Source: Octopus vulgaris
Lineage: Eukaryota
Direction of reading: 5' to 3'
DNA: 64,000 bases
Assembly (NCBI GenBank): GCA_951406725.2
Contig: OX597816.1
Span: forward strand, 141,794,001-141,858,000
Of the stretch, positions 1-64,000 are shown in pieces. A program made the position numbers and the translations under genes. Position 1 is the stretch's first letter; every line of letters begins with the position of its first letter. The notes under the pieces were generated by a model. The model was not told the DNA's origin. It ran no database searches and worked only from the letters and a program-made list of their open reading frames with translations.

Positions 1-169
1 TGCTACTCTATACATTTTGAGTTCAAATAACACTGTGGTCAACTTTGGTTGTCACCCTTATGAAGTACCAGTCAAGTACTAGGATCAATGCTAATGGAAT
101 AACCTGCTTCTCCTCAAAAATTCTAGTCTTGTGTCTAAACTAGAAACAATTATTATTATTGCTGTAGTT

Positions 170-945
170 ATCTTTTATCTTTTATTTGTTACTGGTTTCA
201 GTCATTGGACTGTGGCCATGTTGGAGCTCTGGCTTGAAGAATTTTTAGTTGAATAAACTGACCCCAGGACTTTTTTCTTTTTTTTTTTTAAAGTTTGGTA
301 CATATTCTATCGGTCTCTTTGGCCAAACCACAAGTTATGGAAATATATACACACCAATACCAATTGTCAAGCAGTAGGTGGGAGAAACAAACACAGACAC
401 AAAGATACACACAGACACACACACACATATGACAGGCTTTATTCAGTTTCCTTCTACCATATCCACTCACGTGGTTTTGGTCAGCCTGAAGCTATAGTAG
501 AAGACACTTGCCCACGGTGTCACACAGTGAGACTGAACCTGGAACCATGTGGTTGGGAAGCAAACTTCTTACCACATCTTTTATCTTTTACTGTTTCAGT
601 CGCTAGGCTGCTGCCATGCTGGGGCACCACCTTGAAGAATTTTTAGTTGAATAAATCAACCCCAGTACTTTCATTCTGTTTTTTAAGCCTGGTACTTATT
701 CTATTGGTCTTTTTTGCTGAACTGCTAAGTTATGGGGATGTAAGCATACCAAAACTGACATAAAGACACACATACACATATATATGAAGGACGTCTCTCA
801 GATTCCATCTACCAAATCCACTCACAAGGCTTTGGTTGACCCAAGGATATACTAGATGACACTCAGCCAAGGTGCTACACAGTGGGACTGAACCCAGAAC
901 CATGTGGTTAAGAAACAAGCTTCTTACCACACAATCACACCTGCC
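170..945 (-). mobile_element. Two tandem copies of the dominant tRNA-derived SINE family (approx. 170-578 and 579-945)
   Basis: Both carry the modules gtttcagtc...gccatg(c/t)tgg, tagttgaataaa...ccccag, a (CA)n spacer, ccactcac...tttgg and gactgaacc...gaaccatgtggtt...aagc...ttcttaccaca. The same modules recur >20 times in the window. Confidence 0.85.
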
Positions 946-1339
946 TCCTTGTTGAAAAGTCCTTAATATTGTTCTTAGTACCATTATTATTCAGCTATAT
1001 AAACGATAAGTACACTGCACTCCAGTTTTTTAGCTTGTACAGAACCTCAGCTATCTATAGAGAATAAAAGAAATGGACGGACTACTTTTGATAGCAATGG
1101 CTATTAAATCTAATATAGGACGAAGCTTGATATCAAGAATAACATCATATATATTTGGACAGATATATTGAATATCATTGAATGTATAATAAGAGATATT
1201 GAAATATAGAAAAGCTTTGAGTATATGTGCTTGGACATATTGAATAGCCTCAAATGTATATAGCTGTACAAACATATTAAATAGAATCATACAGAGCTGG
1301 AGATATTGAATAACATCAAATATATATGTCATAAAACAT

Positions 1340-1359
1340 TATAATTATTATTATTATTA

Positions 1360-1444
<85 letters not shown>

Positions 1445-1461
1445 CATTATTATTATTATTA

Positions 1462-1497
<36 letters not shown>
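1340..1497. repeat. (ATT)n microsatellite
   Basis: About 50 ATT units with occasional ATC interruptions. Confidence 0.95.
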
Positions 1498-1498
<1 letters not shown>

Positions 1499-2114
1499 GG
1501 TGATGATGATGGTGATCTACATGGACATATATTCTAGAATACAGTTAATTTTCGATGCATGCATATGCGTGAGTGCTTGTAAGTATAGTAAGCTGACCAT
1601 TCTGTACTTATTTTTCAGGAGAGATTTACTGGATAGCTCAACTTCATGCTAGAGTTTAAATAAAATGGCAAATAAGAAAAAGTTGTCACAGCATTGGATA
1701 AAATGCCTTGTGGTATTTGTTCCAGTTCTCTCTACACACACACACTGACTGCAAATTCTGCTAAGATCAACTTTGCCTTTCATCCTTTAACATTAATAAA
1801 GTACCCTGGGACCAATTTCTCTTTCTTCTCTTTTATCTCTCACACATGCACATGCGCATTCACACACACACACACACACAATCTCTCTCTTTCTCTCTCC
1901 CTCTCCCTCTCATTCTCTCTCAGAATTGACAATAGCTGACAAGATAATGTGTTTTTTAAAAAATAACATCCGGAGGAAGGCAATGGGAAAACCCCATTCC
2001 ATATTCTTCCACAAAAATTCTATGACAAGAGCACTGTGTTGTTAAGAAAGCCACAAGTGGTAATTCATCAACTAAAGGGAAGAGTATAAATGAATTTTGC
2101 AATAATACACTCAG

Positions 2115-2342
2115 TTAACATTTTAGCATTCAAACAGGCCAAATTCAACCTAAATATTCTACCTGTTTTATATTCAAACTAGTCGGATCTGGCCTCTCAC
2201 ACTAACCCTACAATGTCATTCTAAATATAATCAATTTCATCATCAAAATCTCAAAGCTATGAGGTAATGCAAAATTAATTTTTAAAATGTGTAAATAATA
2301 AGTAATACATTAGAGAGACTAATTTGTATGCTAAAAGGTTAA
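2115..2342. mobile_element. piggyBac-type MITE (TTAA-flanked)
   Basis: Runs TTAA-cattttagcatt...tgctaaaagg-TTAA. Related copies at 42368-42511 and 48739-49175 have TTAACCCTTTAG-type termini. Confidence 0.6.
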
Positions 2343-2344
2343 AT

Positions 2345-2959
2345 CAGTGGTTCTCAACCATTTTTTACCTACAGACCCCTTTCATTACTATTTTATTCTG
2401 GTAGACTCCATAGCCATTTGATGTTTTAAAAACTAGTTTTATAGATACTTCTTTCAAAATTCCTATTTTGTTTTTCACACGTTCACCTGCATATATTAGC
2501 AAGAAACATGTTCAACTGTTAAGTGTTAGAGAAAGAAACCTAGTTGTTTCTTGCAATAAATGATGATGATGATGATTTAAATTTTAGTGACTTTTCTCCA
2601 AAATTATATATCTTGATGTAGATCAGTGATTCTCACCTGTTTTTTTTGTTACTTCTTTGATTACTATTTTGCTCTAGTGGACTCCCATTGCTACTTGAAG
2701 TTCAAAACCTAATTTTACAGATACTTCTTTCAAAATTTCTGTTATGTTTTTCACACATTAACTTGTGTAGGTGGAACTATGTAAAACATTAGAGAAAAAA
2801 AACAAGTTGTTTTTTGCAATAACTACATCTAAGGCAAAAATTTTCATGGACCCTTAAAATAATAATGTGGATCCCTAAATTACTATTTTGCTTGCATGGC
2901 CCACCAAAAGTCTTATATGAACCTCCAGGGGCTATATGGACCTTGGTTGAAAACCACTA
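2345..2959. mobile_element. hAT-type non-autonomous element with an internal partial tandem duplication
   Basis: TIRs are CAGTGGTTCTCAACC / GGTTGAAAACCACTA. The 8-bp TSD is ggttaaat (2337-2344) / ggtcaaat (2960-2967). A second 5' end starts at ~2624, and a related copy lies at 38357-38663. Confidence 0.75.
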
Positions 2960-2993
2960 GGTCAAATGATAAAAAATGATAAATTGTGATTAC

Positions 2994-3225
2994 CTGAGAC
3001 TTCACCCTTTTCTGCTTTTGCTTGATTCACCTCTGACACATAGCCAATAGCCAGCATAGCCACTGCCAGAATGAAGATTGGTGCACTGAGTGAGCCAGCA
3101 GAAGAACAGAGATGAAGCACAAACAATACCCATACAGGAATGGATAAATATTGTAGCTGTTTGTTGTTTTCTGGTTTCCAGTACAATGCTATCATTATGA
3201 CATAGCCCAGTACGACAGTCCATAT
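2994..3225 (-). CDS. TMEM245: TMEM245 (transmembrane protein 245) coding exon 2; gene continues beyond the window start
   Basis: Acceptor tttcttctgtcAG|ATATGG (AG at 3227-3226) and donor CAG|GTAAT (GT at 2993-2992). Translates IWTVVLGYVIMIALYWKPENNKQLQYLSIPVWVLFVLHLCSSAGSLSAPIFILAVAMLAIG..., matching the TMEM245 segment IWTLVVGY...SIPVW...HLAS.AGS as I recall it. Phase 0 joins exon 1. Confidence 0.9.
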
Positions 3226-3509
3226 CTGACAGAAGAAATAGAAACATTTTTAAATATTTAGAATATATGAATTTAAAAACATAGGTAAGATAATGAAAAT
3301 GCTTGAGAAAATATCTCATGAATATGAAAAATGTATCGATTGGCAAGAGATGCAAAAAAATGTGTACAACATGGGACCTGGAGGTTTAAGAAAACATGGA
3401 TAAATATGGAAAACATGGGCGTTAAGAGAATACAGATGAATAAGAAGAATATGCAAACAAGGCATTCAGAAATAGTAGATAAATATGGTAGACATGTAGG
3501 CAAGATATT

Positions 3510-3667
3510 AACATGGTTGTGTGGCTAGGAAGCTTGCATCCCAACCATGTGATCTTGGGTTCAGTCCCACTCTGCTGCAGCTTGGGCAAATGTCTTCCAC
3601 CTAAAGCCTTGTGAGTAGATTTAGTAGACATAAGCTGTAAGAAGTCTGTCATATATGTGCATATATG

Positions 3668-3711
<44 letters not shown>

Positions 3712-4040
3712 CACCACCTTGGAAAGTTTTAGTTAAACAAATCGACCCCAGTACTCTTTAGGTGAACTGCTAAGTTAGGGGATATAAACAAACCAATACC
3801 AGTTGTCAAGTGGTAGCGGTGGGATGACAAACACAGAATCAATCACACACACACACACACACACATACAGAGATGCATATACGTGATGGACTGCCATAGT
3901 TTCTGTCAAAATTCATTCACAAGGCATTGGTCAGCCTGGGCTGACCCAAGGAGCCATGCTTACCCAAGGAGCCATGCAGAGAGACTGAACCCAATACATA
4001 TGGCTGCAAAGTGAGCTTCTTAACCACGTAGCTAACTCTG
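3510..4040. mobile_element. Decayed copies of the dominant SINE (+ at ~3510-3650, - at ~3710-4040) separated by (GA)n
   Basis: Contains ggttcagtcccactctg...ttgggcaaatgtcttc and the reverse modules aaacaaatcgaccccagtact and gactgaaccc. Confidence 0.75.
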
Positions 4041-4852
4041 CACCTGTACATACAGCCATCACTGTACCTGTATAAAGTAATATGAACTATAATATAAAGT
4101 AATTTCAGCTTCACCCAACACCCTACCTAATATCATTGCTAAAGTAATATAAACTACAGACTTTTCTTGTGGTTACTTATAGTTTCTAGGCAAACTTGCA
4201 GTCATCAGACTGCACCATATAACCATATCTAAAACATGCAACTGTAAAAAGAAAGAGTTGGTCATGGCTGAGCCATCTTTGATCATAGGTTGCCTTGATC
4301 AAGGCTGACACTGGGCTAAACAACAATACCATCACAATCACCTTCACTACCAGCGACACCCACACCATCCACCTCACTTACTGCCTTCCTGATCACTTTA
4401 ATCACCAAGCAATTAACTGTATATTTAATACAGCCATCAGTCTTCACTTGTAGACTTTCACAATATCACTGATGTTTCTCAAGAGTTTTCTCATCCCAAA
4501 GTCTCGCTAATTCTTTGGATTCCTTTGTTTCCGTTAATTAATTATATGACACACAATATATGAAAAGTGATCAATCTTGCAACAAAATCTTCATTGCCTT
4601 TGTTTGTGCATATTTATAACATATGTGTGTGTGTGTGTGTGGGGGGGGGGGTATTTGAAAACATGTGATCAAGTGGTTCGAGTGTTGCAGCTATACTTTT
4701 ATTTGTTTCAGTCACTTGATTGCAGCCATGCTGGAGCAGCATCTGTAGTCAAACAAATCGACCCCAGTACTTATTCTATCAGTCTCTCTCTCTTTCTCTC
4801 TTTCAGTTTCCATCTACCAAATCCACTCACAAGGCTTTGGTTCCGAACTCAT

Positions 4853-5017
4853 TAGCCGTTGACCACCACCTCAGCCACGTGTGTAACACACGGACACACA
4901 CACGGCAACCGCGACCGTGTGGTCATTACCGCCGCTTGTCCAATTGCGCTTTCTGCCTCACTGCCATCGAGTGTGTGTGTCCGTGTGTTACGCATGTGGC
5001 TAGGCAGCGGTCGGCTA
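4853..5017. repeat. GC/CpG-rich inverted repeat (31-bp core arms)
   Basis: agccacgtgtgtaacacacggacacacacac (4873-4903) is the reverse complement of 4971-5001 with 2 mismatches. Outer tagccg/cggcta extends it. Confidence 0.85.
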
Positions 5018-5174
5018 TCATCTTAAAAAGAAGGTTGTAAAATTCACAGTATATTTAGAAAAAGATAGTATGATTATAGCTGGAATGCCATTGTTCATAA
5101 GTCTGCTCAAAATGCACTGACCTGGGGTTAAACAGCAGCTACAAAAATCCATGTATAGATACCTATATCTATAT

Positions 5175-5334
5175 GAATGCATCTTTACACTATTTACATT
5201 TGACAGATATTTGTCCACATCCTGTTTGTTGTTAACACGTTTCGGCTGATATACCCTCCAGCCTTCATCAGGTGTCTTGGGGAAATTTCGAACCTGGGTT
5301 CTCATTCCTAAGGTATTTTTCGATGTTGTTGTTG

Positions 5335-5373
<39 letters not shown>

Positions 5374-5501
5374 TCACTGCTTGTAATCGAACTTGGAATC
5401 TTGGGGTTAGTAGCCTGTGCTCTTAAGCACTACGCCATATGTCCATCAAATGTAAATAATGTTAATAATGTACATAATTCCTCATCTCTTAAATATAGAA
5501 C
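5175..5501 (-). mobile_element. tRNA-headed short element carrying a hammerhead-like core and an inverted terminal duplication
   Basis: Minus strand reads TGGCGTAGTGCTTAAG (A-box-like), GTTCGATT (B-box-like), (AAT)n, then CTGATGA-A-GGCTG/CAGCC-GAAAC. 5191-5203 is inverted at 5446-5458. Confidence 0.6.
5234..5276 (-). ncRNA. Minimal hammerhead-ribozyme-like motif (helix III incomplete in this copy)
   Basis: GACAC-CTGATGA-A-GGCTG-gagggtatat-CAGCC-GAAA-C-GTGTT: intact CUGAUGA and GAAA boxes, 5-bp helix II, helix I GACAC/GTGTT. Confidence 0.55.
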
Positions 5502-5556
5502 TTACCACCCATATTATTTGTGTGTGTGTGTGTGTGTATGTATATATATAAATATA

Positions 5557-5820
5557 GGAGTGGCAGTGTGGTAAAAAGCTTCCACATGGTTCTGGGTTCA
5601 GTCCCACTGCATGGCACCTTGGGCAAGTGTCTTCTACTACAGCCTCAGCCTGACCAAAACCTTGTGAGTGGATTTGGTAGACGGAAACTGAAAGAAGCCT
5701 ATCAGATATACATATATATATTTACAAAGAATAAGTCCTGGAGTCGATTTGTTCAACTAAATGTGGTGCTCCAGCATGCTACTGTCAAATGACTGAAACA
5801 ATGCAAAGAATAGAAGAATA
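5557..5820 (+). mobile_element. Dominant SINE copy, internally deleted
   Basis: ggcagtgtggtaaaa...gggttcagtcccactgcatggcaccttgggcaagtgtcttc...gactgaaaca. Confidence 0.85.
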
Positions 5821-5825
5821 CTCAC

Positions 5826-5858
<33 letters not shown>

Positions 5859-6111
5859 TACATACTTGAATATATATATATACATAAATTGATAGATATA
5901 ATGTTTGTTTATTATCTGCTGATGTATAGCAGCAAAGGATGCAACACTGGCAAGAAACTGATGACAAACCCCTGTCCCATGCACCGTGAAATTCAAGTGA
6001 ACCACTGAAGGGGTGTGGTCTATTTGAAAGACTGCAACCAATGATGCTATTATTCACAAACTGCGATACCAAAAACAATAAATACATCTTTTTTTACCTA
6101 AACATATTTGT

Positions 6112-6342
6112 TATTTCTTTACTGCCCACAAGGAGCTAAACACAGAGGGGACAAACAAGGACAGACAAACGGATTAAGTCGATTATATCGACTCCAGTGC
6201 ATAACTGGTACTTATCTAATCGACCCCGAAAGGATGAAAGGTAAAGTCGACCTCGGCAGAATTTGAACTCAGAACGTAGCGGCAGATGAAATACCACTAA
6301 GCATTTCGCCCGGTGTGCTAACGTTTCTGCCAACTCGCCACC
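6112..6342 (-). mobile_element. Second SINE family with ~19-bp target-site duplication
   Basis: TSD tttacctaaacatatttgt at 6093-6111 and 6343-6361. Head is GGTGGCGAGTTGGCAGAAACGTTAG...GAGTTCAAATTC. A plus-strand copy lies at 45181-45416. Confidence 0.85.
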
Positions 6343-6393
6343 TTTACCTAAACATATTTGTATGCTTACACACACACACACATGCATGCATGT

Positions 6394-6695
6394 GAGGGCA
6401 CATGGTTTAGTGGTTAGGGTATTGCACTCATAATTGCTAGATCATGATATCAATTCCTAGACTGCGTGGAGCATTGTGTCCCTGAGCAAAACACTTCATC
6501 TCACGTTGCTCTGTGATCACTTTGACACCTGATGTGTGGTAACACCAAGCACCTGTTTAGACAATGTTGATTTGATGGAGACAGTGAGCTAATGTGTGGT
6601 ATGAACATTTGATCACTATAAACAAATCATTTGTGCAGCTTGTTCAGCAAAAGCTGCACACTCAAATGTCATCTTTGACGGGAAAGTCCATCATG
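6394..6695 (+). mobile_element. tRNA-derived SINE (third family)
   Basis: Head gagggcacatggtttagtggttaggg...tcaattcctag; similar heads at 12511, 12660 and 58358. Confidence 0.7.
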
Positions 6696-7021
6696 TATGT
6701 TCATATATAAATTTGTAATGTAATACATGGATTCATAGCTATCAGAGAAAGCTCCTCTAGTGGACCCAGCTAGCTTTCTTTATATTCAGTGCTTTGTAAA
6801 TACACAGTTGTATATATCTTATAATATGTAGCATGCATATTAGTGCAGACATGTAAAAGAATTTATTATACACAGAAATTATTATTAAATGATGAACACA
6901 GAGACATAGCCATAATCTTAGGATTATGGTCATTTCTCAGACTTCATCATGTAATAATAATTTCAATGGTTAAATAAATATATTCACAAGTTTAAAAAAA
7001 TATACACAAGTATTTTATGGT

Positions 7022-7254
7022 GTGTGTGTGTATATGTATGTATGTATATATATATATGTGTGTGTGTGTGTGTCAATTCATGCATGTATATATATATATT
7101 TACATACATACATACACACATACAGTATGTACATATTTATACATAATTTTCAATATGTATATATATATGTATGTATATATACATATATGTATATAGATAT
7201 ATATATGCATGTGTATATATATATATGTATATATTTATGTATATATATGTATGT

Positions 7255-7294
<40 letters not shown>

Positions 7295-7762
7295 ATGTAT
7301 GTATACATATATGAATGTGCATGTGTGTATACACACAAATGTGCAAATATACATACACTCCCTTGCATGCGCACACACACACATTCTTTCATTTCTTTAC
7401 TGGTTTTAGTCATTGAACTGTGGCCATGCTGGGTCACAGCTTCAGGGGTTTTATAGTCAATCATAGTGTCGCCAGTATATATATATATTTCAGTCTGATA
7501 CTTTCTTTATTCTATAATTTTTACCCATTAACTAAGTTTAAAATTTTCACTCAACACTAGATCTGTGCTAACTGACACTATTGTATTGAACAGATAAATT
7601 CAAACAGACAAACACATATTAAAAACACTCAGTTCCACACACACATACAAACACACAAGCACACATATTGTTCAATCTATGTCAGTAGGGAAGACTGACA
7701 TAAAATAATGATCATTAGGATACATATATATTTACACATATATACAAACATACATACATACA

Positions 7763-7811
<49 letters not shown>

Positions 7812-8010
7812 CATATATACATACACGCAAGCATACATATATATATGCATATATATACATACATACATACATTCACACACACACACATATATATATACAT
7901 ATATATTATATATTAGATATATATGTACACACATATTTATTGGCATTGTTTTACGATTGATTTCTTAATGCTTGCATGGATCAGAGGAAGGCCAGATGCT
8001 TTTCCTGTGT

Positions 8011-8049
<39 letters not shown>

Positions 8050-8094
8050 TATGGAAGGAACTATATATATATATATTAGTCACACAGGAAAAAC

Positions 8095-8131
<37 letters not shown>

Positions 8132-8225
8132 CACATATATGTTATCAATATATATATGTGCATGTATATATGTGTGCATTTGTTTGTGTTTGTGTTTGTG
8201 TGTGTGTGTGTACTTGTGTATGTAT
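7022..8225. repeat. Compound (TA)n/(TG)n/(TATG)n low-complexity tracts
   Basis: Visible dinucleotide arrays; they give rise to the many Y/I/V/C/M-rich spurious ORFs. Confidence 0.95.
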
Positions 8226-8644
8226 CATTCATTCATTCTTATAACAACCACTTTTCCATGCTACAAAGAGTTTGACACGAATTTTTTGAGGTTATATTCT
8301 ATGGCCAGATACCTTTCTTGACAAGAACCCTTGCCAGGTTTTCAAATAAGGAACATGTAATTTCTCTTGTCATTGAATGTACAGAGTGATTGGCTTTAGA
8401 ATCAACATACATTAAAAACATATCAACTTTGCAGGTAGAGTGGAGTACCCCTTGTACAAGTGTGTGGATATATCTGACTTCTGCAGTAAAAGTGTTAACA
8501 ATAATGATTCAGTTGTAAATGTGACTGTAAAGTTAAAAAGGTCGCTTCACAACCATACAGATTTGGGTCTGATTCCACTGTGTAGCACCTTGGACAAATG
8601 CCTTGTGAATGAAATGTAGTACATGAAAACAGAATCCTGTTATA

Positions 8645-9340
8645 TATTTTATTTTGAGGTTTCTTGCCAATAGAGAAAGGGCTGGTTTCTAATCTAGATC
8701 CAAGACTCCTTCATTGGAATTTTACCAACATCAACAGGATAGTTTCGTATGTATGTATGTATGTATGTATGTATGTATGTATGTGTGTGTGTGTGTGTGT
8801 ATGTATGTATGCATGCATGTATGTATGTATGTTTGTATGTATGTATGCATACATGCATGTATGTATGTATGTATGCATGCATGCATGTATGTATGTATGC
8901 ATGTATGTATGTTTGTATGTGTGTATGTATGTATGTATATATGTATGTATGTATGCATATAGTTGCATGTCTAGAAATACTCATATATACTTAAATGATA
9001 AACTTCTGGAAAGTTTTACAGATTTTTACAGTTCCAGTGATGGCTTAGATCTGTAGTCTTCAAATCAGCTTTCTCCTTGGTTTTGAGAAGCCTAATTTCT
9101 CAAGATTGCTATTTAGGATCTGTGTTGCATATCCCAGTGCCCCAATAATTACACCTATAAACCTGAAATTGTAATTTGGATAGAGTAACTGTAGATTTCT
9201 CAATAGTTCAGCATAGGTATTTTCTCTTTCATTGATCTTTATCTTTATGTTATCATCCACTGGGCAGCTGATTTCTACAACTGTAAACAGTTTCTTTTCT
9301 CTATCCCAGATCACATATCAGGTCTCTTATGCTTACATTT
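8645..9340 (-). mobile_element. 3' fragment of an R4/Dong-type non-LTR retrotransposon (restriction-like endonuclease), interrupted by (TATG)n
   Basis: KHKRPDM followed by ORF 9060-9314 IWDREKKLFTVVEISCP...Y.EL...VIIGALG, the RPD...E PD-(D/E)xK RLE signature. Confidence 0.75.
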
Positions 9341-10948
9341 TCTGATGGATCTCATTATACACTGTCTTAGCAACAACATCCATGTCTTCATTGGTAGATA
9401 ATACCATATTTTTGGACAACTGCTTACGATGTGGGTGATATCTTCAGCGTTAGCTCCACAAAGTCTGTATCGGTTATCACATATTGCTGTTTGTTTGTTT
9501 GTTTATTTGTATGTATGTATTTATGCATGTATGTGTGTGTGTGTGTGTATGTGTGTTGTGCATACATTTGTACCTATGTATCGCTGCATCACACATGTGG
9601 TGATAATGCTTATGGCTTACAGGGATGAAAAGTCAAGCAGCTCATATGAAGTCAATCAATAAAGTATCTTACTTAAAAAACAAAAGGTTGTTGTCAAGAA
9701 GGGCATCTATAATATTGCCTGAGTCTCATTTAACCCATATCAGCATGGAAAAAGCAGAAATAAAAACGATGATGATGATGATGATGATGAAGGTGAGGAG
9801 GAGGAGGAATGGATTTCCAATATAAGCCCAGTTAGATTTGTGAGGGAAAGACAGTTGATCAAATCTACTCCTGAAGTTGACAGGTACTTCTTTTATTATT
9901 GTAGACTGTGTAAAACGAAGATGACCCTGTTGGGATTTGAACTCTGACCATAAAGAGACAATAATATAAGTACACACACACACACACAGACACAGCAGAA
10001 AGTAAAGCTGAATAGAGAAAATTTCTTTATTAAATGTGATATCAATATATCAAGATGTATGCTCCGATATTTATATCTACCTGATATCTCCAAGGTTCTT
10101 GTTAATAAACAGGTGGCTTTTATCCAATCTGACAAGATCTAAGATGGATAGCTTGATTTCTGACTTAAATGAAATGTATGTATGTCTCTCTCTATCACTA
10201 ATTTATCTCCAGAATTTAATTTTAGCCAGAAGATAACTTTTCACCTTCCATGACACATTATTCGTGGTGTTGTAATTAGTCATTAGTCACATTATCTAAA
10301 GGCTTTCAAGACATGAAAAGGCTGTCTTACTGCCCCCACACCCATCTGTGTTCACATGATGAAGATAAATAATAACGAGTACATACATAATAATATTCCA
10401 CCTACTGCACACTTCCATTGTCTCATGAAATATTCAGCCAGTTAATTGTTGTCAGTAATTTGATAATGCTGTGTACTTGTAGGAAATTTTCTGACATTAA
10501 GTGATAATATGTTGGGAGTTAGAAAATATGATTAAATAATCTGCTTTCCATTTGAGCTTCTCACCTTCATCTGCCTTTTAAGCTAAATCTGCACTATCTC
10601 CAACTTATGCAAGAGGAGGTATTTTTGCAGTCTCTCTTTTATACCATTCTGCCTGAGTTCATTTAATCTCAACAATATTTCATTTGATATCTAAAATGCT
10701 TATCTTAAAAATCATGCATGATATATATACATATATATACATACATAAATGTGTGTGTGTGTAAATAAATGCTTATATATATAAGGTGCAAGTGTAGGTG
10801 TGTAATAAGTTTGCCTCCAAACCACATGGTTCCCAGTTCAATCCCACTGCATGCCACCTAGTGTAAGTGTTTTCTGCTATAACCCTGGGCCAACCAAAGC
10901 CTTTTGAGAGGATTTGGTGGACTGAAACTGAAAGTAGCCCCCATTATA

Positions 10949-12263
10949 TCAGGTAATCCCATAATTTCTGTCCGATTTTACCATTTTTAAAAATTGAATG
11001 AAATTTAATAGTATTTTAGAATGTCTAATGGAATTAAAAATTATTTTTAAGCATTTGTGTACATTTAAACTAATTAAATATTATTTTACAGAGTAATAGA
11101 ATTGAAATTTCTTTGATTAAATCCCTTTCTAACATGGAAGTATCCAAAAAGCATTTGAGTCACATAATGCTTTATGAGTACAAAAAAGGAAACTCTGCAG
11201 CTGAAGTGACTCAAAACATACACTCAGTTTATGGGAATGAATGCTTGAATGAAAGAACTTGCAGAAGATGGTTTGCAAAATTCAGAAGTGGAGATTTCAG
11301 CCTGATGATGATAAAGATTGAACAGGACATCCAGTTGAGTTTGATGATAAACTCCTTGAGGCATTACTTGAAGAAAATTGAAATTTAATCATCATTGTAC
11401 TTTCCCTGATTATCAGTTGAAGAATTGGCAATAAAGCTTAGTTCAAAACCATACAACTGTTCATCGTCATCTTCAACAACTTGGAATGGTTCTTAAACTT
11501 GGAAAATGGGTGCCTCATGAATTGTCTGAAAGCAACTGTAAATCCTGAGTTGACATCTGCTCTTCTCTCCATTCTCACAAACTCATTTCACCCTTTTTGG
11601 ATAGACTTGTGACTGGTGATGAAAAATGGATCTTCTATAGAAATGTTAAACGTTGTAAACAGTGGCTTGGTAAAAGGGAAAAAGCTCTGCCACAACCGAG
11701 AAGGGAACTTCATGGGAAAAAGTTTCTTCTCTCTATCTGGTGGGATTGCAAAGAAGAAATTCACCTTGAATTGTTACCACCTAATGCAAAAATCAATGCT
11801 CAAGTCTACTGTCAGCAATTAGAGCATTTGAACTAAGCTTTGAAGAAAAAAGACCCACTTTAGTGAGTCAAAAGGGAGTGATGTTTTATCAGGACAATGC
11901 ATGACACCACACTGTAAAGATCACATCACAGAAAGTTGAAGAGCTTGGTTGAGAAAAAATTCCTCATCCACCTTATTTTCCCGACCTTGCTCCTTCAGAC
12001 TACCATTTGCTTCGTAGATTACAGAATCATTTCAGGGACATAACTTTTGCAAGCCAGGAGGAGGTTGAAACTGACATTTCAGAGTTTTTCGCTTTGAAAC
12101 CAAAAGAGTTTTACATCGATGGGATTAAAAAGTTTGTAAATAGATGGAAGGAAGTCATAGATAATCAGGGAAAGTACATTGATGATTAAATTTCAATTAA
12201 ATATAACGTTTGATCACTTGTTTTCTTTATTCAAAATTCGGGCAGAACTTATAGGATGACCTG

Positions 12264-12264
<1 letters not shown>
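10949..12264 (+). mobile_element. Full-length (~1.3 kb) inactive mariner (Tc1/mariner DD34D) transposon
   Basis: ~30-bp TIRs tcaggtaatcccataatttctgtccgattt / aattcgggcagaacttataggatgacctga. TA at 10947-10948 on the left, TG on the right. Inserted at the end of a SINE segment. Confidence 0.92.
11134..12189 (+). pseudogene. Mariner transposase pseudogene (frameshifts and stops)
   Basis: Motifs: HTH ERTCRRWFAKFRSGDFSL, WVPHEL (~11508), TGDEKW, QDNA, HPPYFPDLAPSDYHL, RWKEVIDNQGKYIDD. Split over ORFs 11113-11388, 11597-11836 and 12007-12189. Confidence 0.92.
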
Positions 12265-12309
<45 letters not shown>

Positions 12310-13949
12310 ACGCGTGTGTGTTACTGTCACCTTGCCTTGACACTCTTGTAAACAAGTGTTCGCATAATGCAAGTGGTATCCTTTATTTCCAATATTCTGT
12401 GAAAATAAGTCTGGTCATGTGGAAACGTGTGAGGGCTAGCAACAGGAAGGGCATTTGGCTGTAAAATATCTTCTCAACAAATTCATTCCATCCAACCCAA
12501 GCAAGCATAGGGAGAGCACATGGCCTAATGGTTAGGGAGTTGCACTCATGATCACAAGATCATGGTTTCAGTTCTTGAACCTGGAGGTTTGTTGTGTTCT
12601 TGAACATTATACTTCATTTCACACAGTTTCATTCCACTCAGCTGTAAATGAGTAACCAGTGGAGGCACGTGGCTTAGTGGTTAGTGTGATGGGCTCGTGA
12701 TTGTAAGATTGCAGTTTCAATTCCAATTGTCTCTTGTGGCATGGTTTCTTTGGCTAAATGCCCTTCCTAATGCCAATCGCTTTGGAGTGTCTGCAGGGTG
12801 CATTTTAAATGGCTTGCAATAAGGATAAAAAATTGAAGAGATAGACTGAAAACACAGTATATTACTGGTACTTATTTTATCAACCCCACCCACAAGAGAT
12901 CAGAACTGAGAATGTAATGTGGCATGACTAAATAATATCACACAACTCAAACAGCACATGTTCTACATGATCACCTCACAATAAAACTTACACAATGTAT
13001 TTCCAATGCAACAGAAAAGCAAAACAAAAACACTGCATACAGAACTGCACTGGGTTGTACTGTAAAAGCGTGCAATAAAAATACTACAAGTGAAACAACA
13101 ACAGTAGCAGCAGCAGCAGAGTGCAAGTCAGATCAATACCAGACGAATTCAAACCAAAACAAAGCATGATAGACAATACAAATGGAAAGTATAATGTTCG
13201 CCATTGGTTAAAAAGGAAAATGTGTACTTTGAATTTGATGTAGAAAATCTTTTAGAAAATGGAGTATGAAACCTTTTGTATTGTCAGAAATGAATAAATT
13301 GTTACCTGATAAAAAAGTAGATGATAATCTAAATAAAGAGCTGGACTTTATTCCGCAATAAAATAATAAATGGACCCAAGAGACTTACATTTCCATAGTA
13401 CATGTACATTTTACCAATATACTATCCAAAAAAAAACGAGATTTCCCCAACACATGCATGTATAGTATCTGGGGAAAAAATAACTCTAGTCTAAAACTTT
13501 GGATTCCAACATTCTAAGATACATATTTAAAAATAAAAGCTAAAACATAGAACATAAAAGCAGAAAACTTTGAAGAAAGAATGCATAATGATAATACAAA
13601 TAACAAAAATATAATACATTAACGCTAACAACACAGAGTACATAAATCACGAATTCAGATCTAGTAGAAAACAAATGAAAGAAACAATAAAACACAGCAA
13701 AGTCAAAACTATAGCACACTTACAGAATACTAACGAAAGTTGAACCAAAACTACAACTGATGGAAATATAAACATAAGCAAATGTGAGAAAGAATTAAGA
13801 GTTGTAAGCTCTACATCAGTAAATTTTGAAATATGACAATAATCAAAAGGTGGAAATAGTTAAAGAAATAAATAAACGAATCTTCTTAAGGACCAATGAA
13901 AGAATAGATAAACATAAGACCTGCTGATAAAACAACAATGGGACAGAAA

Positions 13950-15360
13950 ATGGGATATTGTTAAAACTAAACCAATGTTTATTAGAAGAGTTGTACTGAA
14001 TGGGGACTTACTCCACTGCTTTTTATTTTGTCATTGTTGTGTTTCACTTATATGCTAAAATACCAGACTGAATATGAACACAATGGAGTGACAATCAACC
14101 ATTTCATGTGTATGAATGACCTCAAGTTGAAGACTATAGATAAGAGGCATTAAGAAAATCATTTACATATAGTGGAAAGATTCAGGGAGAGAAATTAGTA
14201 TGAAATTCAGTTTAGAAATATGTCAAGATTATCTTGAAGGGGGAAGAATTTAAGAAATAATAGGCACAGGCATGGCTGTGTGGTAAGAAGCTTGCTTCCC
14301 AAACACCTGGTTCTGGGTTCAGTCCAACTGTGTGGCACTTTGGTCAAGTGTCTTTTACTATAATCTCATGACTGGATTTGGTAGATGGAAACTGAAAAAA
14401 AGCCCATCGTGTATGTATATATGTGTGTGTATGTGTGTCTTTGTGCCTGTATTTGTACCCTTATTACTACTTGACAACCGGTGTTGGTGTGTTTATGTCC
14501 TAGTAACCTAGCAGTTCAGTAAAAGAGACTGATAAAATAAGTACTAGGCTTCAAAAAAATATGTCCTGGGGTCAATTTGTTCGACTAAAACCCTTCAAGG
14601 CAGTACTCCAGCATGGCCGCAGTCAAATGACTGAAACAATTAACAACTTAAGGGAATAAAGAAAAGGGTAGTGGATTGGCAGAATTGCTAGGCTGTCACT
14701 CAAAATGACTTGCCTTTAATTGCACTACTCTATGTTATTTTCTGAGTCCAACTCTCACCAAAGTCAAGATTACTTTTCATCCTTTCAGGGTTAACTAAAT
14801 GAAATACTAGTTAAACACTGGAGTCAATGATATTGAGTAACCTTCCCCTCAAAATTGCTGGCCTTGTGTCTAAATTAGAAACAATTATGTAAGATAAAGA
14901 AACAAAGATAAGAGAATTAAACCAAACACAGGTTACAAATTACTTGGAAATTAATGAACTAGACAGAATAATACGTAAAAGAAAGAAAGGTGCGAAAATA
15001 ATATTATAGACAGATTAATGCCTAAAACTTAGTTAAAAGCTAAAAATAAGGTAATAGGCATCAAAAGCTGCTCAAGTAATTAGCTGTAGTTATAATATTC
15101 TCAACTTGAAACTAAGTTAAATTTCACCACTAGACAGACAAAGAAGAAAACTAATGACTGCATAGAAAGATGATTTACTATCAATACAATTAGGTAGAAG
15201 TAATGTTGTTTCTGCAATTAGAAAAATACTATGAAATATCAACAGTAAGTCTACAAAAATAGTTAATATAGAACAAAAGAAAATTAATACAAATAACTAC
15301 AAAACATGAAGAAAATGGAAACAAAAACTGAGATAAGAGACAGCTGAGAAGTGTTTAAGA
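13950..15360 (+). mobile_element. Highly decayed R4-like LINE reverse transcriptase remnant, interrupted by SINEs
   Basis: IRRVVLNGD/PLLFILSL (13981-14036), TINHFMCMNDLKL (~14091-14129; YMDDLKL-like), MKFSLEIC, YKLLG, NKVIGI. Weaker continuation at ~19040-19250 and ~20230-20520. Confidence 0.5.
14262..14640 (+). mobile_element. Dominant SINE, near full length
   Basis: ggctgtgtggtaagaagcttgcttccc...(GT)n...cagcatggccgcagtcaaatgactgaaaca. Confidence 0.9.
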
Positions 15361-15376
15361 AAGAACAGTAACAACA

Positions 15377-15411
<35 letters not shown>

Positions 15412-15487
15412 CATTCTTGTACATATATATATATATATATTTACATTCTTGTACATATATATATATATATATATATATTTACATTCA

Positions 15488-15793
15488 TGATCACGTGATC
15501 ACGTGATCGACCAGACCATCAGATGTTGTTACACATCGCTGGTCACAATGCGTTCGCTTGCTTTAGCCTTTGAATGACGCAACCCCGCTGGCTAAGCGAG
15601 CAGGCCAACAGAAGAAAGAGTGGGAGAAAGAGTGGTGAAAGAGTACAGCAGGGATCACCACCCCCTGCCGGAGTGTCGTGGAGGTTTTAGGTGTTTTCGC
15701 TCAATAAACACTCACAACACCCGGTCTGGGAATCGAAACCGCGATCCTACGACCGCAAGTCCGCTGCCCTAACCACTGGGCCATTGCACCTCC
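15488..15793 (-). mobile_element. Young CpG-retaining tRNA-derived SINE
   Basis: Minus head GGAGGTGCAATGGCCCAGTGGTTAGGGCAGCGGACTTGCGGTCGTAGGATCGCGGTTTCGATTCCC with A and B boxes; tail (GATCACGT)n. Confidence 0.85.
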
Positions 15794-15885
<92 letters not shown>

Positions 15886-15891
<6 letters not shown>

Positions 15892-17319
15892 TAGTAAAAA
15901 GTGAAAAAACTACAGAAGGCTTGTTTTAAAAGGTTAAAAAATATATATTTGAGTCAATATGTCTGAAGAATATTATAAATTTTTTTATTACAATGACATA
16001 GTTTAGAAGAAAGACCGGTTTCGCGTTTAGCTTTTCAAATTTATTACGTCGTTATGTTTATGTTGAGAAGAGTTATCGTTATGTTTATGTTGAAAAGAGT
16101 TCTAGATAAGGGGAGGTAATAAGTGATTTCTTCCGGTGTAAGGGAGATAATCGCTTTAAATTTTTTGCCTTTCTCTTGGTGTGAATTTCTCTGTATAAGT
16201 ATGTTGGAATGGTTAAGTCTGGGCTTGTACTTTTCAATGAAGAATGTTTCCTTGTTTAGTCTCATTTGTGTTGATGATCCGATAGCACATTGGTAAAATG
16301 GAAAGATTAAAAATTGTGGTAGTAGTTGCTTTGCGCATTTCTCAATGTGCTCACTAAAAGGTATCATTCTGTATTCTGGGAATGCAATCTGTTGTCGATG
16401 CAGTGTGCATCTACGTCTGAGTGATAGTCCCGTGGAGCCCACGTAGTCTTGGTGGCAGCCCGAGCATTTTATGACATAAATTATGTTTCCAGAGGCACAA
16501 GTAAAATTAGATTTGATCTTGAATTTCTGTCCCTCTTTGAAGAGGAATTCTGATCCTTCTAGCAGGTTCGGACATGTTGCACAGTTTGATCTACCACATT
16601 TTTTTACTTTTGCATCTGTGATTTCAGAAAACAATTTTGCCTTTGTGAGAATCGTTTTAAGTGATTTAGGTTGTTTTGTAGCTTTTAATGATTTGGTGTA
16701 TGTTTAGAATTTCCTTTAATTTGGGGTCCTTATGAAGTATTGGTAAATTCTGGGTGATGATGGTGAAGGCTTCTTTGTTTCTGGGGTTGTATGTAGATAT
16801 GTAAGGTAGTATTTTTGGGGAAGGTGTGTTGTTATGTTGAACTTTTCTTAAAGTTTCTATGTTGATTTCTGTTGCACGTCTGATCCCATCCTCTATGAGT
16901 TGAGCTGGGTAATGTCTGTCAATTAGGGTGTTTTTGAGTTCTTGCAGTCTAAAGTTCCTGGTATTTTGTTCTGACACTATTGTGCATATCCTTCTTGCAA
17001 GGTTGAAGGGGATGTTTGTTTTAGTGTGTCTTGGGTGGCATGAATTAAAAAGAAGGTATTGTTTGGCGTCTGTGGCTTTGTAAAAAATGTCTGTTTCTAT
17101 TTTAAGGTTAATTTTTTTAATTAGTATATCCAAGAATGGGAGCACCTTTTGGTTGTATTCCATTGTGAACTGTATATTTGGGTTTATGCTGTTCAATAGG
17201 TTTTTAAATTTTAGGAGTTTATCTGTGTTTTCATTCCAGAGTATAAAACAATCGTCCAGGAATCATTTCCAATTCTCTTTTATGTATTGAGAGAGGGGGT
17301 TTCCAAAGATTGATAAAGA
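15886..17319 (-). mobile_element. Penelope-like element (Neptune-type), 5'-truncated, left arm of palindrome
   Basis: RT C-terminus (WK*FLDDC...NSINPNIQFTME...LPFLD...SCHP), Cys linker CGRSNCATC, GIY-YIG domain (NIIYVIKC...YVGST...R...E...LN). Carries a stop before FLDD and a +1 frameshift at ~16675. Confidence 0.93.
16007..16045 (-). ncRNA. Minimal hammerhead-like motif in the PLE 3' region (left arm)
   Basis: TTGAAAA-GC-taaac-GC-GAAA-CCGG-TC; helix I is weak in this copy. Confidence 0.5.
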
Positions 17320-17350
17320 TTCCTCTTTATCAATCTTTATCAATTCCTCT

Positions 17351-18782
17351 TCTTTATCAATCTTTGGAAACCCCCTCTCTCAATACATAAAAGAGAATTG
17401 GAAACGATTCCTGGACAATTGTTTTATACTCTGGAATGAAAACACAGATAAACTCCTAAAATTTAAAAACCTATTGAACAGCATAAACCCAAATATACAG
17501 TTCACAATGGAATACAACCAAAAGGAGCTCCCATTCTTGGATATACTAATTAAAAAAATTAACCTTAAAATAGAAACAGACATTTTTTACAAAGCCACAG
17601 ACGTCAAACAATACCCTCTTTTTAATTCATGCCACCCAAGACACACTAAAACAAACATTCCCTTCAACCTTGCAAGAAGGATATGCACAATAGTGTCAGA
17701 ACAAAATACCAGGAACTTTAGACTGCAAGAACTCAAAAACACCCTAATTGACAGACATTACCCAGCTCAACTCATAGAGGATGGGATCAGACGTGCAACA
17801 GAAATCAACATAGAAACTTTAAGAAAAGTTCAACACAACAACACACCTTCCCCGAAAATACTACCTTACATATCTACACACAACCCCAGAAACAAAGAAG
17901 CCTTCACCATCATCACCCAGAATTTACCAATACTTCATAAGGACCCCAAATTAAAGGAAATTCTAAACATACACCAAATCATTAAAAGCTACAAACAACC
18001 TAAATCACTAAAAAAGATTCTCACAAAGGCAAAATTGTTTTCTGAAATTACGGATGCAAAAGTAAAAAAATGTGGTAGATCAAACTGTGCAACATGTCCA
18101 AACCTGCTAGAAGGATCAGAATTCCTCTTCAAAAGGGACAGAAATTCAAGATCAAATCTAATTTTACTTGTGCCTCTGAAAACATAATTTATGTCATAAA
18201 ATGCTCGGGCTGCCACCAAGACTACGTGGGCTCCACGGGACTATCACTCAGACGTAGATGCACACTGCATCGACAACAGATTGCATTCCCAGAATATAGA
18301 ATGATACCTTTTAGTGAGCACATTGAGAAATGCGCAAAGCAACTACTACCACAATTTTTAATCTTTCCATTTTACCAATGTGCTATCGGATCATCAACAC
18401 AAATGAGACTGAACAAGGAAACATTCTTCATTGAAAAGTACAAGCCCAGACTTAACCATTCCAACATACTTATACAGAGAAATTCACACCAAGGGAAAGG
18501 CAAAAAATTTAAAGCGATTATCTCCCTTACACTGGAAGAAATCACTTATTACCTTCCCTTATCTAGAACTCTTTTCAACATAAACATAACGATAACTCTT
18601 CTCAACATAAACATAACGATGTAGGAAATTTGAAAAGCTAAACGCGAAACCGGTCTTTCTTCTAAACTATGTCATTGTAATAAAAAAATTTATAATATTC
18701 TTCAGACATATTGACTCAAATATATATTTTTTAACCTTTTAAAACAAGCCTTCTGTAGTTTTTTCACTTTTTACTATTTTCT
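17351..18782 (+). mobile_element. Penelope-like element (Neptune-type), 5'-truncated, right arm of palindrome
   Basis: Reverse complement of the left arm. Open from 17351 (SLSIFG...WKRFLDNC...), with a -1 frameshift at ~18131, GIY-YIG domain in ORF 18094-18624 and stop at 18624. Confidence 0.93.
18623..18661 (+). ncRNA. Minimal hammerhead-like motif in the PLE 3' region (right arm)
   Basis: AGGAAA-t-TTGAAAA-GC-taaac-GC-GAAA-CCGG-TC-TTTCTT: U3-A8 core, 2-bp helix II, palindromic ACCGGT helix III, GUC site. Confidence 0.55.
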
Positions 18783-18821
18783 ATATATTCAACCACGTGC
18801 TTTCACAAACCAACTTTCTTA

Positions 18822-18867
<46 letters not shown>

Positions 18868-18882
18868 AGAATATAGTATTGA

Positions 18883-18925
18883 CAGTGACTTTGAAGTTTT
18901 AGCCTGCTTGACCTTTATCAGACTG
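18883..18925 (-). ncRNA. Decayed type I hammerhead-like motif inside a hairpin (18873-18953)
   Basis: CAGT-CTGATAA-A-GGTC-aagca-GGCT-AAAA-CTTCAAAG-TC-ACTG: all three helices are present, with G8>A and G12>A core changes. Confidence 0.55.
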
Positions 18926-19977
18926 AGACTTCAAAGTCACTGTAAAATACTATTCTTTTTTTAAAAGTTATACTTCAGTTCTATGTAAAATTGTTTTTAT
19001 TATAACTCAAAGTAAAAACAAGCGTTAGAATAAGAATATATATATAATAACAGAAATTACTAAAAAGAACCAAATTAAAAATGAGGCAATGAAATGTCAT
19101 GCCAACTTGTTGACAAGAAAAGCCCACTCTGTGGATGGTACTTGACAAAAACAAGCAAAGAGGTAGACAAAGAAATTACTCAGCACTTAGTGAAAAACCA
19201 GGACTCAAAGCTCTGAGACCAAAGGACTTTTGAGAGGTTTTTCTTTTAAAATATTAGAATTCATCTCTCCACTTAACACACAAACTTATCTCCATTTACA
19301 AACTTCTGCTAATGCAATTAATTACTAATTACATAGGACTTTTATACTCTGCAATTTACTGACTTGCACAAGCAGAGAGATGTAGAAAATTCACAGAAAT
19401 ATTATTGTCTCATAATCTACTTATCAGTTCAAATAGTTAATAATGTATTTCTGAAAGAAAAAGAAAAACTAACAAAATATAAAAGCATCAAGACAAGAAT
19501 TGTCATCATCATCATCATCATTATCATTTTAACATCCACTTTTCCATGCCTACATAGGTCAGATGGAATTTATGTTGAGGTGGATTTTCTACAGCCAGAT
19601 GCCCTTCCTGTCACCAACCCTCATCTGTTTTGAAGTAAGGTCACATTTCTCCATGACCAGACATGTTTTCACAGAAGATTGGAAATGAAGGACATCACTT
19701 ACATGATGGAAACATTTGTTTACAACTATCACACCATGCTAAGGCAAGGAGCCAGTAACACACAAATACACATCCATCCATCTATCTATCCGTATGTATG
19801 TACATACATACATATGTATGTATATATGTACCCCCTCCCCTGAAATTACTGGTCTTGTGCCAAAATTTGAAACTAATAATAATAATAGTAAAATAATAAT
19901 AATAATAATAATAATAATTAATTCTGGTTTACTGGCCACAATAGCTAACATAAATCCAAAAAACATGTAAGGACAAA

Positions 19978-20012
<35 letters not shown>

Positions 20013-21839
20013 CAGTACCAGGCAGTGGCTCTTATGGCCTCTGATCTTAACTAAATGGAAGTGTTATCATGTACTACTTCCACCTAAGAATGCTCAGCAT
20101 GCTTGTTTTTGTCTTTTTATCATCACTTCTGTGGTTCATCCTCCAGATTCTATACTAGGTTCAATACTTCCTCTCTAGAAATACACTGCATTGAAATTCC
20201 TGTCCTGCCCACAATATTCCAGCAGATACATGCAAGCAGAAATTTGAATTTAACATCAGCTATATCAAGCATACCAGTCTGAGAGAGCCTACAACAGCCA
20301 AAAGCTCTGCCCTTTTTCCACTGATTAAATACTGAAGAGAAATTTGGTCCAAGAAGTAAAAAAAGTCAGGAACATATAAATCAGGGGCATAGCAATCCTG
20401 TTATTAGTGCTGGAAACAAAACCAAGAGAGAGGCATTGGGAAGGGATATCAAAATTTACACATATTTATTTTGCGACAATAGTTAACAAAATCTGAGAGT
20501 TCTGGAAACTTGTTGTCACTAGATCTAATTCAAGACATTCATCTGTTAATGTAGTCACCATTGAAATTTGTTATAATAACAAGAATAAAATTAATTGTTT
20601 TATGTATAGTTGTGCTAACATACAAATATCAATATTCTAACATCCGGTCATTTAGATATCACAGTTCAGAATTGCAGTAAATGAAATAAAACTCTAAGAA
20701 CAGTGGCTTATTCTTAATTGTATAATGTACAATCTCTACAGAAGCAATAATTAATGAGAAATAGTTAATAAGATAACCATGAATTATTTATTAATATCAA
20801 TAATATGATGGAATATAATACAAAATTACATTTGATATCACAGCTGACTATAATTTAATATTAATGCCAGCATTTCAGATGAACTACATATTCCTCTATT
20901 ATACACTGTTTTACATCTGACCAAGTTCTGAATCCAAATCCTGACGTCACTTTTGTCTTTTGTTCTTCTGGATTGGATAAAATAAGTAATAGTAGCAATA
21001 CTGGAGTTGATTTGATTCCTCAAGCATTCTGGCTTATCTCCATTATAATGTGATATTATGTCTGAGTTAAAAGATCAAATCTTGCTGTGCTCATCGCTTT
21101 TATTTTTAATCCTTCTGGAATCATCCTTGTTATTTTTCTTCACCATCACCATTATTGTCTGCTTTTCCTTGCTTGAATGGGTTGGATGGAATTCACAGAG
21201 GAAGATTTTCTACAGCCAAATGCTCTTCTTGTCACTAAACTCTCATTTCTTTCCAAGCAAAGTAATGTTTCTCTGTGGTCAGACATATTTTCACAGAAGA
21301 TTTAGCCACAACTAACACAGCTTGTAAGATGATGATGCTTGTTTCACTACTATCATGCAATATCAAAAATATGAGACACAAACACACACACACACATCAG
21401 AACAAAGAGTTATTAATAAGGGATTAATAATCCAGACAAAATAGTTCTTAAGCTCTCTGCAGATACAAGTACACCAGGATAATGAAAGGTCTTGTCATTG
21501 GTATGGAACTGCAGGTAATCCGAAGTCAAAGTCCATCACTAGTCAACTTTGCACAACTGAGTTGATATGGTTTGTTTTCACAGAGTGATATATGAAAAAA
21601 AATGTAACTAATGGACTTTATATATTATTTGTCCTTTACAGACTTGCAAGTGTTTCAGATATACATTTTGGGTTCATTCATGGTTCAATTTAATGAATCA
21701 CTCGAACAATCAATTGAAAATATAGGGAACAACCATTGGAATGCTTCAGAGTCCAACACATGTGTGTGTGGTGGGGTGCATGTCTATACTGAAAAAAATA
21801 TAAAAAGATGCACAGAAATTCTATGTTGGACAAAATATG

Positions 21840-21885
<46 letters not shown>

Positions 21886-21927
21886 ACATAAAATTTCTGT
21901 GCATTCTGCTTCTTATCGAACCTTTTT

Positions 21928-21974
<47 letters not shown>

Positions 21975-22019
21975 GCATGCATGCACACACACACATATAT
22001 GTATGTATATGTATCTCTA

Positions 22020-22265
22020 TGCACATCTTTCAAGGCAATGTATGCGAAGTTTGCAAATCTAACAGAGGCCTCAATGGGCATTTTAAGATCCACAAAGATC
22101 AGAACCCTATTGCAGCTCTTGGTGGTTCAAATTGGATATGCAATCTATGTGGGTGTCTTTTCAAAACATTGTCTGGTTTAAAAAGCCATATCAGATGCCA
22201 TGATGTTTCTAAGGTGTAGGTACAGGAGGTGGTCAAACTCTGCATAAGGAGTAGACAACTACCAT
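22020..22265 (+). mobile_element. RTE-clade LINE 3' end (terminal C2H2-like motifs)
   Basis: CEVCKSNRGLNGHFKIH and CNLCGCLFKTLSGLKSHIRCH, then a stop, a short tail and a simple repeat. Same architecture as the remnants at 26340 and 51740. Confidence 0.55.
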
Positions 22266-24163
22266 ATATACATACATATATGCATCTGTGGCCTCTGTCA
22301 TTAATGACCATAGATGATGTTTGTAGTTGTCTGCCCTTCTGGAACAGAACTGTCTATAGTTGAACAGTTTGCTGATTGAATGGCAGTCTCTGCTAAACAA
22401 GATGCACTTGTGAGCTGTTCCAGTGCTGTTTGAGTAGTAGCCTTCTTTCCTTTCTCACTAGTATAGGGTATGCGATAGGGTCTAAGTTGGAGCAGTATGG
22501 TATGGAGGAACAAGTTATTGCCCATGTAGAGTGACCCCACTCTACACATCAAAGACAGACCCAAAGAAATAGCATGGCTATTACAATTTGGCACTAGTAT
22601 CATCACAGGAGTTGCCAAAATGAGGTTGTAGACAACACTGAACTACTTTGGGGGTGCCAACTCTTGATTTTTCTCCAGGAATTACTCCCAAAGACTTTCC
22701 CATGGCAGCAAGGATTCTTTTCAGTTTCTGCCTATTGAATCCACTCAGAAATCTTTGGTCAGCTCAAGGCTAGAATAGAAAACACTTGCCCCAAAGTACC
22801 ACACAAGAGGACCAACAAGAAACCAAGTAGTTTATAAGCAAACATTTTTAACCACACAGCCATGCCTGCATGTCGATAATATAAATTAAAATACCAGTAA
22901 TACATTACAATTGATTTAATCTCTCAAAATTTGTGGTTCTATGCCAATGTTAGAAATCAATAGCAATGCAGCTATTAATGCAGCAACAGTTTTGTTAGTT
23001 CTGAATCAGCATGACTGGGGTGGTTGGGTGGAAAGTATATTATGACTGTTTGCAAAGACTTTCTTGGACACGAAGGATAATAAATTGGGGGGGGGGGGTA
23101 CTTGAATCTGGAAGATAGAAAGAAGGAGGAAAGGAGAGTGGTTGAATTTGATCCTGAACCAGTACCAGATGCTTGAATTAGTTAAGTGAAGAGAGAAGAA
23201 AGTTCTGTCACTGTCTTCATCATCACCATCATCACAGTTGTCGTAATTGTCAACAACCACCATTATCAATATACCCCACCTTCCCTCTATCCCCTCCCCT
23301 TCTCTTTCCTCTTATTCTCCTCACTTCTCCTCCTCATCCCCCTCCACCACAATCATCCCTTTTTCATTCCAGCACAGTGTCTTATCGCTTATTGTAGTCA
23401 TATTGTAATCTTCTTCATGCAGTTCAACTTCCTGAGATCAGCATTCACAATTTCCCATGTCTTCCTTGGGTCTTCCTTTTCCATAGTTCACTCCCTCTTG
23501 GATGGATAACTCAGTGGATCATAATCCAATCGTTCCTAACTCCTCATGCATCACATGTCCATACCACAGCTCAGTTTTCCCTTCTTATGCAGAACATCTG
23601 ATTCCTCTTAAACCTGGTTTTTTCTCTCAGCTTGTATGTGCTTTCACACATATGTACCAGTATCAAACATCCAGCAGAATATGCTTGCCTCAAAATGTAG
23701 TAAACATCAGTGAACTGATGAGATTAATTCAAGATAAAGTTATAGAAATCATGAAATAAGTGCTTGTTGTGTTATCTGAAAATATCAATCATGATAGACA
23801 GCTGTAGATCTATTGGATAGATATTACAATATATTGGGGCAGACAAATAGAAAGCCCAGAGCTGAAATTTTTATTGACCAAGCTTCTTTGATGCAGATTC
23901 AGTGATGTTAAAAACATGAGAGAGAGAGGGAGGCAGGGAGGGAGAAAAAAGAGAGAGATACTTCTTGTAGGAAGGATAAGCTGTACTTCTGTTAGAGGGA
24001 GAAAGAGAGGAGAGGAGAGAAAGAGAGAGAGATACTTTCTTTAGACAGGGTGAGCTGTATATAGCTGTACATCTATTAGAGGGGGGGAAGAGAGAGAGAT
24101 TTCCATGAAATCTTTCTTCAAGCTTTCATTTGAGAAAGGAAGATTTTTCCATGAGAGACTTTT

Positions 24164-24480
24164 AAAGAAAGAAAGAAGGATGGAAGGAAGGAAGGAAGGA
24201 AGGAGGAAGGAAGGATGGAAGGAAGAGAGAAAGAAAGAACAAACGAAAGAACAAAAGAAGAAATGGAAGAAAGAATGAAGGAAATAAAGAACAAAATTCA
24301 GAAAGAAAGATAGAAAGAAAAAATATAGAAAGAAGGAAGGAAAGAAAAGAAGAAAGAAAGAAAGAAAAAAAAGAAAGGGAAAAGAAAGAAAGAAAAAAGG
24401 ATAGAAAGAAAAGCAGACAGAGAGGCAAACATGAAGAAAGAGACATTTCTAAGAGAGAAAGGGATAGAAACAGACAGGCA
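24164..24480. repeat. Polypurine (GAAA/GGAA)n tract
   Basis: Almost pure A/G on the plus strand. Confidence 0.9.
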
Positions 24481-25184
24481 GAACTAATAACCATTCATTT
24501 ACACAACTCAAGTTGTGTACTATGACTGTATGAGATTATAACAGCAGTTCAAAATCAATAAAATCACACATGTTCTTAGACTGAAAGGAAATATTAAAAT
24601 GTTTTACGATATTTCACAATATTTCAAATAATGCAATCAAATGAAATATTATGAGAATGCTATGATTTCGTTATTACATAATAAACACCATCTTCATTAT
24701 ACTTCTTAACTTGGTGAAGTGCTTTCTTTATGATTTGTTATCGGTACAAGAGCAAAGAAAGATAGTAGGAAGGATAACATAATGCTTAAGAGTTCTTAAT
24801 AGTACTAAGAAAACTTAAAATAAGTCTTGTATTAGTTCAGAAAATAGATTTATCCAGTCAGCAACAACAGAATAACAGTATGTTCTTGTTGTTGTTGCTG
24901 TGATCTTATGTCAGCTCCACTCAAACAGATAATGATCAAAAGTATTCAAGTCATGACCACCATGTATGTCAGTATGCCTAGGACTACATGCGTGGTGCAT
25001 TCCAGAAGCTCTGAGATTTTTTTAGGAGAGGCAGTTATAACTGTTCTAACTTATAGTAATTTTAATTTATCATTACTACACATCTCATAAGCTGATCTGC
25101 CAATTCTTGTTATTTCAGATTGAAGGAGACAGCTGTAACCACTTTGAACATAACCTACTAAACACTGCTTGACGCAGCTGGCAG

Positions 25185-25680
25185 TTGGAACATAAAGATA
25201 ATTTGGAAGTTCACTATGCAATAAAGTTTTGTATTAAACAAGGCAAAAATGCTACAGAAACATATGAAATGCTCCAGGTTGCTTATGGATTAACTTGTAT
25301 TGAGGTGAACATCTATTCTTTTTTTTTTTTTGCTGGCACAGGAGGCCAAGCAAAGCAAGTCCACCAGGAAGCTCATGATGATCCCCTTTTTTGACAGCAA
25401 GGGCATGATCTCCATCCACTAGGTTCCTTTTGGCAAAGAGTACTTGGTGAAAGTTTGAAGAGATTTCATTGCAAAAGGCTAGAGAACCTGCACCAGTCCA
25501 AAATTCCATCCTGGTAATCAACTACTTGATAGAGATGGGCATCAAAACAATCCCTCATCCTCCCTATAACCCAGAAGCTGAAGAAGATGGAGGAGGTTGT
25601 AACAAGGGTCTTGGATACCTGCACTTTGGAGGACTTCCATAGGACCCTCATGAAATAGCTGGAGTGCTACAACAAGCAGT
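25185..25680 (+). pseudogene. Internally deleted remnant of a second mariner family (irritans-like)
   Basis: HYAIKFCIKQGKNATETYEMLQVAYG (N-terminal HTH), KLMMIPFFDSKGMI, GIKTIPHPPYNP, LECYNK. Confidence 0.75.
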
Positions 25681-26339
25681 TATTTCAATGATAATTACTG
25701 GTGGTTGTACACAAAAGTTCTTTCTTTATCTTCCTCTTTGCCCTATCTTTATATTTTACTTGTTTCAGTCATTGGACTGTGGCTATGTTGATGCACTGTC
25801 TTGAAAGGTTTAGTTGAACAAATCAACTCCAGTACAAGAGAATAAGTACCTGAATTACTGGTGCCTATTAAGGCTTTGGTTTGCCTAGGGCTATAGCAGA
25901 AAATACGTGCCTATGGTAGCATGCAGTGGGACAGTACCCAAAATCATTTGACTGGGAAGCAAGCTACTCATCCACACAACTATGCTGCACCCATACTATC
26001 TTTACATCTGAGATGGTGCACCCACCATGCACATGTTCATCATCAGACTACTAAAAAATGGCCAATGGCATAACTCTTCCTATGCTGACACCCAAATTTA
26101 TGGTTCACTACAACAACAACAACAACAGTTTCTGATCTTCTGAACTTATTGTATATTGGTCCTACTTAAATACTATTCATGCACCCTTCTCTCTTTACAC
26201 TGTCATTCATCCTAGAGTTTGTACTAAGCAATATTCAGAACTGCAAATCTCTGTAACATGCTTGCTACCCATGATTTTCTTTTCAGCCACTGACTTCAAT
26301 GGTTCAAACTGAAGTATTTTCATTAATAATAATGTTCAT

Positions 26340-26625
26340 CTGTCATTGTCAGTGATGACCAGAACATCATATGGGAGAAGAAGATCATGGTACATCCAGT
26401 TGTGGCCAATCATGTTGATGCATACTCAGGAGTTTCTGCCACAGGTCAGGCACTGGTGGTCTACTGGGAATAAAGGCAAGGAGGTGGCTCTGGACTCGCA
26501 CAGCTCACGTTTTCTTTGTACTCCTGTGATCCTGTTCTGTTCATAGGAGGTAGCATCTCTGTTGGTGCAGCTATGCCAGGCAGGGTAGTCCTGTGCTTGC
26601 ATTTCCCACACGTTGGGGTTGATCT
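26340..26625 (-). mobile_element. RTE-clade LINE 3' fragment
   Basis: INPNVWEMQAQDYPAWH...HQCLTCGRNS*VCINMIGH (WE..A.D...W plus CxxCGR...H motif). Confidence 0.6.
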
Positions 26626-26934
26626 GAAAGTATTAATATTGTGCTAACAAACTAACCACACAAATTTGTGCAGTCTAATAGGATCTGGAAAAGCTATGAA
26701 TACTGATCTAATCCTTAAATGAACTAATAAAGGTATCAGAAGGAAGTTCAAGACCAGCAAATTCCTGAGAACTTCTATACACTATTGATCTCATTCTTGC
26801 AATATGCATTCAAAAAATTTCAAATATTGAAGGGTGAGCTTGAACCAATATGTTTATATGTAATGTGTAAAAGGGTAAAGAAAATGCTGTGAGTTAGTGG
26901 TACTCAATGGTATTTAAGGTAGAGATGACTGGAA

Positions 26935-26965
26935 ACTTAAATCTGCACTAAGTGCAGATTTAAGT
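26935..26965. repeat. Perfect 15-bp-arm palindrome
   Basis: acttaaatctgcact-a-agtgcagatttaagt. Confidence 0.9.
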
Positions 26966-27209
26966 GTCCAACCCATATCAATGAGGAAATCAAAATGCTG
27001 AAATGATGATGATGACAACCATAATAATGGTGTTGGTGGTGCTGAGAGTGGTGGTGATGAAGATAATACCTAGACCATTAAGATAACAGTATTACAATAT
27101 GATTTGAGACAGAGAGGGATCTAACAAGAAACTTGAAAGATGGAAAATCAAAGAATATAAGACACAAATTTGTTATCACATACAAAAAGAATCATAAACC
27201 TTATGATGG

Positions 27210-27248
<39 letters not shown>

Positions 27249-28724
27249 GGATGATAATGACGAAGATGATGATGAATAAATCATGGTTTATATAATGTAT
27301 TCAGCTATTTTACCTTTCCAGCCAAATCTTATTGCAGTAAATCCTTACAAATTCAATAAGCTAATATTCAAGCTAACATGTAGCGATATGCAATCTGTAT
27401 TGTGTGTGCTGCAGATGTTCATAATAGAAGCAGCAACAGTTGAGACATGGCTTATACTGCAGAAACAAATCATGGCCTGACAGTCATGTAAGATTAAGGC
27501 GACAGAAGGGCAAATTGGAGATGTAAATTTGCAATGAGATGACCGATACAAGCAGAAAACTGACCTCATAGCATTAGAGTTCAGTAAATGAAAAATTCTT
27601 TGAATGAACTCTGACTAAAATGTAACTAACTTCATGATTTACTTAGCTGGAACACTAACCTAATCTATCAACATATATAACCATTTAGTATGCTTTACAT
27701 CAAAATCTATGGAGCAAAGGAATAAACTCTGAAAAGAAAACGAAATTGAAGCTGAGTCAATGGGAGTTTTATTCATTTCATTTGAAAGGTGTCACATCAC
27801 AGGAGTTGATCTATGACTTTCAGGCAAATCTATCATAAAAACAAATATCTATATTCATGTGTACCAGAAGACATGTAAAACTTAGTAGATATAGTGAATT
27901 CACAATAAACCAAACCAAAAGTTAAAATTTCCTTTAAATCATCTTCATCTCAAGACATATTAGCTGAATTCTTCCCCCATTGCCACCATCACCGCCACCT
28001 TGTGCTCTACCATATATCTAGCCATATGAAAAGCAGAAATTCCTTAACTGACTTTTATTACTGATAGCAATTCTCAACCAGTCCTTTCTATTCCAAAACA
28101 ACTTTCTAAGCTAATTGACAACTGGAAACTTTTATGATCCTTGTTCAACTATAGTTAACAGGTCACATCGCTAACGTTAAAACAAGTCATTTGCCTCTCA
28201 TGCACATAGCTTCTGACAGTTTATATCAGCACTTTTCCATTGTTTAGCCTCATCTACCTTTTCTCATCCTTATCAAAGAATTCCATATGTAAAGAAAATA
28301 AGAAGAATATCTGTTTCTAGAGAATTCTTAATAGTCAACCTCCGGCTTCAGAACTCTGTAATATCTTATGATATAAGATAAATCAGTAAATACAAGTTGT
28401 AGATATCTATTTCAATTCAAAATTTCATTATCTTAAAAGGTTGGATACTTAATAAAACAAAACTAAAAGATAATCTATTTTTGATCTGTGATATAGAAAT
28501 AGCTTCATGGTTCATGCTTCTTTTTGAGCATTTTCGCACTTCTCAAATCATTCATGTAAAAATCCCATTTTGGAACTTTGTTTCTAATTCCTTTCCATTC
28601 AGGTGTTTATTTGAAGGAAATATTTAGCTGGAGGTTAAGCAACTAATTTAGAAGTTCTCTCAAGAAATGTTACAAATGCAAGTCAGTCGTTCAATACAGA
28701 CAGCAACAAATTACTTCTTTTGAA

Positions 28725-28915
28725 CACCACCACTGCCACCACAAGCCACATTACTACAACCACCAGCACCACCACCATAACTGTCAATTGCCACCAATAC
28801 CATGACCAATCACCACCACCAACTACTACCACCATCACCACTACCACAACTTACCATCACTACCACCACCACCACTACAACCACCTACCACCAACACCTT
28901 CTTACCACCTCACTA
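28725..28915. repeat. Degenerate (ACC)n tract
   Basis: ACC/ACT/ATC triplets; gives rise to a spurious T/H-rich ORF. Confidence 0.85.
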
Positions 28916-29554
28916 CAAGCTTTCTTTCATTTTATCTCAAAGATAGTTTAATTATGGGAAGTTGTGTACTGAAGCCAAAGCCAATTATTTTTCTTAGAAA
29001 CAAGCAAGCATAGCTAGAATATCACTTTTGATCCCTTACATGTATACATTAATGACTTCTAACACTGGCATTAAGGCCTGACTTTATAATGTAAAGTGGA
29101 TTATATAAAAACTCTACCTGGTTAAGACACTAGTCCTATCACGGATAAGCTTATCAAATTAACTGGTATCTATTTCCTACCACAGCTGGGGTGAACTGAG
29201 TTAATGTGCAATAAAGTGTCCTACTCAAAAACATAACAAAACACCATCACCGGATTTGAACTCATGTTCCATGATCAAGTAGTTTTATACCTTATTTACT
29301 TGACAGGCATGGCTGTGTGGGTAAGAAGTTTGCTTCTCAACTGCATGGTCTCATGAATACTATGAACTACACTGTAATCATCCCTGGAATAGGGACAGTG
29401 ATCTTAAGAGACATGTGATGTGTGGAAATGCATGTAGCAATGCATCTTGGACCAAGTTTCTTCTACTATAGCCTCGGGCAGACCAAAGCCCTGTGAGTTG
29501 ATTTAGTAGATGGAAACTGAAAGAAGCCTATCACATATATGTATATATACATAC

Positions 29555-29862
29555 ATAGTAATAATAATAATCCTTGGATGGAATTCATAAACATTTAATG
29601 CATCACTACACACGTTTCCATAAATCACATGTCTCTTAAGATCACAGTCCGTATTACAGTGTAGTCTGTAGTATCCAAGGGTATCAGGTTGATCATCTTC
29701 ATGATTTCATTTCTTCAGACAATGACCATCTTCATGAATACTATGGGCTACACTGTAATCATCTCAGGAATAAGGACAGTGATCTTAAGAGACATGTGAT
29801 TTGTGGAAATGCGTATGGCAATGCATTAAATTCCATCCGAGGATTATTGCTATTATTACTAT
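29555..29862. repeat. ~120-bp-arm imperfect inverted repeat, with a third copy at 29351-29445
   Basis: aaatcacatgtctcttaagatcac (left arm) versus gtgatcttaagagacatgtgattt (right arm); termini atagtaataata / tattattactat. Confidence 0.85.
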
Positions 29863-30000
29863 ATTTACCCTATATTATATCAGTACAGCTTGATACAACC
29901 CCAAAAAACTGGTTCACTAGTCAGCATCATTAGATGGTGACCAGCATAATGGAATAGGAGCTTCATTTGCATTTTCAAAAGGTTTCCCGTAAACAAATTT

Positions 30001-30003
<3 letters not shown>

Positions 30004-30056
<53 letters not shown>

Positions 30057-30061
30057 TAGAT

Positions 30062-30119
<58 letters not shown>

Positions 30120-30270
30120 AACACACATACACACACATATATATATATATTTTTTTAATTTGTTTATGGGAAACAAATTATATATATATATATATATGTT
30201 TATATATATATATAAACACACATACACACAAACACACATATATATATATATAAACTCATATATATGTATA
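30004..30270. repeat. (TA)n-(TAGA)n-(CA)n compound microsatellite
   Basis: Directly visible. Confidence 0.95.
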
Positions 30271-30808
30271 TATGAAAATACACATACAAGACTGGAGATG
30301 AAGAAAAAAGGTCGGTCATACCCCTAAAATTCTTATAAAAAATTATGATTTCTGATGAACTTTTGACAAAGCAATACATGCTTTCTCCTATCAAATACTG
30401 TCTACAAATTCTTTCTGTATATATGCTTATAAACAATTATGATTTCTGACAAACTTATAAACAATCATGAACTTGCCTATTTTGATCACTTTGTGTAACA
30501 ATCTTTGTTTTGTTTTTTTACCATCCTTGTTTTCGTATACATTCGATGCTTTCTTCCAAGGAATCTGATGCTCTTAGTTTAGTCTTTCCTTGGGGCTGGC
30601 CAGATTGGAGCAATCTTGAGTATAACCAGCCAAAATTGCAAAGATAATATAGAACTCGACTTAGGAAAGAAAACTCCAAATGATCCGTCCTTGTTTTCTT
30701 TGTATCGTCTATCTAGATGTTTTGTTGTCCCTTTTTTGTATCACCTAACTGTCTGAATGTTTTGCGTTCTTGTCCCATTTTATATTTTTTATATATATGT
30801 ATATAAAT

Positions 30809-30843
<35 letters not shown>

Positions 30844-33800
30844 CACACAATAAGTATGATCCAGGATTCCAAGTGTAGGAAGTTAGTAAGTTTCAAGCAA
30901 TAGGCAGCTGGTATAGAGAACAAAAAGTGGAAAGTGTATGGTAAAATAAAAATGTATTAACATTGTAAGTCACAAACTTACAATGAGAGAGAGAGAATGT
31001 GTGCATGTATGTGCGGGTATGTATGTAGGGTATGTATGTAGGGTATGTGTGTGTGTGTGCATGCATGCATGTGTGAGTGTGTGTATGCATTGATGTATTT
31101 ATTTCCACATGTCTTTGCATTGACTGCACTTACTGGTGACGTTTATATTCAATATTTGCAAATCGTCTGACAGCTCAGTGATTTGTGCAAGGTCATGGAA
31201 TAATATATCTTACTTGAAAACAATGTAAATAAAATGGCATCAAGAAGGACAGCCAGCTGTAGAATATCATCTGAACAAACTTTAATCAGCCCATACCAGC
31301 ATGGGAAAAATAGACAATGATTATGTTTTTGATTTACTTCAACAGCCATGACAATCTTCTCTATCTCCAACCACATTTTATCCCCTGCAGATATTGACCT
31401 ACAAATATTCAAGGTAATCAACGACAACATCAATCTCAGCAGTCTCATAGGGTTTGCATAGGTCACAGACTCTGCTCCTATCTTTTCTGATTATGTGATC
31501 TAAAGAAAAGTTAAGATTGCAATTGCATTCTTCATTTTCTTTATCTTATACTGTATGTGTGTGTCTGTGTGTGAGTGTGTGTGCATATGTGTGTATGTGC
31601 ATGTATATTTGTGTGTGTGCATGTGTGTGCACGTGCATGTATATTTGTGTGTGTGAGAGAGAGAGTGTATGTATAACGCAAAATTACAGAAAATCCTGTA
31701 CATTTCTTTTCTTGTCTATACTATTTTCATTTTCACAGAACAGTTGTCCAGCTATAATAATCTCTATATAATATCTACATATTTTTCTTTAACTGTTGCC
31801 TATAAGAATATAAAGAATTTTTAGTAGAAACATAGGACAAGGAAGGAAATTAGATTAGTTATTTCATGTGAAATTTCAAAGTATAGTAATTGGTGGAAAT
31901 AAGCAAGTGAAGATATACATAATAACATAGTTTTGAAAAAGGATTGTCCTTCTGTTAAGTGTTTTTGACATTAATGCAATATATTTGGCTGCTCTTCTCA
32001 GCAACACTTGTCAAGACAATGGGGATTAAAAGCTATCAAAATCCAAAAATAAAATGAAGATAGACGTAGATTTATTTAAATGAATGAACAGTCAGTGTCA
32101 CTGCAAGATCTTTTCAAATTACCTGACTGAACAGTAAAGACTCATACAGTAACACACTAGATTTACCAAGTCAGAAATATTCTAAATTTTCTCACAATCT
32201 CTTCTACAGTCAAAACAATGATTTTGGCTCTTCTAAACTAACAAGTTGTATATTATTATGTTAATGTATCCCTCATCATTATTGTCTTATTGACCCAAAA
32301 CTCTAAACTAAATACTACAATAAATTCTTCTTCAGAGGTGCAACTTTCCAAGACTTCATTATGGCTCATCTTTTTAGTAAGACATCGACCTGCAGAAGTT
32401 ATCCAAGCAGTAACATAAATTGTATCAATTTCATCAGACCCAGAGGGTTTGCAAAAGCCACGGTCACTGCTCTTTCATGTCTTACTATCTTGATATCTTT
32501 CAACCAGAATGATTTTCCTCAGCAGACTGAGAGGACTTGCAAAGGCTATGGCACTAATTCATGCTCCCCAGATAAAAAAAAAATGGAAAAAAATCATTTT
32601 CTAGAGAATGAAAATTCTTAATGTGATTAAACTGTTGTGGCTATCAATATATACATAACTGAGTTAGAATCTCAAGCCCATGTGACCAACCCATCACCTT
32701 TATTATGCCTCAGATCCCAGATTAAACACTTCATTGAGTCCTTCCTTCTCAGAAATACAACCATCTGGAATTCCTTCCCTGTCCATATTTTTTTGAGACA
32801 CTAACCAACATATTTTAAGGGTGAACATCAGTAATGTCAATTCCACTAGTTTATAACAACCTGCAAAGATCCTTTTACCAGCTTATTGAATATAAGTGTG
32901 TTATTATTTTGTTTGCAATGACAGAATTAGGTATAGGTGACTCAGATAAGAAGGAAGAGTGTGTTTTCACTTATGATAGATATTTTACTGGTTCTAAGCT
33001 AATATGGTATATTGTAACCTATAACAAGAACACTATCAATGCACCTAATAAAATGAATTAGATGTAACCATTACCCAGTCTGAATTCACAATTTGAGCAG
33101 TATGTCAAATAGGTTCTCAGGTTACACAGGAGGAAATATAGTGACTTTCAAAGTTCTTGTTGAGTAGGGAGTGGGGTTCATCTCTACCCAAGTAGACCAA
33201 TAACACAGACTTACTTAACTCAACCCACAGACCAATATTCTTTGTATGCTTTGTTCTGATCTAAGGCTACTTTGTTGAGAAGTTGGTTGTAAAGTGAACA
33301 GTATGTCACAATAGTATGTTGCACATATTTTACTGAACATCATCATGCTTAATCAAAATGTATTGATAAACAGCAGCAATGAAGGTGGGTAAGGTGGACT
33401 TAGTCAGTGTTTCAGTGCTTAAACCGCAGAATTTATTAGGGATTGTTGGTAGCCTGGTTCAGAATCTGAGCAAAATAAGTTAACTTTGGTATGAGTATGA
33501 ATCAAGTAGGAGATATAGTTATTTCAGTCTGGAGTTGTACTCCTGTTTTCAACTGATCCTGATATGTCAAGGTGTTTGTGGGTGGTAGTGTATATCGTTG
33601 CAGGGACAAGTGATTTGGTACAGACTGCAGCCATAAAATGTACTTTCCACAAACCCAAGCACCTTTCAGTATTTTTCCATTGCAATTACAGGTGGTTCAC
33701 AGATGTGACTAGTGTATTCTATGCTATATTGCCAGCTGTGCTACCTCAGAATACTTTGTAATTATTTCTGTCTGGTTTGTAAACAAGTGTTACAGCTTGC

Positions 33801-35759
33801 ATATCTTATTTCAATGTTGTTCCAGTGAGTTCATACAATGAGTTTTATTACATTTGTATTTAATTAATGTTCTGAAAGACATTGAGGGTAAGTGGGTGTA
33901 TGTGATACACAGGATTTGGGTCTTCTCTGTGGTTGGAGAATGTTTTATTAAATGAGAAATAAGTGTGAGTCATAAAACAATTCTCTTCAGTATTGCTGAT
34001 ACATAATGTAATGCAGGATTTGTTTAGCATTAGCATTACTGTTAAACTATAGTTCAAACAAAGATTCTAATTTGCAGATATATATGGTTTATGTTGATTC
34101 GCACTTGTATCTGAGGAACTGTGAATAAGTGGGGTTTTTTATGACACGGCTGAGATGTTAGATGTACATTGAATGGAAATGTGTAATTTGAAGACACAAT
34201 AGCATAACAGAAAAAATCTGGTGGCTATTGAAAAAAATTGTTATATTTAATATAAACTGGGCCTCCTAAGAATCATTAGCTTCCTGATGATTTTTGATTC
34301 AAAGTATTGCTGTTGTAGTCACATGCTCTGAGACAAATCTAAACTGAAGTTGCTTGTCTTTATCTAATCTAGAGTAAAACTTAATGAAGTTGTCTGTATT
34401 CTTTTGAGACAACTTGTTTACACTGATGTTTGATTCCAGACTAATTTCTTCATTGGCAGATTCAGTAGTTAAATGAAGGCTCCATGTCAAATCCCTAGCC
34501 TATCTCAGGAAATATCAAGTAATCAAAACATTGTATCAGAATCTATGATAATGAATAGTGGAGATGAGAAAAATAGTCCAAAATCAAAGAAGCATCAATT
34601 GAATGAAGTCTTTCCAAATACATTGTGCTACAGAAGACAAGAATTCTGTTAACATCTTAAAATATGTTTCCCAGGAGAATTTGCTTGTCTTTTTAAGTTA
34701 TATTTTTCACTATCAACCATGAATGCAGTAAAAAAAAGCCAACTTCATGTATATTAAACCCCTCCCCTCTAAAAAAAGTGTGTTTGATAGAGTTTTAGCT
34801 TGACTTTAAATAGTTCAAGGTGGAAAACAGTCTTGTGAAAATAAATAGATCATGCTGGAAAAGGAAAGCGAAAGTCAAAATAATTATAGTTATAGGTGAA
34901 TATTTCAGAAATGTGATCATGATTGATAAGGTGTTTGAAGTCCAAGTAATTGTTCCTAAATTGTTGATATTTTATTCAAATACATGTAGAATGGTAATAG
35001 AGAATCTGAGATTCTGTGTGGGAGGCACTCACATCTTTCACTTTTGAGAATGAAGAGAATTACAAGGAAGAAGAGAACTCAAATGAGCTGGTTTAAACCA
35101 ACAAACATAGCAAACACAAATTATAGCAATTCATGCAACAAATGTAATTCCTCCCACAATACTAAAGATAAAACAGTGCCAAGTTTGGTTTGCTTTCAAA
35201 TGAGCAATTATTTATATAATATGCATGTGGGTACTTTTCAACTGATATAGCAGCTAATCACCTCTGGGCTGAGTAGCCCACACCAGCATAGAAAAGCTGA
35301 TAAAAGGATGATAATGATGGTGGTGGTGGTGGTAGTAGTGATGGTGATAGTGAAAGTGGTGGTGGTGGTGATGATGATGATGATGATGATGATGATTACC
35401 CCCTGCAACATAATGCTACAGTAGATTAAGTATTTTGCCTTTGTTCTAAACCACTGATTCATAACATTTTTTCATCTATATTCCCATGTTCTTTGAAGCT
35501 CTATAATAAGCACTCAAGCCTTGCAACCTTAGATGTAAAATTTTATCTACAACATACACAGTGCCTATTGGTTTGTTATTAAGATCAAGACAGAAGTTTT
35601 CTGCTCTAACTATCAGATTTATGAATTTTGGTCTCGATTTTACATTAGTTTCGTCCAAATGTACAATTTAAAAAAAAAGTCTTTTTAACCAATAAAAAGT
35701 TTCCTCTCCAATTAAATCATCTCATGTCCCCATCCCACATTGAAAATGTTTGGCCTTAT

Positions 35760-36555
35760 TCTTTTATTCCTCTACTTGTTTCAGTCATTTGAATGCGGTC
35801 ATGCTGGAGCATTGCCTTAAAGGGCTTTTTAGTCAAAGAAATTAACCCCAGGACTTACTCTTTGTAAGCCTAGTACTTATTCTATTGGTCTATTTTGCTG
35901 AACTGTTTGTTAAGTTACGGTGACATAAAAACACCGACATTGGTTGAAAAGTGGTGGGGGACAACAAACAGAGACACAATTACATACATACATATACAAC
36001 AGGCTTCCTTCAGTTTCCATCTACCAAATCCAGGTTTTGGTCAGCCTGAGGCTATAGTAGAAGACACTTGCCCAAGGTGCCACCCAATGGGACTGAACTT
36101 GGAACTATGTGGTTGGGAAGCAAGCTTCTTACCACACAGCCATGTCTGTGCCTAATGTACAATTTGTTTTTTTTTTTAAATGTCTTTTTAACCAGTGAAA
36201 AGTTTCCTTTCCAATTGAATAATCTCTTATGCTCCCATCCTTTGTTAAAAATGTTCAGCCTTAACCAGTTTATTTTACTTTTATCAGTCATTAGACTTGA
36301 AGGGTTTAGTTGAACAAATCAACCCCAAGTACTTATTCTATCTGTCAGTTATTGCTGAACCACTAAGTTATGGCAAGAGGTGGTGGGGAACAAATAGAAC
36401 CAAAACACAAACACATACACATGCAGCAGGCTTCTTTCAGTTTCCATCTACCAAATCCACTCACAGTTTCAGTTGGCCCAAAGCTATAGTACAAGACCCT
36501 TGCCCAGTGTGTCACACAGTGATATTGAATCTAAGACCACATGGTTGGGAAGCTT
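35760..36555 (-). mobile_element. Two decayed copies of the dominant SINE
   Basis: gtttcagtcattt...ctagtacttattctattggtc...cagtttccatctaccaaatcc...gttgggaagc modules, present twice. Confidence 0.8.
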
Positions 36556-37409
36556 GTACATACATCCTTGCTGAATGTATAAGTCAGTGATCACAAAGAT
36601 ATTAAGGTGTACTAATGTTTCCTGAATCTTAAATGGTCTTTAATATACCTGTTAATAAAAGAATATTTCTGTATATATCAATTTTTTCAAAGGAATTAGT
36701 GATAGTTAAATCATCATCATCAACTACATATTAAATTAAAAGAACACTTTTCCTCCTAGAAATACCGTAAATAATTTAATGATGGCCTTTGGTCAGTGCA
36801 AACTGAAGAGAAATGAGAGGAGTATGAAAGGCTGAGTGTAAGAGAGAGATGAGAGAACTTTTGGGATTTAAGGATATCAACTGATGTATATAGCAGAGAT
36901 GAACATACTGATGGAAACATGTAATGTAAATGTATGATGACAGTCGGGAGAAAAGTGTTGTGAACTGATGATCAAAGGTACTTGTGTAAAAGGAGCAGTT
37001 AGAAAGAAGTGGTGAAATTCAATCTTAGGAGACTGGGCTTCAACGAAGAAACTATGAGTCACCTGATTAGTGATATTCCATACAGTATGTCTGTTCTGCA
37101 AATGACAACATAGGAAAATGAATATTAAAATAACAATGCTGATTTAAATTTTAGTGACTTTTCTCCAAAATTTTCTCACCCACTTTTTACCTATCTTTTA
37201 CTTGATTCACTTATTAGACTGTGGCCATACTGGGGCACCACCTTGAAGAACTTTTAATTGAATGACTAGACCCCAGTACTTATTTTTGTTAAGCCTGTTG
37301 ATTATTCTATCAGGTTTCTTTTTGCCAAACTGCTAAGTTACAAGGACATAAACACATCAAAACCAGTTATCAAGTTGTAATGGAGGACAAACACAGACAC
37401 AAAGACACA

Positions 37410-38150
37410 CACACATCATCATCATCATTTAGTGTCTGCTTTCAATGCTGGCATGGGTTAGATGGTTTGACTGGAACTGGCAAACCAGAGAGCTGTACCT
37501 TGTTGCAGTCTGATTTGGCTTGGTTTCTATGGCAGGATACCTTTCTTAACACCAACCACTCCAAGAATGTACTGGGTGCTTTTTACATGTCACCAGCACT
37601 GGTCACAACTATGATTTCATTTGGTTTGACGAGTCTTCTCAAGCATAGCAAATCACCAAAGCACTTGATCACTTGTCATTGCCTCTGTGAGACCCAACAT
37701 TTGAAGATTATGCTTCACCACCTCATCCCATGTCTTTCTGGGTCTACTTCTTCCACAGGTTCCCTTTGCAGTTAAAACATGGCACTTCTTTATGCAGCTG
37801 TCCTTGTTCATACCCATCACTTGACCATACCTGGGCAGTCATCTCCCTTGTACACCACATCTGATGCCTCTTATGCCCAATTTTTCTCTCAAGACACTTA
37901 CACTCTGTCATATATGCACACAGACACTGAACATCCAGCGAATCATACTAGCTTTGTTTCTTTCAAGCCTTCACATATCCTCTGCAGTCACAACCCATGT
38001 TTCAGTGCCATGTAGTATGGCTGCTCGCACAGAGGCATAATACAATCTGCTTTTCACTCTGAGGGAGAGGCCCTTTGTTACCAACAAAGATGGAATCTCT
38101 CTGAACTTTGCCCAACCTATCTACACTTTTGGAGCATCCAGCTCCACTGC
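37410..38150 (-). mobile_element. RTE-clade LINE 3' fragment with (GAT)n tail
   Basis: GWAKFREIPSLLVTKGLSLRVKSRLYYASVRAAILHGTETWVV on the minus strand (~38115-37990). Confidence 0.75.
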
Positions 38151-38159
38151 TGACTTATA

Positions 38160-38206
<47 letters not shown>

Positions 38207-38356
38207 CAGGATTCTTTCAGTTTCTGTCTATGAAATCCACTTACAAGGCTATAGTAGAAAACACTCACCCAAGGTGCCACAAAGTGGAACTGAACCCAGA
38301 ACTGTGTGTTTGGAAAGCAGACTTCTTACAACACAGCTACACCTGTGCCTACGAAC

Positions 38357-38663
38357 TTCTTTGGTTACTATTTTACTCCGATGGACCACCATTGCTACTT
38401 GAAGTTTAGATACTAATTTTATAGATACTTCATTAACTTCTCACAAAATTTCATGCATTCACTCGTGTAAGATGAACTATGTAAAACATTAGAGAAAGAA
38501 ACCAAGCTGGCTTTTGCAATAAATACATCTAAAGCGAAATCTTTCCATGGGTTCTTAATATATTACTGTGGATCCCTAATTTACAACTTTGCTTTTGTGG
38601 ACCTCACCATAAAATCTTATATAGGCCTCCAGGGGTCATATGGACCCTGATTGAGAACCACTG
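38357..38663. mobile_element. Second copy of the hAT-type element, left end lost
   Basis: Colinear with 2650-2959; ends in gattgagaaccactg. Confidence 0.7.
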
Positions 38664-40047
38664 CTGTAGATGAAATATAATCAAAGAGTTAGATTCTTTG
38701 ATAGGAATCAAAAAAATAGAAAGCCATGAAATCTGCATATGCTATAAATGTAAGATTCTAATGAATACTGATGACTAACAGTCACACAAAGGTATAAATA
38801 TAAAATGAAGCGTGTAGCTGATTGAATCAATCTCAGAGATTGACCTATAATTATTTTATCAACTCCCAAAAGATGAAAACAAAAACTGGTTTGAACAGGA
38901 TCTGAATAGAAAGGAATGTAAATAAATACAAGTCCAGTTACCTGCCATGTTTTTCCACTCCTCTAAGCTTGTCATACTGCATACCAAACATATAATCAAG
39001 ATATATTATCTTTTACTTGTTTCAGTCATTGGACTGCAGCAATGCTGGGGTACCACCTTGAACAAAATAACTCATTTTTAAATCTGTCTTGTACTTATTC
39101 TATCAGACTATTTTACCAAACAACTAAGTTACAGATACATAAACTAACCAACACCAGTTGTTAAATGTTAAGACACACACATAGACACGTGCACATGCAC
39201 ACACACAACAGACTTCTTTCGGTTTCCATCTGCCATATTCACTCACAAGGTTTTGATCAGACCAGAGCTTTAGTATAAGATGCTTGCCAAAGCTACCATG
39301 CAGGGGCACTGAACCTAAGACCTCATAGTTGGGAAGCAAGTTTTTTTAACCACACAACCATGCATGTGTCTATATAACCAAAATGCTGCCATAAACCAAG
39401 ATGCTGCCTCAACTTCAATACAGAAACATACTTAAAGATATACTTCAAAAATTTCAGGGTGTTATTGCTAGTCAACTCTGAAGTAGGAAGAAGAAAAGAG
39501 ATATATTTGACTTAAATGGGTATCTATGATTTATATATCCCCACTTTCTCATGTTCATCTGACTCTACAGTAAGAATCTCCTTACATGAAGAAATAATTT
39601 TAATCCAAGAACATTACACAAATCTGTGTAATAAGTAAAAAGCAAAAAACCAAAACCAAATAAACTATAATATTACCATTCCCATATAAATAATCCTTCA
39701 ATACCTTATCTCAAAATATTGCAAAAGATACCATTTATATTATGAATTAGTCTCATAAGTCAGTGGGCTGGCAGAACCATTAATATGATGGGCTTAGCGG
39801 TATTTCACCTGTCTTTATGTTCTGAGTTCAAATTCTGCAGAGGCTGACTTTGCTTTTCATCCTTTTGGGGTCACAAAAATAAGTGCTAGCTGAGCACTAG
39901 AGTTGATGTAATCAACTTAGCCCCTTCCCCAAAATTGCTGGCCTTGTGCCAAAATTTGAAACCAATATACCCTTGTAAACATTTAGTGTGAGATCTGATT
40001 TATAAAGTAAAATGTTATATGTACTTTTATATATATATATATATATA

Positions 40048-40260
40048 TCTTTTACTCTTTTACTTGTTTCAGTCATTTGACTGTGGCTATGCTGGAGCAC
40101 CATCTTTAGTCGAGCAAATCAAGCCCAGGATTTATTCTTCGTAAGCCTAGTACTTATTCTATTGGTCACTTTTGCCGAACTGCTAAGTTACGGGGACGTA
40201 AACACACCAGCATCGGTTGTCAAGCGATGTTGGGGGGAACAAACACAGACACACAAACAT

Positions 40261-40301
<41 letters not shown>

Positions 40302-40472
40302 CACACACACATATACGACAGGCTTTTTTCAGTTTCCATCTACCAAATCCACTCACAAGGCTTTGGTCGGCCCGAGGCTATAGTAGAAGACACTTGCCCA
40401 AGGTGCCACACAGTGGGACTGAACCCAGAACCATGCGGTTCATAAGCAAACTACTTACCACACAGCCACTCC
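40048..40472 (-). mobile_element. Dominant SINE, best-preserved copy
   Basis: Full module order with CpGs retained (gtcgagc, ttgccgaac, ttggtcggcccgagg). Other copies at ~4690, 10785, 22715, 25750, 29305, 37190, 38205, 39008, 47030, 47778, 48280, 52180 and 59685. Confidence 0.9.
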
Positions 40473-40700
40473 TAAACCTATAATACTGGTATCATGAAAA
40501 AGGTACCAAGAACACTATAAATTAGTTGGCATTAGGAAGGAAGGGCATCCAGCCATAAAAATCCATAACAAATCTAAGACATCAGAGCACAATGTGTAGT
40601 CATGTAACATTTTGGATCCTATCAAACTGTTCAACTTATGTCAGTATGGAAGGTGGATGTAAAATAATGATGATAATATATATACATGCATACATATAAT

Positions 40701-40765
<65 letters not shown>

Positions 40766-40887
40766 TAAAAAGTTAATCCAAACATGAAAACACAAAGAGA
40801 AAACAGAACAATGCGAGGACGTGGAACAAATATAGTATTATTGGACACTCAGGAAGGAAGGGAAGAAGGAGGGTTTTACGTTTCGAG

Positions 40888-40947
<60 letters not shown>

Positions 40948-40982
40948 CATCAAGAGTTACGGAATGGAGTAGGTAAGATCCA

Positions 40983-41066
40983 GGCTACATATGTTTCGTA
41001 GTGAATAGAACCTCAGAAGTGGAAAATATCCAGGTAAGGTGTATACCACAGGCTACTATTCAGGCC
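40983..41066 (-). ncRNA. Type I hammerhead-like motif with long helix II insert and palindromic helix III
   Basis: GGC-CTGAATA-GTAG-(~50 nt)-CTAC-GAAA-CATATG-TA-GCC; single core deviation G8>U. Confidence 0.65.
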
Positions 41067-41131
41067 AAAGATATCTTTGCTGCAAGGAGGTACATCTTAA
41101 TGCATGGAAGATTCAATCAGAATAAGCTTAT

Positions 41132-41164
<33 letters not shown>

Positions 41165-42367
41165 GGAGAGAGTAAAACACTAAAGTGCTCAATACACATT
41201 CTAGAGAATCTTGTAGAATGTTTTGTACATATGTTTTGTATATGTTGTTAGTTCCATACCATGACCTCATGCTGATGTACAGTTATTTGGAAACAGCAAT
41301 ATTCAGCAGAATCTTGGAATAATGAAGAGAACGAAAAGACAAGTTAATTTTCTCTCTGACATCTAGAAATGAAGAGATCAGACTGAATACAATAATTACT
41401 CTACAAATTATAATTAGCAAACTAGAACCATTGTGCAGATGACTTGTAGGATGATTCCTAAGAACATTTTGAAGAGAACAAAAAGTCATGTTGATCTTAA
41501 AGACAGTTGTTTTCAGTTATCTCGACTACTGCTATGAACTATAGTCTCTACAGTATCAAGTTCACTAATGACCTGGAGGCAATCTAACAGACATGCATGA
41601 AGAATATTGATACTATGCAACAGCTGTACTGCTGTAATAGGTTGAAAGAATTAAGATTATTCTCTAGAGTAATGAAGAGAAAGATATGAATCAAGTTATA
41701 GTTCTTGGAAAGATTGGAAGAAAAGTAGAATTAAAAGTTGTGAAACAGCTCAAACTTTTGTTCTCACCTTCACAAGCTAAAACTAGGTTCTGCAATAACT
41801 TAAGTTTCAAAGAACCAAAGTGCTGTAATACCACCAACCCACGTAAGTATAAGTGATCTGTATATAGTTAAATATCGGTTTCAAATTTTGGCACAAACTC
41901 AACAATTTCATGGGAGGGGTAAGTCAATAAGCCAGGAGAGGGTAAGTTGATTATATTGACCATCTGAAAGACTGACAGACAAAGTCGACCCGGGTGGCAT
42001 TCGAAATCAGAACATAAAGTAGGAAGAAATGCTGTTAGCATTTTGTTCAGCTTGCTGCCTTATATAGTAAATATTGACATGCAGTATTCTTTCTTCAAAC
42101 TATTATATTATGAGTCATTTGATATTCTTTTTTGTGATCCTGATGGAAAACTAGTGTCTTCTTGTGTTCTTAATTTTATACCTCTATGTCAGAAATAGAG
42201 TGCAATCAAAACATACAAACTGCCAATGCTCTTGTCTTCCTGATGTTAAAGCTCTTATCTCCAAGTTTTTGCCTTTTGAAATATTATTTCTAGTAAAAGC
42301 ATCTAGCTTGGCCTGATCTCATAACTGTGCTTCAGGTAATATGAGTTTACCAAATACCAAACTAACT

Positions 42368-42511
42368 TTAACCCTTTAGCATCTAAACCAGCTATATCTG
42401 GCCCTAATATTCTACTTGTAATCTCAAAGCTATGAGCTAATGCACAATTAATTTAAAGCAATGTGAATAAATAAGCATTACATTTGAATAATATAAATGT
42501 TAAAGAGTTAA
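42368..42511. mobile_element. piggyBac-type MITE copy
   Basis: TTAA-CCCTTTAGCAT...TGTTAAAGAG-TTAA; internally similar to 2115-2342. Confidence 0.6.
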
Positions 42512-45180
42512 GTGAAAAAACGCCACATTTACAGCAGCTGGTCATCAATGAGAACCTATAATAAAGTGAATGGTATAGCATCAGCAGTTGACTGTCCATC
42601 CAACAAGTTAATGTAAAAAGTAAAGGACTCAGAACACACCAATAAGGTAGTGAATGAAGTGTGTTCAGTGAGTAAAGGTTTTTTATTTAATCAGATAATC
42701 CATTTTGAGACTTGATGTGTGATGTTTGTGTACCAGCACCACTACCTTAGATATGTCAGCAATACACTAATATAAGTTCAGTTGAGCTTTATAGAAAGTC
42801 TGCAACTAATCTAGATTGAAATATTTTCAAGTCCTGAAGATAAAATGAAGACTTTGAGATGCAACTTTGATATGTAGATATGAAAGCTCATCAAAGATTG
42901 CAAAGTATAGCCTTAGTAAAAGTTGTGGAGCTTCTAATTACTGATGAGTAGAGAGTGTGTAATGTTATAGGTGTACACCTTGATATATATGGTGACAGTG
43001 TTTTGGTGTTGTTAACAGAGACCATGTTAATAGTATCCTCATTTGAGAATGATGTGTGGTGATGTGTGCAACATTATTATGGAATGAAAGAATGTATTAT
43101 CTGCATATGAATGTGTTCTACTGGAGAAACCATTAAATGGGTCATTGATGCAGAGAAAGGAAAGCAAAAGATATAAATGAATACAGAAGCAAACTAAAAG
43201 ATACCTCACTACTATCAGCTTCTTTTTGTTAATGAGAGTGTCAGTAAATTAATCATATTTGTTATATCTAACTTGGGGTATATCCTATGGGACAATAAAA
43301 GATTTTCCAAGATTTGGCACTGGCTGACAATAAAAATGGCAGTATGACTGTTTCTATGAGCAGACTGTATTAACAAAAAGAATTAGATCTTACCAATACT
43401 AAAAAGAAATACCCACTTTATTACAGTTTCATCTTTATTATTCTTCAGAGGTGTGTCATGCAGGTATCCACAAAACAGCAAGCTTGACTTAATTAAATAG
43501 AACAATTCTGTAAATCATCTTACCAGTTAGATATTTCAACACCTGAAACATTCTGACAAGAGTCTGTCTTTGACTGGTACTCTTGCTTTCCCTAGTTCAT
43601 TAAAAAAGAGTATTTAGAGGATGTCAAAATTATAATTCAGTGAACAGCCTTTGTTTAGGATGTCTGGCATAATGTCATTGAAACTCTCAGTTCAGTATTT
43701 CAGACTCTATCTTTCAGACTGTGTCTTTGCAGTCAATATGGAGAAAAGACATCAAGATCCAAATACACTATGTTGTAATAAAATTGTCTCAAATAATGAG
43801 TGTAAACTAGTTCATGTAGTTGATGAGCTCCTATCATTACTGGAAGTCTCTCATTTTATAAAGATGGTAAGAGTAAAGTCTTGAACATTTCTTGGTGAGT
43901 GTTATAGATGATCTGGAGCAACCTTGATGTTTACCCACATGAAAGATCAGAATCTCTGAAGAACATACAAACAACTTATCTATGAAAAGCTCTAAGACAA
44001 TTCAAATGTTCTTCTTGATATGGATCTGTGACATTAATTTTTTTCATTTTCAGGTAATATGGTATAGTATGCTTTAACTGTGTTTTATGAAGTATAATAG
44101 CTCATGGAGTTGCTTTAGAATTTCTGTTTTAGCGGGAGACTCATAGCTAGTCTGCTATGCAGTCAAGCTAAAATGTAGTATTTTGGTTCATGCAATAGGC
44201 TGATACATGCAGTATTCTTTCTTCAAACTATTATATTATGAGTCATGCTTTTTTTTTTTTTTTTGATGGCTAAGGAAGCAACCCTATTTTCAAGAACTCC
44301 AAGAGATTAGGGATAGAAATGGAAGAAGGCATGACTTATGAGTTGCTGCTGTGGGAAATAATACTTCAAAATACTGAGATAAACTCAGACAGTGACCAAG
44401 CTCGTAACAGAAAAAACCCACATAAAGGCCCAAAACATCTTCCATAGAATTTCTATTTACTCAATTTCACTTACAAGACTTGAATCAATCTGAGGTTGTA
44501 GTAAAAGGCACTTACCAGAGTGCCATACTGTAGGATTTAGCACAAACTACAAGATTATAAAGCATACTTTGTGACTATGTGACAATGCTAACACCCATTT
44601 GGATCTTATTGTATTTTAAATATTTCAGTAAGTCCCTCTGCTGAAGCAAGAAATAAGAGATCACTGCTGTCCTTTCTCCCAACCACCTTGTGTTAACCCA
44701 AGACATCTGATCTAAAGGAGTGAACATAAGTGACCCTTGCAAGAATTCTTTCCTATTTCTATCAGCAGATATAGAAGCTGTCCTTATTGGTTGTGACATC
44801 AAAGATTTTAAATTAAAAAAGCATTAAACATGGCATGCACATGTATGAGTGTAAAATGAAGTATTAAGTGCGGCATGCACAGTTATGAATGTAAAATGTG
44901 TAGAAACTCAACCCAACAAAGATACCAGCTTCTCCTTCTTGACAATTAATTGATACTCAAAAGCTAAGATATTTAATGTTGGACACACAATCTTCCTCAA
45001 GATTACTTCTATGTAGACATTTCTTTGTCTTTGAGCAACTTTGAGAAGAAATAAGTCACAGGAACATGATCAGATAGCTGTTTTGTTTTCAAACACACAT
45101 TCACACATACAAGTGTTACCCATCATATGACAGATAACTTTGGAAGTATAATTTGGCTACTATGAGTAATTACAGAACAT

Positions 45181-45416
45181 AAGGTGGCGAGTTGGCAGAA
45201 ATGTTAGCACGCCAGGCGAAATGCTTAGCGGTATTTCGTCTGCCGAAACGTTCTGAGTTCAAATTCCACCATGGTTGACTTTGCCTTTCATCCTTTCGGG
45301 GTCGATAAATTAAGCACCAGTTATGCACTGGAGTCGATGTAATTGACTTAATCCCTTTGTCTCTCCTTGTTTGTTCCCTCTATGTTTAGTCCCTTGTGGG
45401 CAATAAAGAAATAAGA
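45181..45416 (+). mobile_element. Second SINE family, plus-strand copy
   Basis: Reverse complement of 6112-6342 (aaggtggcgagttggcagaaatgttagcacgcc...gggcaataaagaaata). Confidence 0.85.
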
Positions 45417-47522
45417 AAATAATTTAACTGCTATCAAATTGCTTGGTGTTTGTACAAAATGATGAAATGAATACTAATTAAAAATTTATGTGTATGTGCA
45501 TGAATATGTGGGAATGTCTATATGCATATCTGTGTGAATGCATATTTGAATATATATGTGTCTGTGAGCATTTGTGTAAGCATGTTTATATATATTTTGT
45601 GCATTGATATTTATACACACAGATTTCTGAGTGTGTCATTCTCACTTTACATAATAAAACCATATTTCTCTGTTTACATTTGATACCAACATATTTACAG
45701 TTATGCTTATTCATCTTTATAAAATTTTATTTTATAGAGACAAATATAAAACATTGTTTTACATTTCAAACTGTTTAGATACCTTTTCAATTGATGATTC
45801 TTGTCTTTGTTACACAATTTTCATTGTTTTACAAATAACTTTTCATATATGATATGCTTTAATTTTTTTCCACAATTCTTTTATAAAAGACTGCTTCGTC
45901 TCCTCTGTCTATCTCTCAACCTATTGCTTTCTCCCACGCTTCCTCTCCCATTTTCTACTTTGTTTTATGCTTATTTCTACTACATTTTTTAATATTTTAT
46001 TACAGTTTGAACTGCTGTGCTTTCATTCCTCTCTCCTTTGTCATTTACTACCCCTCCTCTTCCTTCTCTTTTCCTTTGTCTATGCTATTCTCTCTCATTG
46101 CCTACCACCAAGCCAAGTATGTGCACTCATCCTACACTTCTTATATTAACTCTCTCTGTATCTCTCTTTTGCTTTCTCTCAACCTATCTCTGTACAATGT
46201 AAAGCATGACTGGAGAAATCAATCAACCACTTAACATTTATCTCAGTGATTGTGTGTGTGTGTGTGCATGCAAACATATGTATGCAAACAGAAACCAGCG
46301 CATGCCCACGCGCATGCACACACACAACAGCTTTGAAATAAGAACAGCTAATCCTGAAAACCTCTTTTGAAATCTGCTTCCCTAGTAAGTGAGAATTCCA
46401 TAAATCTATATATAAATATATTAAACTATGTATGTTTTATATGCATGCATGCATGTATGTATGTACATACGTATATACATATTGTGAAGATATAGTGTCA
46501 CCTCATTAATACATGTTCTATTACTCTTCAACTTGTTTTAAAATAATTTTATTTTCGCACACACATAAATTTAGAAGTCCTTTTAACATTTAGGTAATAT
46601 ATAACACTTTTATTTTCATTTGCTACAATTTTGCATTTATATCTTTTTAACTCACTTTGCTATTTTGTTGTGCATATCTTTTGGTAGCCATTATCAAGAG
46701 ACAAGAGTACATAGTACATTCCAGTACATTCCACAAGACTTTATGAATGACATGCCTAACAAAAAATTACCTTGAACTTTTAATTTTTAAAGCATGTGTG
46801 GTTCATTTAATGACGAGCCATGTGCCATGCAGTCCACTTTCCCTCCTTCCACTTGACTTCTAACTCACAATCAGAGAGGGAGGTAACATCATCAAAACCA
46901 AATTTCACAAGGTAGCCACTTGCAGAGATCTGCTCATCTACGGAAGATCAGCCCTCACTATCAGTGCTAAGGCTGGGTACATAGATAACAAACCATGCAA
47001 AAGAGACCTTAGATCACACTGTATATATCTTTTATATTTTGCTTGTTTCAGTCATTGGACTGTAACCATGTTGGGACACCACTTTAAAGGGTTTAGTCAA
47101 AGAAATCAACCCAGGTGTTTATTTTTTGCCAAACCAGTAAATCATGAGGACATAAACAAACAAACACCAGTTGTCAAATGGTGGTGGGTTACAAACATAC
47201 ACCCACACATATGTACATATATACAGACATATATATCACTGCATCAGTGTATTGGCCAGACTATCAGACAGTTGCTATACATGACTGGTCACAATAAGCT
47301 TCCTTACATTGTAACAGCTTTTAAATGAAGCCACCCCACTAGCTAGATAGGCAGGCCAGCATTCCCTATGAATGGAATGCCGGTCTGTCAGAGTTACCCA
47401 TTTACAACTGCATGGATATATAAATATATAGGGTGAGTTTACGAAAAAAAACAAAAGACAAAGACAGGTGGTGTACAAAACAAACAGATGTATTAGCATA
47501 ACGCTCAGGAATAGAAAAAAGT

Positions 47523-47558
47523 CTTTTATGTTTTGAACCTACGTTCTTCTACAGAAAG
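47523..47558 (-). ncRNA. Decayed minimal hammerhead-like motif
   Basis: CTTT-CTGTAGA-A-GAAC-gtag-GTTC-AAAA-CA-TA-AAAG: helices I and II are intact, core has 2-3 substitutions. Confidence 0.4.
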
Positions 47559-47619
47559 GGACACAGAAAAAACAAGGAGAGAAAAAAATGTGTGTAGTGG
47601 CTAGCGATCACTGTGCAAT

Positions 47620-47720
47620 TACTAAAGAAAATAGTCTAATAATGGGGCATATAAGCCTTTGACAGATAACCTTTTATCCATCGAGGGCTTATATGCCCCA
47701 TTATTAGATTATTTTCTTTA

Positions 47721-47723
<3 letters not shown>
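47620..47723. repeat. 50-bp-arm hairpin with 4-nt loop
   Basis: tactaaagaaaatagtctaataatggggcatataagcctttgacagataa-cctt-ttatccatcgagggcttatatgccccattattagattattttctttagta; about 5 mismatches. Confidence 0.9.
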
Positions 47724-47758
<35 letters not shown>

Positions 47759-48236
47759 GTGTGTGTATGTGTGTGCTGACATGGCTGTGCAGTAAGAAGT
47801 TTGCTTCCCAACCACATGGTTCCAGGTTCAGTCCCACTGTGTGGCACCTTGAGCAAGTGTCTTTAACTATAACCTCAGGCCAATCACAGCCTTGTGAATG
47901 GGTTTAGGTGAGAGAAACTGAAAGAAGCCCATTGTGTGTGTGTGTGTTTCTGTCTGAGCTTGTGTCTGAGTTTTGTCCCTCACCACTGCCTAACAACTGG
48001 TATTGGTATGATTACAAACCCACAACTTTACGGTTCAGTAAAAGAAGCCAATAGAAAAAGTACCAGGCTTAATAAAAAAAATAAGTTCTGGGGTCGATTT
48101 ACTCAACTAAATTTCTTCAAGGCAGTGCCCCAGCATGGCCACAGACAAATGACTGACACTAGTAAAAGATAAAACAGTGCCCCAGCATGGCCACAGACAA
48201 ATGACTGACACTAGTAAAAGATAAAAGATATACACA

Positions 48237-48276
<40 letters not shown>

Positions 48277-48738
48277 GGACTTCAACTCAGATTCCATCAA
48301 CCAAATTCACTCATGAGCCATTAGGTGGCCTGGGGCAATAGTAGAAGATACTTGCCTAAGGTGCCGCACCATGGGACTAAAACTGAAATCACACAGTTGC
48401 AAAGAGAGTTTTTTAACCACACAGCCACATATAACATTACAATGAGATAAATATTTTGAAGCATGTTTACAAGTATTATGAAGCATGTTAACAAGATAAT
48501 TAAATAGCTAAGACCTGTAAGTTGTATGATAATAAAAAAAATTGATAGTATAGTGTTTGTGTAGATGCCATGCTGAATTGTGAAATAGCTAACAGGCATA
48601 AGAAAATCTTGTGAAAAACCAACTTCACTGCCAAAATCAATGAAAAATAAGTAGATCAATGAGATAAATCATCTGTAAGTCCTAAATTCTTGACCAATAC
48701 ACCAGTAAAATGAATAACCAGATGTTTGCGAAATCCAC

Positions 48739-49175
48739 TAACCCTTTAGTATTCAGATTGCTCAGTCAAATGTAATTCTTATTATTCACATTGTTTTGAA
48801 TTAACTATACATTATCTCATAGCTTCCAGATTACAATGATGTGATCGTTTATTTTTAGAATGACATTGTAAGGTAGGTGTGACAGGTCAGATCTGGTTGG
48901 TTTGAAATTAAAGCAGGTAGAATATTTGGACTAGACATACCTAGTTCAACCTTTTAGCATTCACATTATTCTATCAAAACTAATGTTTATTTATTCACAT
49001 TGTTTTGAATTTACCATGCAGTCTTTCCAATGATGTCATTGAGGTGATTATATAGTTTTTAAATGACATTGTAGTGGGAGATGAGGAGAGATCTGGTCAA
49101 TTTGGACATAAAACAGGTAGAATATTTGGACCAGATATGGCTAGAGTAAATGTGAAAGGACTAAACACTAAAGGG
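48739..49175. mobile_element. Tandem pair of piggyBac-type MITE copies (opposite orientation to 2115-2342)
   Basis: taaccctttagtattcag... and aaccttttagcattcac...; both contain tattcacattgttttgaatt and caggtagaatatttggac. Confidence 0.6.
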
Positions 49176-51739
49176 CTGAGATATGGTATATAAGGTGCCA
49201 AGAAGGACAGTACACAAACCTTACCAAATCTGACATGACAGACTGATCAGAATGTGGTAAATGGGTTCACTGAAAATTGGAGTAGCTCTACCAAAAGAGA
49301 AAATAACATCCATATCATGCCAACATACATTAAATAGGCAAGCTGATTCAATCACTAGATGCAATGAAGAGTAGGCACACACTCATGTGCAAAAGAAACA
49401 TAGTGCATGTGCATCCATACATACAGCTAGATACATGCACACAATAACATATTTACAAATGTATGAAACTCTTGATTTAAATGAATAAATCTTGTCAGTT
49501 TGTTAATGTCTGGTTTGAATCCTAAGAACTTAAATCTTGAAGAGAAACATATATACATTCATACACAAACTCGCATACACATGTACATGCATATGTATGT
49601 ACATACATACATACATAAACATATATATGAAAGGCAACACATTGCATTATTTGCACTGTGTGGTTATAGATTTGTATCCCCTCTAACAGGAACATATCCA
49701 GTGAGAGATATATACTATTTAATAAACACAATATATATTTTTATGTGTAACTATTAGTTTCATGTGCTGAGAGCATGCCAGTCAGCATTTTTTATACATC
49801 AGCATTTTTTAGCACAATCATCAGACACTGCCCACATAGGATGATAGCAAAAGCAAGAAAATGTGAGAAAGAAGTAGATATAAAAGGTAGATGGGTGAAA
49901 AACCAGAAAATGAAAAAGAATACATCTTTCTCGCCTTTTCTCTCATCTTACCATCTCATTTTTAGTTTGTTATGCCATGTGAGCAGTGCCTGAAGATTGT
50001 GCTAAGATACCAGATGTGTTAAAAATACTGTCTGGCATGCTCTCAGCACATAATATTAATAGTAGCACATAAAAACATAGTGTTTATTAAATAATATATA
50101 TATATTTATAAATTCTAACCATCCTTCAATAATCCTTAAAATATTGTTAATAATATTAGCAACCATATATCCAGCTTGTCCTATGATAAGGAATCCTGTA
50201 ATCATAATATTATTCATTATTATAATAATGCATTAAAACACAGTGACTTCAAAGAATTGTAATGGTGTGTTGGACTCTCTTATCACTTCAACAAAGATTC
50301 AGCTATAAGGAACATTATTATAGAGAGCATGGTTTGTGCAGAGTCAAACCTGCTCTATCACCCTTCAAGCTTGTACTGATCTGGTGCAACAAGTATCACA
50401 AGGATGCAGGATTTGTATGGAGTTACCTTCTCTTAGATGAAGAGCTAAAGAGCTGAAAGGACTCATCTGCTTTGGGTTCATTGGAGTGTCTCTAAATGGC
50501 CATCTGGAGGCAATTCCACGATATTCTAATTAACCCATAGCTGGAACCCTAAGTGGTATATACTACTTCAAATTAGAGTAGATCTGGGAAGAATAGCATT
50601 TAAAAGGTGGTTCTACACACCTCAAAAACCCTGGAACTCCCAAACTAGGGCCTCACTACTTTACGAAACTGAACTCATAAGCATGGAAATGGGGAATAAA
50701 ATATCACAATAAAATCCTCCATATAGTTTAAATATTTGGTCTAATAAGTCCAGGATTTTCTGAAATCTTTTACTTAGGCATTTCCTGGTAATCTATAAAT
50801 ATCATTAGATCTTTAATAGAAATAACATTAAGGTGAGCTACATTTGCACAAAAAACTTCTGTACTTCTATAGATAGTATAGACAGAAGAAAACTTTCCAT
50901 TACAAACTTTCAAATATCCCTTCCTCTTTGTAATTTCAAAAACTGTAATATTTGACCGTTCAATAGCGTGAAGTACTATATATCAAGCTAAGATATCTCT
51001 TGCAAATAACAGTGAAAGAAAAAAAAACTATATGTGGTTTATTGAAAATCCCTTTAAAAAAGATTCTGACATATGTATGCTTTCAAACATTCAGAAAGAT
51101 GTCTTATCACCTCACTAAATATATCTGAAATCTAATGGATAATAACATCAACAATTATAAAATCAATTGGTTTTTATAGAACATACATGCCCAGCAATCA
51201 ATGCTCAGGGAGGTGTGATCTTTTTCTCTCTGAGAAGTGTAAAATCCTATATTTTGCAATATTTAACAAAAGACCGAAATTGTTGAATTATTCAGGCAGA
51301 CACTATTGTTGGCATTTATTGAGGAATTTCCAATTACAAACTGGCTAGAACAGTTTAGTTCCCACCTAATAGATTTTCCATATCCTGAAAGATGGTCACA
51401 TAATAGAAAATAAAACGCATTCATTCACCAACGCAAAAACTTCATTACTAATAGCCATATTCCTTGTTTTAAAGTGTTTTATAGAAGACACAAAGATATT
51501 ATAAATATTTTCATGTGAAAAGATGAATACATCATGTGTTCTGAGTATGACAACTAAACAGCTGAATTTGTGATGCATTTTCTAAGATTTATTATTCATT
51601 AACTTCTTTGCAACAAATCAACTTTCCATGACTAATCATATTTCAGTGTCTTTAGAATAGTTTTATTTATATATTGTGACACAAGTACTCTTCAATTGTG
51701 TAAATCATCAACATCAATCTATAGCATGTAATAAAATAT

Positions 51740-51930
51740 CTTTATGGCATCCGTCAGTCTCAAACAACCATGGATCTGCACCTGAAGAATTTTTTTTCAG
51801 CTGCTGATGGTGATGCAGTATCTGCTGTGGCTGTACAGGCCCACATGGGAGTGGCAGCTTTGCATGCAGTGACTGCATTTGAAAATGCTCCCCATCAGTG
51901 CTGCTGCATTTTTTCTTCGGTAGCAAGTTT
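51740..51930 (-). mobile_element. RTE-clade LINE 3' end
   Basis: IFKCSHCMQSCHSHVGLYSHSRYC...* followed by tccatggttgtttgagactgacggatgcca. Confidence 0.65.
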
Positions 51931-54900
51931 CAGTTTATATATGAAGTATGTTTTTCTTCAGTTATAAACAAATGCCCACAGTTATTGATTGCCTGACTGA
52001 TTGATTTATAGACAGATGTATGTGTGTGTGTGAGAGAGAGAGAGAAAATGAGAGAGCAGAGAGTATGCATGTATGTGATGCATGTGTATCAGCATATGTA
52101 TGAACTTTCATACACATGAGTGCACACACAAGTCTGCAGGTGTGTGTATTTTTTTAATTAGATCAGGAAAAAGTATCAGTGGTTTGTTCACAGCTCTATG
52201 ACTTAATGGTTCTGCAAAAGAGACTTATAGAATAAATACCAGATTTAAAAAATAAGTGCTGGGGTTGATTAATTCAACTTAATCCTTCAAAGTGGTGCCC
52301 CAGCATGACTGCAGTCCAATGATTGAAACAAGTACAAGTTAAAGATACACACACACATATATATGTAGTGATGTAGTGTATAGTAATGGAAAGCAGGAAT
52401 TAAAGGAAATCCAAATGAATACCTCAGTGTCAAAACTCTATGTGAAAAACCTGGCTAAAAGAATGTCAGGTAAGCATAATGGGAATCTGTGAAGGTTAAA
52501 TCTATATGGTGTTTAATATGAACTGCAAATCTGAGAAGATTCAACAATCAATTAGTTGGTCCATTTATCATAGAGTATAATAAAGTTACTTTCACAAGTC
52601 ATGCTAACCTGGTTTCTATGGTATATAAATTTCCCACCTGGATGAGATGCCAGTCAGTTGCAGGATCACTCACTTTTGCCAGCCGAGTGAACTGGGGCAA
52701 CATGAAATGAAGTGCTTTGCTCAATTGTAGTGGTGTGGTGGACTCTTATCACTTCAACAAACAAAGATTCACCTATGAGGAATGCATCGCCCAGTCCAGG
52801 AATCAAAACCACAGTCATACAGTCATGAGTCTAACACCTTAACCACTAAGCCAAGCATCTCCACTACAGAGTATGATAGCAAGCAATCAGACAAAATATT
52901 ATGGCAATGTTGTTGCATAACTTTAAGGTTGTGAATGTTTAGAATAAGTAGAGGAACTATTTCATCCCTATAAACATTGATTTGTGCATATAAATTTATA
53001 TGATTCTATTCAACAATTAATTAATCAATTAAACTGCTTTCTCTCCACCCTTCTTGTTAGACATTAAAATTATTTTGGCAGATTTTGAGTTTCCAACAAA
53101 ATATTCTGTTGTGGAAGTGGAGTTACATAGCATCAGAATTAGAAACTTCAAGTATTCCCGTATCAAGATAATTCCATTAATGGAGATTCTAGATAACTCA
53201 CATATCAAATTGCCTTCTTTGACTTAGTATAAACATCCCAAGATGTCATCAAGTTTAAAAGTATGCTAGTACAGGGAATATGGAGAAAAATGGAATTTAC
53301 TACTATATTTTGAATGTTCCAATCACAGTAATGGAAAGGAAGTATACAGATATGTTAATACAAAGAAGAGGTTTAAAAGTAATGAATAAAAGAAAGAATG
53401 GGAAGGGAGGCTTTTTACTGAATGTATATAATAAATTATTGGTTGCTTCTATAGGCAATTCTAGATAATATTAGGTTTACTACAGTTAAACCAAATTAAA
53501 TTAAGCATTATAGTTAAAGATTGGATGACAGATTATTTAAGAAATGAGTACTCAGAATCCATGAGAATAGAACATAGATAAGTTATTAATGTGGGACTTT
53601 TGCATGGAAATTTTAAAAACATCGTATTAAATAAGAATGAACAACAAATTAATAATATTTTATGCTTATCAATTAATTAGATAGTATACATTTGAGAATT
53701 TCCAGTGCCTCTATGATGCACAAATGACAGCTATTACTGCTCCCTCTGTAAGGAAGAGCACTACCTTCAATAGACCATGAAATGGAGTTGTCAATATTCT
53801 GCCCTTTGAGATCCTAGATCCTAGATGAACTTCACCAGCAAAGTGAAGCTTTCTTTTCTTTTGTATTTAAAAAAAATGAATATGGCTCTGTAATCTGGAC
53901 TTGAAATTCAAAGCATTAAGCCCTATGTAATAATAAACATTCTGAGGTGTTTTAACCATGCATTCTATATATTAAATTATTCCTTGAGCATTAATTATCC
54001 AAAGGATATTTATCATCTGTTAGATATGTAACTACAAAAGGCCTTATTTATTGTAAAAGTGATAAGGTTATTGCTATATTATTATCATCACCAATTTTGT
54101 ACCAGATAGATGTGCATTATTTGTAACAGACCCAGATTTCTCTACACAGTCCGAATAAATAAATGTAGCATCACTATTTCTAATAGCATTCAGTTTCTAA
54201 CTGTTAATAACTGCTATAATACCTACTAAATTAAGAGTAGTGAAATAAGCAAAGGTAATTTTCATTACTCACAAAGGAATTCTATTCCCATGTCTGTTAT
54301 AATGATTCATATTGGTTTCAAATTTTGGCACAAGGCCAGCAATTTTGGGGTAGGTGTAAGTCAATTAAATTGACCCTGTAGTCAACTAGTACTTATTTTA
54401 TTGACCCTGAAAGGATGAAAGGCAAAGTTGACCCTGGTGGTATTTGAACATAAAGTTGGAAGATGTGTCACTAAGCATTTTTCCGGTACAGTAACAATTC
54501 TACTACCTTGTCATCTTTATAATCATTTATATTACCTTGACATTTATTATATTTATGTTCTTGCAAGTACAGTCCACTGTACAGGTATTTTGTATTTCCT
54601 TCAGAAATATAAGTTTTCAGTTTATCCTACCCTAGCTAAAGTGACATTATAATATTCTGTCTTCTGTAAAAAAAATCTCATTAGTTGATAGCCTAAATTA
54701 TTTGGTGCATTTTCTTTTTCCAACACCAATACTATAGATGTTATCTTTCCCTTGGCACGGCTAAAGAGCCCTCTTAAACCATATGTTGTCAATATTCACC
54801 TCAATCTATAAACCACTTACATAGTGTACTGAGTGCTTTCATCATAACACCAGCACTAGTATTGTCACTTTGTGGCTCACAAGAGACAATCCTCATAACT

Positions 54901-55419
54901 GAATTAGAGTAAAAGTGCAATTATGATGGAAGAAACAGATTTTTTTTTATTGTACGCAAGCAGTGGAGAGAGTAAGAGAGGGGAACAGTGCTCTTTGGCT
55001 GCCACGTTTCAATTTCTTCAATTTTTGTTCCAACTGATTTTATATTTGGTATATTGGTGTAGTTTTTTTATGGTAATCATTGACATGAAATTCATTTTTG
55101 CCATAAATCAATAAAGAGTTAATACCTTTTAAATTTGTAAATTTGGGGTAACTTTAGCTAATCTAAAGCCACAGACATATAGATTCCTGTTTCAATAGTA
55201 AAAACCATGCCAAAACAGATACAATAGCCTGGGGTAGTCTTCTACTTGAGCGGCTCCTGTCAAACCGTCCAACTCATGTCAGCATGGAAGGCAAACGTTA
55301 AATGATGATGATACACACACACACCTTATTTTCTCCCTATCAGATCACACTAACATAATTTGTGCTGGGCTGATGGTGCTCTCTCTTACCCACAGTATAT
55401 GAAATCTAAAGAGAAAAGT

Positions 55420-56130
55420 TCTAGTGCCCCAAGGATTGGCTCTAGTGTATCCTACCCCAGGAATGGGTTATGTCTCTAACAGTCTTTCTACATACTGTCA
55501 TCTCCAGCTATGCCCACTCTTACACAGATGCCACCCCAACTTTTCATTCCTTCTTAAACTTCCATATCTAAGCATCAGTTTTGTGCAGGACAAACACTTT
55601 GTGCTCCAAATTCACACTAACACCATGAAAAAGGATCTCGAAAACATCCCCCAACAGATTCCTGTTAGTCTGGTTTCTTTCAACAATGAAAATAATCACT
55701 GCACATACCAAGAGTCAAAAATCATTGAATGTATCAAGAGTAGTCATTGATCTTCATCTTCACTCTTAAATATGAGCAGCGCACAAACTCTTACAACTGT
55801 TTCAAATGCAAGGCTTCACTAGTAGTTAGGGTCTCTCTTACAAACACACATCTTCAACATAAGACTGGCCTTTCTATTCAGACCCAGAAAATACTTTGGC
55901 TACCACAACGGCATGCTGCTCTCAACATCTGAGATATTGCTGCAGCTGCTGATGCACACAGATACATCCTGGACCACATCCAGAAAAGGGTCACTTGACT
56001 AATTGGCATAAAGTTACTTACAGACATGCCCCAACCTCTCAAATCCACAAACACACTGCCGTTTTTCTGTGGCTTTTTCTACTGCTACTAGTTACTCAGA
56101 GGTGGTTGAGCTTATGGCACCTCCATTAAA
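55420..56130 (+). mobile_element. Decayed CR1/L2-like LINE RT fragment
   Basis: VPQG motif at 55424; downstream similarity to the 62200-63550 remnant (tccagaaaagggtcac, ttttctactgctac). Confidence 0.45.
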
Positions 56131-56229
56131 GGACCTGACTACTCATTTCTTTCTCTCTCCCTCTACACACACACAAACACACATACGCATATAGATAGAT
56201 GTACGTTATATATATTTTTATTATTAAGA

Positions 56230-59200
56230 AACAGTCCTCCCAAAAGGAGGACAATGAGAGACTTTCTACAATTTCAGTAACCATAGAATACACATGGGCA
56301 ATGAGATAGCTTCCCCAAATTACACATCTGGGGTAAGTGTTGAAAGTTAAGTTCCATTGTGGGAAGATTTGAAGAATGTAAAGACAGATTGATCCAAGAC
56401 AACTGTGGAGGCTGGGGAAAAAAAGATGCAGTGCAGAGTGGAGACACCCAGTGAGATGCTGGAGGATTTCATTTAGAGCGAGAGACCACTCAGTAGTTAT
56501 TTCACCTGAAAACCACAGGCAAGAGTGTTATAATGCTACCTAAAACACCCAACTTTCAAAAAAAGAGAGTTAATTGTTCCCCACTGGATGTCAACAAAGC
56601 ATGGTATAAACTAGTTCAGGACCTTCACAGGCTTTTGTAAGTTATATTAGCAGGGCCACTTAAAAGGAAAATTGAGTGTTTGATAGCAAATGTCTTCAAC
56701 ATGCCCAAGGAATACTTTGGTGCCAAAAAGAGGAAGGATGCAGCTGGAAAGCAACTCAACAAGAGGGAGTGAAAGATCTTGCATCTGAGGAGATAAATTA
56801 AGATTCTCAATAAGCAATTTAAAAGCACAAATGTTGAGGGAAAAAAAGATATAAAAGACTTGACTATGGGACTCTGGGAGCAACTGTGCAGATAAGTGAG
56901 CTCAATTTATGAAGGACCCATAGAAGATTAGCAAAACTCTATTAGGACAAGCAATATATCTAGGAAGTTGTGAACGAATTCCTTAAAGAGAGCCATTGTG
57001 ACATTACTTAGGTGATGAGCATTAAGGGCACAACCAAAGGTCAGGAAAGTGAGAGCTCCTGAAGCTGAGCTTGATACTAGGAAGTCAGAATGGATAGAAG
57101 CCAAAGATGTTGAATGGGTACCTCAATCAGCATTGTATATGGTAAGAAGACAAGCATAATGCTACTTCCCAAGCTATGAGAACTTTTGCAGAAAGTATGG
57201 GCAACAGGTACCATCCCTTCATTCTGGTAGGAGCTGATACCTGAATCACACTGACGTGAGCAGACTCCTCTGAGATTAACCTGTTCCAAACCATTTCTTG
57301 CCTGAGTATTAAAAATAAGATCTTCTCAGTCTTACTCTAAAAGATGATCTACATGGTGAGGAATAAATGTATTAATACATCTCTTTGCCCTGCACATCTT
57401 TAGATATTTGGAACACACAGTTGTACTAAACCATCAGATCTGAAAGGCCAAGATAAAAGGCAATCTAAGAATAGTCTGGCTTTACTTGACCATTGTGTAC
57501 AGCTCAATCCCTCACATCATCAATAGAGCTATAGAACACTACCATACTTCCCACAACATTAAGGGAATGATTGCCAGCTACTTTAGAGGATTCAAGTTCA
57601 GTTCAACACCACCTATTTCACAGCTCAGTAGCAGAATCTGGAAAAATTATAATCTTATACATACTTGTCTTGGCAATGAATCTGCACATAACAGCAGCAT
57701 GGAAAGTATCCAGAGGGCCAATAATGAAATCTGGCATCTGCCAACCACCATTGAGAGCCTTCTGACCAAAATGCTTCAACCTATGTACAAGCAAAGAAGA
57801 TCCTGAAGGCACTTGGTAACCATAGACCAGGATGCAATTGAAACCAAAGAGTTCAAAAAGCTTGTTGACCAGGAGTGGGAATGTAACTAGCATGTTCTGG
57901 CTCCAGGTTCAAAGTGGGGTTATACCAGCTATTGAGGAGAATACAAGTAATGTGGTATGATTCCTCCTTTACTGGAAGAGATGGTACATTTAAGCAGAGA
58001 AACAAGCAGATGATTGGATAAAAGAGACAGACAGAGGGATCAGGCTTATCAGATCAGTTCATAGGCTGCTACATAAACTCATGACTGCAGCTGATGTATG
58101 AAATATATGACATCTTTGAACAACATCTCTACAGATGGGTTGGAATTCCACCAAACCATTAGTGGTGATATAGTCCACAGATGTCATAGATATCTATGAG
58201 AGCTCATAGTGTTGAGGATCCAAGAGACAACAGAAAACAATCACTATGTGAATGTGGTAGGGCTTGCTTACCAGGGATATTGGATACAGTAGATCAGTCA
58301 CTCAAGCGACCACTGTTCTGGAGGGTACTCTATAAGTAAAGTTGTCCTTCTTATTGTGAAGGCGCATAGCTCAGTGGTTAGAGCATTAGGCTCACAATCA
58401 TGGGGTAGTGAGTTTGATTCCCGGAGCAGGCTGTGTATTGTATTCTTGAGCAAGACACTTTATTTCCCATTGCTCCAGTTCACTCAGCTGTAGAAATGAG
58501 TTGCAAAATCACTGGTGCCAAGCTGTATTAGCCTTTGCTTTTCCCTTGGGTAACATCGGTGGCATGGAGAGGGGAGGCTGGTATGCATGGGCAACTGCTG
58601 GTCTTCCATAAACAACCTTGCCTGGACTTGTACCTTGGAGAGTAACTTTCTAGGTGCAATCCCATGGTCATTCATGTCTGAAGTGGGTCTTTACCACTTC
58701 CAATGCACTGTTGCTGACCTCTTACCAACCTAAAATAACCCTAAAATTTGGGACAAAGGCCTATCCTGCAAACAGCATGGAGTAATTCACTGCACCCTGA
58801 ACCACATTCTGATCTGATACCCTAGAAACACTGGGAAATGGTTAACAAAAGTGAAGGCATAAGGTCCTTAGAAAAATTACCAAATGAACAAACCTGCAGA
58901 GAGTTATGGTCAACAAGCAAAGAGCATCACTAAAAGATATCAGAGTCCTAAAGGAAAGTAATAAGAGTCCTTAGACAAAAGTAGCTGTGGAGAGCCATAT
59001 TCTATTTTGCATCAAGCCTCAGACTGGGGGATGCAAGTAAATCTGAAAGGTAGACACTTCTTTCTGGAAGGGGTGGTGGTAACATTGCTCCAAAAAGACA
59101 TGGTTTTTCTTTTCAGGATCATCATGACTGAACTCACAGAACTCTGGGAGGGCAAATTTAACATCTTTCACCATCTGATTTGGTTAATGAGATCCTTGTT

Positions 59201-59540
59201 AAAGGATGGCATTCCCCATTAAAGTCAGTTGCTACTGTTTCCTGGCAAGATCAGTGTGTTATTAGTAGCATATCATTGATTCAGAACCCAAATAACAGAA
59301 GACTGTTGTTACAAAGATGACCAAAGTACTTGAGAACTGTTCAAAGTGCTTATTTGTGGTTGACAGAGACTGCAGATGAAACGCTTCTGAGGACAAAGAC
59401 TGATTCATTCCTTACTGCCATACTCAGAAGCATACAGAGTAAAGAGTGAAATACTTGTGACCCTGAGATACTGTCACTAAGATTTTAAAGTAATTCCTGC
59501 AGTTTCTGCTTGGAGCAAAGTATCTGTGATGCTATTTCAC
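56230..59540 (+). mobile_element. Decayed Hero/NeSL-like RLE non-LTR retrotransposon, interrupted by a SINE
   Basis: VWLYLTIVYSSIPH (~57473; VWLDL.NAYGSIPH-like), KSGICQPPLRAF, and ASDWGMQVNLKG...TLLQKDMVF...IMTELTELWE (RPD...ELTVPWE-like). Confidence 0.6.
58358..58695 (+). mobile_element. tRNA-derived SINE
   Basis: gaaggcgcatagctcagtggttagagc...gagtttgattcccgg (A and B boxes). Confidence 0.85.
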
Positions 59541-59600
59541 CAGGTGGAACAAACAGGAGAAATTGAACTCAGTCTGTCTATCTGCCCCCCCCTCTCTCTC

Positions 59601-59631
<31 letters not shown>

Positions 59632-59641
59632 CCATACATTC

Positions 59642-59688
<47 letters not shown>

Positions 59689-60861
59689 GGCGGTGCTCCA
59701 GCATGGCCGCAGTCATTTGACTGAAACAAGTAAAAGAATAATATATATATATATGTATGTGTATGTGTGTGTCAATGCGTAAAAGTTATAAAGATGAATA
59801 AAGTAGCTTTATATACGACAGACACTAAACCATTTTCAAGTCTCAAACAAAAGAAGAAAAAAGGAAGCCTTTTACAGACTACTAACAATTATAATTGTAA
59901 ATTGTGGTATAATCCTATTAGATGTAGAAAATAGCATGATGTTTCTAGAAGAAATAAAAGGAAGGAAGTCCTCTACCGGCAAAAAGTGTTACGTCTAATT
60001 TTGGTAGAACTATTTCCTGAAGATCATATTTCTTCCTAGGTCAAGGTGTGCTTCTTTTGAAGTACAACTCCATACAAGGTAAACTAGAGGTTTCAAACAT
60101 CCACAACTTGTGAAAAGTTACCAAACTATGAAAAAGAACAATAAAAATGTAAAGAATAGATGAAAAAAACCCAATCCGATTTTAAGTAACTAAATAAATA
60201 AAGATGTAACTATAATATCGATTTTTTTTCATATCGTCACATGCATAATATATTTACATTATCATAAAGACAGACGTAAATGAGGGAGGGGAATGGGAAA
60301 ATGTAAATGAATGTCAGAGATTTTAAGGTAAACAAAATATATACGTATTCTATTGAGTAAGAAGTATTCACGTGCAGAAGCAGACGGCCGTTATAAATGA
60401 ATAAACAAAAAGACAACATGGAAAGATTCTTGCTAGTTATCGAATTTTTGGTTTGAGTGAGTCACATACCTCAGTAATATAAACACAGATACGGTGGAAC
60501 CGGGTTTTGTTTCTATTTATAAATTACCTCCTTAATGACGACATAGAATAAATAATTAAAGAACTAGAATATTTTTCTATTTGATGCATGTTCGAATATA
60601 GGACCCCATACACACACACTTAACTTAGTCTCAAACGGACGACTACAACTGCGATTTAATATATCGCCGTGAGATGTTAATAACCAAATCAATATATATA
60701 GATATATGTGTACAAACGACTGACAAAGACTCGTATCAAATGTTACATAGAGTAACGATAACTACTGACACTCCTCTTATTCACTTGACAGTTGACACGG
60801 ATGAACAGACGTTGGAATGATCGACAGAAAATGCTAATAAGAAAGATAGAAAGACACTCAC

Positions 60862-61374
60862 CCAACCAGAACTAAAACACTGGATGACATTGTACAGAAA
60901 GGAAAAAAAATTGTAAATCCATGAAAAGATAGAATCGATCGGTCCAAAATAGTACAACAAATTCAGGCAGGGTAATCCAACAGCTCCAACTATAATTAGC
61001 TTGAAATGTTTTATTAAAGTATTGCTGATAATTTCAGAGATGTCATTGACAGATTTGATCGGAATAAGGACCACTCCGGCAGCAAAAGGGGTACCGGACT
61101 CATGTAATCCCTGAAGCCAACTCCTCAAGACACTGGTCAATGTTCGTTTGAATGGATATAAGAAGGTTCCACATAATACAGCCCATAGTAAGGGTCTGAG
61201 AAAGGCCTGTAGGACAAAATAGACAGCCACTAATACCAAACTAGCGAATATAACGAAGAAGTTGGCCGCTGTGTTGTACAGGGCCTTCTTCAGTGCTTTT
61301 TCGTGACCCTGTGGAAGTATCTGAAACACATTGTCGAAAGAGGATCGAAAGTATTCAAACGACGGTGAAGCCAT
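60862..61374 (-). CDS. TMEM245: TMEM245 coding exon 1 (171 codons)
   Basis: aacATGG start. Contains KALKKALYNTAA...VYFVLQAFLRPLLWAVLCGTFLYPFK, the diagnostic TMEM245 N-terminal motif. Donor GTGAGT follows codon 171 (W). Confidence 0.93.
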
Positions 61375-61800
61375 GTTCTTCTGCTGTTGCTGGGGAGCTT
61401 ATTGTACACAAATACGGTTGTCACTTCCTGAACAATTACATTATAGTGATGGTAGCAATAGCGTGTTTGGCAGTGATCGGTGACTGAGAATCGGCGAGGA
61501 GACAGACTACAGAAACTGTATCAAGCTCCGGAGTAAATAACAACGGTGTCATACAAAAATCAATAGATTTCTTAACAATGTTCCGCAGTGCGTTTTCTGT
61601 ATAACATGTTAGCAATTAATATTCATCTTATTTTTAACAAATATTAGGCTTAAAATACAGTTTGAAAATGCCTTAATCTAAACGAGGTTAAAAGTTATAA
61701 ATTAAGTTTTATGTAATATTTATTCCTAACTGAACAGCGGACCGTCTGTTAACTCGGTAAGTTTTCAGACGTAACCAATGTTATTGTTACGAAGGTCTAC
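61375..61800 (-). promoter_or_regulatory. Probable TMEM245 5' UTR/promoter
   Basis: Repeat-free region immediately upstream of the ATG, with visibly more CpG than the intron. ETS-like CAGGAAGTG at 61422-61430 on the minus strand. TSS cannot be determined. Confidence 0.45.
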
Positions 61801-62199
61801 ATCTGCATCTGTTAGATGTTTTCATTAAAGTACATCGGAGAAAATCTTATAACCTGGAACTACTCCATAAACAGATTCATTTTTTTTTTTTTTTTCTTCA
61901 GCAAAACTTGACTTTGTTAGCCAGGTTTTGTTGCCTAACGAATCTTTATATTTCATGTAAAATTTATTTAGCGAAAATGTCAACAAACTAGGTAGCCTGG
62001 AATATACTTAACATTCTGAACTGCACCTTCAAATAATATCCAACTACTCACAGTACCCTACAACCTAAAGTCGACATAATTGTTGTTTCTTCTCGTTCTT
62101 TCTCTTCCTCAATGACTACGACCTTTCTTCTAAAGTACCATCTCCGTCAAAGTACACCTGACTTACTCCCTCCCCATCACACATCATTTATCCATCCGT

Positions 62200-63550
62200 T
62201 ATCTCAGTTGGTTCTCTCTACTGCTATTTTTTTTTTTTTTTTTTCATAAAGAACCTAGCCTTCGCCTTCTGGAATTCTCTCTCTGCGCACATTTCTTTCT
62301 CAGGGGCATCAACTTTCAGCTAATTTTCAGCTGCAGCAACCTCACCAGTTTGGAAAGGTTACATAAGATATCCTTTCTACTCCGACTAATTATTGTAACA
62401 CAAAATGGATAATTGCTTGGTTTCTACTTAACCCTGGTAATTATTCATCTATTACTCTTCTGACATCGCAAAGGTGATAAAGACAGTCATAAACAATAAC
62501 TTTCTCCATCGACTTGAAGCTCTTTCTCTCTTCATGGGCTGCCAATATAGGTTTCATAAAACCAAATCTGCTAGAATCCTATTTTCCTTCATCATCCACC
62601 TGTGAGCTAGCTCTCATCTTCTAGAAATTTAGGGAAAACAATGTTGTTGCACTTGACATCAGTAAACCTTTCAACCATGTCTGACATGTAAATCTTTTAA
62701 TAAATCTTCCTGCCTATTGAGCCGATCGGTGGTTTCCTGTCATATAGCATCTCAACAGTGCAGATGAATCTTTCTTTGGTATACCCTGCTTTCTTACCCA
62801 TCCTCTTATAATGCCTATTCAACCTTCACACATGCATCATTTATATGCAACCTAAACACCTCCTACCAAATTTACACTGTGAACAGTGATCTCAAAATCA
62901 TCCTTTGGTGCTTCAATCTTGTTTACTTCAACAGCCCAAAGACAAATTCTTTGTATGTGTCAAGAAAACATCACACTCCACCCTCTATAACTGAGTAACA
63001 TGTAACTAGGACCTTCAAAAACCAGGGGACCACTAAGGATGTCTCCTGGTGAATCCACATGTTCAACAAACTAAAACTTGCATCACAATGACTGCCCTTC
63101 CTCTTCACAGCTGGACAGTACTTCATCCTTATCATGTGAGACCACAAGAAAGTACTGCTCTGTCATTTGAGACAGTGCTACTGTAACATATACAGACGTA
63201 GACTACATTCAAAGGATGGTCACTCAACTGAGTAGCATAAAACCACTCACACATGCACCAGCCTTTAGCTCACTAATATGCTGTTTCACCTCCTTACCTT
63301 TTTACTGCTACCACAGTGATCTCTGCTACTCAGATCTGATAGGTTTCATGTTGCCCCCAATAAGGCAATCATGATGTGCTCATCTCTCTTTTTTTTACCT
63401 CACCTATATTGTGTTCTGTCTTCTGGCTCTTACTGACCATTACACCCAGTATGCCAGCCCACTGGAATCTCCTTACATATTTTTTTGTTACTGTCATTGA
63501 CTTGCAACTATTCAAGAGGTATATTCACTGCATGGACCTCACCAGACTCA
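62200..63550 (+). mobile_element. Decayed CR1/L2-like LINE RT fragment
   Basis: GCQYRFHK...S (QYGFR-like) and VVALDISKPFNHV*H (LDISKAFDRVWH-like) at ~62643-62688. Confidence 0.6.
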
Positions 63551-64000
63551 TAACTTCACTAGATGCCTATAAAAGATGGAGACACAACACCTTATTCCAT
63601 ATCAAACAAATAAAAAAAAGTGTATATAACATTTAATTAAGCACATCTAACCATCATCATCACCACCAACCCAACATTCCATCATTGAATATTACACCAC
63701 TACAAACATTGATATCATCACTCCACAATTTGTCAATGATATTATCACTTCTCACAGCAATAAACCTGACAATTTCTGGTGATATGAAATGCCTAATTGG
63801 TAATATCATCATCATTCAACATTCGTTTTCCATGCTGACATGGGTTGGACAGTTTGACAGGAGCTGGCCAGCTGAAGAGCTGTCCAGGATCCATGTCTGT
63901 TTTGACATGGTTTCTACTGCTAGATGCCCTTCCTAACACCAACCACTTTACAAATGTACTGGGTGTTTTTTCACAGCACCAGCATGAGTACTTTTATGTG

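What the first reader, a model, noticed from the sequence alone, without database searches (positions are those of the whole stretch)
5234..47558. Recurrent, sequence-unrelated hammerhead-like mini-elements: a possible Penelope-dependent non-autonomous retroelement system
At least five different short elements share the topology helixI-CUGANGA-(A)-helixII-GAAA-short palindrome-UH-helixI despite unrelated helix sequences. They lie at 5234-5276, 18883-18925, 40983-41066 and 47523-47558, with a half motif CTCGAAACGTA at 40877-40887 and a weak one at ~29903-29937. Most sit in or next to (TA)n tracts, and several have fold-back ends like the coding PLE at 15886-18782. All are on the minus strand (sense to the TMEM245 pre-mRNA) and all carry core lesions. 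That could reflect neutral decay or selection against self-cleavage of the host transcript; n is small.
Basis: partly seen in the sequence, partly recalled or inferred. Interest (0 to 1): 0.75.

Follow-up and report, generated by a model that had tools for sequence, protein, structure and literature searches.

The report
Penelope retrotransposon ends carrying hammerheads
The hammerhead-shaped motifs in this octopus intron are real, but four of the five are the short end-pieces of different protein-coding Penelope-type jumping genes, a known arrangement, and a wider sample of introns shows no preference for the gene's strand.

Summary
The five main motifs are at the stated places, on the minus strand, inside the 57-kb first intron of TMEM245. 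Each belongs to a dispersed repeat family whose commonest form has a minimal type I hammerhead layout. Four of five families (5234, 40877, 40983, 47523) run on, in longer genomic copies, into Penelope-like reading frames (reverse transcriptase and/or GIY-YIG endonuclease). They are terminal repeats or 5'-truncated ends of coding elements, not a separate non-autonomous system. Family 18883 is old and has no partner found. The 29903 motif is not supported. The lesions have ordinary causes: truncation, private changes, CpG-type decay, and one family-wide variant (CUGUAGA; 0 of 58 copies have A6). In 777 kb of other oriented introns there were 16 sense and 26 antisense copies (p=0.16). Two oddities belong to family 5234: a tRNA-like A/B-box head just after its stop codon, and recurrent 2-5-nt deletions across the predicted cut site (11 of 92 copies). 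This scan had already noted both on other windows of this genome.

The parts
5183..5444 (-). Family A terminal repeat (pLTR): tRNA-like A/B-box head 5444-5369, (AAT)n/(AAC)n tract, hammerhead-bearing tail; solo copy of a coding Penelope/Poseidon-type element
5233..5276 (-). Family A minimal hammerhead motif; this copy lacks 3 nt across the predicted cut site
5440..5502 (+). Inverted copy of the family A 3' end (head-to-head insertion structure)
15886..18822 (.). Family P: 5'-truncated coding Penelope-like element as a head-to-head inverted pair; CX4CxxC linker before the GIY-YIG domain; 40-nt optional tail at 18783-18822
18623..18660 (+).
16008..16045 (-). Same family P motif on the inverted arm
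18866..18955 (-). Family B: old fold-back fragment with hammerhead motif (6-bp helix I, 10-nt palindromic helix III); two core G-to-A changes in this copy; coding partner not found
40767..40887 (-). Family H: terminal repeat of a coding element (CX4CxxC linker), 5'-truncated inside helix II, between (TA)n tracts
40950..41118 (-). Family C: 3' end of a coding element with Hydra-clade-type endonuclease motifs; long-loop hammerhead motif with a private G8 change
47424..47609 (-). Family D: 3' end of a coding element (CX4CxxC linker); family-wide CUGUAGA core plus two CpG-type changes in this copy
47610..47723 (-). Fold-back piece of a different repeat (tRNA-like head in other copies) joined to family D at a short shared GATCG word
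49715..50100 (.).
29570..29995 (.). Family G: old repeat with fold-back; the proposed 29903-29937 motif has no GAAA box in any of 6 copies
60835..61374 (-). TMEM245 coding exon 1 (context)
2986..3270 (-). TMEM245 coding exon 2 (context); intron 1 holds all the elements

Best explanation
Four of the five mini-elements are terminal repeats or 5'-truncated ends of separate protein-coding Penelope-like retrotransposon families, each carrying its own minimal hammerhead motif, and they were likely pasted into AT-rich or (TA)n DNA by their own family's reverse transcriptase-endonuclease and have since decayed without regard to the host gene's strand. Shown: family membership, collinearity with coding sequence in longer copies, head-to-head inversions, optional 30-40-nt tails, mixed orientation in other introns. 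Inferred from PMC11167929: copying starts inside the terminal repeat and usually stops early or at the RNA's 5' end, which would give the many ~200-nt copies with a sharp 5' boundary. Inferred: cleavage is not needed for spread, since family D reached thousands of copies with a non-canonical core.
For: D: 10 of 30 long copies have Penelope-protein hits upstream on the same strand, 9 collinear with shared DNA. H: 5 of 30 loci run on into a reading frame with RT motifs, 4 of them directly from the H repeat; 2 also end in a second H repeat. A: 10 of 92 matches (8 independent after removing a segmental duplication) have the endonuclease C-terminus directly upstream, with the same stop-codon-to-head junction in the 9 copies printed. 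C: 2 of 24 copies have an endonuclease C-terminus upstream. Majority sequences of A, H and C pass the zero-lesion descriptor; 65 of 92 A copies keep the strict core. Orientation 16:26 outside the window. Linker motifs fit target preference as described in PMC8557442: CX4CxxC (D, H, P) and CxCX5C/CxxC..CxH (E, C) families sit in (TA)n; A lacks the linker and does not. PMC4209133 already says most such motifs are single and probably truncated PLEs; PMC11167929 found core mutants do not affect insertion in vitro.
Against: Family B has no coding partner in 23 other loci. Most copies of H and D are short with a sharp 5' end (24 of 30 H copies start right after a microsatellite), so short copies could also be transcribed and re-mobilised on their own. 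Many H loci are two repeats around an internally deleted 250-500-nt spacer, which resembles retrozyme dimers. No full-length family A copy was recovered. The orientation sample is small and leans antisense; gene intervals come from exon hits, not annotation. The five solo copies in this intron are all sense (chance 1 in 16, two-sided).
Confidence: 0.85

Rival explanations
1. The short copies are self-propagating non-autonomous elements (solo-repeat or retrozyme-like masters, and a tRNA-headed SINE for family A) mobilised in trans by Penelope proteins.
For: Sharp 5' ends and thousands of candidates; 59 of 92 A matches have the tRNA-like head upstream and only 10 have coding sequence; H dimers with deleted interiors; trans-mobilisation by pLTRs is reported in PMC3846280; B has no partner.
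Against: Head and hammerhead are integral to coding copies with a fixed junction. H dimer junctions differ from locus to locus, as one-off copying products would. No long tandem arrays of a unit were seen in the loci read. The two views can both hold in part.
Confidence: 0.15
2. Sense-strand intronic copies are purged or core-broken because self-cleavage would cut the host pre-mRNA.
For: All five solo window copies are sense and non-canonical; outside the window antisense copies outnumber sense 26 to 16 and keep the family core slightly more often (6 of 26 vs 2 of 16); intron depletion of retrozymes in Xenopus is reported (bioRxiv 10.64898/2026.07.22.740005).
Against: Neither difference is significant (p=0.16, p=0.69). 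Only 1 of 42 copies is fully canonical on either strand. The window lesions are family-wide (D), truncation (H), CpG-type (B, D) or shared with many copies elsewhere (A). Single minimal hammerheads showed no cleavage in vitro (PMC4209133).
Confidence: 0.08
3. The motifs are chance look-alikes in AT-rich DNA.
For: With 2-3 lesions allowed the window count is within the shuffle range; true for the 29903 motif.
Against: Majority sequences of A, C and H meet the descriptor with no lesion and D with one, on one strand only; helices pair with different letters in each family; they lie where Penelope-like elements are known to carry them.
Confidence: 0.02

Closest known systems
Minimal type I hammerheads in Penelope-like element pseudo-LTRs (Cervera and De la Pena 2014, PMC4209133; parts 1-2 of 4 read)
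   Same: Short helix I, extra base before helix II, G10.1-C11.1 pair, palindromic stub of helix III, many unrelated families per genome, mostly single copies, and the U3-A8 core variant (family P here).
   Different: Octopus is not named in the parts read; the family-wide CUGUAGA core (D), the common CCGACGA form (9 of 30 H copies) and the tRNA-like head (A) are not described there.
Poseidon of Anolis carolinensis (Frangieh et al. 2024, PMC11167929; parts 1-2 of 4 read)
   Same: Two alternative 3' ends (optional tail), AT-rich targets, hammerhead in the terminal repeat; family H's frame appears to begin at the end of its repeat.
   Different: No tRNA-like head reported; no reads or copies marking the cut site were found there, whereas family A copies show deletions across it.
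Neptune and Hydra clades of EN+ PLEs (Craig et al. 2021, PMC8557442; passages and section 11 read)
   Same: CX2-5CxxC linker (D, H, P), CxCX5C linker and CxxC/CxH motifs (E; C shows the latter only), (TA)n insertion, inverted 5'-truncated copies.
   Different: Clade labels here rest on motifs only; no tree with named references was built. Supplements, which may list octopus families, were not read.
Animal non-LTR retrozymes (Li, Clavereau and Pollet 2026, bioRxiv 10.64898/2026.07.22.740005; parts 1-3 of 5 read)
   Same: Small hammerhead-bearing units related to pLTRs; the idea of Penelope-dependent non-autonomous elements is already in print.
   Different: Retrozymes are defined there as tandem units with a hammerhead in consecutive repeats; the window's copies are solitary ends of coding elements.
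Schistosoma SINE-like elements with Pol III promoter and hammerhead (review PMC6765202, passages read)
   Same: Pol III-type promoter followed by a hammerhead, as in family A.
   Different: Those are non-coding tandem repeats; family A's head-plus-hammerhead is the end repeat of a coding element.

Membership tests
EN+ Penelope-like element | Reading frame with PLE-type RT and C-terminal GIY-YIG endonuclease collinear with the repeat | tested here: met
   D and H: RT and endonuclease; A: endonuclease plus part of RT; C: endonuclease C-terminus only; P in the window. Reference hits P0121 and P0174 carry RVT_1 and GIY-YIG; the short A and D pieces themselves hit no Pfam family.
EN+ Penelope-like element | Same, for family B (18883) | tested here: inconclusive
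   230-270 nt of shared upstream DNA in 3 loci, no reading frame or protein hit.
EN+ Penelope-like element | Direct terminal repeats flanking the frame | tested here: met
   H repeat on both sides of the frame in 2 loci; not recovered for A, C, D because the copies fetched are 5'-truncated.
EN+ Penelope-like element | Inverted 5'-truncated copy upstream and optional 30-40-nt tail | tested here: met
   58 of 92 A matches have an inverted segment upstream; tail present in about half of 25 P copies; two 3' ends in A, B, C.
Type I minimal hammerhead | Core CUGANGA, GAAA, UH with helices I and II and palindromic stub | tested here: met
   Majority sequences of A, C, H with zero lesions.
Type I minimal hammerhead | Canonical core in families D, P and B | tested here: not met
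   D has U at position 6 (0 of 58 scored copies have A); P has U3-A8 and a 2-bp helix II; B majority has G12 replaced (G in 6 of 23, sample biased towards the window copy).
Type I minimal hammerhead | Self-cleavage of RNA | not testable with these tools
   No assay; RNA reads showed no pile-up of ends.
Non-LTR retrozyme | Non-coding unit with no coding master | tested here: not met
   A, C, D, H are collinear with coding sequence; B unresolved.
Non-LTR retrozyme | Tandem units with a hammerhead in consecutive repeats | tested here: inconclusive
   Window copies are solitary; some H loci hold two to three repeats with variable spacers.
Non-LTR retrozyme | Circular or discrete small RNA | not testable with these tools
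   Only standard RNA-seq was laid.
tRNA-derived SINE (family A) | tRNA-related head with A and B boxes | tested here: inconclusive
   A-box and B-box-like words are visible (consensus recalled); no Rfam tRNA match and no ARAGORN gene in the window.
tRNA-derived SINE (family A) | Independent of a coding element | tested here: not met
   Head follows the stop codon of a coding element at a fixed junction.

The most novel reading that the evidence does not exclude
Family A is a protein-coding Penelope element driven by a tRNA-type RNA polymerase III promoter in its terminal repeat, and the recurrent 2-5-nt deletions across its hammerhead cut site are scars of real self-cleavage in vivo, left when reverse transcriptase jumps the cut by 2-3 nt of shared letters. 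That would be genomic evidence that minimal Penelope hammerheads cut during transposition.
Probability: 0.3. Interest if true: 0.6.

Novelty: new member of a known kind. Interest (0 to 1): 0.25.

Why it matters
As stated, the finding is an ordinary picture of a genome rich in Penelope-like elements, and automated annotation that calls these short copies 'unclassified SINEs' may be mislabelling them (an inference; PMC13282606 lists 893 unclassified SINE families among recent insertions in Octopus vulgaris). What could matter is in the variants. The role of the hammerhead in Penelope elements is open. Family D spread with a non-canonical core, which suggests cleavage is dispensable, while family A shows deletions concentrated at the cut site, which suggests cleavage happens. 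Both can be tested cheaply in vitro.

Tried and rejected
Rfam scan of the window: no hammerhead family among the 150 matches listed of 170. My notebook labels D as Penelope/Poseidon and C/E as Neptune; the linker motifs correct this to Neptune-type for D, H, P and Hydra-type for C, E. ARAGORN at a lowered threshold gave only noise. No RNA holder listed by the run index. Raw RNA-seq of three runs (one study, organism B, not shown to be the window's species) laid on an A copy: deep cover of the repeat on both strands equally, almost none on the coding part, no pile-up of ends; the 3-nt deletion is in 408 of 4069, 339 of 3258 and 281 of 2997 reads, close to the genomic share, so it says nothing on cleavage. 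RNA cover of the intron itself was not obtained. Single-strand folding of majority motifs recovers helix II and mostly helix I but not the three-way junction, as expected for dimer-type motifs. Extending A copies upstream reached only unrelated flanks. Lunse et al. (PMC5785218) is not held and was not read. Searches that did not show a paper on a Pol III-driven coding PLE, cut-site deletions or a natural A6U hammerhead, judged from listings only. Repbase and the papers' supplements were not seen and may hold these families.
Full report
Setting. The window is G000:C3:141794001-141858000 of a 2.8-Gb genome. The frame at 61374-60835 is 96% identical to Octopus bimaculoides TMEM245, so the genome is an octopus. 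The next coding exon is at 3270-2986 and the gene continues over 100 kb further left. All named motifs lie in intron 1, sense to the gene.

Observation. The five main motifs read as described. A descriptor with one lesion allowed finds 2 sites (5271, 41063) against 0-1 in 12 shuffles; with two or three lesions the window is not above the shuffles (11 vs 4-11; 13 vs 4-16). The case therefore rests on families. First-look candidate counts were 2051 (A, 5234), 88 (B, 18883), 1628 (C, 40983), 3288 (H, 40877), 4037 (D, 47523) and 2851 (coding family P); these are not copy numbers. An exact 27-mer of A occurs 4509 times. Majority sequences of A, C and H meet the descriptor with no lesion, D with one, B with two, on one strand only; P, E and F fall outside it. 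The 29903 motif belongs to an old repeat in which no GAAA box follows in any of 6 copies. D and H are related (72% over about 80 nt).

What the lesions are. H is cut off inside helix II; other copies are whole. C has a private G8 change; 16 of 24 other copies have CTGAAGA. B is old (76-95% matches); CTGATGA is its commonest first box (5 of 23) and G12 survives in 6 of 23. D has U at position 6 throughout: 26 of 29 and 23 of 30 copies read CTGTAGA and none of 58 scored has A6; the window copy adds two CpG-type changes. A lacks 3 nt at the cut site; 77 of 92 matches picked without regard to the junction have the full 7-nt spacing, 4 were unscored, and 65 of 92 keep the strict core.

They are ends of coding elements. 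D: a search with upstream DNA gave 30 loci, 10 with Penelope-protein hits upstream on the same strand, 9 collinear, including YIDD and GIY-YIG motifs; these long copies also read CTGTAGA. H: 24 of 30 copies with an intact 5' end start right after a microsatellite, but one extension led to 30 loci of which 5 run into a frame with RT motifs, 4 directly from the H repeat, and 2 end in a second H repeat. C: 2 of 24 copies have an endonuclease C-terminus about 330 nt upstream. A: 10 of 92 matches, 8 independent, have an endonuclease C-terminus upstream, plus one inverted copy; the stop codon is followed after about 28 nt by the tRNA-like head at the same junction in the 9 copies printed, with short deletions in two. 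B: no frame found. By the motifs of PMC8557442, D, H and P have the Neptune-type CX4CxxC linker, E and C have Hydra-type motifs, and A has no linker; this matches (TA)n targeting for all but A. No tree was built. P carries the U3-A8 variant described in PMC4209133, with a perfect 7-bp helix I in a sister copy.

Orientation. I oriented 17 myosin gene intervals from exon hits (659 kb) and the rest of TMEM245, and searched them with family profiles. Outside the window, 42 non-redundant hits in 776,583 nt split 16 sense and 26 antisense (p=0.16); the family core with its palindrome was kept in 2 of 16 and 6 of 26 (p=0.69); 1 of 42 was fully canonical. Inside the window the split is 7 sense and 3 antisense. 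Limits: the intervals are not annotation, one 150-kb interval rests on two exon hits, paired arms are counted separately and two hits are duplicates.

How it likely works. A coding element is transcribed from its terminal repeat; its protein nicks AT-rich or (TA)n DNA and starts copying at one of two sites inside the repeat (shown for an anole element in PMC11167929; inferred here from the two alternative 3' ends). Copying usually stops early or at the RNA's 5' end and often restarts in inverted form (58 of 92 A matches) or jumps to another template (L157, the 47610 join, H dimers). The products are short, hammerhead-bearing, dead-on-arrival pieces that then decay. Cleavage seems not to be required, in line with the in vitro result of PMC11167929 and with family D.

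Two oddities in family A. First, the head has A-box and B-box-like words (consensus recalled), lies upstream in 59 of 92 matches and many copies fold back close to its first base, which suggests a transcription start there. Rfam and ARAGORN do not call it a tRNA. Second, 11 of 92 matches (10 independent) have 2-5-nt deletions across the predicted cut site, on 4 subfamily backgrounds that each also have intact members, and in one insertion only one arm is deleted. No other position in the flanks, which hold 31 other short-repeat opportunities, had more than 2. Each deletion is bounded by 2-3 shared letters. A jump across a cleaved RNA would give this, but so would slippage at the base of a folded junction, or recombination between subfamilies. 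RNA reads carry the 3-nt deletion at about 10% and show no ends at the site.

Prior knowledge. Minimal hammerheads in Penelope terminal repeats, mostly as single truncated copies, are described in PMC4209133; solo repeats and inverted structures in PMC3846280 (passages); the non-autonomous retrozyme idea in bioRxiv 10.64898/2026.07.22.740005. Earlier notes of this scan reached the same readings on other windows of this genome; they are leads, not support. Verdict: real motifs, known kind, the proposed system and strand selection not supported; interest 0.25.

Noticed in passing
L186-L215 (G000, family E): Another abundant hammerhead family (3202 first-look candidates) with an intact core and 7-bp helix II, at the 3' end of a Hydra-type coding element with a ~1.1-kb 3' region.
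   Followed up: partly
window 47610-47723; L003:1816-1885, L153:1047-1115, L154:3015-3090: A separate repeat with a tRNA-like head, (ATT)n tail and 12-nt direct repeats in one copy; here a piece of it is fused to family D at a GATCG word, a likely template switch.
   Followed up: partly
L416-L445: Family H often occurs as two or three repeats around a 250-500-nt spacer with variable junctions near the repeat's 5' end; possible raw material for retrozymes.
   Followed up: partly
L326-L355: 9 of 30 family H copies read CCGACGA (U4C), a subfamily-level core variant.
   Followed up: partly
L273:2300-6600: Near full-length sister of family P (89% identical) as a head-to-head pair in a myosin intron, with a perfect 7-bp helix I.
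   Followed up: partly
window 3271-60834 and G000:C3:141696964-141796985: TMEM245 has two very long first introns (57.5 kb and about 100 kb).
   Followed up: partly
window 11074-11388: Mariner (Mos1-type) transposase HTH fragment (Pfam HTH_48).
   Followed up: no
L359-L362 (G000:C1 7.9-9.1 Mb): A head-to-head pair of coding family A copies is segmentally duplicated at least twice.
   Followed up: partly
window 29350-29995: Old fold-back repeat (family G) with a second partial copy at 29351-29445; no hammerhead resolved on either strand.
   Followed up: partly
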